From: Epithemia pelagica
Taxonomy: Eukaryota > Protista > Bacillariophyta
Direction of reading: 5' to 3'
Assembly (NCBI GenBank): GCA_946965045.2
Contig: OX337236.1
Span: forward strand, 2,790,001-2,854,000
Length of the DNA stretch: 64,000 nt
Shown: positions 1 through 64,000 of the stretch, one piece after another
Numbering within the stretch: the first letter of the stretch is position 1
How the letters are laid out: every line of letters begins with the position of its first letter
Program-made: the position numbers and the translations under genes
Notes under the pieces: generated by a model
Seen by the model: only the letters and a program-made list of their open reading frames with translations
Told to the model about the DNA's origin: nothing
Databases searched by the model: none

Positions 1-788
1 GTGTTACTTGATCAAAGCGATGAGATTGAATAAAAGGATCAAAATCAAGCCACTTTGGAATCAAGCAGCAAATCATAATTTGTTGTCATAATTTGAGCAA
101 TACTTGAGTTGTCACACATATGTATTGTAGTTTAGGAAGCACATGTATGTTGCATAGTCTCTGCAGTTAGAAATCCAGTTTGCAGTTTGAAATGATACAA
201 GCCTTGTGCCAATGTGCAGAGCAACAACTTGGCAGGAATAACTTCAATCCTTTGATGAGTTTTTCTGATTTTTCTTCCTGTGCTTTTCCAAACAAGTCTT
301 TTTCAAGTGCTGATCCTATTCTATGGAGTGATGAAACATTATGCATAATCATACGGTTGTAAGACTACGAGAATATCTCAAGGGCCGGTACCATGTTTGA
401 AGTTAAAATGATGAGACACAAGAAAGGAAAGCAATGAATGATAGTGCCAAAATGATGAGACAGAAGAAAACAATGCAATGAATGAAAGAAAGAATAGATA
501 TTTATTTTAACTGTCTCTACTTATCCACATCACGCATAGTTTGCACTATCCGTGACTTCGCGGGGACTGAGGACTCGCTCAGACGGGAGTCTGATTGGGG
601 TATCAATTGGGATGGGGTTAGGAATCGTGTCTTCTGAATGTTGAATATTTGTGGCATAATTTTGAGAAAGGATTTTTGGCGACATGGGAGAGGGTCGTGA
701 AGAGGGGGTTGGAATGGCGAGGTTTGAAGAGTGCGGAGCGGATGTCGGGGACGGAGTAACGAGGTTAGTACGGAGGAAAGTACGGTTG

Positions 789-889
789 TTTGGCAGATTT
801 ATTTACAAACGTAATGGGGAGAATCAAACGGGATACTTTGATGGACAGATTTATGTATTAGAAAATAATAACTGGGCAGCATGATCAGG
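789..889 (+). repeat. Extra copy of the pol 3' tail (LADLFT...DRFMY*) directly upstream of the 5' LTR
   Basis: 101 bp matching 6617-6717 with 2 mismatches, including the RNase H stop codon (859-861 vs 6687-6689). Confidence 0.9.
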
Positions 890-1254
890 TGTGAGTTTTC
901 ACCGGTATGGTTTCTCTCATGGCCATTGTAACAAGGAACAATTACCTGTGAGTGGTTGAGTCAAATTGATACACAGATATGGATCAATGTGAGGGGACCA
1001 AGCAAGATATCATGTATTGAGGGTTTGCAGACTAAGGACAGACCATGGAGGTCTCAAACAAGGAAGGTTAGACATAACCTGATCACCTCAAGATGACCAC
1101 ATGCGTACTTGCAAACCACCTCACCGGGAATGTTTTAGCTGCCAAAATAGTAAGCAGAATTAGTAGATCACAAGTTAAGTCAGCGTAGAAACACTGGGAA
1201 ATTTCTACACCATCCACTAGCGTTGCAATAGGAATTGCATTAGAATTAATTGTG
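890..1254 (+). repeat. 5' LTR
   Basis: Starts TGTGAG. Matches 6718-7082 with 3 mismatches counted by eye. Confidence 0.85.
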
Positions 1255-1266
1255 TTTATCAGACCC
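1255..1266 (+). promoter_or_regulatory. Primer-binding-site-like motif
   Basis: TTTATCAGACCC directly after the point where the two LTR copies diverge. It resembles the tRNA-iMet PBS TGGTATCAGAGC. Confidence 0.45.
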
Positions 1267-1350
1267 AGTGTCTGCAAAGTGAGTAACACGAGTGTATTGA
1301 GTGGGGAGCACTAGGATTGATCATCTAGAAGCTCCAAGTCTAAGGTTAGC

Positions 1351-2830
1351 ATGGCAAGTTTATCCAATGTTCAGATCATGAACATGATTGGAGTTGGACC
1401 TGCAGCCAACAGGAATGCCATCATTGCGGACCTCTTGTCTGAGGGTCTGGATGGACTGAAGCACATGATGGACGAGGAAGTTCGAGACACATGTGCATCA
1501 TATGCTAAGAGGACGGATAATCCGTTCCCAGTCATCCTAACACCCATGCAGAAGCCGCGTATCAAATCTCTAGTTTTATGGGTTAAGGATCAAGAGAGGG
1601 TCGTACAAGCACTGGCTTTTCCGGGTACTACCATGCAGGCGCAGTTCAGAACTGCACTTGCGGAGGCGCTGGGGAGAGAGAGGAGGCGCAAGGACCAGAA
1701 AAAGGAGGGAGAGTTGTATCTTGACTCATCTTTCAATACAAAGCTCAAGTCTGCGTTACAGTGGGAAAAGTGGGCGGAGGAACGGAACACAAACCTGTGC
1801 CAGATCATAGGAGTCAGAGGAGTTCCCCTTACTTATGTAATTTGCGAGGAGGACATGCCAGTATTTGACGCAAGCCTGCCATACGACAAGGCGGTTATTA
1901 ATGCAATGACTCTCACTGGCCAGGAGTTTCAACAAGATGCAAGGACCGTCCACAAGATTATCATGAAGAATGTCCACGAGGACTCGGATGCTTATACTTA
2001 CATCAAAACACTTATTTGTCATAGGAACGGTAGGAGAGACATTAAGGCGTTAAGGGAGAGGTATAGCAGTGACGCAATGAAACAAGCGATCATCAACAAA
2101 GCCAAAAATGATCTCCAGAACCTTATCTACAAGAATGAGCGGAGTTTCTCATTCGAGAAGTTCAGCTCCAAACTACAGAAAGCCTACAACGAGCTTGAAG
2201 ATAATGGCAGGGCAGTCAACAATATGGACATTGTTGACGGCTTATGGAAGCAAATCCAAGCGACCGACATTCAACTATATGTTGCATCCCTCAAGGTGGA
2301 GTACCAACGTAACCCAAGGAGCTATAAGCTCATCCTTCAAGATATCGCCGCAGAAGTCGGTAATATCACCCCATCCGGCAATAGTTTTGGCGGCAGTCAC
2401 GGAATTGCGGCAACATACACCAAGCAAAGACCATGCCCTAGCAAAGGCGTGCACACAACAGACGGATCAGTCTTTATTGGTAGGTACAGCAAGGACCAGT
2501 GGTTGAGCGACGAGGTCAAGCCACATCATGATGAAATTTGTGACGCTAGAACCAAACAGTCCACCAACTGTATCCCGTAATCAAAAACGCCGTATCAACG
2601 CGGTGAAACGCGTCAAGAATAAACTCAAAAGGCTGAAGGCAGAGGGCGCAGCCATCCAACAGCACAAGGCAAATGGCGGAAACAATAAATGTGAACAAAA
2701 GGACGACCAGAATGGTGGGGAACAAGATCGTTTTGAGAACGCCAGAGACGCTTTTGGGGTAAACGCACCAAGGGCAAAGATCGCGCCTGACTCATTAGGT
2801 GCATCGTTGATACTCTACAGAACTGGATAA
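1351..2830 (+). pseudogene. gag: Copia gag, frameshifted near 2550-2580
   Basis: 409-aa ORF 1351-2580 with UBN2/gag-like features (GVRGVPLTYV, FSFEKFSSKLQKAY...L). It continues in another frame (RNQKRRINAVKR...NARDAFG) to 2830. Confidence 0.85.
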
Positions 2831-2856
2831 GCGGTTTATTAACATGGTTATTTACG

Positions 2857-5800
2857 ATGTACGTGAGAGGAAAAGGTAATAATGATCATAGGTGTATGAT
2901 ATCGCGTGTAAAGATTGCTTGTTATAAACCTTGGAACGTCTCACGAGCGTTTATTTTGAGTCACAAGCAAGGGATATTCAACAGTCGGGTTGAGTTAGAC
3001 ACTCATGCTGATACGTTTGTTGCAGGATGCAACTGTTTACTGATGCACTACTCTGAACAAGTATGTGACGTCATGCCATACTTGGACGAGTATGAGGCAA
3101 AGGAAAGTGTGCCAATTGTTCAAATTGCTACAGGATATACTGCTGCCAACAGTCAAAGAACAATACTGATAATGAACAAAGCTTTATGGATTCCGGAATT
3201 AGAACATTCCTTAATGAACCCTAATCAGCTTTGCCACTTTGGTGTAACGGTGCAAGACAATCCATATAGTAATAGCCCTATGGTAATACAAAAGGATACT
3301 AATAATGAAGAATTTGTTGCGTGCCTCAAGTCTACAGGTACCAACATATACATTGATACGTGGACACCTATGGATCGTGATCTACAAGAATATCCTCATG
3401 TTGTTTTAACCTCGGATCAACTCTGGTATCCTCAGGTAATCCAGTTTCCGGGCACCAGTTATACTGAGATACAAGAACTGGAAGGACGCAACATCTCTGT
3501 GGTCGAACATGATCTGAGGAGGGAGGTAGTGGACACGAAATTTGGTGACGCCTATCATGTACCAATTAAAATCTTTGATATCCAGGTATTCAACGCAAGG
3601 ATCATCTCATCATTGGTGATTGATACAAGTATTTCTGAAGGGCCGTTAGCTGAAGACCAAATCATGCCAACGATTGTCAGTAAGACACACCAACAAAACA
3701 CCAGAAGATCTGAGCGAGATCTGGAACATAAGTATTGAGCAAACAAGGATGAGGATGCAACGACTCAAAACCATGTGAGATCTGCAATCATGCCGTTATC
3801 AAGGAGATACCGCACGGACAGAATGTTTGAGCCAAAAAGATTGTTAGGAACCATGGAATCAGACACGATGGACCCAAAATGACAGTCAATTCATGGGGAC
3901 TATCGATACACACAAGTGTATGGCAACAAACAGATGTTTTGTGAGGCTTACCCAATTTAAAGTAAAACAGAACATGATGTGGGGGCATCATTAAAGAGAT
4001 TTATTGTGGAATATGGCGCACCGGAAGAGATGGCAACGGACGGCTCAAAGGAGCAAACAGGAAAAAATGCACAGTTTCAGGCGATACTGCGGCAGAATAA
4101 GATTAGGGCCACGGTCACAAATACTTATACGCCCAAACAAAACCCAGCGGAGACCGTGATTTGGGAATTAAGGAAAAGGTGGTACAGGGCGGTCTTTAAG
4201 ACTAACTGCCCAAAATGTCTATGGAATTATGGACTACTGCATTTCGCCAAACATATGCAATTAACCGCATCCAATGCGGCTAACTTGCAGGGGCGAACCC
4301 CCTTGGGTGCCCTTACGGGTGAAACGCCGGATATCTCACAATATCTCTACTTTGGATGGTATGACTGGGTCTGGTACCGGACAAACGCAGGTTTGGACGT
4401 CCCAAAGTTAGGGAGATTCTTGGGAGTAGCCAACTCCGCGAGTAATATACTTACTTTTCATATATTACCAGATTCCGGGCTACCAATTCAAGCTGGTACG
4501 GTCCAGAGAGTCACCAAACCAGAGAAACAAACAGATGCAGTCAGAGAACACATTAAGATATTTAGTAATAAAATTGCCAATAAGTTTAAGGAGGGCAGAC
4601 TACTCTTACTTGAACCCAATCAAAAGCCTAATCTTGATGATTGGTCGGATCTTTTGGAAACAGATCCAGAAAGAATTCAATCGCCTATATGACAATAAGG
4701 CAGTCCCAGAAGCTGATGATACGTTTGATCCAGATGCTTTCGACTCGTTTATTGGAATGGAATTATCCGTGGACCGCGGTGATGTCCATCCCATGTACGC
4801 AAAGGTAACCAAGAGGCTCAAGGATCATCGTGGAAATCCTATTGGAACGTCTCATGACAAGATCATGTTAGATACCAGGATGTACAAAGTAGAGTTCATC
4901 AACGGAACCAAACAGGCAATGACAGCCAATCTCATTGCAGAAAATATGTTTGCTACGGTCGATGAGGAGGGCCATCGACATCTTTTACTGGACAGTATCA
5001 TTGATTTCCGCAAGAAAGACGACGCCATCAAACAAGAAGACGCTTTCATCGTTGGAAACAGTGGTACAAGACGACGCAGGGAAACCACCAAGGGTTGGGA
5101 AATCCTCGCGCAATGGAAGGACGGTACCACCACCTGGCATAAGATGAAGGATATAAAGGATTCTTATCCTGTACAATTGGCCAAATTTGCAATTCAGAAT
5201 AAATTGCAAGATGAACCAGCGTTTGCTTGGTGGGTCAAATATACAGTTAAGAAAAAGAATAGAATAATTGCTAAGATTAAATCAAAATATTGGGAGAAAA
5301 CTCATCAATACGGCATCCGAATCCCAAAGACAGTAAAGGAAGCTCTGGAAATTGATGCTGAGAATGAGGCCGCTGGAATTGAGGTACCCAAATGGTGGGA
5401 AGCGATTATGAAAGAGATGAAGAATGTGAGGATTGTATTTGAGGAATACAAAGGCGATGTGAAAGATCTGGTTAGTTACCAGAAAGTAAGATGCCACATC
5501 ATATTAGATGTAAAGCTAGGCGAAAACTTCAGAAGGAAAGCGCGGCTTGTGGCAGGGGGACATACAACCAACCCACCGGCGTCAACCACATACTCATCGG
5601 TCGTATCAAGGGACTCTGTTTGGATTGCCCTAACTGTTGTGGCTCTGAACAACCTTGATATACTCGGATGTGACATTCAGAACGCGTATATAAGTGCACA
5701 ATGTAGGGAGAAGATATACTGTATTGCGGGACAGGAGTTTGGCTCGGATACTGGAATGGTAATGATTATGAAAAGGGCTTTATATGGGCTTAAGTCGAGC

Positions 5801-6689
5801 GGAGCTGCGTTCAGAGCAAAGCTTGCGGATTGCATATGGGACATGGGGTACAGACCTTCAAAGGCCAACCCCGACGTATGGTTGAAACCAGCTACAAAAT
5901 CGGACGGTCATAAATATTATGAAATGATGTTATGCTATGTCGATGATGTCATTAGCATCAGTGAGAAGCCGATGCAAGCAATAGAAGGGATACAGAGTGT
6001 GTTTAAGTTAAAAGGCAACAAGGCTGAGATCCCTGATATGTATCTTGGAGCTACAATAGGCATTCCATATATTTGGATATCTGAAGAACTCTCTGAGGCG
6101 GAGATTATACTATGACCCAGATTACCCAAGCATTTCCGAAGAGAGGTTCACAAAACATGACTGGGAGGAGTTTTATACGCTCCAGAGCCCAGAGGACAAG
6201 AGGTTGGGATACACTGTTTTGTGGATGCCAGACACGCGCCAGATAAGGCAACTCGACGATCCCAGACCGGGATATTGATCTTCGTTAACAAAGCGCTGAT
6301 TTTAACGTATTCAAACCGGCAGAACTCGGTCAAAACTTCAACTTTTGGCTCAGAATTCACCGCAATGAAGCAAGCGGTGGAAATTGTGAAAGGTTTGAAA
6401 TATAAGTTAGGAATGTTTGGAGTCCCACGTGCTGGGATTGAGTACAATGGAAAACTCCAACAACCTGCAAATATTTACTGTGATAACAAGGCGGTATACA
6501 AAAATGTATCAATACCAACTTCCGTTTTGAATAAGAAGATGCATGGTATACCATTTTTGCAGAGAGGCGGTTGCCTCAGGTACTTGCAGGATAGCAAAGG
6601 AGGATACTCTGACCAATTTGGCAGATTTATTTACAAAAGTAATGGGGAGAATCAAACGGGATACTTTGATGGACAGATTTATGTATTAG
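2857..6689 (+). pseudogene. pol: Copia pol (PR-IN-RT-RNase H) broken by stops, frameshifts and an internal RT deletion
   Basis: ORF pieces 2857-3738 (PR), about 3760-4692 (IN, in-frame TGA at 3880-3882), 4535-6058 (RT) and about 6060-6689 (RNase H, ending NLADLFTKVMGRIKRDTLMDRFMY*). Confidence 0.92.
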
Positions 6690-6717
6690 GAAATAATAAC
6701 TGGGCAGCATGATCAGG

Positions 6718-7082
6718 TGTGAGTTTTCACTGGTATGGTTTCTCTCATGGCCATTGTAACAAGGAACAATTACCTGTGAGTGGTTGAGTCAAATTGATAC
6801 ACAGATATGGATCAATGTGAGGGGACCAAGCAAGATATCATGTATTGAGGGTTTGCAGACTAAGGACAGACCATGGAGGTCTCAAACAAGGAAGGTTAGA
6901 CATAACCTGATCACCTCAAGATGACCACATGCGTACTTGCAAACCACCTCACCGGGAATGTTTTAGCTGCCAAAATAGTAAGCAGAATTAGTAGATCACA
7001 AGTTAAGTCAGCGTGGAAACACTGGGAAATTTCTACACCATCCACTAGCGTTGCATTAGGAATTGCATTAGAATTAATTGTG
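6718..7082 (+). repeat. 3' LTR
   Basis: Direct repeat of 890-1254, starting 28 bp after the RNase H stop. Confidence 0.85.
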
Positions 7083-7399
7083 AAAAAGGGTGAAATCAAT
7101 TGTTCCAAGTTGATAGACCATTCTGTCAAAAATTTTTTGACAAAATTTGTCCCTGTTTGTCAAGGGATAAAGGGTACAATTGGTGAGCTTGTTGTGGACA
7201 AAAATTACATCCCTGAACCATGTGAGTTTCCAATTGATACCCTTGTACTTACCATTAATCAAGATTTGAATGAAGATGATGAGAATGAGGTCAAGGTGGA
7301 GCTGGATGGTGAATAGAGACTTTTATGGGGTGAGAGAACCCAACTTTAGTCAGCTGTATCTTTTGATGTACCAGTTGGAACAAAGCAATCAAACAACCG

Positions 7400-7921
7400 T
7401 TGGAAAGCTGAGAACGAGTACTATTGGTTTGTCTGTTAGTAGAAAAAGAGTAATAAAAGTTGAAGTAGAATTTTACAAAAATATGTATAAAGGGCGCATT
7501 CTACTGTCATAGCTTCCATAACTGTTCTAAAAACTCCACCATGTCGTTTCCTAGTCTATCCTTGTCTTTCTGTAGGTTAAACAAGATAGTTCTGTCTCTT
7601 TCTTTCCAGGTTTAATTTGACAGCTTGTGAGCACTGCCCTAAGATGAGGGCAAACATCTTTTTGCTATTTGCTTCTCTCTTCAACTTCCTCTCATGGTAT
7701 TCCCAGAATTGTAACTTCCACTCTTCTTGTTCTTGGAATTTTGGAGCATCAGCCTTGGCTGATGCAAAATGTGGTGAGGTGAGTGGGTTGAAGCAAAGGC
7801 TTTGGAGAGCTTGCCTAAATTTAGCAATTTCCCTGGTTGTTGTTGTATACTTTTTGTTTGCCTTGAAGCTACTCACATCATAGATGTGTTCCTTGATTGC
7901 CTCTTCCTTGCCCACAAACAT
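7400..7921 (-). pseudogene. Remnant gag of a second, different diatom LTR retrotransposon
   Basis: ORF 7577-7921 reads FVGKEEAIKEHIYD...TTREIAK...KMFALILGQCSQAVK, resembling diatom retroelement gag N-termini. It degenerates downstream. Confidence 0.6.
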
Positions 7922-8352
7922 CTTGGTTTTTTGTTGCCTTGCTTTCTCTTTCCGTTGTTGCCGAGCAAACCTTTTTGTGGTCGCGCTTCTTAAACAGTCG
8001 CACTTTTGTCAGTCTCGCGAAACACACCCTAGCGAAAGTGGCATGAGAGTTAAGTTCCACCGATAGGGATGAATTCCACTACAAGAAGGGGATAAAGATA
8101 CTACCCCGCTGCTAATACATGTACGGTTGTGCATCGGGTTGTGGCAGTTGTAGCGGAACATTTTTTTGAATTGTGGGAGCAACGGACGGATGTAACTTGT
8201 AATAACGGCTCGAAGGCAATCCTGGCGAGAGCCCGCTCCTGCATCCTCACTTTTTTGTTTTCTGTTTCGCAAACAAATACCGACATAGCGAATAGCGACA
8301 TACGAGAGAAACAGCAAACAATACGAACCCAAAGAGGAGCTTCCTTGTCACA

Positions 8353-10104
8353 ATGGTATTGAGACACAGTGTCCGATCCAGCGTGCTTCTTCCAATGGGA
8401 CTCTGTGTCATTTTCAGTGTCCTTTCGATTCGCAGGTCCCGCCATGACGAAATGACCCCATTCATCACTCCTCGACACGACTTGTCGTCGTCGGTATCGT
8501 CCATCGACGACCTCTCTTGGATTGCACCAAAAGAGAAGAACGAGAATATGGAAATTAACAATCAACAGCCAGAGAAATTTCGAGAGGTACCAATCGCAAA
8601 CGGAATTTCGCTCAACAAGACTTCCGCTCAACAACACAGCATGGTGACGGCCCATAAAAGTGCGGTCCAACAACGACAAGACCAACTGAGTGGAACAACA
8701 ACAAATAACAAGACTTTACTCCCCTCCTTCCACGTTGACAATCAGTACGAGAAGAACGACACAACAAGGCCTGTTCCAATCACCAAGACTTGGGTCTTGC
8801 CATCTCAGTGTGAATCGTTGTGTTACATTACGGTCGATCCTCGTACTGGTCGGTTTCCCACTCGGGTTCACCCAAGGGGACCCTATTTGTTATCCAATAG
8901 TGCCTATGGAGAATTGGCCGACATAGATTACAACAATTGGCCAGTGACACAACCTTTGATGAATGTTAGCCAAGCATCCTTTTGGAATGAGTGTTTTCCA
9001 CCCATTGTCATTATCTACTTGTATACCATGCAAGATGTCAATCAATTTTGGCATCAAATGACCGTCTTGCCCGGACATTTGAAACGACCCTACATAATTC
9101 TCGCCACGGGATGGGTCATTGATTATTCACGCCCCTTTATGCAAAAGTTGTTGCGAGATCCCAATCTCATTCGCATTTATGCTTCCAGTGTCGAATTGAA
9201 TCGCCAGGATCCCTACCAAGTGGAAAAACTGTACACATTACCCCTTGGTTTGATTCGAGATCCAGACCTGGATCAAGGGAAAGCACTCGTGCGTGTCATG
9301 ACAAGCTTACGCCACAATACTTCCTCTCTTGTTTCCGCGACCACCACCACAAGAAGAACAACTCCTTCAGCTCTATTCCATGACACAACCGACGAATCGT
9401 ACCATTTCCTACAACAACAACAACAACAAGCAGGACCACAAAGATATACCAAATTGTTACTGGTCAATTTTTCTCCCTACTATTTCAAGGCCAAATTCCG
9501 AACCGAACCCTTTCAACATTGTTGCAATAGTACCGAAACGATGCGTCTCAATACAACCTGCACGGGCGGTGGTTTTTATCATTTTTCGCCACAACGTCAA
9601 ACGGATGGTTCTGTTCGTCGGAGATACACCCCTACGGAATGGCGACACGCCCGTCGATCCGTCTATCGTGACTAGGCGCAACACAAGTATACCGTGGCCC
9701 CTCGAGGCCAAAAAGTGGATTGTTATCGCTTTTGGGAAAGCTTGTATGTAGGATCGGTCCCCATTGTCTGGCGTGGACATCAGTATTATCGAGACTTGTT
9801 GGAGCGGTACTTTCATTTATCGGAACACGAGGTTCCCATTTTGTATGTCGACGATTGGCACAATATTACCAAGGACTATTTGGAACAAGAATGGCCACGG
9901 TTTGCACAAATCTTGGCCCAACCGGAATGGCAAACATGGCCCCCCAAATACTTGACCATGAACTATGTGGAGGAGGAAATTCGACAAGCTGTCCAACACG
10001 TGATGGAAACCCGAGGCGAAACCTTGTCGCCGGAAGGTACACAATACTACAATCCAGACGATCGGGATTGGTTCTGGAACAATCGACATCGGTGTCATGA
10101 ATAA
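8353..10104 (+). pseudogene. Exostosin/GT47-like type II membrane glycosyltransferase split by a nonsense codon
   Basis: N-terminal TM. In-frame TAG at 9673-9675 (VYRD*AQHKYTVAPRGQKVDCYRFWESLYVGSVPIV) where the paralogue at 56830-58563 has W. The C-terminal motif resembles the exostosin SPxGxGxDCxRxWE(A/S)LxxGxxP motif. Confidence 0.8.
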
Positions 10105-10607
10105 AGAAGACAAACAAACGAACGGAATCCACATGACGGAAAGGAATCCATTGTTTGGTGTGAACAACAAGGACGACCACTCGCGCCCACTTTCTGCACC
10201 CAGTCCCTTGTTGTAGTGTGGAATGGAAACGAGTGAGGTGGTCGTTGCACTGTACGTGTAGTTTCTACTTGTTTAGAGTTTTATCTTCCCCCGTAAAACT
10301 CCAGCAGTGTTAGAAATATACAATTGAGATGATATCGATTCAAGATTCTGTGCAAGGTTTCCGAAACGCATAGGACTCTTGCCAATCCTTGAGACGCATC
10401 TATGATCGCATATAACATATCATGGTTGGGTGATGCCTTGTACCTTGTAAATGTGTCCCCGGTTGAGCGTTTTCCAGTATGATATCGCGTTACGCAAACA
10501 AGGGCTTGAACTTAAAACTCTTGGAATGAAACGGGTCGCTCCCAAAACTGTGCTCACGCAGACCCCACAACAAATGACCGCATGGGGACAGGGCTCGCGC
10601 CTGTTGA

Positions 10608-13600
10608 TCATCCAAACGAAATTTTGGATTGCAACGACGAAATTGCAATGGAAAAGGCTTGAACGGCCGTCAGGGGATGTTGAAAGTCCATGGTGAAGGA
10701 ATGTCGGCCTTGGATGCGTCCAAACTGTAACATGATATCGTCTTGATTGTTGCGATCGCACAACTGAAAATTCTTGACCGACGCCACGCTCACGCGGCCT
10801 CCAAAGTTCAAGACAAAGGATCCCAATTCCACGTTCCACCAGGGTGGACGATTTTGTAAGGCCAGTAATCCAAAGTCATTGGAATTGGTGGTGCCGGGTT
10901 CCGTGTCCTGACCACCGGCAGCACCGTCGGAAGGATCCTCGCCGCCACCACCATCGCCCAGCGGCTGTTGTGCCGGCGGTTGTTGTGGTGCTGCTACTGG
11001 AGGTTGATGGAGTGGGGCATCCCACTGTGGAGGTTCTCCCAAGGGAACTTGTTCTCCACCACCGCCTTGAGGTCGTGGTTGTTGTGGATCCAAGGCTTCG
11101 AGTCGTTGTTGCAACTGTTTAAAACAGTGCAACATGCTCGTCGTCGTCGATTGGTGATGGTGGACTTCGGTAGAGGTCTCGTCGCCTTCAGCGGCGGCCG
11201 CCGCCACTGCCGCCGTTCGTGTTTCTTCCAAATACCGTTTCCATTCAGCTCCTACCACACCACCCGGCGACACTTTGGGGATACACACATCCATGATGCG
11301 AGGACGAGATCCCAATAAATTTGCAGTATAGGTAATGACAGCATCTTCTTCTTCTACCATGACCACCTGATTCGGATTGTTGTTGCTGTTATTGTGATGA
11401 TGATGATGATGATTCTTTTTCTTTTTGTTCTTGGACCGATCGGGAGATACCGGCGATTGAGGTTCATTGGCAATGGCACGTCGATGAAGCCGTCGTGTCG
11501 TATCTTGAGGATTCAACGATGTACTGGAAGTGTTGGTGGTGGTGGCCACTGTAGGTGGCGTACTATTAGTAGCCACGGTTGTGTTGGGGGTTAGCGTCGT
11601 CGTGGTCGTCGCCGCCACCGCCGGCGCAGCCGTGGTGTTGGTGGTGGAACTGCGGGGTGCCGACCGGGACCGTCGATGATGGGAGGACGACGAACGACTC
11701 CGTGGTCGACTGCTGGGACTGGTGGTCCGTAAAAACCGACGTCCAAATCTCGAGGTACGACGCCGAGACGACGACGACAAGGTGTCGGACGCGACTCCAC
11801 TGTCATATCCTTCGTCATCCGAAGAAAACCTCAACTGCGTCGACGAAGGTGGAGGACTGGTAGTCGTCGTGGATGCGGCGGGTACAGTGCTGTCTTGGTG
11901 CAATGGTGGTGGTGGTGCAATGGTTCGAGGCCGTGGAATAAACAATTGAAATTCTGTCCCAATAAAATTCCCCTGCAAGCGTCCCATGAGTACTGGTCCT
12001 GGTTCGTCCTTACTGTTGTTACTGTTGCTGTTGCTATTGGAGGTCTCGCTCGGATGGTGGTTCGATTGTGACCGTTTCGTGTGAGTGCCACTGCTGGGTG
12101 CTCCGCTGCTATTCGTTGCGGCGGCGGCATGTTTGTGTGATTTTGTCAATGTCGTTCGTTGTTGTTGCTCCAATTCCAATTGCTGTTGTTGCTGCTGCTG
12201 CTGTTGTTGTTGCTTTCGTTGTCGTCGTCGTCGCGCTTGATAGTGTTGCCCCAGGGGTGGTGGCGGTTGCAATTGTCCCGCCGCCACGGGGGTAAATTCT
12301 GCCCCGGAAGAATTGACCTTGTGAAAATGAGCTTCGACATCTTCCAATTGTGGCATGTACAAGCCATAATTGTTGGCACCTCCCTTTTTCGAATGCGTCT
12401 TGTGGCTGGTGTTGCTATTGTGGTGGTGGTGGTGATTGTGGTTGCCACCATCCGTCGCATGCTGCAAGTGTTTGTTGCGGCCTTGATGTTTGGCCACGAG
12501 CAAGAGCAAATCTTGACGGACAAAGCCAGATGCATCCTCCTCCTCATTCTCTTGCTGCTGCTGCTGTTGTTCTCCTCCTTCCGGTGCGGATGCTGGTTCT
12601 CGATAATGTCGCAAAAAGAGTCGATATTCATAAGTGGGGAAAAAGCGTCCCTTGACGCCACCATTCTTGTGCGTCATTCGGACCCGTTCAATTTCGCATT
12701 GGACAATGCCAATGGCCTTGGGACAGGGTCGGGTGAGAAATTCCGACAATCGACTGGCGCGAGGAATGGCCGTATGGGAATCAAAGTACTGCAACAAGGC
12801 CGTATGATGAAACCAATCGTCCCAAAAATCCAACAAGGTTTCTCCAAACCCAATATAATCGGGAAAGGGCGTCACGGCCAAACAAGCGGCCAATTTTTCT
12901 TGATAGGCGGCAAACATGCGGGAGGAGGACGACGACGACGACTTGTGACTGGGAGAGTCGTCCTCACTACTAGCATTCACGGGTGATGACGACGACGACA
13001 AGACGAGAGATTCGGCCGTATAGGGTTCCAATTCGGCACTTCGCAAGGCCCATGTTAACCGGGCCGCCGAAGGGGGTATGCGAAGAGGATCAGTCGTGGG
13101 AAGGGCGGGTTCCACCAAATCGTCATTCTCATGGTCAGCAGCGGCTAAAACTGCTGCTGGCTCGTGCTCCTCCGCTCGTGGGAGACCATCTCCGGCTGCG
13201 GCGGCGGCGGCGGCCAGGGGTGGTTCCTCGTCGTCATTGGTTTCGGTCCGCACGAGGGAATTGGCGGGCAGTCGAGACGGATCCTCGTGTCGTTTCGGTC
13301 GTCGTCGTGTTGCAGTGGAATGAAAAAAGTCGGCCGCCAAATTCATGGGTGCCGGTGGCATGGTTTCGTCTTGATCGGCGACACAATAGAGGCCTTGTTC
13401 ATGTTGATCCATCAAGTGTTTGTGAATGGGAATGGAGACAATGGGCATGAGCAAGAGGGAGGACGACGACGACGAAGAAGATGCCGTTGTGCTTGTCGCT
13501 GTTGTGCGGGGACCGCCCGTTGCCCCATCATCAATTTCGTTGTCGTCGTCGTCGTCGTCGTGTTCGGCAATGCGGACCAAATCGCGTCGACGGACCAGTC

Positions 13601-14912
13601 GACGGTGGGGGGAGGAAGAGAGTTTGGTGTTGGTGGTACCGTGGGCCAATTGATGTTCCACCATGTACAAGGCCTTTTCTTCCACATAGGTGAGATCGGG
13701 ACGATAGCCTTGTTGAGCCCGAAAGGCCAAGCGTTCCAAAAAGAACGCGTCCACGACCGGAGTCGTACTGATGGTATGCGGGGTGGCATCCGTCGTCGTG
13801 CCGTCCCCGGCCGTCGGTGGTTGTTGCTGTGCGGCTACTTCGTGTTGTTGTGGTTGTTGTTGTTGTTCCTCGAGTCCTTGTTTGGCTTGCACCTTCATGC
13901 GCCAAATCAAGGTCCGATAGGCATGACCATGGCCGTGACGGGGATAAATGGGGACGCCGGCATTCAAGTAGAGGGCAGCCAATTCCTTGGCATCACTGGC
14001 TTGTCCGGCTTGCCAGGCCGTCACGACTTGGGTGGCACATTGAAAGCCATGCCACCACACGCGTTTGAGGACCGAGGCCACCACGGCGTGACCGGCCCAA
14101 CTTGTCACGCCCACGGCCAACCAATCCGACAAGGTCAAAAAGCCCGCCACGTGATGTAAGGAATCCAAGGGTAAGGATAACAAGGAAATGACAGTCTCCT
14201 CGTCGTTCTCGCGTTTTGTTTCCTGTGGCAATTGTTGTTGTTGTGGCGAATGGCTGGTAACTGTCGTTTCCCTGGCAATCGAGTCTTTCGTGCCATTCTC
14301 CGTCCGTACGGGTTTGCTGTTCGAGTGATGGTTCGAATCAACCTCCAACGACACGCGCGAGGAGGATAGTAGGAGAGGGGTGGAAGAAACACCCGTGTGG
14401 GACGAGAGGGAACGCGTCGAGGATGCCACAGTACTGGTGGACGACGAGGATCGCAGAGAAGAATTGGTGGTTGTGGCCGAATGGGTGGTGGTCAAGGAAG
14501 AGGTGGCCCGCGGCGATTGCAAGGAAAAGGGACGAGGAATGGCGGCGAGTGGAGGTGTTGCGGGCGGTTGTGGTGGTTCTTGTTGTGGTGGTGATGTCAC
14601 GGAAGAAGGACGGTTCGGAGAAGTTCTGCTGGTCGAATGATTCGCCTCGACATTCGGGTCCGCATCCGTCGTGGTGGTGGTGATGACGAGTGATTCCGGT
14701 TCGTTTTCCTCCTCCTCCTCCTTTGGGGCTTGGTGTGTGGTTGGTACGGTAGTCGATTCCACGGCTTGTGGCAACGCATCATTCTCATTCGCACTGGGAA
14801 TGGTTGTGGTTGTTGTAAGTGTGGTTGCCGTGTTGTTGTTGCTTGTTGCCTCCGCAGCAGCAGCCGTAGCATCCTCTGGCGGTGGTTGTTGTTGTGCGAC
14901 GGATTCCATCAT
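10608..14912 (-). CDS. Tubby-like protein (C-terminal Tub domain, N-terminal F-box-like motif), 1434 aa
   Basis: C-terminus LQNRPPWWNVELGSFVLNFGGRVSVASVKNFQL...LQFGR...FTMDFQHPLTAVQAFSIAISSLQSKI is a classic Tub signature. LLSLPLDSLHHVAGFL is F-box-like. Confidence 0.92.
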   Translation of the reverse strand: MMESVAQQQPPPEDATAAAAEATSNNNTATTLTTTTTIPSANENDALPQAVESTTVPTTHQAPKEEEEENEPESLVITTTTTDADPNVEANHSTSRTSPNRPSSVTSPPQQEPPQPPATPPLAAIPRPFSLQSPRATSSLTTTHSATTTNSSLRSSSSTSTVASSTRSLSSHTGVSSTPLLLSSSRVSLEVDSNHHSNSKPVRTENGTKDSIARETTVTSHSPQQQQLPQETKRENDEETVISLLSLPLDSLHHVAGFLTLSDWLAVGVTSWAGHAVVASVLKRVWWHGFQCATQVVTAWQAGQASDAKELAALYLNAGVPIYPRHGHGHAYRTLIWRMKVQAKQGLEEQQQQPQQHEVAAQQQPPTAGDGTTTDATPHTISTTPVVDAFFLERLAFRAQQGYRPDLTYVEEKALYMVEHQLAHGTTNTKLSSSPHRRLVRRRDLVRIAEHDDDDDDNEIDDGATGGPRTTATSTTASSSSSSSSLLLMPIVSIPIHKHLMDQHEQGLYCVADQDETMPPAPMNLAADFFHSTATRRRPKRHEDPSRLPANSLVRTETNDDEEPPLAAAAAAAGDGLPRAEEHEPAAVLAAADHENDDLVEPALPTTDPLRIPPSAARLTWALRSAELEPYTAESLVLSSSSSPVNASSEDDSPSHKSSSSSSSRMFAAYQEKLAACLAVTPFPDYIGFGETLLDFWDDWFHHTALLQYFDSHTAIPRASRLSEFLTRPCPKAIGIVQCEIERVRMTHKNGGVKGRFFPTYEYRLFLRHYREPASAPEGGEQQQQQQENEEEDASGFVRQDLLLLVAKHQGRNKHLQHATDGGNHNHHHHHNSNTSHKTHSKKGGANNYGLYMPQLEDVEAHFHKVNSSGAEFTPVAAGQLQPPPPLGQHYQARRRRQRKQQQQQQQQQQQLELEQQQRTTLTKSHKHAAAATNSSGAPSSGTHTKRSQSNHHPSETSNSNSNSNNSKDEPGPVLMGRLQGNFIGTEFQLFIPRPRTIAPPPPLHQDSTVPAASTTTTSPPPSSTQLRFSSDDEGYDSGVASDTLSSSSRRRTSRFGRRFLRTTSPSSRPRSRSSSSHHRRSRSAPRSSTTNTTAAPAVAATTTTTLTPNTTVATNSTPPTVATTTNTSSTSLNPQDTTRRLHRRAIANEPQSPVSPDRSKNKKKKNHHHHHHNNSNNNPNQVVMVEEEDAVITYTANLLGSRPRIMDVCIPKVSPGGVVGAEWKRYLEETRTAAVAAAAAEGDETSTEVHHHQSTTTSMLHCFKQLQQRLEALDPQQPRPQGGGGEQVPLGEPPQWDAPLHQPPVAAPQQPPAQQPLGDGGGGEDPSDGAAGGQDTEPGTTNSNDFGLLALQNRPPWWNVELGSFVLNFGGRVSVASVKNFQLCDRNNQDDIMLQFGRIQGRHSFTMDFQHPLTAVQAFSIAISSLQSKISFG

Positions 14913-16429
14913 GGCGGTGGTTTGGGAAACTCTCGTTTTGTTGTTGTTGTTGTTTGTGGATAATGATAATCAATGGAACACTCGGCACGCTTTGTTTACC
15001 GAATCAAAAACAAATCAGGAACCATCCAGTGTCGTACCCTTCATTCACACGGTTGCTTGCTTGCTTGCTGGCTTTGGGAAACGAACGGAAAAAGGAACGG
15101 AACCACACTCGAGAGAGAGAAAAACACACAACCGGTGGTGGTGTGCTTTGTCCAGTGTCTTGTTTGGATGGTTGTTCCTGTTACTGGGGCCAAAGAGAAA
15201 CAACTACTCTCTCCACAGTACCAAGAAGGACAACCCGCACTCTGCTGCTTGTGGTCTTGTGTGTTTCCACTCGGAACCGTGTGCGTGGTGATTGTCACTC
15301 TCGTTCTTGGGATTCTTGTTGTTTGGATTCGTTCTCGTGAGTGGAAGCAGACTGGAGACGGAATCGCTCGAGTCCACAAGAAGAAGAAGAGGCAAACCGC
15401 ACTGTGGAAATCCTATTCCACAAGGACTGGTACTCAAAAGCAAAAGAGAGAGAGCGAGACGAGAGCGAATGGAACCAACGAAGAGAGACAACAACATAAT
15501 AACACACCCCTAAAACATCCACGAGAACCGCGCGTTGCGCCGGGTGTTGCGCGAGACGAGAAAAAGCTGTTCTGTGTTGTGGGGCGCTCTGTGTGCCTGC
15601 CGGCGCAGGTTCGGTCGCGCGTGTGCTTCGTTGGAATTCGTCTCCTTCCATTTTTCAGCGGCCACAACAATCTTTTTCTTAAAATGTTCTATATATTGAT
15701 GAGATCCATAGACGCTCGAGAGTGTACGAAAGCGTGCGCGCGGGCAAGGACTGTCTCGGAGACGGACGGGAGTGTCCCATCCGGGACACACCAGCCCCAC
15801 GCTACACAAACACAAGAAGACAAGCGACGACGACGATGGAATAGCTAGCTACTCGACATGCTATTACCTCGATAGATGTGGTATGGCGTGTCCATTGTCC
15901 ATGCTGATCACTTCCGAAGATATAAATACTCTTCCTCTTCTGGGTACGCTCCTCCAAGGCTCTTCCACAACCAGACGCTATACTCTACGCTACTCTTTTC
16001 TAGTAGTTGGATTGGCATATCATAGTTCATGAGTTGTGTATTAGTATCATTGATCTGTAGATAGATTATGGAAATGCCGATAAATATATGGTTGTTGTTT
16101 TGGTTGGTTCGTCCCCCTCCCTGATTCTTTGGTTCACACACACATACATAATGTAACATAGAAATTGGTCAATACAATGGGAATGGGGGGACGTGTTTCT
16201 TTTTTTCTTTTTCTTTTTCTTCACAGTTCGTCGTTAGTGGGACAGTGATGGACAGTACACTAGTCCATGCACATGCATGTTATTTTGGGGTAGTGTGTAG
16301 TTTCTTTTTTTTTGTTTCAATTATTTTTCTTGTGTTTCATGGTTTGGTTCCATGTTTCGAGGTGTTGTTGTTTTGTTCGTAGTAGGAAGAGTGGTCATCG
16401 TCGTCATCCTTTCTTTTGGGTGTGTGTTA

Positions 16430-19400
16430 TTAGTTGAGGGGAACGGTGGTGCAGCACGAACACTGTTGCGCGACATCGACCGTCACTTCTTGCAAGACAC
16501 CGGTATCGGCACTCTTCAAGCGACAAATTTCTTCCATTTCTTCGGGTGTGGTGGACAATTTATTGCCATGCAAACTCAATTTTTCCAATTTCGAATACCG
16601 TCCGGCATGTTCATTGGCAAAGGAACTCACGGGGAAGGGACCGGTCAAACGGTTCCGATCCAACAAGACTTCTTGGACACGGGGCGCATTCAAGTCTTGA
16701 GGAATTTGGCCGGTAAATTGATTGCCGTCCAAATGCAACCTTTTCCATTCCATATTGCCAAAGCCCGATGGGATTTTGCCACCCAAGTCATTGTTCTCCA
16801 ACATGAGGGTGTGCAAATTGGGCGATGTCATGTCCACGGTCGGGGGGATTTCTCCCGTAAAAAAGTTGTAGGCCAAATCCAAGTACTCCATATCTTCAAA
16901 TTCCCACACAAAGGGAGGGATGGGACCCTTGAACAAGTTGAAGGAGAGGGACAGAGTGTCCAACTCGGATAGTTTCGCCAAGGAACTGGGAATGGTTCCA
17001 GTAATCAAGTTGTCCGAAAAGGTGATTTCCCACAAACTCGACATCATGGAAATTTCCGGTGGCAGAGTACCTCGCATTTGTTGGCCATAGTTTCGTAAGA
17101 TCTGGTATTGTTCGTCACGGCCACACGGATCGACACCAATCATGGTGTACCAATCACATTCGTGCAAATCGGATACCCACAATTCGCCTTCGAGCCAATT
17201 GTCACCATTGAATTCACAATACATTAGGGCCATGGTAAATCGTTGTCGGATGCGGTCTACTTCAAATTCCATAATATCCTTGCCCGTACGGAGCCATTCG
17301 CGAGCCCAATTTTGACACGTTCCTGGTACATTGATCAAGGCTCGAGTTTGCGGAGGCAGTACGGGGTCGACGGCTCCCATGATGAAGCCACAGCCGGCAT
17401 CTTGAGGACAGGGCGTGGTGGGAACAACGGGCAAATTCGGTAGCACGGCAGGTCCCCCCGTCAAGGATGGAGGGGGTGCACTGGGTTGGGCGGGAGTGGA
17501 GGAACTCGCACCCAAGACGGACGCCATCATACCCAAGGCCAACACGGACCAAACAGGAACGACAGTGCCCTTGGGTTTTTCTGGCTCGTAATCCGATGCT
17601 ACACTCTCGACGTCATCGGGAGCTGCCATGGGTTTGGGTGCCTTGCCCATTTCAGTCTCATCATCGGGTGCGGTTGCCCAGGGGGCAGCTTCTTCGTCTT
17701 GTTGTGGAACCACACGCTCCATGGTGAAGGCAGGAGCTTCTTCATCGGTGGGGCGGGCATAGTCAGGGAAGTTTCCAGCGTGACCGGGTGGTGGTTCTTC
17801 GACACCTGGTTCTTGTACAGGTGGTACGTAGGGAGTGCTTCGCTCAAAGGTGGCGGCCGGACCTCCTTCGGGGCGTCCATGCATTGGGAATTGTCCTTGG
17901 TGTCCGGGAGGAGGTTCTTCGACACCTGGTTCTTGTACCGGAGGTACATTGGGATTGGTGCGATCCCACATTGCAGCAGGTCCTTCCGGTCGTTGGTGCA
18001 TGGGGAAGGCTCCTTGATGGCCGGGAGGGGGTTCCTCCACGCCTGGTTCTTGTACAGGGGGAACATTCTGGTTTCGTTCCCACGTTGCGGCCGGTCCTTC
18101 TGGACGGGTATATCCTGGGAAGCGTCCAGCTTGATCTGGTGGTGGTTCTTCGACTGGGAAATCGCGAATTCCTGGTTCTTCCATACCAGGAATCGGTCTA
18201 TTGCGATTCCAGTCCCAGCCTGGTGTTTCAGGACGAGTGTATCCTGGGAATCTTCCAGCTTGGTCTGGTGGAGGTTCTTCGACTGGGAAATCGCGAATTC
18301 CCGGTTCTTCCATACCAGGAATTGGTCGATTGCGATTCCAGTCCCAATCTGGTGTCTCTGGTCTAGCGTATCCTGGGTATCTTCCGGCTTGGTCCGGAGG
18401 TGGTTCTTCCACTGGAAGTTCTTGTACGCCTGGTACTTCGGAGGCTGGAAGGGGTCGATTGCGGTTCCAATCCCAGCCCGGTGTGCCCTCGCCTGGTGGT
18501 TGACCTGCTGATGGTGGAAGGTTGTGCAAACCTTCGGGGGAATCAAACGTGTACGCAGAGGGCTCAACCAACCCAGGGATTGGTCGGTTGCGGTTCCAAT
18601 CCCAGGCAGGATAGTCTTCAGGGTTGATGGCTTTTCCATCGGGAGTTGTGATTTCACCGTTCGGCCCAACGTCATATTCCACTGGGTACGGTCCCTGGCT
18701 GCCTGGAACTGGTCGATTGCGATTCCAGTCCCAAGAAGGATAGTCTTCAGGCTTGATGTTCGAGGAAGAAGGAGTGAGGACTTCACCATCTGGACCAATA
18801 GAATATTCAACAGGGAAGGGGCTTTGTACTTCAGGGATTGCTCTGTTTCTATTCCAATCCCATTCTGGGTAGTCTTCCTTATTTACTTGAGTTCCATCTG
18901 GTAGTTCCACTTCGCCGTTGGGACCAAGAGTATACTCGATCGGAGCAGGTCCGCGGGAGCCTGGGATCGGGCGATTGCGGTTCCAGTCCCATCCAGGGTA
19001 GTCTTCGGGTTTGATCACAGTGCCGTCAGGCATTGTTACATCGCCATTGGGAGCAGTATCATACTGAACAGGGAATGGTTTGCCAGATCCAGGCACTGGA
19101 CGATTACGGTTCCAATCCCACATGGGAGGATTCTCTGGTTCTTGCGGGGATGGAATGGAATTAGCAATATTTTCAGGAGGTGGTCCATTGTCATATTCCA
19201 CCGGAGTTGGCTTCTCAAAGCCAGGTACTGGACGATTGCGGTTCCAGTCCCAAGCAGGATAGTCTTCTGGATTAATCCTTCGCCCATCTGGTCGCTCGAT
19301 GTCACCATTTGGTCCAATTTCATACTCGACAGGGAACGGGCCCTCCGAACCAGGAACAGGACGATTGCGGTTCCAATCCCAAGATGGATAGTCCTCGGGG

Positions 19401-22400
19401 TTAATCTTGGATCCGTCTGGTCGCAAGACGTCTCCATCAGGGCCAATCGAATATTCGACAGGGAATGGACTTTCAGTTCCAGGTACAGCCCGATTGCGAT
19501 TCCAGTCCCATGAAGGATAATCCTCTGGGTTGATTTTTTCTTTAGTGTACGGTAGGAATGGCGTTCCATCAGGTGCCATTGCATATTCAACAGGTGCTGG
19601 ACCTCGTGTTCCTGGAATTGGTCGATTTCGACTCCAATCCCAGCCGGGATAGTCCTCGGGATTAATTGTCGAACCGTCGGGCCTCGTTATATCGCCATTT
19701 GGTCCAACTTCATAGTCCACTGGGAAAGGCTTTCCAGAATCTGGAAGAGGTCTATTCCGGTTCCAATCCCACATGGGAGGATTCTCTTGTTGTTCCTTGG
19801 TAGGTGGGACAGAGTTGACAAAATCATTGGAAGGAGCCATGTCATAATCATAAGGAGTTGGATTATCAAGGCCAGGTGAAGGTCGATTACGGTTCCAATC
19901 CCATCCTGGATAGTCTTCTGGGTTAATCTCACGACCGTCGGGTCGCTCAATGTCTCCATTGGGTCCAATTTCATACTCGACAGGGAAAGGGCCCTCCGAG
20001 CCTGGAACAGGACGATTGCGGTTCCAGTCCCACGAGGGATAGTCCTCGGGGTTAATCTTAGATCCATCTGGTCGTAAGACGTCTCCATCCGGTCCAATCG
20101 AATATTCGACAGGGAATGGACTTTCAGTTCCAGGCACGGCTCGATTGCGATTCCAATCCCATTCTGGGTACTCCTCTGGGTTAATCTTCTTGCCGGATGG
20201 CGTCTCGAATTGGCCATCCGGTCCCATTGTGTATTCAATAGGCGCAGGTCCGTGGGAACCTGGAATTGGTCTATTGCGACTCCAGTCCCATCCTGGATAG
20301 TCTTCGGGCTTCAAAACCTTGCCATCGGGCTGCAAAAATTCACCATTGGGTCCCATCTCATACTCAACTGGATATGGCTTGTCTGATGTAGGAATGGGAC
20401 GGTTGCGGCTCCAATCCCAGGCCGGAGGATTTTCTCGTTTCTTTTCCGGAGGAATGGAATTCACAAAGTCGCCATCTGGGCCATTCTCAAATTCCATGGG
20501 AGAAGGCTTCTCAAAGTCTGGTAATGGACGGTTGCGACTCCAATCCCATCCTGGATAGTCCTCTGGGTTAATAGTAGTGCCGTCGGGTCGAGTGATCTCA
20601 TTATTTGGACCGTTCTCATATTCGACTGGATAGGGTCCATCAGAACCTGGAACAGGACGATTGCGGTTCCAATCCCAAGATGGATAGTCCTCGGGGTTAA
20701 TCTTTGATCCATCTGGTCGCATGACTTCACCATCAGGTCCAATCGAATATTCGACAGGAAATGGACTTTCAGTTCCAGGTACGGCCCGATTGCGATTCCA
20801 GTCCCATTCGGGATAATCCTCTGGGTTAATCTTCTTGCCGGTTGGAGTCTCGAATTGGCCATCCGGTCCCATTGTGTATTCAATAGGAGCAGGTCCGTGG
20901 GAACCTGGAATTGGTCTATTGCGACTCCAGTCCCATCCTGGATAGTCTTCGGGCTTCAAAACCTTGCCATCGGGTTGCAAAAATTCACCATTGGGTCCCA
21001 TCTCATACTCAACTGGATATGGCTTGTCCGATGTAGGAATGGGGCGGTTGCGGCTCCAGTCCCAGCTCGGGGGATTTTCCCGTTTCTTTTCCGGAGGAAT
21101 GGAATTCACAAAGTCGCCATCTGGACCATTCTCAAATTCCATGGGAGAAGGCTTCTCAAAGTCTGGTAATGGACGGTTGCGACTCCAATCCCATCCTGGA
21201 TAGTCTTCTGGGTTAATAGTAGTTCCGTCAGGTCTTGTTAGCTCATCATTTGGACCGTTCTCATACTCGACTGGATAGGGTCCGTCGGAACCTGGAACAG
21301 GACGATTGCGGTTCCAATCCCACGATGGATAGTCCTCAGGATTGATCTTAGATCCATCTGGTCGCATGACTTCACCATCAGGTCCAATCGAATATTCGAC
21401 AGGAAATGGACTTTCAGTTCCAGGTACGGCCCGATTGCGATTCCAGTCCCATTCGGGATAATCCTCTGGGTTAATCTTCTTGCCGGTTGGAGTCTCGAAT
21501 TGGCCATCCGGTCCCATTGTGTATTCAATAGGAGCAGGTCCGTGGGAACCTGGAATTGGTCTATTGCGACTCCAGTCCCATCCTGGATAATCTTCGGGCT
21601 TCAAAACCTTGCCATCGGGTTGCAAGAATTCACCATTGGGTCCCATTTCGTACTCCACAGGGTACGGCTTGTCAGATGTAGGAATGGGTCGATTACGGCT
21701 CCAGTCCCAACTAGGAGGATTATCGCGCTTCTTTGGCTTTTGGGGATCTACATATTCATTTTCCGGTCCATCCAAGTACTTGAGGTTTTGTGGACTGGGC
21801 ACATTGTGTTCTGGAAGCGGACGGTTGCGACTCCAATCCCAACCAGGATAGTCTTCTGGGTTAATAGTAGTTCCGTCAGGTCTTGTTAGCTCATCATTTG
21901 GTCCGTTCTCGTATTCGACTGGATAGGGTCCATCAGAACCAGGAACCGGACGATTGCGGTTCCAATCCCACGATGGATAGTCCTCAGGATTGATCTTAGA
22001 TCCATCTGGTCGCATGACTTCACCATCAGGTCCAATCGAATATTCGACAGGAAATGGACTTTCAGTTCCAGGTACGGCCCGATTGCGATTCCAGTCCCAT
22101 TCGGGATAATCCTCTGGGTTAATCTTCTTGCCTCTTGGAGTCTCGAATTGGCCATCCGGTCCCATTGTGTATTCAATAGGAGCAGGTCCGTGGGAACCTG
22201 GAATTGGTCTATTGCGACTCCAGTCCCATCCTGGATAATCTTCGGGCTTCAACACTTTTCCGCTGGGTTGAATGAATTCTCCATTGGGACCCATTTCGTA
22301 CTCCACAGGGTACGGCTTGTCAGATGTAGGAATGGGTCGATTACGACTCCAGTCCCAACTAGGAGGATTATCGCGCTTCTTTGGTGGGATTGAGTTGACA

Positions 22401-25400
22401 AATTCATTGTCCGGTCCATTGTTGTAGTCAACAGATTGTGGACTGGGTCCTACATAGCCTGGAAGAGGTCGGTTTCGGCTCCAGTCCCATCCGGGATATT
22501 CGGGTTTGTTGATCTTTCGTCCATCAGGGCGGGTTACATCTCCATTTGGCCCAACCTCGTATTCGACGGGGAATGGACCTGTCGCACCCGGGGCAGGACG
22601 ATTGCGATTCCAGTCCCATGATGGATAGTCACTGGGATTAATCTTTTTGCCGTCCGGTGTCAGAATGTCTCCGTTAGGAGCAATGCAGTATTCTACAGGG
22701 AACGGACTTTCTGATCCTGGAACTGGCTGATTCCTAGACCAATCCCAAGAAGGGTAGTCTTCAGGTTTAATCCGTTGTCCACTTGTTGTCACAACGTCTC
22801 CATTTGGCGCCACTGTGTACTCGATAGGTGCTGGACCGCGAGATCCAGGGATAGGCATATTTCTATTCCAATCCCAACCAGGGAAATCCTCGGGGTTAAT
22901 TTGAGTTCCATCAGGTCTTCGAATATCACCATTTGGAGCAATGGAATAATCTACTGGAAACGGTTTTTCTAGCCCAGTAACTGGCTGATTGCGATTCCAA
23001 TCCCATTGTGGGATATTCCTGTCTTGTTTATCTGGAGGGAGGTTCTGCAACTCTTCATGATCTGGTGCCGATTCATATTCCATTGGGGTGGGTTCGTCAA
23101 ATCCAGGAAGTGGGCGATTTCTGCTCCAATCCCACCCAGGGTAGTCATCTGTGTCGATTTTGGTTCCATCGGGCCTCGTGACTTCTCCGTTGGGACCAAC
23201 CTCGTATTCGACTGGGTAGGGACCGCGGCCTCCAGGAATTGGACGATTGCGGCTCCAATCCCAACCAGGATAATCATGAGGATTGATTTTGGTTCCATCA
23301 GGTTTCAGCAGTTCCATGTCGGGTCCAATAGAATATTCGACGGGGAAAGGGCTTTCCAATCCGGGCGCAGGGCGGTTACGGTTCCAATCCCATTCAGGAA
23401 AGTCTTCCGGGTTGATCTTCTTTCCGGACGGGGTAATGAATTCACCGTCAGGTCCCATTGTGTACTCGATCGGAGCAGGTCCTCGTGATCCTGGAATTGG
23501 TCGGTGTCGGCTCCAGTCCCATCCTGGGTAGTCTTCTGGCTTCAATACCGTTCCGTCCGGTTGTAAGTAGTGACCATCGGGTCCCATTTCGTACTCGACT
23601 GGGAAGGGCTTGTCTGATGTTGGAACGGGTTGGTTGCGATTCCAGTCCCACATTGGCGTATCGTTAGGTTTCTTCTTCTTTTTCGGAGGAATAGAATTGA
23701 GAAATTCCGAATCTGGTCCGTTGGTATAATCGTAGGGAAGTGGGTCGCCAAAGCCCTTTGTAGGACGATTCCGTTTCCAGTCCCAACCAGGATAGTCGTC
23801 TGGGTTGATCTTTGTCCCATCATCACGAACAACATCACCATTTGGTGCGATGGTGTACTCCATGGGAAGGGGACCCTGAGAACCAGCAACGGGTCTGTTT
23901 CGAGCCCAGTCCCAGCCGGGATGATCTTCTGTCTTCACCTTTGTTCCGTCCGGCAATAGCACATCTCCATTTGGGGCAATCGTATATTCCATGGGGAAAG
24001 GGTTCTCCATACCAGGCATGGATCTGTTGCGGTCCCAGTCCCATGCTGGGTAGTCATCAGGATTGATCAGTGTTCCATCTGGTTTCATGAGTTGTCCGTC
24101 AGGGCCGATGGTGTATTCGATCGGGACAGGGAACCGAGATCCTGGAATTGGTCTGTGACGAATCCAATCCCATCCGGGATAATCTTCAGGTTTGATTTTT
24201 GTACCATCCGGTCTCATGATCTCGCCATTTGGAAGAACTTCATAGTCCACAGGGAAAGGCTGATCTACATCCCCGGGCCCGCGATTTCGGTTCCAATCCC
24301 AGCTTGGTGCTTTTTCTTCTGGCTTTTTGGAAGGTTTGTTCATGTATTCCGATGGATATTCTGGAATACTCTGAAGAACATCTTCCGGGCCATCTTCAGT
24401 CTTGGGAGTATCTGCACCTTTCTTTCGAAGCCAGTTCAGTACCGTGTCCATATCCTCTTGCCGTTGCTTAGCTTCTGGAAGCTCTTCCATAGGCACGTTC
24501 TCCAGGGACGGCCGTGATCCCAGATCTTCTTCCAGCTTGTCCAAAGGTTGGTTACGTAACCAATTCATCGCTTGTTCCATGGCTTTCTTCTTCTTTTCGG
24601 GAGGTGTAATTCCAGCAAACGGAACACCACTAACCTTTGACAAAGCCAGCAATGTTGGCTCATCCAAATCCTTGGGGTTAGGCGGGTTACTTCTGAGCCA
24701 GTCAACGGATTCGTCCAACACTTTCTTCTTATCCTGCGGAGTCATAGTATCAGAAATTGGAATGCCAGCAAGTTTGGCAAGTTCCATGACAGTAGGTTCA
24801 TCGAGATCGTCAGTAGTTGGTTCGTTCGATCGCAACCAACTTACAGCCTCTTCCGTAACCCGCTTCTTTTCTTTCTTGCCGATCTGCTTACGAGGCAGGT
24901 CCACATTTGCAAGCCTTGAGAAAGCGATCATAGTGGGTTCATCCATGTCATCAGTTGAGGGCTCATTGTTACGCAACCAGTCCACAAGCTCTTCAACTGC
25001 TTTGGTTTTTTCAGCCGGTTGGAGAGCTCCCGGAAGATTCCTCAATGTTTCAATGGGCGATGGATCTTCGGTTTCGGGTAATCCGTGCTTATTCCTCAGC
25101 CATTCAAGTGGTGTGTCTTGATCTTTGGTCACTGGACGGGTCGCAATGCCAGGCATTGGAACACCTGCTAGCTTCGTCAACACATAAAGCTCTGGCTCAT
25201 CAACGTCACCTGGCTGCAATTCATTGTTTCGTAGCCAGTCCACTGCTTGTTCGATTTGCTTTTCTTTCTGCTTGAAAACAGTGTTTGCAAGGGGCTGGCT
25301 TGTGAGCTTTCCAAGACATAGCGCAGTTGGCTCATCGAGGTCGGACAGGTCTGGTTCGTTGCCTCGCAACCATTCGACAGCCGCATCAACTGCCTTTTGC

Positions 25401-28400
25401 TTTTTCTTTGGAGACGAATGCATGGGGATGACAATTCCTGTCAGCTTCTCGAGAGCCAGAGCAGTCGGTTCGTCGACGTCCCTTTCATTTACAGGATTGT
25501 GTCGTAACCAGCTCACCGCATCTTCCAACATTTTTTGCTTTTCTGGAGGCGTCAAGGAACGAATAGGGATTCCTGTAAGACTTGAGAGAGCTACGACTTC
25601 AGGTTCATCGAGATCGACCTTAGGTTGGTTGTGACGGATCCACGACATGGATTTGTCGATTGCTTCTTCTTTGTCATCAGGCGGGACGAAGCCCTTACTT
25701 GTAGGAATTCCTGCAACATTAGCAAGGGCGTACAACGTAGGGTCGTCGACATCATCAGGGATACCATTGTTTCGGAACCAATCAAGAGCATTGTCCACAG
25801 CTTCCTTTTTGACTTTGTTGGGCAGGTTACCTTTGGGCAATTCCAACTGGGGTACTGTCGCAAGAGCTCGCGCGGTCGGTTCGTCCACATTGTCTGGGTT
25901 AACTTGGTTCTGACGCAACCATGTCGTGATCTGGTCAACCAGCTTTTTCCTTTCATCAGGAATCTTCGTTTCTTCCAATGGAATGTTAGGTACTTTGGAG
26001 AAAGCATCCAGAGTGGGATCATCGAGTTGTTCAGGAGACGGTTCATTGTGACGCAACCACGCCACGACTTCTTCTGCTGCCTTTTTCTTCTCAGCAGGCG
26101 ACAATGATGGATTTGGCGGTTCAATTCCAGCCAAGTTCGCTAGAGCATGCAGTTGCGGTTCACTTAAGTCTTCAGGTTGCACATAGTTATTGCGTACCCA
26201 GTCAACAGCATGATCGACCACGGCCTTCTTAGCACGGGGTGGAATCAAAAGAGAAACTGGAGAGTTGGCCAACTTAGCAAGAGCCAAGATATCAGGTTCG
26301 TCAAGTTTCTGGGCATCAGGACGGTTTCGTCGCAGCCAGTCGACAATATCGTTCTGCAATGCTTTTTTCTCAGCAGGTTTCATGCCAGGATGATAGGGGA
26401 TGTTGGCAAGATTTGCTAAATCCTCCAAAGACGGCTCGTCCACGCGCTTGGGCTTGAAATCCTTTCGACGGATCCAATCAAGGCAAGTGTCTACAGCATC
26501 CTGCTTTTCTTTGGGTGAAGAAAAGAGAGAGGGGGCGTTTGGAAGGGTGGCCAGCTGGATTGCTGTGGGATTGTCCACTTTTCGTGGGTTGGGGTCATTG
26601 CTTCTCAACCAGTTAGTGACTTGTTCCAACAAACGTTGTTTCTCTGATCGCGAAAGAGGCTTGTTGGACAAGAAGGGAACCCCGGCAGCCTTGGCTAGCT
26701 CATAAAGAGCAGGCTCGTCCAAGTTTTCGAGAGGCACATCGTCATTCTTTCTAAGCCATTCCATCGCCTGGTCGACAGTTGCTTCTTTGTTGTGAGGCGA
26801 GTACGCGGAAACTGGGATTCCAGAGACGTTGGCCATAGCACGGATAGTGTCATCAGCAACATCAGGTGCTGTAGGGTTGTTCAATCGCAACCAGCTAATA
26901 GCATCGTCCAACGCCTTCTTTTTCTGAGCAGGCGGTATTTTGGCGTCCGGAAGGGGGACACCAGGGAGTTTGGCCAAAGTTCTGACATCGTCGTCCGATA
27001 CCAAATCAACATTTGGAGCATCGTGATTGCGAAGCCAATCCATGGCATTTTGAAACAACTCTTCTCGTTCAGCTGGATTTAGAGGCCGATGAAGTTTGGT
27101 GTACGGTAACTCTGACAGGTTCATTGCCGACGGTTCATCCAAATCATCCAAATTCGGGTCATTGCGTCGTAGCCAATCCATAGCATCGGCAACAACCTGA
27201 TTTTTGTTGGCTTTAGGATCCAAGTGAGGAGCCAAGGGAATACCCGACAAGTTTGCCAGCGCCTCCAGCACGTCATCATCGACCCCATCAAGATCAGGGT
27301 TGTTATTGCGCAGCCACTTGATGGCTTCTTCTGCAATTTGGCTGTTAGGTTTGTTCCATCGCTGCGACAACGGGATACCAGCCAAATTCGACAAGGCTTC
27401 CATGGTTGGTTCGTCAAGGTCTTGTGGCTTAACATCGTTCTTTCGGATCCAATCCACCAAGTTATCGACCAAAGCCTTCTTCTCGGGTAAGCTCAATCGT
27501 CCGACAGGCATTTCGTGTCCAACTAGTTTACTAAGTGTGTGCAACGATGGTTCATCCAAATCATCCGGACTTGGATCGTTGCTTCGGACCCATTCTACCG
27601 CATTGTCCATAATCTTTTGCTTCTCTTCAGTTGTCAACGGTCGACCAACAATACCAGCCGTGGGAAATCGGGCCAGCTCTCTTGCTGTGGGCTCATCGAC
27701 TGTGGTCACATCGGGATGGTTTCTTCGGAGCCAATCAACGGCATTTTCGAGTGCTTTCTTTCGTTGACGAGGGGGAAGATTGGGCCCAGACAAACTCTGT
27801 CCAGCCAAGGAAGACAGGGCGTACAGCATGGGGTCATCCATTTCTTCGGGATATGGATCATTGTGACGAACCCAATTTACGACACTTTCTACAATCTTTT
27901 TCTTCGCATCAAGAGAGAGCGGTTCGTGGCGAGCTTCATAAGGAATACTGGCCAATTGTTCAAGAGTCTCGTCATCGATTTTGTAGGGATCGGGTTTGTG
28001 GCTTCGGAACCATCCAACCACTTCCTCGAGGGCTTTCTTCTTTTCTTCTGGAGAGGCATTACCACTCAATGGGATACCGGCCATGTTCGCCAAAGCATAA
28101 AGCTGTGGATCGTCGAGATCCTTCAGCGTCGGATTTGTGCTACGAACCCAATCAACAACAGCATCTACAATGCGTTTCTTTTCTTTCGGTGGGAGCGATG
28201 CTCCTGACATTTTGTTGCCAGGCGCAAGACGCGACAACTGCCAAGCGGTTGGATCATCGACGGTATTTGGGTCAGGATCCCTGCTACGGAGCCAGTCGAG
28301 GATGTCCCGGAACGCTTTTTTCTTTTGTTGTTTTGAAGGGCTTGGCAAGAGCGTGGTTCCTGTGAGAGTTGCAAGAGCATGGAGCAAGGGCTCATCAAGA

Positions 28401-31400
28401 TCACCAAGTTTAGGGTTTTGGTGTCGTGCCCAGTTCATTACAGAATCCAAGATTTCCTTTTTTGTTTCGGGTGTCATGAGAACACTAGTGGGGAACTTGT
28501 CGGCCAGCTGCCTTGCTGTGGGATCGTCCACTGTGCGAGGATCCGGACTATTGTGACGAAGCCAATTCACCGCTTCATCAAGAGCCTTTTCCTTTTCAGC
28601 AGGAGAGGGAGAAGCCTTTGACATGGTGCCACCAAGCGATGCCAATGCTTGCACAGTAGGAGTATCGAGGTTCAATACCTTGGGGTCATTGTTTCGAATC
28701 CAATTGACCACCGAATCAATGATACGCTTCTTCTCAACAGGCGGCAAGGCTCCGAGCATGGAACTTGCATCTGGGAAATGAGCCAACTGGTGGGCGGTTG
28801 GATCATCGACGGTCCTTGGGTCGGGGTCGTTCTGACGCAACCAGTCCAAGGAATCTTGTAAAACTTGTTTTCGTTTCGATGGCGGAATGGTGCTTCCAGA
28901 AACCGTTTGCCCTGCCAAGGTAGCAAGAGCCAACAACATTGGGTCATCCAAGTCCTGAAGCTTTGGTGTATTACTTCGTACCCAACTGACAGCATTTTCC
29001 ACGATGCGCTTCTTTTGCTCTGGGCTCAACAAACGTGAAAGAGCAGAATTGGGAAGTCTCGCCAGCTCTTGCAGTGTCACATCGTCGACATCATCGGGCT
29101 TCGGGTCATTTCTACGTATCCAACTAATGGCTTCCTCAGCCTTTTCATTCACTTGATTCTTGGGGATAGCTTTGTTGGGATATAAGGCCGCCAAATTCAC
29201 CAAGGCACGTTTCTTGGGCTCGTCCAAATCGCCAATAGAGAGTTCTTTCGGGTTTTTGCCACGGATCCACGACACAACGTTGTCGATGATAGCTTGTCGT
29301 TGCTCCGGACTATAGCTGGAAACAGGAATTCCTGCAATGCCCGCCAAGGCAAGCACAGTCGGGTCATCCAGCTTGCTTACATCCGGAGTATTGTGGCGCA
29401 ACCAATTAACCACTACATCTAGAACACGCTTCTTTTCCGCCAATGAGAGTTGTCCGAGGGGACAAGGAAGGTTTGCAAACTGACATAGGTTTTGCAAGTC
29501 ATCATCAGAGACATCACGAGCATTGGGGTTGTTGTTTCGCAACCACCCCAACGCAGATTCTGCCAATTGCTCCTTCTGATCACGAGGCACTCCTCCGTCT
29601 CCCAATGCTGCCGCATCCGTGATTCGTGCGAGGGCCATTGCAGTTGGGTCATCAACGTTGTTCGGATCAACGCCATGTTGACGCAACCAATCAATTGCTT
29701 CCTCCAATACTTGGCTTCGTTTATGAGGTGCAACACCAGGGACCAACTGCTGCCCAGACAAGGTAGCCAAAGCTCGAGCCGTGTCATCGGGAACGGATTC
29801 AGGCTTGGGATTGTGATTGCGGATCCAATGCAAGGCTTTCTCAACCATTCGTTTCTTCTGATCCGGGGTCAACATACCAGAAACATCCATGTGCATGAGG
29901 TTGGCTAATGCCAAAGCAGTTGGATCATCCAAGTCATTTTCATTGGGTCGGTTCGCTTCGTTCCGCAACCAACTAACGATTTTCTCCAATGCCTTTGTCT
30001 TCTTCTTCAATGGCATAGGATCGGCAAATGACAAGGCTACATGGGACATTTCTGCAAGCTTACGAAGGTCCCCGTCAGACACATCCTTAGCTTTGGGATC
30101 ATTGTGACGCAACCAGCCCATCACTTCATCTACGATGCGTTTCTTTTCTTGGACACTCAACAACTGCGGCTGTGCCGACTGGGGGAGTTTCAAAAGCGCC
30201 GAATACAGATCTGGATCGGCCAATGCCAATTCTCCATCTGGTTCATTATGACGAAGCCAGTCCAATGCATCTTCCATGGACTTGAGTTTGTCTTCCATGT
30301 CGACGTCGCCCCCAGGAATCGTTGTGCCAGTCAAATCACAGAGGGTGTATAGAGTCGGCAAATCAACATCATCGGCCGACGGCTTGTTGTGACGCAGCCA
30401 CTCAACGGCATCGCCCAACACTTGTTCCTTTTCGGCCAGTGAAAGACTGAACATTGGGACATCGGATACACCTGTCAAGTTGGTTAGCGCTAAGGCGGAA
30501 ACATCCGATAATTCACCCACATTCACATCGTTGCTGCGAATCCACGCCATGGCTTCTTCCAACAAAGTTCCCTTTTCATCAATAGACATGGACGAAACGC
30601 CTCCCTTGGGAGTCGGCAGAGGAAGTCCTGTAATGACGTGCAACGCTTCAATGGTTACCGGATCAATCAACTCAAGTTCCTCGTCAGGGTGTTGACGAAC
30701 CCATTCCAAGGTTTCCTCTAAGGCACGAGCCTTTTTCTCCTGATCGCTTGCTGCTTGCGACATAAGGGGCAGTCCAGCCAAGTTACGAAGGGCGTTCAAT
30801 GCGGTAATGTCCATATCATCCTTATTGATCGGGTCATTGTTTCGCAACCAGTTCAAAGCCTCGTCCGCGTATTCTTTGCGTTCTTTGATCGGAATGGAAA
30901 TATCTTCCACAATTTTCATTCCTGGCAAGGTTGTAAGCGCAATCAACGTAGGATCATCGATATCCATAGCATCCGGCTCGTTCTTCCTCAACCAATCCAA
31001 GGCTTCTTCCATAGCGCCAGCCTTCTTCTGTGCTTCCAAGCCTGTCGATCCTGGAACCGTGACGCCTGTCAAGTTGGCCAAGTTCACCACGGACGGATCT
31101 TCGAGGTCGGCTGCGGACAAGGCCTCATTATTGGATCGGAGCCAATCCAAGGTTTCGTCAATGGTTTTTTCCTTTTCACCGGGACGAAGCTCTCCCCGTG
31201 GCATTTCGATACCTGCCAATGTCGTAAACGCCAGCAACGTGGGGTCATCCACGTCTGCCAACGTGACGTCATTGTTGCGAATCCAATCCAAGGTTGAGCT
31301 TAGAATGTCGTTCTTCTCCTTCTCATTGAGCTGCAAGGCAGGCATATCCAATCCAGCCAAATTCATCAAGGCCGCCAAGGCAGTGGGGTCCATCTCCTCT

Positions 31401-34400
31401 GCAGCCTTGGCATCCACATTGTTGTTGCGGACCCAGCCTGCAACCTCTTCCATAAACTTTTTCTTATCCTTCTTGAGAAACTTGGGAGGAGGCATATCGA
31501 CTCCAGCCAAATTACAAAGAGCTTCTAGGGCATCTGGGTCCACATGCTCGACATCAGGGATTTCATTGTTGCGGATCCATTCCACGGCATTGGTCAGAGC
31601 CTTCTTTTTCTCCTTGCGAGGCATATTGGAAATGGGGATGGAAACACCGGCAAGATTCGCCAATCGTCCCAGTGTTCCTGGATCGGCCATCTCAATCGTG
31701 GGGTCATTGGCACGCAACCATGCGAGGGCTTCGTCCAAGGTTTCTCCCTTTTGTTTATCCGTCAAGGACAACTCTTCCACTCCAAATCCGGCCAAGTTTT
31801 GAACGGCACCCATGGTCGTGGGGTCCAACTCTTCCATGGGATCGTGAACTTGATTCTTGCGGAGCCAATCGGTCGTCATGTCAAAGTCACCAATCGTCTT
31901 GTTGATGGAGGGCATGGAAGATCCCGACACTTGCGAGGTGATGGATCCCACTCCATCTTGGGTGGGATCAGCGCTCTTGAGCCAATCCAAGGCATCTTGC
32001 ATCGATTGCGCTCGTTCTTCTTCGGGGGACAACTTTTTGGTACTACCACGGGGACCCTTGGTACGGGCCGTCTTGGCGGTACGGGCCGTGGCAAAGCTGT
32101 AGACGGAGGGATCGTCCATGGTTCCGGCCTTGGGGTTGGCACGCAACCAGGCCACGGCTTCGGCCATTTGGGGTGCTTCGCCAATGCCGGCCACGCGGTT
32201 GACACTTCCAATGGTATGGAAGGAACCAACGGAAACATCGTCGGCGACGGCCAAATCGCCCGTGTTGCTTTCGTTGCGGAGCCAATTGAGGGCGTCGGCC
32301 ATTTCCTTGGCGCGGCGTTCTTCGTCCGTCATGAATTCTGTCTTGACACTACCGCGGTCAATCGATCCGACATCGGCCATGTCATCCGATTCGTAGTTTT
32401 GGTCATTGTCCTTGCGGAGCCAGCTCATGGGGTCATCCAAATCCTTGTCCACAACAGCTTCGGGAACAATATTCAACTTGGCCGTGGCACTGCCGAGCGA
32501 CTTGAGGGATTCAATCGTGGGGGCATCGGGCCCGGCTGCGGCATCGTTTTGGCGCAACCAATTGAGGGCACTTTCCATATCCTTTTGTTGTCGCTGGGCT
32601 TGATCGCCCGTGGCGGAAAAGAATTGGACCGTCTTGACCGATTCCAGCGACTTTTTGGAATGCTGACTCAATTCATCCAGGGTAAAATCCTTGGCGGCGT
32701 CATTGCTGCGCAACCACTCGAGGGCATTTTCCATGGCATCGGCAATCTCGTAGGGCGATCGCTCACCGGCATCGGGGAACATGGACTTGATTTGAGAATG
32801 CTTGGAGACGGAACCATCATCCATACTGGGATCGTCATAATTCAAGTCATTGTTGCGAAGCCACGACAAGGCTTCCTCCATTTCCTTGGCGCGTTTTTCT
32901 TCTTCCGACAAGAATCCAGCCCCCAAGGTTTCATAAGTGCTGGGACCGGCGGGTCCCGCCAATTCACCAGCGGCGGCATCGTCCTTGCCACCGCGCAACC
33001 AATCCAAGGCATCTTCGACCATTCCACCCTGTTCTTCTTCCAAACCCGTCATGTTGGTGGGCGCATCCGGTCCGGCACGGGCCGTGTACCACTGGGTCAA
33101 TTCCTCCATGTCTTCTGCAAAGTGTGCCGGTGGTTTGGGATCGGTATTGCGCAACCATCCCAGTTCGGACGGAGCCGGTGTCGGTCGGACCTTGGTCTTG
33201 TGTTGACCGCCCGGTCCCTTTTGAGCACTCCACCATTGCGCCAATCGATGTGCCTGTTGCAACTTTTGTTCCTGTTCAATCACTTTGGGTTTCACATTTG
33301 TGCCCGATTTGCGATACCAGTTCATGTGTTTTTCCAAATCTTCAAATTCCTTCATTTTGTGCGGGACGGTCAAATCGGCAAAGTCCATCATGGGGGGACC
33401 CTTCTTGTTGCGGGCCGCTGTTTCGGGTTCTTCCAACCACTGATCAATCTGTTGCACATTGCGGGCATAGTGCATGACGGACAAGAGCGTTTCGTTTTCT
33501 TCTTCAAATTTCCAATTGGTAAAGACGGACTTGACCTTTTCAAACTGCGTCACATCTTCGGGCGGACTGTACAATTTGCTATACTTGGTACCCTTGGAGC
33601 GCCACCAACCCAAGATTTGTTGCAATTGTTCGGCCGTTTTCTTGGTTTGACTAGGTGCCATGTATTGCATCAAATCCAAGCCCAATTGTTTAATCTTTTT
33701 GAGTTTTTGCAATTCAAAGGGTTCCAACATTTTTTGCGTCGTTTGATGATTGCGTTGCCAAAAGGCAATGGCCGTGCGAATATCCTTGGCGGCCGCATCG
33801 ACTTGGGGGACCGTTTGGGGCAGTCCACCCGCACTGCCCAACCAACTCCCAAACATGTGTTGAACCTTTTGAAACATGAATTGATTGTGCTTGGGCAAAC
33901 TCATGGGATTGGCGGCGGCTTGCAGTCCCTTGTTTTTGTACCAGGCAATGACTTCTTCGACATCCTCCAAGACGAGTTCCGGTGTCAAATTGCTGGATCG
34001 CAATTGAATGAGGGCATGTTGAATCTTGATGAGGGGATCCAACTTGGTATCTTCGGGTTCTTCCAAGGCGGCCGATGGTTGATAATAGCCCGACAAGCGC
34101 AAATCTTGATGGGATTGTTTCAAAAACTTTGTCAGGGCCTTTTCCATGTCCTTGGTAATCTTGTCAGCCGCCACGACAAAGACGGTCGGATCCAACGACT
34201 TGATGGGTTGATCCTTGATTTCCCAGGCATCAAACAAGTGATTGACCTTGCGCATCTTGACCGTCTTTTCTTGCAAATCATCCAACTTGTCGGCATACTG
34301 GTGGGAATGTTTGCGCCACCATTTCAAACTCGAGGCCATTTCCTTGGCCTTTTTTTCCGCCGACAAGGTCTGCGACTTGTACCGGTTCAAGGAGGTTTGC

Positions 34401-35569
34401 ATGGCGGCGGCTCGTTTGGCATCCTTGGTACTGGTATAGTCCTTACCACCCTCCTCCATCCACCAATGCATGACCGGATCCAATCCACCCGTGGCCACAG
34501 CCGTGGTGGCCGTCCGGACCGATTGCAAATCATCGTCCAAGGCTTGGGCATTGACGGCCGTCTTGTTTTGGGACAACCAGGCCAAGGCATCCTTCATCAT
34601 GGCGGCCCGTTCTTGTGTGACACGTTGTTGTTCGCGGCTCAACACCGGAGTACTCTTGGTGCCACGACCAGCGGGGGCACGTCCCCCCATGGGGCGTCCC
34701 CCCGGCTTGCCACCCTGACCCTGAGGATGTTGATGACGCGCATGTTGTTGTTGTTCGAGATTGGCCATGATATCAAAGCCTTCAACCGTTTTGAACCGTG
34801 TCACATCGGGAATGGACACCATGGCGGACGAGTCATCATCGTCGGGCGTCATGCCATAATTGTTCGGGTTTGCACTGCCCGTACTGCCATTGCCATCGCC
34901 TTGCAACCAGGCCAAGGCGCGATCCATTTCGGCCGAATTCTGCGGCTGTCCGGCCGCGGCGGCTGCTGTTCCGGGAGGACCATTCGTTCCGGCCGTGCGA
35001 CGCGAATTGCCACTGACAGACACATGATCGGGTTTGTCCACGGTATTGGTATTCCACCACGACATGGCCTTTTCCATATCTTCGGCCATGCGTTGGGCTT
35101 GATCGGCATTTTTCGTGGCCGCCTTGACACTCTTCATATTGGCCACGGCCGTATTTTGCGTCAGGCCACTCATGACACTGCGCGTATCATCATTGGCGGC
35201 AGCGGAGCTGGATTTCCACGGCGACGTACTGCGCTTGTTTTTCTTGGCATCCCGCGACTTGTCCCGCTTACTGCGTTCCTTGTGTGGACTCGAGGAACGA
35301 CCCGATCGTTTCTTGTGCGTACTGCCCTTTTTCTTTTTCTTGGACGACTTACCATTATTGTCATCGTCGTCTTCATCGCCAAACACATCGAGAATGAATT
35401 CATTGGTATAGGCGGCAGCCCGTCCCAACATGGACGATCCCCCATCGATGGTGGGGGCATTCTTTTTGCCCTTTTTGCCCTTTTTCTTTTTGAGTTCATC
35501 ATTGGCAATCAACCCCGAGGTTTGGGCCGCTTCGGCCTCGTCTTGTCCCAATCCAAACCACGATGACAT
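16430..35569 (-). CDS. Giant 6379-aa predicted type II membrane protein: repeat-rich N-terminal rod, single TM, C-terminal LRR ectodomain
   Basis: Single uninterrupted ORF with no N-terminal signal peptide. One hydrophobic segment at about aa 6003-6021, then a cap (RIRQRFTMALMYCEFNGDNW...HECDWY) and plant-type LRRs. Confidence 0.92.
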   Translation of the reverse strand: MSSWFGLGQDEAEAAQTSGLIANDELKKKKGKKGKKNAPTIDGGSSMLGRAAAYTNEFILDVFGDEDDDDNNGKSSKKKKKGSTHKKRSGRSSSPHKERSKRDKSRDAKKNKRSTSPWKSSSAAANDDTRSVMSGLTQNTAVANMKSVKAATKNADQAQRMAEDMEKAMSWWNTNTVDKPDHVSVSGNSRRTAGTNGPPGTAAAAAGQPQNSAEMDRALAWLQGDGNGSTGSANPNNYGMTPDDDDSSAMVSIPDVTRFKTVEGFDIMANLEQQQHARHQHPQGQGGKPGGRPMGGRAPAGRGTKSTPVLSREQQRVTQERAAMMKDALAWLSQNKTAVNAQALDDDLQSVRTATTAVATGGLDPVMHWWMEEGGKDYTSTKDAKRAAAMQTSLNRYKSQTLSAEKKAKEMASSLKWWRKHSHQYADKLDDLQEKTVKMRKVNHLFDAWEIKDQPIKSLDPTVFVVAADKITKDMEKALTKFLKQSHQDLRLSGYYQPSAALEEPEDTKLDPLIKIQHALIQLRSSNLTPELVLEDVEEVIAWYKNKGLQAAANPMSLPKHNQFMFQKVQHMFGSWLGSAGGLPQTVPQVDAAAKDIRTAIAFWQRNHQTTQKMLEPFELQKLKKIKQLGLDLMQYMAPSQTKKTAEQLQQILGWWRSKGTKYSKLYSPPEDVTQFEKVKSVFTNWKFEEENETLLSVMHYARNVQQIDQWLEEPETAARNKKGPPMMDFADLTVPHKMKEFEDLEKHMNWYRKSGTNVKPKVIEQEQKLQQAHRLAQWWSAQKGPGGQHKTKVRPTPAPSELGWLRNTDPKPPAHFAEDMEELTQWYTARAGPDAPTNMTGLEEEQGGMVEDALDWLRGGKDDAAAGELAGPAGPSTYETLGAGFLSEEEKRAKEMEEALSWLRNNDLNYDDPSMDDGSVSKHSQIKSMFPDAGERSPYEIADAMENALEWLRSNDAAKDFTLDELSQHSKKSLESVKTVQFFSATGDQAQRQQKDMESALNWLRQNDAAAGPDAPTIESLKSLGSATAKLNIVPEAVVDKDLDDPMSWLRKDNDQNYESDDMADVGSIDRGSVKTEFMTDEERRAKEMADALNWLRNESNTGDLAVADDVSVGSFHTIGSVNRVAGIGEAPQMAEAVAWLRANPKAGTMDDPSVYSFATARTAKTARTKGPRGSTKKLSPEEERAQSMQDALDWLKSADPTQDGVGSITSQVSGSSMPSINKTIGDFDMTTDWLRKNQVHDPMEELDPTTMGAVQNLAGFGVEELSLTDKQKGETLDEALAWLRANDPTIEMADPGTLGRLANLAGVSIPISNMPRKEKKKALTNAVEWIRNNEIPDVEHVDPDALEALCNLAGVDMPPPKFLKKDKKKFMEEVAGWVRNNNVDAKAAEEMDPTALAALMNLAGLDMPALQLNEKEKNDILSSTLDWIRNNDVTLADVDDPTLLAFTTLAGIEMPRGELRPGEKEKTIDETLDWLRSNNEALSAADLEDPSVVNLANLTGVTVPGSTGLEAQKKAGAMEEALDWLRKNEPDAMDIDDPTLIALTTLPGMKIVEDISIPIKERKEYADEALNWLRNNDPINKDDMDITALNALRNLAGLPLMSQAASDQEKKARALEETLEWVRQHPDEELELIDPVTIEALHVITGLPLPTPKGGVSSMSIDEKGTLLEEAMAWIRSNDVNVGELSDVSALALTNLTGVSDVPMFSLSLAEKEQVLGDAVEWLRHNKPSADDVDLPTLYTLCDLTGTTIPGGDVDMEDKLKSMEDALDWLRHNEPDGELALADPDLYSALLKLPQSAQPQLLSVQEKKRIVDEVMGWLRHNDPKAKDVSDGDLRKLAEMSHVALSFADPMPLKKKTKALEKIVSWLRNEANRPNENDLDDPTALALANLMHMDVSGMLTPDQKKRMVEKALHWIRNHNPKPESVPDDTARALATLSGQQLVPGVAPHKRSQVLEEAIDWLRQHGVDPNNVDDPTAMALARITDAAALGDGGVPRDQKEQLAESALGWLRNNNPNARDVSDDDLQNLCQFANLPCPLGQLSLAEKKRVLDVVVNWLRHNTPDVSKLDDPTVLALAGIAGIPVSSYSPEQRQAIIDNVVSWIRGKNPKELSIGDLDEPKKRALVNLAALYPNKAIPKNQVNEKAEEAISWIRRNDPKPDDVDDVTLQELARLPNSALSRLLSPEQKKRIVENAVSWVRSNTPKLQDLDDPMLLALATLAGQTVSGSTIPPSKRKQVLQDSLDWLRQNDPDPRTVDDPTAHQLAHFPDASSMLGALPPVEKKRIIDSVVNWIRNNDPKVLNLDTPTVQALASLGGTMSKASPSPAEKEKALDEAVNWLRHNSPDPRTVDDPTARQLADKFPTSVLMTPETKKEILDSVMNWARHQNPKLGDLDEPLLHALATLTGTTLLPSPSKQQKKKAFRDILDWLRSRDPDPNTVDDPTAWQLSRLAPGNKMSGASLPPKEKKRIVDAVVDWVRSTNPTLKDLDDPQLYALANMAGIPLSGNASPEEKKKALEEVVGWFRSHKPDPYKIDDETLEQLASIPYEARHEPLSLDAKKKIVESVVNWVRHNDPYPEEMDDPMLYALSSLAGQSLSGPNLPPRQRKKALENAVDWLRRNHPDVTTVDEPTARELARFPTAGIVGRPLTTEEKQKIMDNAVEWVRSNDPSPDDLDEPSLHTLSKLVGHEMPVGRLSLPEKKALVDNLVDWIRKNDVKPQDLDEPTMEALSNLAGIPLSQRWNKPNSQIAEEAIKWLRNNNPDLDGVDDDVLEALANLSGIPLAPHLDPKANKNQVVADAMDWLRRNDPNLDDLDEPSAMNLSELPYTKLHRPLNPAEREELFQNAMDWLRNHDAPNVDLVSDDDVRTLAKLPGVPLPDAKIPPAQKKKALDDAISWLRLNNPTAPDVADDTIRAMANVSGIPVSAYSPHNKEATVDQAMEWLRKNDDVPLENLDEPALYELAKAAGVPFLSNKPLSRSEKQRLLEQVTNWLRSNDPNPRKVDNPTAIQLATLPNAPSLFSSPKEKQDAVDTCLDWIRRKDFKPKRVDEPSLEDLANLANIPYHPGMKPAEKKALQNDIVDWLRRNRPDAQKLDEPDILALAKLANSPVSLLIPPRAKKAVVDHAVDWVRNNYVQPEDLSEPQLHALANLAGIEPPNPSLSPAEKKKAAEEVVAWLRHNEPSPEQLDDPTLDAFSKVPNIPLEETKIPDERKKLVDQITTWLRQNQVNPDNVDEPTARALATVPQLELPKGNLPNKVKKEAVDNALDWFRNNGIPDDVDDPTLYALANVAGIPTSKGFVPPDDKEEAIDKSMSWIRHNQPKVDLDEPEVVALSSLTGIPIRSLTPPEKQKMLEDAVSWLRHNPVNERDVDEPTALALEKLTGIVIPMHSSPKKKQKAVDAAVEWLRGNEPDLSDLDEPTALCLGKLTSQPLANTVFKQKEKQIEQAVDWLRNNELQPGDVDEPELYVLTKLAGVPMPGIATRPVTKDQDTPLEWLRNKHGLPETEDPSPIETLRNLPGALQPAEKTKAVEELVDWLRNNEPSTDDMDEPTMIAFSRLANVDLPRKQIGKKEKKRVTEEAVSWLRSNEPTTDDLDEPTVMELAKLAGIPISDTMTPQDKKKVLDESVDWLRSNPPNPKDLDEPTLLALSKVSGVPFAGITPPEKKKKAMEQAMNWLRNQPLDKLEEDLGSRPSLENVPMEELPEAKQRQEDMDTVLNWLRKKGADTPKTEDGPEDVLQSIPEYPSEYMNKPSKKPEEKAPSWDWNRNRGPGDVDQPFPVDYEVLPNGEIMRPDGTKIKPEDYPGWDWIRHRPIPGSRFPVPIEYTIGPDGQLMKPDGTLINPDDYPAWDWDRNRSMPGMENPFPMEYTIAPNGDVLLPDGTKVKTEDHPGWDWARNRPVAGSQGPLPMEYTIAPNGDVVRDDGTKINPDDYPGWDWKRNRPTKGFGDPLPYDYTNGPDSEFLNSIPPKKKKKPNDTPMWDWNRNQPVPTSDKPFPVEYEMGPDGHYLQPDGTVLKPEDYPGWDWSRHRPIPGSRGPAPIEYTMGPDGEFITPSGKKINPEDFPEWDWNRNRPAPGLESPFPVEYSIGPDMELLKPDGTKINPHDYPGWDWSRNRPIPGGRGPYPVEYEVGPNGEVTRPDGTKIDTDDYPGWDWSRNRPLPGFDEPTPMEYESAPDHEELQNLPPDKQDRNIPQWDWNRNQPVTGLEKPFPVDYSIAPNGDIRRPDGTQINPEDFPGWDWNRNMPIPGSRGPAPIEYTVAPNGDVVTTSGQRIKPEDYPSWDWSRNQPVPGSESPFPVEYCIAPNGDILTPDGKKINPSDYPSWDWNRNRPAPGATGPFPVEYEVGPNGDVTRPDGRKINKPEYPGWDWSRNRPLPGYVGPSPQSVDYNNGPDNEFVNSIPPKKRDNPPSWDWSRNRPIPTSDKPYPVEYEMGPNGEFIQPSGKVLKPEDYPGWDWSRNRPIPGSHGPAPIEYTMGPDGQFETPRGKKINPEDYPEWDWNRNRAVPGTESPFPVEYSIGPDGEVMRPDGSKINPEDYPSWDWNRNRPVPGSDGPYPVEYENGPNDELTRPDGTTINPEDYPGWDWSRNRPLPEHNVPSPQNLKYLDGPENEYVDPQKPKKRDNPPSWDWSRNRPIPTSDKPYPVEYEMGPNGEFLQPDGKVLKPEDYPGWDWSRNRPIPGSHGPAPIEYTMGPDGQFETPTGKKINPEDYPEWDWNRNRAVPGTESPFPVEYSIGPDGEVMRPDGSKINPEDYPSWDWNRNRPVPGSDGPYPVEYENGPNDELTRPDGTTINPEDYPGWDWSRNRPLPDFEKPSPMEFENGPDGDFVNSIPPEKKRENPPSWDWSRNRPIPTSDKPYPVEYEMGPNGEFLQPDGKVLKPEDYPGWDWSRNRPIPGSHGPAPIEYTMGPDGQFETPTGKKINPEDYPEWDWNRNRAVPGTESPFPVEYSIGPDGEVMRPDGSKINPEDYPSWDWNRNRPVPGSDGPYPVEYENGPNNEITRPDGTTINPEDYPGWDWSRNRPLPDFEKPSPMEFENGPDGDFVNSIPPEKKRENPPAWDWSRNRPIPTSDKPYPVEYEMGPNGEFLQPDGKVLKPEDYPGWDWSRNRPIPGSHGPAPIEYTMGPDGQFETPSGKKINPEEYPEWDWNRNRAVPGTESPFPVEYSIGPDGDVLRPDGSKINPEDYPSWDWNRNRPVPGSEGPFPVEYEIGPNGDIERPDGREINPEDYPGWDWNRNRPSPGLDNPTPYDYDMAPSNDFVNSVPPTKEQQENPPMWDWNRNRPLPDSGKPFPVDYEVGPNGDITRPDGSTINPEDYPGWDWSRNRPIPGTRGPAPVEYAMAPDGTPFLPYTKEKINPEDYPSWDWNRNRAVPGTESPFPVEYSIGPDGDVLRPDGSKINPEDYPSWDWNRNRPVPGSEGPFPVEYEIGPNGDIERPDGRRINPEDYPAWDWNRNRPVPGFEKPTPVEYDNGPPPENIANSIPSPQEPENPPMWDWNRNRPVPGSGKPFPVQYDTAPNGDVTMPDGTVIKPEDYPGWDWNRNRPIPGSRGPAPIEYTLGPNGEVELPDGTQVNKEDYPEWDWNRNRAIPEVQSPFPVEYSIGPDGEVLTPSSSNIKPEDYPSWDWNRNRPVPGSQGPYPVEYDVGPNGEITTPDGKAINPEDYPAWDWNRNRPIPGLVEPSAYTFDSPEGLHNLPPSAGQPPGEGTPGWDWNRNRPLPASEVPGVQELPVEEPPPDQAGRYPGYARPETPDWDWNRNRPIPGMEEPGIRDFPVEEPPPDQAGRFPGYTRPETPGWDWNRNRPIPGMEEPGIRDFPVEEPPPDQAGRFPGYTRPEGPAATWERNQNVPPVQEPGVEEPPPGHQGAFPMHQRPEGPAAMWDRTNPNVPPVQEPGVEEPPPGHQGQFPMHGRPEGGPAATFERSTPYVPPVQEPGVEEPPPGHAGNFPDYARPTDEEAPAFTMERVVPQQDEEAAPWATAPDDETEMGKAPKPMAAPDDVESVASDYEPEKPKGTVVPVWSVLALGMMASVLGASSSTPAQPSAPPPSLTGGPAVLPNLPVVPTTPCPQDAGCGFIMGAVDPVLPPQTRALINVPGTCQNWAREWLRTGKDIMEFEVDRIRQRFTMALMYCEFNGDNWLEGELWVSDLHECDWYTMIGVDPCGRDEQYQILRNYGQQMRGTLPPEISMMSSLWEITFSDNLITGTIPSSLAKLSELDTLSLSFNLFKGPIPPFVWEFEDMEYLDLAYNFFTGEIPPTVDMTSPNLHTLMLENNDLGGKIPSGFGNMEWKRLHLDGNQFTGQIPQDLNAPRVQEVLLDRNRLTGPFPVSSFANEHAGRYSKLEKLSLHGNKLSTTPEEMEEICRLKSADTGVLQEVTVDVAQQCSCCTTVPLN
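16555..17380 (-). other. LRR ectodomain with diatom-type N-cap
   Basis: MRGTLPPEISMMSSLWEITFSDNLITGTIPSSLAKLSELDTLSLSFNLFKGPIP... fits the LxxLxLxxNxLxGxIP consensus. It is preceded by AREWL...RIRQRF.MA..Y....G.NW. Confidence 0.9.
17507..17563 (-). other. Predicted transmembrane helix VVPVWSVLALGMMASVLGA
   Basis: The only extended hydrophobic stretch seen in the 6379-aa protein. Confidence 0.65.
17775..18481 (-). repeat. Pro/Glu-rich coding repeats (three 129-bp WDW-derived units, then three VQEPGVEEPPPG units)
   Basis: RPETP.WDWNRNRPIPGMEEPGIRDFPVEEPPPDQAGR.PGY is repeated, followed by PPVQEPGVEEPPPGH x3. Confidence 0.9.
18482..24307 (-). repeat. 45 tandem 43-aa (129-bp) WDWxRxRP coding repeats in nine pentamers (about 645-bp higher-order period)
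   Basis: Consensus PxWDW(N/S)RNRPxPGxxxPxPVEYxxGPxGxxxxPDGxxINPEDY, counted from the translation. Shadow ORFs recur at 20319, 20964 and 21609 (645-bp spacing). Confidence 0.95.
24545..31766 (-). repeat. About 50 tandem, roughly 48-aa helical coding repeats (EEAVxW[LIV]RxNxPxxxDLDDPTLxALAxLAG)
   Basis: About 50 W[LIV]R motifs counted in aa 1270-3675. They are diverged at DNA level and conserved at protein level. Confidence 0.92.
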
Positions 35570-37034
35570 GATGAAACTGAGACTGTTGTGGTTGCTGTGG
35601 CAAAGACTGCAGAGACTGTTGATACACTACCCAGAGCTTGACTGGAGAAGAGATGACTGGGGCGAACTTGTGTGTTCCGGAGAAAGGAGGGAGGAACGTG
35701 TAATGATCGAGTTCTCCACAAAAAAAAGGCTCGAGAAACGTCAATCCGAGTTGTTGGGTAGAATGACAACCGACAGACACAGCCCTCGTTTCGTTTTCGT
35801 TTGGTACTGTGTAACTATCGAGAAACCTGGTGGTGGTGGTGGCTGTTACGCAGTAGTCGATCGAACCACACACAAGACGAAAAACGTCTCAAGAATCAAA
35901 AGAGTGTTGTTTCCTCCAAACGTTTGCAGGCTGGCGTTTGTAGGGAGAAAACGAGGCGATGTTTTCAATCAATAGGTCGCAACAGAAAGAGAGAGAGAGA
36001 TCAAATCCACACACCCCACAGAAAAAGACTCTCTTGTTTTTAATAAAAGAGAATCAAGAGAGAGAGAGATTTGTTGTTGCTTGCTTGCTTGCTGTTGCGT
36101 TTGCTTGCTTGGTTGGATATACGACGAGTGTGGTATCCAACAAACCCTTTTTGGATTGCAACTCTCCAAACACAAAGAGAGAGAGAAAGGAGAAAGATGT
36201 TCTCGTTTGGAATGTTTCCAAAGAAAGTGAAGTGGAGAACGAGATGAATCAAACCACCAAAAAGAGGATCAGGCACTTCACGTAATCTTCCTCTTGCTTG
36301 TGCTTTTCTCTCGTGAGGCACTGTGTGGCGTGCCCAACAAAAAAGAGTCATTCGATCAGTCGTACCTGGATGTCTCCCAAGCAGTATTCTTGGTATAGTA
36401 CAATACCACAGATTGTAAGTTCGATGCGCGACCCAGCATCCCAGCGAGGTTTTTCGCTCGTGCCAACCCGTCGGGTCGCGCACTAATGACTCGACCTCCA
36501 CCAATCACAACCCACCATAAACCTGTCCAGATTCTTGTTGGGTTCTGGTTGCACGCATATACTTCTTCAGAGTCCCCACGGTGCCCAAGAAGAAACACAA
36601 GACAACAAGACATTTTTCCAGACCCGGTTTCATTCGACTCCACACAAAACTACGAGCTCCATCAATCGATATGGGTAACCGTAGTGGCCCGTGCTTTTCA
36701 TACCCCCACTGTTTTTTCTACAGTGATTCTAACTTCGTAGGGACACCACTACGGTCATTTTGCACTGCGTAACACCACCATGACACACTCAAGCCGGTGT
36801 GCACCTCCAACGAAAGGTGCCAGCTCTCTTGCGACCATCAAGGATGCCTAAGAATCAAGTGTACCATGAGGGAATGGGCGGGCAGGGATGAGTTGGCTTT
36901 TTTTATGGACCGACGGCAAGGTTTTGAAGTCTTCCTTATTTGGCATCCGAAACAGAGGAAGTGACCTTGAGAAGAAGACGACGACAACCGATAGAATGCA
37001 TCCAGCAAGTCACCGATCATACGTCCGCATGCAG

Positions 37035-37974
37035 CAATCAACTCCTCGTCACTTAATAGACCGAGCACAACATTGGAAAGCCTCGACCGTTGGTGGCTCA
37101 AACGCAACAAAGCTGATTTGTCCAGACAAAACAAACGTGAACCGTGGGTGGAAGGACTGCTTCTACTGCGACAGACGATGGTGGTGCCGGTGGTGCGGCT
37201 GATTCCCACAGCACAATTTGAGTGGAAGAAGGAGGGGATGCCGTGAAGCTGATGGGCGGTGGTCGAAGAGCCTTGCGAGTCGACAACACTCGGCAACAAC
37301 AACAACAACCCAAAACCCAAACACAACAATCAACTTCTCACTCCTCGCTGCCACCGAACGAACAACAACAACACTCGGCAACAACACTCGACAACGACAC
37401 TCGGCGGCAAGACTCGGCGACAAGATGGTGTGGTCGTCCTCCTTCTTCTACCGTGCGACGAAACAATCAACTCCTCGTCTTTTCGTTGCCCTCACCCAAC
37501 AAATCGAAGCCTCGTCCACTGGTGGTAACAAGCGACGACAACGACAACCACAAGCGGCTCAACTACAAATGGCGAAACAATCGGCGACGATGTCACAGCT
37601 GATCGATCGAATGAACGAACGAAAGAACGAACGAATGAACGACAACAACAACACTCGGCGACAACAAAAATCCAAACACAACAATCAACTACTCACCGCC
37701 ACTGATCGAACGAACGAACGAATGAACAAACAACAACAAAAACAACACTCGGCAACAACAACAACAACAACAACAACCCCCACGCAACAATCAACTATTC
37801 GCTGTCACCGAACCCTCTGCCCGAGACTGTGCCCTTCAACAACAGCAAGCGGTGACAACGACAAGCGACGACAACGGCATGCGACAAGACAGCAAGCGGC
37901 AACAACGACAAGCGGCGACAACGACAAGCGACGACAGCGACATCCGACGACAATGACATACTCAACAATCAACT
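37035..37974. repeat. Degenerate multi-motif repeat tract
   Basis: CAATCAACT at 37035, 37327, 37464, 37682, 37788 and 37966, plus repeated ACACTCGGC and GACAAGCGACGAC motifs in CAA-rich sequence. Confidence 0.7.
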
Positions 37975-39306
37975 GCTCGTTTCGGCCAAACGGCAAAACA
38001 TTCGGCGACCACGGCACGGCAACAGCACCATACTCAACACCGAAACGATTGCCTATTGTACGACCTACGACACAGAGAAGCATGTACTAAGCTAGATAGA
38101 TGTTCTGTACTAGTAGCTGTTTATATGCATACTCGTAGAGGAGGCGGGTTGATCATTGTGCTAGCGCCGCCTCACCATGGTGATGGTGTGGGTGCAGTTG
38201 GTGAGAAGAATCTCGCAACAAAATGTGCAAGAGCATGAGGGCAATTCATTTTACTTTAGGAAAATGTATGGTGTAGTGAATCTCGTAGGGCCGGAAGTTC
38301 AACCGAGTATCGGAAACGCGAAGCACGGGCCACTACGGTTACCCATATCGATTGATGGAGCTCGTACCCCTATGCGCTTCTCTATACCTATACTATGATA
38401 CTCCTAGCTACTCCTCTACTATTCTCTGTGGTGTAGAGAAAGGTGTTGCCCGTCTCATTGTCGGGTGTTTTGTGTGTGTTGTCCGAACCCAAATCCATTC
38501 CTCCTCTCCACGAGCCTCTTCTCTTCCTCCTCCTCCTCCTACTACTACGTTCGAATAGAACCACAATGGTGGAATACTACTGGAGCGTTGCGAGACATTG
38601 GATGGAACACCACCGCCACAACCACCAAGAACCACAAACCACACTACAGGACAGTCCGTCCGTAGTTTCCAATCAATCACGCCATCCAGGACCGTTGGTT
38701 TGCCAAAGTCGTCTCTGTCATGGAGTAGAAGGAGGATGCTTGGATCCTGTACTTTTCTGGGACACTACCTACATACTAGAAGCGGTCTACCATTGTTCCA
38801 GCCCACTGGTTGGTGTTGATCGTTCGTGCGTGCGTGGCATTATGTTTTGGTGGATTCGTTTGTTGTGAGCTGGTTCTCTCTCTCTCTTGATTGGAATACT
38901 ACCTCCTCGCCCTTTTTTCTCTGGTCTAGATATAATATTATAATGTGTTGTTGTTGTTCTTGTCGTGTCTGGGGGTTGTGTGGGTATCCGATGCACCATT
39001 CTTCTTATTTTGTGGTTCGTCATCTTCTCGGCCGGCCGCTTGGGGGAAGCCAGGGGGAAAGACCCTTTCTCTCTGATAAAGCCAAACAGAATCTTGTGTA
39101 AGGTCCACGGTTGGGTCTCGTATTGTCCCTACCAAAACTCTCAATGACCATGACCCTGACACATTCGATCGCGGACCAATCGCACTTTCGAAGTTGGATT
39201 TGGATGGGAGAGGGTCACTTTTTTTGTGTGACCTATTATTATTCGTTCGACAACAACCAACAACAACGACGGGCATGACACACTCCGACCAACCACAAGG
39301 ATCACC

Positions 39307-41409
39307 ATGAAGAACCGAACCATGGAACCGAACCGTCGTCGGACCACCACAAGCACCACATCAAGGCCCCAAAGAAGTCGATGTCGAAGGACGACCATCC
39401 AGTCCCTGTTCTGGTTTGGATGGTTGGGACTGGGTCTGACACTGGTGCTCGTCTTTGGGTGGATTGTCGTTCCGTGGTATCATTCCTACTTGACATGGGT
39501 GGATGTGGAAGACGTCTTGGTCACACATCGTCATCACCTCAAACACAACAAAAAAGAACTAGAAGAAAAAGAAGAAGAAGAAAAAGAAAACGACGCTGAA
39601 GTCAGGACGGTCTCCTCGTCGTCCCTGAATCCGACGCCTTCCCGTCGTCGTCACCACAACAAGGACGACGACAAGGACCGGCAATCACCACCACCACCAA
39701 AACCAGACGACAACGAGCAACCAGACGACCATGACACGCTGCCACTCCCCGCAGCCGCCTGGGAGGCATCCGTACTACCATCCGCCATGGCCAATACCAC
39801 GACGAGTACAACCAATAATACAAAGGAGTCGCTGTCGTCGGATGCTTCTTCCAGTGTCGAACGGGAACAGCCACCAACGGACCAAAAGGAGGAGGAGGAA
39901 GAAGAAGAAGAACTCGTGTTGCGTCGTCGTCATCGACAAGCCTGGTTAAATCTACCAGTGGCACCACACCACGACGAACACAACACTTCTACTACCGACA
40001 AGAACCACACCTACACCAACCATCAATTGTTGTTGGAATTGATTCACATTCCCAAAACGGGCGGCACGGCCTTGGAATGGGCCGCCGCCATGCAAAATGT
40101 ATCGTGGGGCAAGTGTCATTACAAGCGTCATTTTCGCACCGAATATTTACCACAGTATGGCGACACGACGGTTGTGGAACGCCCCAAGTGTTCCACCGCA
40201 CGGCCCTTGAATTATTGGCAAAAACAAGCCGATGTCGTTCATGCCCGTCATCAATCGCACCACCAATGCATGCCCTGGCATGTCCCCACGTGTGTGTGGA
40301 GTCAAACGGCCGTGCTGACAACCACCACCACAACCACCACAACCCGAACCAATCTCAGCACGTTCCTCCCCGAACCCGAAACCAACCAGACACTGGACGT
40401 GTCGTCTTCGGCGACTCGTCGTCTCTTGACCACCAGCTTGGACTATGCCACTCGTACCAATCCCTTCCTCACAAGTGGTACGCAACATGCACCACATGCA
40501 CCACATGCACAACATGCACAACCATCAGCCGTATTGCCATTGACGCCCTTTTCCAGTCACAAACTCAATGCGCACAATTCCCACAAGGGTCCCCCACCGA
40601 CCGTCCTCTTTGCCGTCGTTCGACATCCCTACGACCGCGTCGTGAGTGAATACAAGTACGTGCATCGACACAATACAACAACCAGCACGACAACAACAAC
40701 GACAAAGAATGACCCACTCGCACTGCCAGAACAAGAACAAGAACGACAACGACAACAACAAAAGGACGACCTGAATGAATGGATTGCCCAACAATTGGCC
40801 AATACGACCACCACAACCGTGAATACAACGACAACCACCACCACAACCACAAGAACGATCCATGACACGACGAATGGGACCACTCCAACAACAGCGACAG
40901 CGACAACCACGACGACCACGACGACGACCACCACCTCCTTGTGCGATTCCAGTGCCCTGACCGCGGACTATTTTCGGGAGGGATGTCATTGGATTCCGCA
41001 AACACACTATATTTTTCCACTCGCCATGGTCACCACCACCAATACAACCACCACAACTAATACAAGGACAAATCCTGGCACCACGATTACTACTACTACC
41101 ACTATTACCAACACAACCCGCGCCATTCCCTTGGTCCACGCTCCCCGCATGGTTCATCACATTCTCTTGTTTGAACACTTGGCCCAGGATTTGCCCCCCT
41201 TGCTCCAATGGTACAAGGCGTCGTACCAAGCCATTCAATTGCCTCCCAAACCCAATGCCACAACTACTAGTACACCATGGTCGTCGTCGTCCTCCTCCAA
41301 TCCACGTCCCGCCGGCCACGTGGCTCGATCTTGGTTGACCCCGGAAAATCGGCAACGGATCGAAGACTTGTATCATTGGGATTTTGTCGTGTTTGGATAC
41401 GAACCATGA
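39307..41409 (+). CDS. Golgi-type carbohydrate sulfotransferase (Sulfotransfer_2-like), 700 aa
   Basis: N-terminal TM. 5'-PSB motif LIHIPKTGGT, 3'-PB motif FAVVRHPYDRVVSEY, HWIPQ, and C-terminal LY..DFVVFGY. Confidence 0.92.
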   Translation: MKNRTMEPNRRRTTTSTTSRPQRSRCRRTTIQSLFWFGWLGLGLTLVLVFGWIVVPWYHSYLTWVDVEDVLVTHRHHLKHNKKELEEKEEEEKENDAEVRTVSSSSLNPTPSRRRHHNKDDDKDRQSPPPPKPDDNEQPDDHDTLPLPAAAWEASVLPSAMANTTTSTTNNTKESLSSDASSSVEREQPPTDQKEEEEEEEELVLRRRHRQAWLNLPVAPHHDEHNTSTTDKNHTYTNHQLLLELIHIPKTGGTALEWAAAMQNVSWGKCHYKRHFRTEYLPQYGDTTVVERPKCSTARPLNYWQKQADVVHARHQSHHQCMPWHVPTCVWSQTAVLTTTTTTTTTRTNLSTFLPEPETNQTLDVSSSATRRLLTTSLDYATRTNPFLTSGTQHAPHAPHAQHAQPSAVLPLTPFSSHKLNAHNSHKGPPPTVLFAVVRHPYDRVVSEYKYVHRHNTTTSTTTTTTKNDPLALPEQEQERQRQQQKDDLNEWIAQQLANTTTTTVNTTTTTTTTTRTIHDTTNGTTPTTATATTTTTTTTTTTSLCDSSALTADYFREGCHWIPQTHYIFPLAMVTTTNTTTTTNTRTNPGTTITTTTTITNTTRAIPLVHAPRMVHHILLFEHLAQDLPPLLQWYKASYQAIQLPPKPNATTTSTPWSSSSSSNPRPAGHVARSWLTPENRQRIEDLYHWDFVVFGYEP

Positions 41410-41675
41410 GAGAGAGAAACGGACACACATTCTACTAGAGGTATAGACAAAGTACGAGCCATTGCAATCGTCTTTTAGCTTGTTTTCTTGTTTCTTGCTC
41501 TCTCTTGTTTACTCTGGAACCAAAACATTGGAACCCTTCCATAGTTGTCGAGAAACACACACACGTATAGTATTTCTCACCTCTCTCTTTTTTTCTCTCT
41601 AGGTATTCGTATACTTTACTCTATTCTAGCGTACGTGGGTGAGTGGGTCCGTCCTTATTACTGTGGATGGTCGAG

Positions 41676-43158
41676 TCACACGGTTGTGTTCTCCACACCA
41701 ACCACAACTCCATCGATAATGTCACGAGCATTGCGACCCTGAGGTGTCAACCACACCTCCAAGGGACTTGGCTGATTGCGATTGCTGTTGCTGTGATTGT
41801 GGTCGTGGTGATTCTTTGTGGAACGTCGAGTACTGGAGGGTGATGGCAGCTGCTCTTCTTCTTCTTCTTCTTGCGAGTGTTGTTGTGCTTCTTGTTGTAC
41901 CAATCGTTCCAAGGTGTCACAAAAGACGGCCCGAGGCCAGGGGTGTCGGGCTCCCAAGTCTTGTTTGTAATCCATATCCATGCCCAAATCCCACACGGGA
42001 TATCCCGACTGTTGCAAGGCACGTCCCAAGGCGAGCAATTGAACCGATCCCGCCGAGGATTCCTTGGAAAAGCCCGTCATGCTTGTAAAACAAGCGCGGT
42101 CGCCGACGGAATAGGCCACTTCGCCCGCCACCAAACGACGACGACGAGTCGAGTTGGTAGTGTCGTCATTGTCGTCTTTCATGGAATCCGTATCCGTAGG
42201 GGTGGCCCACAATTCAATGGAAAAGACACGAACGGGGACCTGAATGGTCCTTGTCGTGGTCGTCGAGTCTGGGTGTTTGGTGGGCATGGCCAGTGTGGCT
42301 ATGGCGGTTGCAGCTGCTGATTGTCCTTGTTGTGCTTGTGACTGATGCAATTGTTCCAAGGCTTGCATCAAGGGTGGATGCAACCAGGAATGACGGGCAT
42401 GTTGATCTTGACAGGCTTGAACGACTTGGGTCCAGGCTTGATTGACGGTCAAGGTATACCGTCGCGCCTTTTTGCGCACCGACTGGCGAATGTGCAAGGA
42501 ATTGGCCTGCCAAAAATAAGACAAGGCATGCTCCATCGAATCCAATGGTTCTGGTGGTGGTGATTGTGGTCCATGAGAGGATTGGGTGGGGTGGTCCAAG
42601 GGGCGTCTTGTCGTCGTCGTGGTTGTTGTCCCAGTTTGGTCCAGCGGAGACAGAGCAATACAGGACCGTTCGCGATGCAATTTGGGCATTAAAATGGGAA
42701 CCACCACCGATTCTTCTTCTTCTTCCTCTTCTTCGTCGTCGTCGTCGGAACGTACCGCTCGCGATTGGCGTCGTCGTCGTCCTCCTTGTCGTGATTCGGC
42801 CGCCGTTGCCACTCGAACGGTCGTGGCCATGGGCAAAAAGCCATGGGCCATGAGTTGGACCATGAGTTGCACATCAAAGTAGCGACTGTAACAAAATTCT
42901 CCCGTGTGGGCATGATCAAAGGGATGCACATAGGGACGCAAATACGGTGGAATCCAGTCCATCAAGGGACGGGGTGGTGGCAGGCGTGGAGGAGGACGAC
43001 GCAGTGCCGTTGTGGTGGTGGTGGATGTTGGGACTGAGGGGGGTGGGTGGTTGGTACACGACGACGAACCAGTGTTGGTGTCGTTGGACCGTTTCTTCAT
43101 GTGTCGCTTTTCCTGTTTGGTCAACTTTTTCTTCTTCTTTTTCTGTTGCGTCATGGTT

Positions 43159-43204
<46 letters not shown>

Positions 43205-43490
43205 GGCTGTTTGCACCTGGATCCGATTCCGTGGTACAGGTCGTTGTCGTTGTCGTTGTCATGGATGGTTCCGTGGAGGAGGAACAAGAACCAAAGGACG
43301 CTGTTGTTGTTGTTGTTGTGGTCGATGAGGATGATGGTTGTGGATTGGGAGCCATGGTGGTAGTATGGTAGTATTCGTTTTCTCTCTCGTCCTTGTTGTC
43401 ACCCAATCGGTAGTATCGCCCCAACGGTTTCCTGTGCGGCTGCCTTTTTTGTTTCTCGCTCTCTTGTGTGTTAGACACACACACAGACAC
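41676..43490 (-). CDS. aat: Leucyl/phenylalanyl-tRNA--protein transferase (Aat-like); start may be Met at 43355
   Basis: GFLPMA, MPKLHRER, RQSVRKKARRYTLTVNQAW..VV..C, SIELW...LVAGEVAYSVG..FTSMTGF, AGSVQL..L...L...GY..WDLG. Confidence 0.85.
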
Positions 43491-44050
43491 ACACGTTTCG
43501 TCGCTCGCCGTGTCTCTCTCGTATTATGCGAATAGTCGCCCTCTCGCGCCGCCAAGAGAGCGAATGGTGGTGTTGCTGGCTACGTACGTACGTTGACGAC
43601 GAGGGATGATTCTTCTCTTGGACGACAAATACTGCTCGAGTGAGTGTTTGTTTGTGTGTTACTATCTGTGAATGATGGTGGGTGTATTCGACTGGAGTGT
43701 GTTTTGTTGTTGCTCTGATTCCCCTCTCTCTGTGTTCCTTGTTGGTTCCTCCTCTTTTCTTCATCGTCGTCATCGTGTCGCGCGTGGACCACGACTGCAG
43801 TCGCGCACACGTCCAGTAGGAGCTACCCAAGCTATGCATAGAATGGGGATCTACTAAACCAAAGTATCCAACCACACGTTGGCCGAACCAACGGAGAAAC
43901 AAAACCAGTTGCAAACAGCAAACAGCAAACCCACCACACATGAGACACACGTTTGGGGGAGACTTTTGCCAGTCGTGCTTCCATCAGCAGCAGCAGTCTC
44001 GATTCTCGATCCCCATAAAAATCTGTGCAGTCAACGTTTGCAACCAGGCC

Positions 44051-45211
44051 ATGACACTTCAAGAACAAGCGGGGCAGTCGGGTCTTGTCCTTTGCGACGA
44101 GAGAGAAGAATGGTATGAAACCGATTGGCCTCCTCTTGCGTTTAAATGGCCTACGCTTCATGCTTTGGTTGTACTCGAACATGCCCATCCGAACGACGAG
44201 AACCACCACAAGAAGGGACAAACAGTCGTCGTCCTGATGGGAGGAGAACGAGGTTGTCAAGATGCCAGCAATTCCGTTCTTGTCTTGAATTTAGCAGACC
44301 CAAACAAGCAGTGGCGAGAAGGTCCGACCATGAATAAGGGTCGTGAAGAACATGCCGCTGTTGTGTGCAACGGAGCCGTCTACGTGATGGGAGGAAGCAA
44401 TGGAGCAGATTTGGATTGTATGGAAAGAATTGATGCCAATGATTTGCTGCAATCATTTTCTACAACAAGCCGCACACATGAAAGCAACTGGACGACATTA
44501 AATTGTCGGTTATCAACGAGAAGAAGTGCCTGTTGTGCTGTTTCGGTGCACAACCGATATATTGTTGTGATGGGTGGCTGTGACGGGTGGAAAGACTTGT
44601 CGTTGGTCGATATTATTGATACCCGCACCCATACTGTCATTGCAGGACCATCCATGAACGTTCCTCGATCATATTGTGGCAGTGCGATCATTGGTCACCG
44701 CATCTTTGTCATTGGAGGCCAAAACGAAATTGGAGGCGAAGACGAACTTGATTCGGTGGAGTATTTAGACTTTGAAGAGGAGACAAAAGACGGCAGTTTG
44801 TCTGCAGTCGTTTCCTTCTCGTCCACTTGGACCGTTCATTCTGATTTGTTTCTTTCCGACACACGGACTTTTTGTAGAGCAGTTGCCGTGGGATCCTGCC
44901 TGGTTGTGGCGGGAGGAGAAGACAATCCAACCGTGGAAGTCTTGGATACGCACCGCAACCGCGTGTGGAATCTCCCACCAGTCGGAGAAGCCCATGTTGA
45001 CTGCAATATGGTGACTGTTGCCAATGAAGTTGCCGTGATTGGTGGACGGCACAATCCTTCCTGTGCGACATTACCACTAATGGACAAGAATACATGGTGC
45101 TTTCGTCGACTCTGTGAGCAGCCTCGAAACGAATGGTATCATTGTTTGGAAGGAATGGGTATCCGAGATGTCAATTTAACATCCTGCGCCAATCAAATCG
45201 TAATCGACTGA
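44051..45211 (+). CDS. Kelch-repeat-only protein, copy A (ORF opens at 43940; likely start 44051)
   Basis: Kelch motifs VVVLMGG, WREGPTMN..R..HAAVV..G.VYVMGG, R..C.AV....IVVMGG, GPSM..PR....SA.IG..IFV.GG. Confidence 0.9.
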   Translation: MTLQEQAGQSGLVLCDEREEWYETDWPPLAFKWPTLHALVVLEHAHPNDENHHKKGQTVVVLMGGERGCQDASNSVLVLNLADPNKQWREGPTMNKGREEHAAVVCNGAVYVMGGSNGADLDCMERIDANDLLQSFSTTSRTHESNWTTLNCRLSTRRSACCAVSVHNRYIVVMGGCDGWKDLSLVDIIDTRTHTVIAGPSMNVPRSYCGSAIIGHRIFVIGGQNEIGGEDELDSVEYLDFEEETKDGSLSAVVSFSSTWTVHSDLFLSDTRTFCRAVAVGSCLVVAGGEDNPTVEVLDTHRNRVWNLPPVGEAHVDCNMVTVANEVAVIGGRHNPSCATLPLMDKNTWCFRRLCEQPRNEWYHCLEGMGIRDVNLTSCANQIVID

Positions 45212-45745
45212 GGACCAACATGAAACGTGCCACAGCCGTCACATCAAAAACAGAGTAAGCAATATCATGGAATTGTCATGTTTATGTCACGAGATTTTAA
45301 GCTCTGATAGAGATCACGCCACTCCTAAGTTACGTTGTTAATCCTATTAGAAAATGAACAGCTCCAACTCACTGTAGGAGTGGCTTGCTCTGTTGAAAAG
45401 ACATACAGTAGACAGGGATCAACGAGCAACTTGTAGCATGTTTTGAACGTATCCACCTTCTATAGCATATACGACTGCACATGAATTTCCTCCTGATGCC
45501 ATGAGGTTTGTGATACCAGATTCCTCCTTGTCGCCATGGTGATCGGTATGATGCACGCGTCCGCCATGGTCAGCTATAAGCATTTGGAGATCTTGGTATT
45601 CTAGAGTAGGAGGCTTTTCATGCATTTTCTTTATCACCTCCATTCCTTCTGTCCGATGTTCCACCTAGTACAAAGGCAAAGTTCACGGTGCATCCTATCC
45701 AGCCCTTTGAGCCTCTTGTCCTGCCACTTGTCCCTTCTCTCCAAG

Positions 45746-45766
45746 AGTTGGAAGTGACTTCCAACT
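45746..45766. other. 21-bp palindrome AGTTGGAAGT-G-ACTTCCAACT (second copy at 51563-51583)
   Basis: Perfect 10-bp arms with a 1-nt spacer. Confidence 0.9.
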
Positions 45767-46092
45767 GGGTCCAGCTACCAGAGCATGATCTTGGCTAGGG
45801 CTTACAAACCTTTTCTACTCGTAGTACGTTGCCAAGAACAACCCAAAAGTGGGGAGAAGAAGAACCCGTTTTCCCAGAATGTCCGCTAGTGTGGTAGAAC
45901 TACAAAGAGAACCGTCCGGTTCGGTCCAACGCCGGTATACGTTTTCGCCCGTAATGGGCACACCCAGAAAGAAGGCACTAGGTAGGCGGCAAGAGAGAAT
46001 CGCCACCCCCACCCAGGCTGCCTCCCTCCCAATGCGCCAGGAATTCGACAAACTCAGCGACACGAGTTTTGCTGCTCTTGTGAGTGTTTTCC

Positions 46093-47679
46093 TCACCTCC
46101 CTTTCTCTGCGAATTCCAAGATAATAGCTTTGGCAAGGGCATGCATGTAGGCAGGTACTGGGAAGGACTGGTTGTCGTTGCTATGTGGTACTTGAAGTTC
46201 CTTTCGTTTCTTGTCCACAAAGCGCTTGAGTCTCTGGTATCGTCCATGATAAACGTCCACAAGTCGCTTGGGGAAGAGTTCCAAGTGTTCAATGGATTCA
46301 ATAAAGCCATTGGCCAAAAATGAGGAACGCGGATAGACGGGTAGGCCACCATCTCTGGAAGCAACCCATGTTTGATTGTGTACATACATGGGCACGGCCA
46401 AATTGGACCAATCCCAAAGCTCCGCCAAGAAGATGGTATGGTACGGCGGTCCCAACAGGACGGGGACACACCCATGCACCAAGGCTTCGACAAGTCGCAA
46501 GGAAGCCGAGGTGTCGCCTGGTGGTATCAAACAAAAGATGGAATCCTTCAAGCGACGCACATAACCCTCATGTCCTTCCTGCCGCGCCCCGTCGTGATTG
46601 GAAGACTCGCATTGGGCGTCGATGGAGCCAGGGAATTGGCTGGTGTTCAAGTTGGGTGAGGTGAGAATCTGCACAATGTCGTGTCGCATGCGTTTCCCAT
46701 ACTCGCCATTGGGATCACAGCCCGCCCGCATCATGATAAAGGTGGACCGCGCCGGCTCTGGATGGATGCCATTGTCTTGTTGGCCATTTGACATGGGCTC
46801 GGCCATGGTGACCTCTCGAACGAGCGAGTATGGGATGATATGAATGTTTGCTGTTTCCAGTAATTCACGATAAAGCATACCCTCTTCTGTAATGAGAAAG
46901 GTAGCCTTTCTGAGATATTTCTGCCATCCCTGGAGGAAAAAGCCTCGTGGAAAGGAAGCCGTCCAAATCAAATTTTCTCCATCCGGTGCCATCCAAGTCT
47001 CGTGATATTTCTCGAAAAATCCATTCAGTGCTTCTCCCAATTTGAACAATCCCTTTTCCATGGATTTTCCAGTGATGCGAATATTGGGGTCAGGGTGTGT
47101 GGTGGCGTCCAAGGTCCAATGCTCCGAATTTCCCCAAAAGAGCATGACCATGTCGTCCTTGGAAATGTCATTCTTGAGCATTTTTTCATTCGTCACAATC
47201 TCAAAGCCAAATGACTCGTGTAATGTAGCAGCCAGTAACACTTGTGACAAGTGTTGTTGTTGTACGCCAGCATTGGGACTGGGATAAATTGCCTTGAGTG
47301 TATTGTACACGTGTTCAAAATCCATGTGGTGTTGATTGAGAAAGGCAGTCTCCATGACGGGAGGACGCCCCGATTCCGGTAGGGTTTGGAGGAAATAATC
47401 CACGTCAATGATAAATCCCCGAACGTTCCGTCTCGAGTCGTGGTGGTTGGGAGCAAAAGGAATGTTCCGGATATCGTGGTTGGCCTGGTAGAATCGTCCG
47501 GAGCTCATTTCCCAACGGAACAAGCACCACTGATTCAAGAGGAACAAAAAAATGACCACAAGCCATACGCCACCAATAATGGAAAGCTTATTGGCACGAG
47601 GATGATATGGCCTACTTCTCGCAAGGACAGCAAGTGACCGGGGATTACTTGTCGTCGTTCCTCCTGTCATTTTGGCCAA
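46093..47679 (-). CDS. Exostosin family (GT47) glycosyltransferase, 528 aa
   Basis: N-terminal TM (IIGGVWLVVIFLFLL) and the motif DSIFCLIPPGDTSASLRLVEALVHGCVPVLL. Confidence 0.9.
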   Translation of the reverse strand: MAKMTGGTTTSNPRSLAVLARSRPYHPRANKLSIIGGVWLVVIFLFLLNQWCLFRWEMSSGRFYQANHDIRNIPFAPNHHDSRRNVRGFIIDVDYFLQTLPESGRPPVMETAFLNQHHMDFEHVYNTLKAIYPSPNAGVQQQHLSQVLLAATLHESFGFEIVTNEKMLKNDISKDDMVMLFWGNSEHWTLDATTHPDPNIRITGKSMEKGLFKLGEALNGFFEKYHETWMAPDGENLIWTASFPRGFFLQGWQKYLRKATFLITEEGMLYRELLETANIHIIPYSLVREVTMAEPMSNGQQDNGIHPEPARSTFIMMRAGCDPNGEYGKRMRHDIVQILTSPNLNTSQFPGSIDAQCESSNHDGARQEGHEGYVRRLKDSIFCLIPPGDTSASLRLVEALVHGCVPVLLGPPYHTIFLAELWDWSNLAVPMYVHNQTWVASRDGGLPVYPRSSFLANGFIESIEHLELFPKRLVDVYHGRYQRLKRFVDKKRKELQVPHSNDNQSFPVPAYMHALAKAIILEFAEKGR

Positions 47680-48246
47680 GGATAGTTTGGTAAAGATTCT
47701 TCACTACTGTTGTGTGGACAACCAATGCCGAACTAGCACAAGCCACGCTTCAATCTCGATCTCTCCTTTCCCGATTCTAGGAACAACCTTCGAGACAAGA
47801 TTTGAAAGCTGGATGATCCTGAAAACGTCGTCGCAGATATGATAGATGGGTAAATGCGGTCTTCCAACTTTCAACACACCTCTCTCAAGAGTCAAGAGTG
47901 TATCTCGCAGTTTCGATTCCTCAAGTATAGGCCCTCTGTATGTTTACTACTCCTAGTAGCTCTAGCTAGGTAGAGAGGAGTACCAGATAAACAATCCTCG
48001 ATAGCGTTTTGCGCTTTGTGTAGTCGGACTAACGACTTCCCAGTGTCCTCATCATATATTTTATCTACTGAAGTGTTCAGTGTGAATGCTTCCGAACGCT
48101 AGAATTCCTTCAAACACATCACACACATCCTCACCGTTTTCAAGAGATGTGTGTTGCCAAGCTGCATCCAGGTGCCTTTCTTACTTAGGGTGCCACCAAT
48201 AATAATGGGGCAACATCTCATGAACACGGTTGGCATCATCCTCCAA

Positions 48247-48247
<1 letters not shown>

Positions 48248-48316
<69 letters not shown>
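48248..48316. repeat. (AC)n microsatellite, about 34 units
   Basis: Read directly from the sequence. Confidence 0.98.
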
Positions 48317-48319
<3 letters not shown>

Positions 48320-48899
48320 ATCCGACTCAACCCTACGCGACACACAGTCTCGGATGGAACGCACATTCCACCGCAACTGAACTAATTGCAGTGCTGCTCT
48401 AGGTAGCTGCACTACCATTGCACCCATCAGCTGCCCAGGTTCGACATGCACCCCTACAGAAACTTCCTAGATTTATGTTTCTTGTTGTAAAAAGCCATGT
48501 TAAAAGCAACACGTTGCAACCCCATCTCTTTCTCTCTTGGAGCGTTGGACTCTTTTCTCAATTCCTTTTCCACAACCACATGAGTCGCACAATGAATAAT
48601 GGTAGCTTTCCCAGTATATTCCGTGGGCAATATCTTTCTTCTTTCCTTCCTTCCTCCTGAGGACCTCTATCTTGTCCATGGTCTTGTTCGTTTCTCTTCC
48701 CTTTGTTCTTCCGTCGTTCGTGTGGTGCGACCATCCGATTGTGTCCAAACTACCCCATGGGTTGCTGTGACCACTGCTGTACCGCCATCCTCTACTCCTG
48801 GTAGGTATTTGACCTCCTCCGGAATCGGTTACTCTTCATCCTGTCTCACGTGGCTGTGGTGACACGAATGCCCTCCGTGTACTCTTTTTCTCTATACAT

Positions 48900-49562
48900 C
48901 TATCGTATCTCACTTTGGACCGCGCATCGTTGGCAAGCATGGTCATTCCTTCTTGTCGTCGCCGTCGTGGGACAGGACCAAATCCCAACGAGCGAATTGT
49001 TGGATTCGGGACAGTTGTATCGTTGAGCGACATAGAGATTGTAGGCATGTCCCAATCGTTGCTTGGCATAAAAGTCCATGTCTACATGTCGTTGAATCGC
49101 AGGAAAGGTCAAATTGGACCCGGCCGTGACCAACGCACGATGCGTGTCATTGAACCAACTCAATTGACGACTTTCCGCACTGGGGAATTCCAAATGGTAG
49201 CCCACCATATTGTAATCGACGGCCAAGGTGGCCGCTTGGTGGGCACAATAGTGAGCAAAACAAAAATCCAAGCCCCATCCACACACCCCTCGGGCATGCA
49301 AAAAGGAATAAAAGCACTGCCAACTGGCTTGTGTAAAGACTTGACAAAAGGTTTCAATACTGGACGGACGGACTAAACAGTGCCGTGTGGATCGACCTCC
49401 ATACTCGGCATGATTACTCATTTCTCCATTAATCACATGCCACGTACAGCCCACAATACTTGGGGAAATGGCGGACAAATTGTACTTTTCCATCGACTCC
49501 AACAATTTGGGAATGCGGACTGGATGGGGTCCAGCCGTTGGCAAGAAAATATCATCCAACAA
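48900..49562 (-). pseudogene. 5'-truncated DUF707-like putative glycosyltransferase
   Basis: LLDDIF..., NLSAISPS, IETFCQVFT..SWQCF..FL....CGWGLDFCF..YC resemble DUF707-like proteins. The frame begins exactly at the duplication-B junction, with no ATG or TM. Confidence 0.6.
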
Positions 49563-51755
49563 TGGTTCCTCCTCTTTTCTTCATCGTCGTCATCGTGTCG
49601 CGCGTGGACCACGACTGCAGTCGCGCACACGTCCAGTAGGAGCTACCCAAGCTATGTATAGAATGGGGATCTACTAAACCAAAGTATCCAACCACACGTT
49701 GGCCGAACCAACGGAGAAACAAAACCAGTTGCAAACAGCAAACAGCAAACCCACACCCACCACACATGAGACACACGTTTGGGGGAGACTTTTGCCAGTC
49801 GTGCTTCCATCAGCAGCAGCAGTCTCGATTCTCGATCCCCATAAAAATCTGTGCAGTCAACGTTTGCAACCAGGCCATGACACTTCAAGAACAAGCAGGG
49901 CAGTCGGGCCTTGTCCTTTGCGATGAGAGAGAAGAATGGAATACTAACGATTGGCCTCCTCTTGCGTTTGAATGGCCTACGCTTCATGCTTTGGTTGTAC
50001 TCGAACATGCCCATCCGAACGACGAGAACCACCACAAGAAGGGACAAACAGTCGTCGTCCTGATGGGAGGAGAACGAGGTTGTCAAGATGCCAGCAATTC
50101 CGTTCTTGTCTTGAATTTAGCAGACCCAAACAAGCAGTGGCGAGAAGGTCCGACCATGAATAAGGGTCGTGAAGAACATGCCGCTGTTGTGTGCAACGGA
50201 GCCGTCTACGTGATGGGAGGAAGCAATGGAGCAGATTTGGATTGTATGGAACGGATTGATGCCAATGATTTGCTGCAATCATTTTCTACAACAAGCAGCA
50301 CACATGAAAGCAATTGGACGACATTAAATTGTCGGTTATCCACAAGAAGAAATGCCTGTTGTGCTGTTGCGGTGCACAACCGATATATTGTTGTGATGGG
50401 TGGCTGTGACGGGTGGAAAGACTTGTCGTCGGTCGATATTATGGATACCCGCAACCACACTGTCATTGCAGGACCATCCATGAACGTTCCTCGATCATAT
50501 TGTGGCAGTGCGATCATTGGTCACCGCATCTTTGTCGTTGGGGGGCAAAACGATGATGGCCATCTTGACTCTGTGGAGTATTTGGACTTTGCAGAGGAGA
50601 GAAAAGATGACACTTTGTCTACAGTCATTCCCTTTTCGTCTAGTTGGATCACTCATTCGGAGTTGAGGCTTTCCGAACTTCGAGGTTCCTGTGCAATGGT
50701 TGCTGTGGGATCGTGTCTGGTGGTGGCGGGAGGAGAAGACAATCCAACCGTGGAAGTCTTGGATACGCACCGCAACCGCGTGTGGAATCTCCCACCAGTC
50801 GGAGAAGCCCATGTTGACTGCAATATGGTGACTGTTGCCAATGAAGTTGCCGTGATTGGTGGACGGCACAATCCTTCCTGTGCGACATTACCACTAATGG
50901 ACAAGAATACATGGTGCTTTCGTCGACTCTGTGAGCAGCCTCGAAACGAATGGTATCATTGTTTGGAAGGAATTGGTATCCGAGATGTCAATTTGCCATC
51001 CTGCGCCAATCAAATCGTAATCGACTGAGGACCAACGTGAAACGTGCCACAGCCGTCACATCAAAAACAGAGTAAGCAATATCATGGAATTGTCATGTTT
51101 ATGTCACGAGATTTTAAGCTCTGATAGAGATCACGCCACTCCTAAGTTACGTTGTTAATCCTATTAGAAAATGAACAGCTCCAACTCACTGTAGGAGTGG
51201 CTTGCTCTGTTGAAAAGACATACAGTAGACAGGGATCAACGAGCAACTTGTAGCATGTTTTGAAGGTATCCACCTTCTATAGCATATACGACTGCACATG
51301 AATTTCCTCCTGATGCCATGAGGTTTGTGATACCAGATTCCTCCTTGTCGCCATGGTGATCGGTATGATGCACGCGTCCGCCATGGTCAGCTATCAGCAT
51401 TTGGAGATCTTGGTATTCTAGAGTACGAGGCTTTTCATGCATTTTCTTTATCACCTCCATTCCTTCTGTCCGATGTTCCACCTAGTACAAAGGCAAAGTT
51501 CACGGTGCATCCTATCCAGCCCTTTGAGCCTCTTGTCCTGCCACTTGTCCCTTCTCTCCAAGAGTTGGAAGTGACTTCCAACTGGGTCCAGTTACCAGAG
51601 CATGATCTTGGCTAGGGCTTACAAACCTTTTCTACTCGTAGTACGTTGCCAAGAACAACCCAAAAGTGGGGAGAAGAAGAACCCGTTTTCCCAGAATGTC
51701 CGCTAGTGTGGTAGAACTACAAAGAGAACCGTCCGGTTCGGTCCAACGCCGGTAT
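49563..51755 (+). repeat. Copy B of the 2.2-kb segmental duplication
   Basis: About 99% identical to copy A over the last 1 kb, with clustered differences inside the Kelch CDS. Confidence 0.95.
49877..51028 (+). CDS. Kelch-repeat-only protein, copy B (ORF opens at 49766; likely start 49877)
   Basis: Same motifs as copy A; 3 aa shorter in the divergent block. Confidence 0.9.
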   Translation: MTLQEQAGQSGLVLCDEREEWNTNDWPPLAFEWPTLHALVVLEHAHPNDENHHKKGQTVVVLMGGERGCQDASNSVLVLNLADPNKQWREGPTMNKGREEHAAVVCNGAVYVMGGSNGADLDCMERIDANDLLQSFSTTSSTHESNWTTLNCRLSTRRNACCAVAVHNRYIVVMGGCDGWKDLSSVDIMDTRNHTVIAGPSMNVPRSYCGSAIIGHRIFVVGGQNDDGHLDSVEYLDFAEERKDDTLSTVIPFSSSWITHSELRLSELRGSCAMVAVGSCLVVAGGEDNPTVEVLDTHRNRVWNLPPVGEAHVDCNMVTVANEVAVIGGRHNPSCATLPLMDKNTWCFRRLCEQPRNEWYHCLEGIGIRDVNLPSCANQIVID

Positions 51756-53028
51756 GATGGAACTCATCAGGGAAAAAAGAGTTTGTAGTCATTGCAACTC
51801 ATCCCCCTTCATGCGTGGTTGAAAAGACCAAGGGATATATCGCTTGAAAAGAGATTGTGTGCACCGTTATGGACTTTTACGGCAAGACATGGTTTTGCTG
51901 CAAAGATCATTGGACCTGATCAAGCGGCCTTGCCCTTTTGCATCTTGTCCTACCGTTGCATCCCTTATTGGATGGAGATCGCATCGCTTGGATCCAAACA
52001 CAAGTGTCTTTGTAGTAAGAACTCGCTCTAGAACCGCGATGGGGGCACGTCATTATCCAAGTGATAGACAAAGGTTTTCTTGGCATTGCCATGATTGACC
52101 ACATCACATGTGGACTAATGTAAGAAATTTGTGGAATGTAGGAGGACCCTGTTGAATCGTGTTTGTCCCCTGGTTCGTTCGATCTTTGGTGTTGCATTCG
52201 TCCAAGTTTCTCTCCATCTAATGTGGCTCGTTGAAGCAAAACCAGCAAATGCGGAATGGATGGTTCCTGGACGGCAATGTTGCGATGCTTAGAGCGAAGC
52301 TCTAGCGTACGACAATTTTGTTTGTAGTCCTGAAGCAAATCCGTGGCACGCTGGTCCATGTCATGGTGATACTCACCACGAAATGTATGATTCGCATGGC
52401 TCTCTGTGGTGGTGGTGGTGGTGGTACTACCGCTCTTTGGATGCAAGCGATTGGTCTGTCAAAATTGGAAAATCTCCATAGTACCGTACCTGGATCGATT
52501 GGGCCAACTTCCAAAAGCCCCACCAGTAATAATGAGGGGGAAAGACTTCGACAACGGCGGCGCCTCGTTTCAAAAAGAGGAGATTGGTCGATGCCGCCCC
52601 GTGTGAAACAATGACAACGGATTGTCGGAACCAGGTAAATTGTTCGAGGGGTGTCATGTCATTCATGGAGACTTGTTCTACGACAGCCTGTGGATAAGCC
52701 TTGCGAATGGCTTGTTCTAGTTCGTCCATGTTCCCAATGCGACGCGTCGACAACCGATTGACCAATCCAATGCGGAGTGTGCGGTCAGTGTCTTGCAAGG
52801 CATTGTCGTTTGGGATCTCACTATCTCGTGCTTGCTGGTCGTAGCATTCCTCACAATACGAGATGCCTTCTGATGGATGGTTTTAAAGGGAGTAGCAGGA
52901 GCAAGACGTTTTTGTAATTCGTGTGCGTAATGAGGATGCCAAAAGAATCGGTAACCGGTGGAATCATCAGGGTTGGGTCGGAACAAGTAATGTGTATGAG
53001 TGGCATTGTTCCGAGGAAGCTCATGCTC

Positions 53029-53096
53029 ATTATGCACAGTTGTCGTGGAACGGTCAGATGCAAATTATGCACAGTTGTCGTGGAACGGTCAGATGC
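53029..53096. repeat. Tandem duplication with 35-bp period that frameshifts the GT61 gene
   Basis: ATTATGCACAGTTGTCGTGGAACGGTCAGATGC occurs at 53029 and 53064. Confidence 0.95.
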
Positions 53097-53512
53097 GTAG
53101 GTGCTGTTGTCGTTTTGATGATTGGACAGAAATAGTTCACCCGTTTGGGATGAAACATTGTACTGCGTGTAGGAGTAGGTGCAGTTCATCAACTCTAAGA
53201 TCACGGCGGCTCGCCAATCCTTGCTCACAGATTTTAATGCCCTTAGGTTGTCCATGTTGATATGACACTGATAGTTGATATTTGGAGGAGCTGTCCAGGA
53301 CGACAACACGGTGTCGTTCTTTTTGTTTTCTCGATACTCATCATTTTGTGCTTTCTGGAGTTTCTCTTGTTTGAATTGGGAAAAGGTCCAACACTGGCTC
53401 AATGCTTGAAGTGCGTGAGGGAAATGAAAAAACTGGTAGGTCGTCTCTCGGTCCAAAAAACACCACAAAACAATGGTTCGAGGGGTTTTGTTTGCGTCCT
53501 TCAAGTCAAGGG

Positions 53513-53514
<2 letters not shown>

Positions 53515-53558
<44 letters not shown>
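53515..53558. repeat. (GT)22 microsatellite inside the GT61 pseudogene
   Basis: Read directly from the sequence. Confidence 0.97.
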
Positions 53559-53559
<1 letters not shown>

Positions 53560-54317
53560 GAAAGGTTCTTGTGACGCCACTGAAATGAGTGATTGCGTTC
53601 ATTGTGTGAGCCCTCGAGCCGCGGTATTCTAGACGAATATTTTGCAATACAAAACTTGTAGTGGCCTCGGCTCGAATCGTTTCGTCGTCCCGGTTCCAGA
53701 TTTCTCAAATGCTTTGTTGAGACCACCAAAAGGTGCTTCCCATGCAAAAGACAAAACTAATCACCATCACAACACGACCGACCGGTCGATTTTGTTGTTT
53801 TCTTTGGCGAAATGAATCTGCTTGGCGGTGCATGGTAATGTCTTCTCGGAAGAATTTGGGAATAATCTCATGGTGTGGTTGTCTTGATTGTTGTTATTGG
53901 TTGGTGGCTTTTGAAACGAACATACTAGTAGCGAGGTGCTGCAAATAGGCTCATGATGACAAAGAGTCGGCCTCCAACAACGAGAAACGAAAATTTCACC
54001 CAGATGTCGAAAAATGTGGCACAGACGAGAAGAATTCGTGCCAACACTTGCCAAAATTGTGAGACGCATAATTGTTGTGGATCGCCCTGCTCTGCGTCTA
54101 CACAAAATCTACACCTTAACGGATAGGAGTACATTTCAGAGAACCTCTGGTACAGCCCTACACTTACGAGTAGTTTCGTTACTTAAAGGTTTAGGCTTAA
54201 GCGGGACCGGACATTAACAGGATCAAGACCAAAAGCCTGATTGGGTCTGCGTTTCATTTCGTCTGTCCGTCTGCACAGCGTCGCGGCAAAATCACAAAAG
54301 CATGTCTGTTCAATTCT

Positions 54318-55523
54318 ATGTCAACATTTCGGACCATGACAACGACACTGCGAGAACAAGCGCGACAAGGGGGCCTTGTTCTGTTAGACGAGACACCTGA
54401 ATGGAATGAAAACGACTGGCCTCCTCTCCAGGGTGGATGGCGTTATCGTCATGCAACGGTCGTACTAAATCATTCCGATAACGACGACAACTACAACAAC
54501 ATGGGGCAGACGGTTGTCGTGATGGGAGGATATCAATCAGGCCAAGGCGAGTTCGATTCCGTTCTTGTATTGAATTTGGCAGAATCCAATAAGCAGTGGC
54601 GAGAAGGGCCAACCTTAAACAAGAAACGTGATGGGCATGCCAGTGTTGTGTGCAACGGAGGGGTCTATGTGATGGGAGGAGACAATGCACGTTCAAGGTT
54701 GGATTCTATCGAACAAATTGATGCCAATGACTTGCTACAAGCATCTTTCACAAACAGCACCACACATGAGAGTCATTGGACGACATTGACATGTCGATTA
54801 TCAACGGGACGATTTGGATGCTGTGCTGTTGCGGTCCACAACCGATACATTGGTGTAGTGGGTGGCCTTACCGATTGTTGTTTGTCGTCGGTGGATATTA
54901 TTGAGACCCACAACCACGCTGTTACAGCGGGACCAAGCATGACTGTTCCTCGATTATTTTGTGGCAGTGCGGTTATTGGCCACCGAATCTTTGTCGTTGG
55001 AGGTCGTAACGAGCATGGCAATCTTGACTCGGTAGAGTACATTGACTTTGCAATGCCTTGTGATAATGAGAAGCCAAAGGAGGAAATGGCTCCTACAGTC
55101 ATTTCCTTCTCATGGAGATGGACCACTCATTCTGATTTGGTGCTTTCCAATGCACGAAGTTCATGTGCAGTGGTTGCCGTGGGATCTTGTCTGGTGGTGG
55201 TGGGAGGACTACAAAATCCAACTGTGGAAGTATTGGATACGAGCCGTAACCGCCTGTGGAATCTCCCACCATTTGGGAATGACCGCTATTGCTGCAGTAT
55301 GGTGACTCTTGCGGATCAAATTACCGTGATTGGTGGATGGGGGTGTCCTTCCTGTGTGACATTACCACTACTGGACAAGAATTCGTGGTGTTTTTGTCGA
55401 CTCAGTGAGCAGCATCCAAACGGATGGTACCAGTTCCGGGAAGGAATGGGTATCCGAGATGTGAATGCAACATCCTGCTCTATCTCGACATCCAATCGTA
55501 AACGAGTAAAGACCGATCCATGA
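54318..55523 (+). CDS. Kelch-repeat-only protein, copy C (more diverged paralogue)
   Basis: Same architecture as A and B (LREQARQGGLVL..WPPL, WREGP, CRLST.R, LPLLDKNSWCF.RL.EQ.P.GWY). Confidence 0.92.
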   Translation: MSTFRTMTTTLREQARQGGLVLLDETPEWNENDWPPLQGGWRYRHATVVLNHSDNDDNYNNMGQTVVVMGGYQSGQGEFDSVLVLNLAESNKQWREGPTLNKKRDGHASVVCNGGVYVMGGDNARSRLDSIEQIDANDLLQASFTNSTTHESHWTTLTCRLSTGRFGCCAVAVHNRYIGVVGGLTDCCLSSVDIIETHNHAVTAGPSMTVPRLFCGSAVIGHRIFVVGGRNEHGNLDSVEYIDFAMPCDNEKPKEEMAPTVISFSWRWTTHSDLVLSNARSSCAVVAVGSCLVVVGGLQNPTVEVLDTSRNRLWNLPPFGNDRYCCSMVTLADQITVIGGWGCPSCVTLPLLDKNSWCFCRLSEQHPNGWYQFREGMGIRDVNATSCSISTSNRKRVKTDP

Positions 55524-56829
55524 TTGTCATTGAAATGTTGAACAGGTTGCACTGCCATGAAACCGGAAACTATATCCTGGCCATTCGTAAAAAAAAGCAA
55601 ATAATGTCAATCCGAAGCTACGTTGCAAATCCAATGAATGAATAAAAGCTCCTTCAAATCATTGCAGCTCGTTGCATGGTTTGCGTCGCATGGTTTGCGT
55701 TCACATTTTGTCGCATAGGACCGCACATGAATTTCTTTCGAACTCTCTTTCTCTCCTGCCACACTAATCTCCATTCCTGTCAACAGCAAGAACTGGCTAG
55801 GAATGGCACTGTGCTAGAGTAGAGAGTAAGGAGTAGGTAGTACTACAAACGAGTTGGATAGTTGCTCGTCGACTTTAAGAGTTATAAGAGGACCATGTGG
55901 TCCTGAAATCTTCTACTATTCGACCATATATCGCATGGGTAACAAATGCTTTGGGTGCCACAGCCGTAATCATCCATAGAAATTCATTCTATCAAATGGG
56001 ATTTCCGTGGTTATTCGAAAGGAATCCTCCATTTTTGGTCATGACAACAACAACGAATATTACAAGGCATTGGTGATTCACAACGACGACAGCGAAAATC
56101 AGCAGCCACAGCAACACCACGACCAGTAAGAAATATCACAACGAAAAAAGCTGACTTGGACGCTGCAGTCGGTTGCAATGGGTCCGTTAAACGTGACAGA
56201 TATGCGATGGTGGTTTTGGAGTCCTGACATCAAGTCTGGCCCTAATCTTGTCTGATATCTCACCCTTCTCTTCCTCGACTACGCATCGTGGTGATAGAGG
56301 AAAGGATCAAGCCTAGGCGTTTTGTTCTCAAGTCGTTGACTTGTTTTCTACGTTCGATTTGAACGCGCTTTCCCAGTCATACAAGGGAGTCCAAACTAGA
56401 GTTGGGGTATGACCGACCGCGTTGCATTCATTAGAGAGCTCCTCGCCCCCAGCCCATAAATCCCTACCTACTAGAGCTTGTAGATCTATTTTTAACTCGT
56501 CTTGTCCGCTTCGGTCTGTAGCTCCGAATCACCACCACTATCATGACTCATGGGTGCTGCGGCTGCTGAATGAACTTTGTCGAGAGAATTTCAATGAGCG
56601 AGTCTTCACGTTCGTGATGGCAACTAAGGAATTAGTTTTGGGTGACACGCGTATTGCGGGCCCAGAAGAAACATGAAGTTGTGAGGTTGCGGAGCTTATG
56701 GAACGTGTTTCCTTGTATCGGCTTGGTAAAATAGTCAGCCCACTTAAATGAAAATACCGATCCAACAAGATAATATAATATGCATGTTGATTCCTTTCCA
56801 TCATGTGTTGACTTTCTTCTTCTTCTTCT

Positions 56830-58563
56830 TTATTCATGACACCGATGCCGATCTTTCCAAAACCAATCCCGATCGTCTGGATTGTAGTATTGTGTACCTT
56901 CCGGTGACAAGGTTTCGCCTCGGGTTTCCATTACGTGTTGCACCGCTTGTCGAATTTCCTCCTCCACATAGTCCATGGTCAAGTATTTGGGGGGCCATGT
57001 TTGCCATTCCGGTTGGGCCAAGATTTTTGCAAACCGCGGCCATTCTTGTTCCAAATAGTCCTTGGTAATATTGTGCCAATGATCCACGTACAAAATGGGC
57101 ACCTCCGTTTCTGGTAAATGAAAATACCGATCCAACAAGTCTCGATAATAGGCATGTTGGCGCCATACGATTGGTACCGATCCTACATACAAGCTTTCCC
57201 AAAAGCGATAACAATCCATTTTTTGGCCTCGAGGGGCCACGGTATACTTGTGTTGCGCCCAGTCGCGATAGACGAATCGACTGGCTTGCTGCCATTCCGT
57301 AGGGGTGTATTTCCGACGGACACCCCCACGGGGATTGGGCACATAGTCATAAAAACCACCTTCCGTACAGGTGGTATTGAGACGCAACGTTTCGGTACTA
57401 TTGCAACAATGTTGAAAAGGTTCGGTTTGGAATTGGGCCTTGAAATTATAGGGAGAGAAATTGACCAACAACAATTTGGTATATCGTTGTGGTCCTGCTT
57501 CTTGTGGTTGTTGTAGGACACGGGGTGATTCGCTGTATGTTTCAGGAGTTGTTGTGGCCGCGGAAACAAGGGACGAAACATTCCGGCGTAAACTTGTCAT
57601 GACATCGACGAGCGCTGTCCCTTGATCCAGTTCTGGATTTCGAATCAAACCAAGCGGCAATGTATACAGTTTTTCTACTTGGTAGGGATCCTGGCGATTC
57701 ACTTCGACACTGGAAGCATAAATGCGAATCAAATTCGGATCTTGCAGCAACCGTTGCATAAAAGGAAGTGAATAATCAATGACCCATCCCGTGGCAAAAA
57801 TGATATAGGGCCGTTTCAAATTTCCGGGAAACATGGTCATTTGTCGCCACAAGTGGTGGACATCTCGCATGGTATACAAGTAGATAATGAAAATGGGTGG
57901 AAAACACTCATTCCAAAATTGTTTTTGGGTAAAATCCAACAAGGCTTGTGCCGGTTTCCAATGGTTGGTATCAATATCGGCCAATTCTCCATAGGCGCTA
58001 TTGGATAACAAATAGGGTCCACTCGGATCGACGCGCGTCGGAAACCGACCAGTACGAGGATCGACCGTACTGTGACAACGAGACTCACATTGTTTTGGGA
58101 ACACCCAGGTCCGGTTGTTGAAATTGTATATGGTCGAGAAGAAAACACTTTGACTGCTGTTTCTTGGTGTAGGAATGAGATGTTGTTGTTGTTGTTGTTG
58201 TTGTTGTCGGTTTCGTGCCAAACTGAAGTGAGCCGCCGCCATGATGCGTTGTTGGGCCGTAAATGTCGAACTTTGATTGGTGGTTCTTGTCGAGAAGTGG
58301 TGAAAGTCGGGCGATGACAAAGAAGAAGATTGTAGCGCAGTAGGAGCAACCTCCATTTTGGAATCATTCTTGGTGGTGTCCACGAAAGACGCATCGTCGT
58401 CTGTTGGTACTATTAGCCAGGATAGATCGGTTGATGACAACGACGGCACCAAGTGCCGCTGTGGAATCATTTCGTCATGGAGAGATCTGCGAATCAACAG
58501 GACACTCACAAGGACACTGAGTGCCATCCAATAAAGACTGAACCGGACACTGTTTCGGTACAT
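56830..58563 (-). CDS. Exostosin/GT47-like type II membrane glycosyltransferase, intact paralogue of 8353-10104
   Basis: 577 aa with an N-terminal TM and APRGQKMDCYRFWESLYVGSVPIV; collinear with the split copy. Confidence 0.85.
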   Translation of the reverse strand: MYRNSVRFSLYWMALSVLVSVLLIRRSLHDEMIPQRHLVPSLSSTDLSWLIVPTDDDASFVDTTKNDSKMEVAPTALQSSSLSSPDFHHFSTRTTNQSSTFTAQQRIMAAAHFSLARNRQQQQQQQQHLIPTPRNSSQSVFFSTIYNFNNRTWVFPKQCESRCHSTVDPRTGRFPTRVDPSGPYLLSNSAYGELADIDTNHWKPAQALLDFTQKQFWNECFPPIFIIYLYTMRDVHHLWRQMTMFPGNLKRPYIIFATGWVIDYSLPFMQRLLQDPNLIRIYASSVEVNRQDPYQVEKLYTLPLGLIRNPELDQGTALVDVMTSLRRNVSSLVSAATTTPETYSESPRVLQQPQEAGPQRYTKLLLVNFSPYNFKAQFQTEPFQHCCNSTETLRLNTTCTEGGFYDYVPNPRGGVRRKYTPTEWQQASRFVYRDWAQHKYTVAPRGQKMDCYRFWESLYVGSVPIVWRQHAYYRDLLDRYFHLPETEVPILYVDHWHNITKDYLEQEWPRFAKILAQPEWQTWPPKYLTMDYVEEEIRQAVQHVMETRGETLSPEGTQYYNPDDRDWFWKDRHRCHE

Positions 58564-58987
58564 TGTGTTTTCGCCTGTGGTCGTGTGTGGATTGTTGGGG
58601 GGAAAGGGATGGAAAAAATGACGGCGAAGCCTCGCTGAAGAGAGACGCCACGCGTTTTACCGTTTTTTCTTGGCTTTCGTCCATACCGACTCGCTACTCG
58701 TACACTTTTGGTCTTGATAAGGCCATGAGGCGTATAATAATATTATGTAAGGGCTGGGGATACCGATCCATGTACATCTAAGTAGGCTCAGTACATTAAC
58801 CTACCCTTACGTTGTATCGCGCCCTTTTGTGTCTACTGACTGTGTACTCGTACTCGTATTGGCAGTTTTGGTCGGGAACAAGTTTTTGGTCTTGCAACAA
58901 GCATGCATCGAGGATGCGCATCCGCGTCCGCGAGGTTTACACTAGACTAGGTAGTCTAATAGGAGTAACTCTGCAACCACAACCACC

Positions 58988-60715
58988 ATGGCCGCCACCA
59001 GCAGTGAGTGTGAGTCGTCGTCGTCATTATCACCACGGAAATGGCCCGTCGTACGACCACGTCCCGTCCGGTACGACGATCCGTGGCTCTGGAAGAATCG
59101 CAAGACGACGACGAACCATGATCATCGATCGGCGGCGGAGGACGACCACACTGGCACTCACGAAACGGAACCAACCACCACCACAACCACACCATCGTCG
59201 TCGTCGCCAGTGTCGTGGACCTTTCACTTGTCGTGTGATCCAGAGTACAAGGACGACGAGACCACCTGTACGACTACCCACCCTGTAGAAACAAGCACAG
59301 CAGCAACATCAGAAAACCAAACCAATGAATCCGACCAGGACGAATCCGACGACAACCACAACAACGAATCCGACAACGAAAACGACGACCGTTCGGTGCA
59401 CGACGTTCCATTGGACCAGATGGACTTTTTTCAACGCCATGGCTTTGTGGTATTTCCTCGCGTCTTGTCTCCCTCCCTCGTGCAGGCCTTGCACGAGGAA
59501 TTTCATCAAGTCGTTCATCACCGTCACTACAATCGAACGTGTCCGCCCGACAAACTGCCACCGCCTGGAGTAGCAGCAGTACCAACCGCCACCACCACCA
59601 ACTCAAACAACAAGAACAAGAACAACAAAAAGAACAACAAGAAGAAGAACAACCATACTAACAACCACAACCACAACAACAAGGTCATTCAAGTGATTAA
59701 TTTGCACAAGGCCAATCACTTGTTTCGTCGGGTGGCAACCTGTCCTCGATTGGGACACGTGGTGGCACAAGTGGCGGGTTGGACCACAAACAAAACCACA
59801 ACGACCACAACGACAAGCGTCGGAACGCGCTTGGCCCAAGATCAACTCTGGTCCAAACCACCGCACTCACGACCCTTGGCCTATCATCAAGATGCGCCCT
59901 ATTTCATGTTTGACACGACGAGACAATCACCCACGAATTCTACAAATCCTACTACTACGACTACGAATCCAAGGAAGCCCCTCTCTACGAACAGCGACCA
60001 CAACGACCACAAACCAACGCCGACGACTCCACCACCTCGACAACCCATTGTCACGGTCTGGGTTGCCTTGCACGACATGACGGCCGAGGTGGGACCCTTG
60101 CACTATGTCGCGGGCAGTCATGCATGGCAGCAGCCGACGGGTCACGAAAAGGGCACGCGTCACTTTTTTGCCAACAATAACGATCAAAATGGATGGGCCT
60201 TGGTTCAAGCCGCTCATGATCAACACGTGCAGTGGCAACACGAACAAGAACAACAGAAACAACAACATGAAAAAGATCCTTCGACAAACGAAACGGCACA
60301 GCCTACGACAACCACACCAACGATCCTGGATGTGCCCGTCGTGTCTCTCACGGATTTGCCCGCGGGCAGTATCGCCATTCACGACGGTCATACCTGGCAT
60401 GGGTCCACCGCCAATGCTTCCGACGATCAATGGCGCCATGGATGGGGCTTGCACATGATACCCCTGCATCACGTGTGTGGCTTTCATGCCACGGCCCAGT
60501 ACAGTCGCTTGTGGAAGCCCTACTATCAACGACAAGAACAAGAACAAGAACGACAACAAGAACGACAAGAACGACAGCAAGAACACGAACGACCAGATCC
60601 ATTCACCGACTCGAGCAATCAGTCTTCTTCACCAACGACAACCACCATGGTGAATGGTTTGGATCTTGAGGACTTTCCCATTGCGTGGCAATCCACCACC
60701 ACTACTACTAGGTAG
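58988..60715 (+). CDS. Phytanoyl-CoA dioxygenase (PhyH) family Fe(II)/2OG oxygenase, 575 aa
   Basis: FFQRHGFVV, QDQLWSKPP...YHQD (HxD), VTVWVAL.D....GPL.YV.GSH, GSIAIHDGHTWHGS..N. Confidence 0.92.
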   Translation: MAATSSECESSSSLSPRKWPVVRPRPVRYDDPWLWKNRKTTTNHDHRSAAEDDHTGTHETEPTTTTTTPSSSSPVSWTFHLSCDPEYKDDETTCTTTHPVETSTAATSENQTNESDQDESDDNHNNESDNENDDRSVHDVPLDQMDFFQRHGFVVFPRVLSPSLVQALHEEFHQVVHHRHYNRTCPPDKLPPPGVAAVPTATTTNSNNKNKNNKKNNKKKNNHTNNHNHNNKVIQVINLHKANHLFRRVATCPRLGHVVAQVAGWTTNKTTTTTTTSVGTRLAQDQLWSKPPHSRPLAYHQDAPYFMFDTTRQSPTNSTNPTTTTTNPRKPLSTNSDHNDHKPTPTTPPPRQPIVTVWVALHDMTAEVGPLHYVAGSHAWQQPTGHEKGTRHFFANNNDQNGWALVQAAHDQHVQWQHEQEQQKQQHEKDPSTNETAQPTTTTPTILDVPVVSLTDLPAGSIAIHDGHTWHGSTANASDDQWRHGWGLHMIPLHHVCGFHATAQYSRLWKPYYQRQEQEQERQQERQERQQEHERPDPFTDSSNQSSSPTTTTMVNGLDLEDFPIAWQSTTTTTR

Positions 60716-61518
60716 TACCAGTGTTGTGTATGACACGGACAGGATCATGGTCTGTGGGAAGGACAGCGAGCGACACACAAGAAACCACCACACCAGGAGA
60801 GCCTGTGACGTTGGAGACCATGTGTATCTGGGAACCATGGATTCGGCTCTTGTCGTGTATTCGATCGACAATTATTCCTCGTTTTCCGTTCTCCCCGGGG
60901 GTTCTCTCAAATGGCGCTCTCTTCTTCTTACCGAGACGGGGGTATTGTGTCCACCCCACGATTGGCATTCGTAGGGACTGACTACCTAGGTACTCCTAGA
61001 AAAAGTGACATTTGTCGTGGGAGCGCGAGGATGGGGATGTGTGAACTCTCTCTCTCTCTTGATCTCCAGTTTCTACGCGGAGTCCGCAGGTGTTTCCAGA
61101 ATTTGTGGGGGGAGAAACGGAGAGAGACAGCGGCTGCGAGAACATCTCTCATGGATACACGACCTGTATCAATATATCAATGCTTTAAGAGTGCGAACAT
61201 GCAACCTACTCCTATATTCGAGCAGAGAGGTGATTGAGGATGGTTTTTGAGTCAGGTCACGAGTTCCGATGATTTTCACACTCTCTAGCGGGTGGGAGAA
61301 CAAAATTTTAACGGGACTGTATAAAGGTTCAAGGGTTTTCTATCCACTTATTCGTGACTGGAATAAGCAGTATCGCTGGAGATTATTCGTGTCACACAGT
61401 AATGGAAAAAGTTTCGTCCAAATGACTCCTTTTTTCGTGGAGACGAGGTCCAATCCATCCTAATAAAAGAAAACACAACATTGCATCCCTTTCCAGACTC
61501 TCTTCCTTACTACTACTC

Positions 61519-62655
61519 ATGTACAAAGCAGCAATCCATGGTGCACATGGTAGAAGTAATGACTTTGACGACGGAGATGGCACTGGCGTCCCTCCAATGA
61601 CGACGACGACGAACACAACACCCAGGCGCACTCCTCCGTTTCTGTTGCATCGTCGCAGGAATGGTAGAAAAATGGGTGGCATTGTGTGGTGGTTGTTTAG
61701 TGGTGTAGTACTCCTGGTAGCATGTACCGTATTGCAAGGATCCTTGTTCCTGTCGATCCATACCAGCCTTGGTGGAGGATTCGTGGTGGACCAACAAACG
61801 ATTATGAGCGCGTGGTTCGCATCCTCGCCAGAAGGCCTCTTTGGATTCCCAAACAACACGACGGCTGCGGTCGTCGAACCGACGATTCCAAGCCAAAACA
61901 AAACCACATCAGTCTCCTCCTCTCATCATGGACCCCTGCTATTGCTCGAGAGATGGTCCTCCTTGATGTCATTGTGGTCGAAACAATCGTCGTCCTTGTC
62001 CTTTGCCTCGGCGACCGAGTGTCGCCTAATGATGGACACCAAGGTCCAAAATCCCATGATTGCTCATTGGATTCGTCACAAGGTCCCCTCCTTGGAACAC
62101 GTTCTTTCCTTGCCTCCACCCCGTTCCACCAATAAAGGTTCCACGACATTCACGGCAAACAACAACCACACGGACCAGAAATTGTACATGTTGTTCAATC
62201 TCTTGCCCAGTACCAACCGAACCGCGTTCCAATCTCCTTGGTATTGTGGTGCTCTGGCCGCCGTCCAAGGAGGAATGGACGACAACATTGGGGACACTGT
62301 ATCCACGACCATGGCTGTTACACCAGCAGAGGATTCTTCCTCCTCCTTGGTCGTTCGAGCGACTCGTGTGGCGATTCGGGGAGGAATCTTGGTCCTCTCC
62401 TGTCCAGTCACGCTGACAGCAACCCAGAACGAAACCAACGACAACAACAGCCACCAGGCGACTCCCCTTCCCGTGACTCATGTATGGTCCTCGTCCCTCA
62501 TACCCTCTCCACATGGGACCGTCATTCCACTGTACGATTTACGATTGCATCAAACCTGTCACGAATTGGAGGTACAAGAGTATCAGGACTTGTATCCGTC
62601 ATCATCATCATCCATAGCAACTCGGCAGGTTGGTACCCCAGTCTCCAACCGTTCC

Positions 62656-62686
<31 letters not shown>

Positions 62687-63765
62687 GAACAACAACAAGC
62701 GCCACGACCGAGTCACGCAATACTTCGACTACTACTACTACGACTCGTAGTACAAATCCTCAAGTGGGTGCCTGTCTCATTACACGAGGCGACAAGAGTC
62801 GTCGAGCCTTGCACGAATGGCTCATTTACCACCGCTTGTTGGGCATTCATCACGTTTGGATTTATCTCAATGAACCATGGAATCTGACCCATGCCACACC
62901 CACAACCACAGCATCATCCTCCTCCTCCTCCTCCTTGCCCAATCTCCCCTATGTCACGTATATACCCTACAATTACTGGTATCGCAATTTTGTACCATCT
63001 GACAATGGAATCCTGATTCGATGGCAAGTTCCCATGCAAATGACATGTCTCTGGAATGCCAAACGACTCGGTTTGGATTGGATCATGACGACCGATACCG
63101 ACGAATTTCTCGATGTCACCAATATTGTTCCCAAAGACCCATTGGACAAACCCCATCCGTCTGCCAACAACACCAAAACCGCCCAACAGGAGAACCAGCA
63201 GCACCATCCATTGCCAGGAGTATCCTCCAACGACACTACCAAAGCTGACGACAGCCATACGACTCACCATGAGTCACCAATACCGCCATTGCTTGAGTTC
63301 CTTGGCCGATACAATCCGCACCGTGTCGGTGCCTTGCAAATGATGAGTGTTCCCTACGGGCGTCATCGTCTTTTGGAACCCGAACCCAACAAACGCAACC
63401 AGTCATTATCGTCGTCGTTGCAAATGGATCAAGTGTGGCGGAATCGAAAATTGTGGCATACCAAATGGAATCGGCTCAAATTACTCTACAGTGTCCCCAA
63501 TGCCCTGGCCGTCAATGTCCATGCCTTGCTGGAATGTCACACGCGCCAACATGAAGCGTGTCCCATTCATCGATTGGATCCCACGAGTTCCATCTATTTG
63601 CGCCATTATCGACGGGGAGGCATGGCGACGACGGGAATCATGTTCAATCCCGATTTCAAACACTTGGTGGCCGATCGGCAATTGCCCCAACACTATCGGA
63701 CGGCCGTGTTGGAGGAATTGCACAAGACGACAATGACGACGGACAACCCACCAGTCGCATCGTAG
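61519..63765 (+). CDS. GT92/DUF23-like type II membrane glycosyltransferase, 748 aa
   Basis: N-terminal TM. VGACLI...LHEWLIYHRLLGIHHVWIYLN and Q..C...AK....DWIMTTDTDEF (DxD motif). Confidence 0.85.
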
Positions 63766-64000
63766 TCACCACCCACCACACGCACGCACACACATCAAGT
63801 GGTTTCTTTCGTGATGGACCATGCACAAACCAAAACAGGTTTCGTTGTGTGGTTAAAGTAGGATTACCTTGTTTATTCAGTATGTGCATTATCTATAGCG
63901 ATTCTCTCGAGACTATATATACAGAGATTCTCGTTTCTCTTTTGTTCTTCTTGGCGGGAGGCTTGCTTGAGCAATCTGTGCGGCCCAAATCCGTGAGGGA

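Follow-up and report, generated by a model that had tools for sequence, protein, structure and literature searches.

A giant diatom gene for a predicted single-pass LRR protein with two new repeat arrays

The window analyzed here is a stretch of 64,000 nucleotides of DNA from Epithemia pelagica. On its minus strand, an ATG-started open reading frame (ORF) of 19,140 nt encodes a protein of 6379 amino acids (Table 1). No internal stop was found in the ORF listing or the translation, and the coding sequence stays open without any intron. As about 3 of the 64 codons are stops, a run of 6379 open codons would hardly arise by chance. An earlier note on this DNA had described a 19.1-kb stop-free ORF, in which a two-repeat rod, a transmembrane (TM) segment, a cap and leucine-rich repeats (LRRs) belong to one gene, and the translation bears this out. 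The neighboring genes are of the Tub-domain, sulfotransferase, Leu/Phe-tRNA-protein transferase and Kelch types, and no synteny was found between them and the neighbors of homologues. A 1340-aa antisense ORF was also examined and was judged to be a by-product of codon bias.

Table 1. Parts of the gene and its predicted protein (coordinates within the window).
Feature	Coordinates	Strand	Residues	Remarks
Complete CDS	16430..35569	minus		6379 codons + stop at 16430-16432
N-terminal tip M-S-S-W-x-x-x-G, acidic patch, then Lys/Arg/Ser-rich basic low-complexity stretch	35165..35569	minus	1-135	
Degenerate longer-period W-helix units (A-x-x-W-W / W-Y-K type)	33170..35164	minus	136-800	
Array 1, ~62 canonical units of ~47 aa	24410..33169	minus	801-3720	motif spacing, alignment
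Array 2, 48 units of 43 aa	18080..24325	minus	3749-5830	motif spacing, alignment
Nine A-B-C-D-E pentamers (array-2 units 1-45)	18497-24325	minus		basic linker closes each
Degenerate Pro-rich units and acidic juxtamembrane segment (A-P-W-A ... P-D-D ...)	17564..18079	minus	5831-6002	
Only predicted TM helix	17495..17563	minus	6003-6025	Kyte-Doolittle 1.93
Uncharged Ser/Thr/Pro-rich stalk	17411..17494	minus	6026-6053	read from sequence
Cys-bearing N-cap (6 Cys)	17123..17410	minus	6054-6149	
~8 plant-specific-type LRRs (N-x-L-x-G-x-I-P) and C-terminal Cys cluster (C-x20-C-S-C-C)	16433..17122	minus	6150-6379	

The MSSW start is common to three relatives (P0010, P0001 and P0368), where it is likewise followed by a basic Lys-rich or RGG stretch. 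Degenerate W-helix units similar to those ahead of array 1 are visible in the N-terminal region of P0001. In array 1, W-[LIV]-R motifs recur every 44-53 aa from about residue 800 to residue 3713, and 52 canonical units could be listed individually. The unit consists of a long helix ending in D-W-L-R-x-N, a D-D-P-T turn, a short helix (L-x-A-L-A-x-L-A-G) and a Pro-rich loop. By composition the array is net acidic, and in units 17-30 two types (A/B) alternate, with an identity of 0.40 at lag 2 versus 0.29 at lag 1. AlphaFold2 predicts helical modules for six units (pLDDT 90.5), each unit being two helices and a turn; the geometry between units is uncertain, given a pTM of 0.59. The confidence of the model dips near its residues 81-100 and 181-190, and the structural matches to it cover two-unit blocks (94-181 and 184-261). 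Judging from this model, array 1 probably packs as two-unit bundles into a rod, in the manner of spectrin repeats. Array-1-type repeats are also found in P0002, a 2270-aa protein without TM segment or LRR, and so are not tied to membrane tethering.

Array 2, the second of the two large arrays claimed earlier and now confirmed, is of a different kind. It contains 48 WDWxR motifs at a spacing of 43-45 aa (residues 3757-5785), has a Pro content of 18.6% and follows the consensus P-E-D-Y-P-x-W-D-W-x-R-N-R-P ... P-V-E-Y-x-x-G-P-N-G ... D-G. The units are ordered in a five-unit super-repeat: 41 of the 45 units within pentamers find their best match at the identical pentamer position, and the DNA identity among pentamers is 62-95%. 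Between pentamers 5 and 6, the codon differences comprise 31 synonymous versus 3 nonsynonymous ones. In another species (contig L006), the pentamer order is still partly recognizable. For two pentamers, AlphaFold2 gave no confident fold (pLDDT 45), and the low-confidence model is not helical. Given the strong constraint on its sequence, array 2 more probably serves as a repeated unit for binding or structure than as a passive linker. The acidic juxtamembrane segment that follows is also kept in P0010.

In total, 279 library proteins match the protein at E<=1e-3, the majority of them on array 1. Most of the giant LRR matches proved to be unrelated proteins with multiple LRRs, often from bacteria, whose similarity is limited to the LRRs. 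The relatives proper share one order of parts: MSSW tip, W-helix repeats, Pro-rich W/R repeats, TM segment, cap and LRR. This order is seen in P0001 and P0153 (4754 and 4797 aa), in P0181 and P0368 (3944 and 5126 aa), in contigs L006 and L007, and in P0010, which with its 1448 aa bears out the claim that shorter relatives of the same plan exist. Counted beyond the relatives of 1448, 4754-4797 and 5126 aa, three further loci display it. Another giant of at least 7400 aa (L003/L004) bears array 1. The segment with the ectodomain (aa 5960-6379) is 40-83% identical among relatives, and the array region is 25% identical to that of P0001. Among the relatives, array 2 comprises anything from 1 to ~48 units, and array 1 anything from a handful of units to over 60. 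P0010 has no more than a dozen or so W-helix motifs (about four canonical units) and only one unit of the array-2 kind; great length is therefore not essential to the family. The named relatives are all raphid diatoms, namely Pseudo-nitzschia pungens and P. multiseries (both for array-1-type repeats) and Stauroneis constricta (for the ectodomain), and nearly all others are metagenome or metatranscriptome sequences. A search of the libraries and the literature found no description of the family.

Evidence for the integrity of the gene comes from two metatranscriptome studies, whose contigs match the LRR, the TM-proximal part and array 2. As these contigs are only 95-99% identical, they derive from related strains; they are also short, are silent on transcript ends and strand, and may include DNA carry-over. 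They are colinear with the gene across LRR, TM segment and rod (16839-18946 in X6 and 16653-18164 in X8). Tara metatranscriptome unigenes match both ends of the protein. Splicing, or a split into separate genes, would have contradicted the earlier claim, and in four runs of assembled contigs no splice joint was found over 16000-21999, the region examined. Over the same region, the strain variants comprise 21 synonymous versus 17 nonsynonymous changes and no coding indel. Together with the paralogous pentamers, these variants show purifying selection on the gene.

The ORF might still fuse several genes, hide introns or owe its repeat count to misassembly. Short GT-AG introns do occur in one relative (L008), at the same position in several of its repeat units, the short-read contigs break within array 2, and the comparison with them covered the lower part of the gene, up to 21999. 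However, an artefact is highly improbable in view of the uninterrupted codons, the colinear contigs and the examined region without joints or coding indels. In addition, the start and the end are shared with homologues, each of which is encoded by a single ORF (1448-5126 aa), and the array-2 copies differ by 5-38% in DNA and are thus no collapsed or duplicated assembly copies. The ORF is a real, diatom-conserved gene, and its predicted protein has a single membrane-spanning segment.

Neither repeat could be assigned to a characterized family by the profile searches or, for array 1, by the structure searches that the earlier note had called for, and its statement that they fit no named family holds for Pfam, PDB profiles and the ESM Atlas. 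Pfam searches with six pieces of the protein and with 16 homologues returned LRRs only, next to sub-threshold small helical domains. The latter (UBA_7, UBA_DHX29, 3HBD and KIX_2) are scattered scores without a passing stretch; with a cut-off of 27, UBA_7 reached 27.1 and 28.5 bits as a sum over a whole 1400-aa piece, and no individual stretch scored above the cut-off. Profile searches of the PDB with both repeat alignments yielded nothing credible (for array 1 no E under 0.08, and no LEM or SAP entry), and feature searches of the ESM Atlas gave no usable match for either repeat. The array-1 model found no match in the PDB with Foldseek (best E 0.25, TM score at most 0.2) and only unrelated families in a shape search of the Atlas (TM score at most 0.39). 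In a wide VIA-align search its maximum Z was 5.1, for the C-terminal domain of ebolavirus VP30, which is below the noise guide of the tool. A bacterial subtilase with tectonin-like repeats (P0132) is 23% identical to array 2 and was dismissed as compositional.

At the membrane, the layout read from the sequence agrees with the earlier description. A Kyte-Doolittle scan of all 6379 residues found no hydrophobic segment at the N-terminus, in agreement with the claimed lack of a signal peptide, and only one TM candidate, close to the C-terminus (residues 6003-6021 in the scan, score 1.93). The 6002 residues ahead of the TM segment amount to about 94% of the chain, and the cap and the LRRs follow it. 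The homologues also have one TM segment each, at the equivalent relative position. The Pfam matches to LRR_1 (1.8e-20), LRR_8 and LRR_4 are confined to the last 389 residues (5991-6379), and no kinase or other enzymatic domain was matched by Pfam across the protein. Plant-specific LRRs are 24-residue repeats of the form L-x-x-L-x-L-x-x-N-x-L-t/s-G-x-I-P, and N-x-L/F-x-G-x-I-P is readable in about six of the repeats here. The N-cap ends with C-D-W-x-x-x-x-G-V-D-P-C, which resembles the C-x-W-x-G-V-x-C of plant LRRNT caps.

Read from these sequence features, the topology is probably type II, with a cytoplasmic N-terminus and the C-terminus outside the cell or in a lumen. This orientation is indirectly supported by the single TM segment without any hydrophobic segment at the N-terminus, the Lys on its N-side, the lack of charged residues on its C-side, the concentration of Cys behind it and the Ser/Thr/Pro stalk. 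N-glycosylation sequons do not discriminate between the orientations, as they are sparse in the rod (0.25 per 100 aa) and absent from the ectodomain. In the opposite orientation, the repeat region of ~6000 aa would be an extracellular giant adhesin fiber and the LRR would be cytoplasmic. Giant, repetitive and intronless genes for adhesive proteins are indeed known in raphid diatoms, such as the 28,951-bp gene of the extracellular CaTrailin4 (bioRxiv 10.1101/2023.03.06.531300). Array 2 is also Pro-rich, as are many wall and matrix proteins. This orientation is nevertheless extremely unlikely, as the chain lacks an N-terminal signal for export, Lys flank the TM segment on the N-side, and the LRR type and Cys caps belong to extracellular domains. 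The Cys distribution also speaks against it, with 10 of the 17 Cys in the last 326 residues versus 7 in the preceding ~6000. Furthermore, we know of no precedent for the export of 6000 residues that precede the sole TM segment.

The protein with the inferred type II topology resembles the diatom kinase-less LRR receptor-like proteins. As described, MRP2 of Pseudo-nitzschia multistriata and the MRM2 family of pennate diatoms are diatom-specific and possess one TM segment and an extracellular LRR of the N-x-L-t/s-G-x-I-P type, with no kinase or known signaling domain. One TM segment and an LRR are found here as well; however, the intracellular part of those proteins is ~50 aa long, compared to a non-LRR side of 6002 aa, largely made of two new repeats, here. 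The plant LRR-RLPs also share the LRR consensus, a Cys-pair cap with a C-x-W-x-G-V-x-C-like motif, one TM segment and the lack of a kinase, and plant LRR-RLK/RLP sequences are distant matches to the ectodomain (25-39% identity). In contrast to the present protein, where the LRR stands behind the TM segment and neither an N-terminal hydrophobic segment nor a kinase is found, the plant proteins are of type I, with a signal peptide, an N-terminal LRR and a cytoplasmic C-terminus, which is a short tail in the RLPs and bears a kinase in the RLKs.

The same topology would also suit a tether of an internal membrane. The TM segment would then lie in the ER, the nuclear envelope, the silica deposition vesicle or another vesicle, with a lumenal LRR and a rod that positions the organelle. 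The plan recalls that of nesprin (KASH) and giantin-type proteins, where a giant rod, in nesprins a long cytoplasmic one of helical repeats, precedes one TM segment near the C-terminus. In addition, the basic Lys/Ser or RGG stretch at the N-terminus could bind an acidic polymer, and single array-1 units superpose on LEM/SAP-type helix-loop-helix domains, as found in nuclear-envelope proteins, with Z of 3.1-4.1 and rmsd of 1.8-3.1 A over 42-52 residues. The superposed segment comprises a short helix, an 11-residue loop and a long helix. The matches include the LEM domains 7ndy_G (Z 4.1, rmsd 1.8 A, 42/42 residues), 2odc and 1h9f, and the SAP-like domains 2do5 and 9i5y. This resemblance in the model is a weak lead, as such Z values lie within the noise range for helical models, far under the level that the tool regards as meaningful. 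No Pfam match to LEM, SAP or HeH profiles was found in the protein or its homologues, and array 1 is acidic and thus ill-suited to DNA binding. The nesprin comparison also fails in detail: spectrin repeats, a calponin-homology domain and a KASH peptide are all absent here (no Spectrin or KASH match in Pfam, and no sequence or fold match), and a 354-aa LRR domain extends beyond the TM segment. A Cys-capped plant-specific LRR behind a Ser/Thr/Pro stalk is moreover a usual feature of proteins at the cell surface, and the known examples from diatoms are interpreted as receptors there (PMC6261938; bioRxiv 10.1101/2024.04.15.589526). An internal tether is therefore fairly unlikely.

The reading that is marginally favored overall is that of an intronless gene from a diatom family of single-pass proteins, receptor-like or adhesive, that have an LRR but no kinase and are probably of type II, with a rod for tethering or docking inside the membrane. 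The candidate roles named in the earlier note were a membrane-cytoskeleton tether, for gliding, adhesion or valve morphogenesis, and a multivalent signaling platform. The conserved business end would be the small Cys-capped, plant-specific-type LRR ectodomain, and the short N-terminal peptide with its basic stretch would be the second conserved end. The spacer between them would vary in length and consist of two new repeats: a folded helical rod in array 1 and membrane-adjacent, Pro/Trp/Arg-rich five-unit super-repeats in array 2. Outside, the LRR may bind matrix, adhesive, wall or a partner cell. The most likely job of the rod would be to link this target with a partner in the cortex or cytoskeleton, at a distance of hundreds of nanometers; alternatively, it may display many identical docking sites beneath the membrane.

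If docking were the sole function, the ~110 repeat units would serve as a multivalent signaling or assembly platform for cytoplasmic partners under an LRR receptor, and not as a mechanical link. Each unit carries near-invariant motifs (W-[LIV]-R and D-D-P-T in array 1, W-D-W-x-R-x-R-P and P-E-D-Y-P in array 2), the purifying selection on array 2 is strong, and the known diatom LRR receptor-like proteins, being kinase-less, would need partners. However, the repeat number varies widely beneath near-identical ectodomains, which fits a tunable length better than a fixed stoichiometry. Array 1 is predicted to be folded and not a string of linear motifs, and neither a partner nor a known class of peptide motif came to light. 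A platform of this kind is thus considered unlikely.

Returning to the favored tether, array 2 invites an analogy with modular filament-binding proteins. Nebulin is built of 35-aa modules in sevens, the trypanosome MARP proteins contain 38-aa microtubule-binding repeats, and the PEVK region of titin acts as a spring. Array 2 would be comparable in its dozens of constrained modules, its five-unit super-repeat and its Pro-richness, although there is no sequence similarity and the low-confidence model of array 2 is non-helical. By this analogy, the super-repeat could be a nebulin-like ruler aligned with a cortical filament of periodic structure, for example cortical microtubules or the actin bundles associated with the raphe, and the family could be the transmembrane connector of the diatom adhesion-motility complex. 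Such a specific role is very unlikely. In apicomplexans, TRAP-type adhesins and the giant connector GAC divide this job between them; if the ruler reading were true, adhesin and connector would be united in one diatom chain.

In raphid diatoms, the components of the adhesion-motility complex other than actin and myosin have been described as unknown (bioRxiv 10.1101/2023.03.06.531300). Among the receptor candidates for partner recognition and adhesion are the diatom LRR receptor-like proteins, which have no known route for signal or force into the cell. The two repeat families can now be defined for tests of folding, expression and binding to actin, microtubules or other partners, and the variation in repeat number under a near-constant ectodomain provides a natural experiment on the importance of length. 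The family thereby offers a concrete, conserved molecule in which a predicted outside binding domain is joined to a very long structure inside.

The earlier note described a giant ORF coding for a rod of two repeat arrays, followed by a TM and a cap/LRR module. Its coordinates and description proved right, with the gene lying on the minus strand, and the translation contains no internal stops. The protein consists of 11.7% Pro, 3.1% Trp and abundant Asp and Glu, with only 0.3% Cys; 10 of the 17 Cys are located within the last 326 residues. A Kyte-Doolittle scan of the protein revealed a single hydrophobic segment (score 1.93) and no signal-peptide-like stretch at the N-terminus. Matches to Pfam are confined to the final 389 aa (LRR_1, 1.8e-20; LRR_8; LRR_4), and the six-Cys cap closes with a plant-LRRNT-like C-D-W...G-V-D-P-C.

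Features of the giant gene and protein, neighboring ORFs and related loci
Feature	Position	Strand
Giant ORF, 6379 codons, ATG start	16430..35569	minus
N-terminal peptide M-S-S-W-x-x-x-G, then acidic patch, then Lys/Arg/Ser-rich stretch	aa 1-135	
Degenerate, longer-period copies of the Trp-containing helix motif	aa ~136-800	
Array 1, ~62 units, 44-53-aa spacing	aa ~800-3720	
Array 2, 48 units of 43 aa	aa 3749-5830	
C-terminal of array 2: few degenerate Pro-rich units, then acidic juxtamembrane piece		
TM (single hydrophobic segment)	aa 6003-6021	
C-terminal of TM: uncharged Ser/Thr/Pro stalk, six-Cys cap, ~8 plant-specific-type LRRs, Cys cluster		
Antisense ORF, 1340 aa	31544-35566	plus
1434-aa protein with C-terminal Tub domain	10608-14912	minus
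ORF with copia-type reverse transcriptase	4535-6115	plus
Short introns in a relative's gene	L008:7140-7209, 8249-8322, 8846-8925, 11774-11840	
Frame change inside a repeat unit	L003/L004:10797-10873	
P0002, array-1-type protein	L009:10001-16813	

Four lines of evidence say that the giant ORF is one real gene. Homologues share the plan of the protein, each as a single ORF, and this comparative evidence also backs the structural reading of the earlier note. The large relatives P0001/P0153 (4754/4797 aa) and P0368 (5126 aa) start with M-S-W-W-T-L-G and carry 59-75 W-helix motifs. Their Pro-rich W/R array is short, their single TM lies ~375 residues before the C-terminus, and their cap and LRRs are ~40% identical to those of the giant protein. 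In the smaller P0010 (1448 aa, starting with M-S-S-W), W-helix motifs number about a dozen and a single unit resembles array 2; it shares the juxtamembrane motif, has a TM, and its ectodomain segment is 59% identical to that of the giant protein. On the related contigs L006 and L007, array 1, array 2 and the TM with LRRs follow each other on one strand, with ectodomain identities of 75% and 62%, respectively. L007 is interrupted solely by one 100-N scaffold gap; L006 is interrupted by two 100-N gaps and by a frame change near 8200, where the sequence is gap-free. On L003/L004 a 1598-aa gene adjoins a 5802-5922-aa gene, and the stop between the related protein P0005 and the next 5800-5900-aa gene is a frame change across which the array-1 repeat runs on. 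Since the repeat carries on after switching frame, both gene calls probably belong to a single gene of at least 7400 aa, and the frame change would probably be an intron or a sequencing error within it.

The variation and the contigs agree with a single gene. Variation is of the coding-sequence type: among the strain differences listed for 16000-21999, 21 of 38 are synonymous and no indels occur inside the coding sequence. The arrays are not assembly duplicates, since the array-2 pentamers differ from one another by 5-38% in DNA and the array-1 units are only ~53% identical. When contigs of four runs were aligned, no joints were found across 16000-21999 (6 kb covered). In two metatranscriptome studies, the LRR, the TM-proximal part and array 2 are matched by pieces at 95-99% identity, and longer contigs from two runs of unrecorded type are colinear over LRR, TM and rod (16839-18946 and 16653-18164). 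The gene would give a single ~19-kb transcript. In addition, Tara metatranscriptome unigenes match both the ectodomain and array 1.

Several details of the locus and its relatives were observed besides. The gene of a relative on L008 contains short GT-AG introns of ~70 nt at an identical place in several repeat units, where they split the Leu codon just before D-W-M-R-N-N; evidently, to judge by this placement, they were copied along with the repeat unit. The giant gene has no interruptions of this type. A 1340-aa antisense ORF is codon-aligned over codons 3-1342, and it is open because sense codons 3-1347 lack TTA, CTA and TCA (67 in the remainder of the gene). Its translation is junk-like and it is absent at the homologous locus L001; it was rejected as a gene and read as a by-product of codon bias. 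Codon usage changes from part to part: for codons 1-1342, the rest of array 1, array 2 and the ectodomain, the fraction of four-fold codons ending in A is 0.12, 0.25, 0.38 and 0.14, and GC3 is 0.62, 0.50, 0.42 and 0.58. The Tub-domain gene (1.9e-38) lies directly downstream, and the ORF with the reverse transcriptase (RVT_2) farther downstream.

The consensus unit of array 1 is a long helix with D-W-L-R-x-N at its end, followed by a D-D-P-T turn, the short helix L-x-A-L-A-x-L-A-G and then a loop rich in Pro. In units 17-30 two subtypes alternate (identity 0.40 at lag 2 vs 0.29 at lag 1). No stretch of the array passed in Pfam, where only summed sub-threshold scores to small helical domains (e.g. 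UBA_7) were obtained. With aa 3150-4349 as query, an exhaustive phmmer search returned 279 proteins (E<=1e-3), of which almost all match the array-1 half. These are mostly short metagenome or metatranscriptome fragments; the named organisms are Pseudo-nitzschia pungens and P. multiseries. The ectodomain has a match in a transcript of Stauroneis constricta. Since P0002 (2270 aa) is built from array-1-type units without TM or LRR, the repeat is a module in its own right and P0002 a second architecture using it. P0002 has an SPKK-like Lys-rich N-terminus and is flanked by unrelated genes, with a kinase and EF-hand gene pair downstream.

AlphaFold2 was run on six array-1 units with an alignment of 34 paralogous and homologous segments in register (mean pLDDT 90.5, pTM 0.59). 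Each unit is predicted to form two helices, of 17 and 10 residues, with a three-residue helical turn between them, and then a loop of 11 residues. The model loses confidence around residues 81-100 and 181-190, and the segments covered by structural matches are 94-181 and 184-261; from these dips and boundaries, one A/B pair (~94 aa) would represent one compact helical module. This fits the A/B alternation in sequence and the ~95-aa period in P0001. No convincing match was found among solved and predicted structures. LEM / SAP-type helix-loop-helix domains were the best-covering small matches, but their Z of 3-4 is noise for helical models by the tool's guidance.

The array-2 consensus is W-D-W-x-R-N-R-P ... 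P-V-E-Y-x-x-G-P-N-G ... D-G ... P-E-D-Y-P. Units 1-45 are grouped into nine A-B-C-D-E pentamers with a basic linker at the end of each. The best match lies at the same pentamer position for 41 of the 45 units, and identity is 0.68 within vs 0.51 between positions. Pentamers 5 and 6, at 95% DNA identity, also show variation of the coding-sequence type, with 31 synonymous and 3 nonsynonymous codon differences. Array 2 matched nothing in Pfam, and AlphaFold2 gave no confident fold (pLDDT 45), the low-confidence model showing short beta bridges only. Copy number ranges from ~1 (P0010) over a handful (P0001, L007) and a dozen or more (the relative P0181) to at least 40 (L006, with the A-E order discernible at both ends) and the 48 of the window gene. 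The metagenomic 467-aa protein P0371 / P0139 (JGI) has hydrophobic segments at its N-terminus, followed by three units of array-1 type, two WDW/WSW units resembling array 2 and the conserved juxtamembrane motif, with no LRR; it may represent a relative in miniature or rearranged form. Neither array matched in PDB profile searches or gave a usable match in Atlas feature searches, and both appear to fall outside any repeat family described in the libraries or literature searched.

We infer that the N-terminus of the giant protein lies inside and the C-terminus outside. A signal peptide is absent and the sole TM follows 6002 residues; Lys flanks it on the N side, with zero charge on the C side. 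The Ser/Thr/Pro stalk and Cys-capped plant-specific LRRs after the TM resemble extracellular LRR domains, and the long N-terminal part is nearly Cys-free. With lower confidence, the TM could reside in an internal membrane rather than the plasma membrane.

By its ectodomain, the protein belongs with the diatom LRR receptor-like proteins of plant-specific type that lack a kinase (e.g. MRP2 and MRM2), which are proposed to be receptors for pheromones or to mediate adhesion (PMC6261938; bioRxiv 10.1101/2024.04.15.589526). The intracellular part of these is short as described, whereas the non-LRR side of the giant protein spans ~6000 aa. Plant LRR-RLPs have the LRR type in common, but their layout is opposite. 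The resemblance to nesprins, giantin-type tethers, nebulin, trypanosome microtubule-associated repetitive proteins and the titin PEVK region is one of functional analogy alone. CaTrailin4 (28,951 bp) is a raphid-diatom precedent for a giant intronless repetitive gene, and components of the adhesion-motility complex beyond actin and myosin are still described as unknown (bioRxiv 10.1101/2023.03.06.531300). As judged from sequence, the LRR receptor-like kind is known, and the two repeat families, found in no library or literature searched, are what appears new.

Conservation is highest at the two ends, in the ectodomain and in the N-terminal peptide together with the basic stretch behind it. The spacer between them evolves freely in length with constrained unit sequences, and this pattern fits a tether or scaffold. 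The repeats could also, with lower confidence, be docking sites rather than a mechanical element. As a tether or scaffold, the LRR would bind something outside, and array 2, next to the membrane, would extend with the helical rod into the cortex. The distal tip or the repeated units would then engage a cytoplasmic partner, perhaps a cytoskeletal filament.
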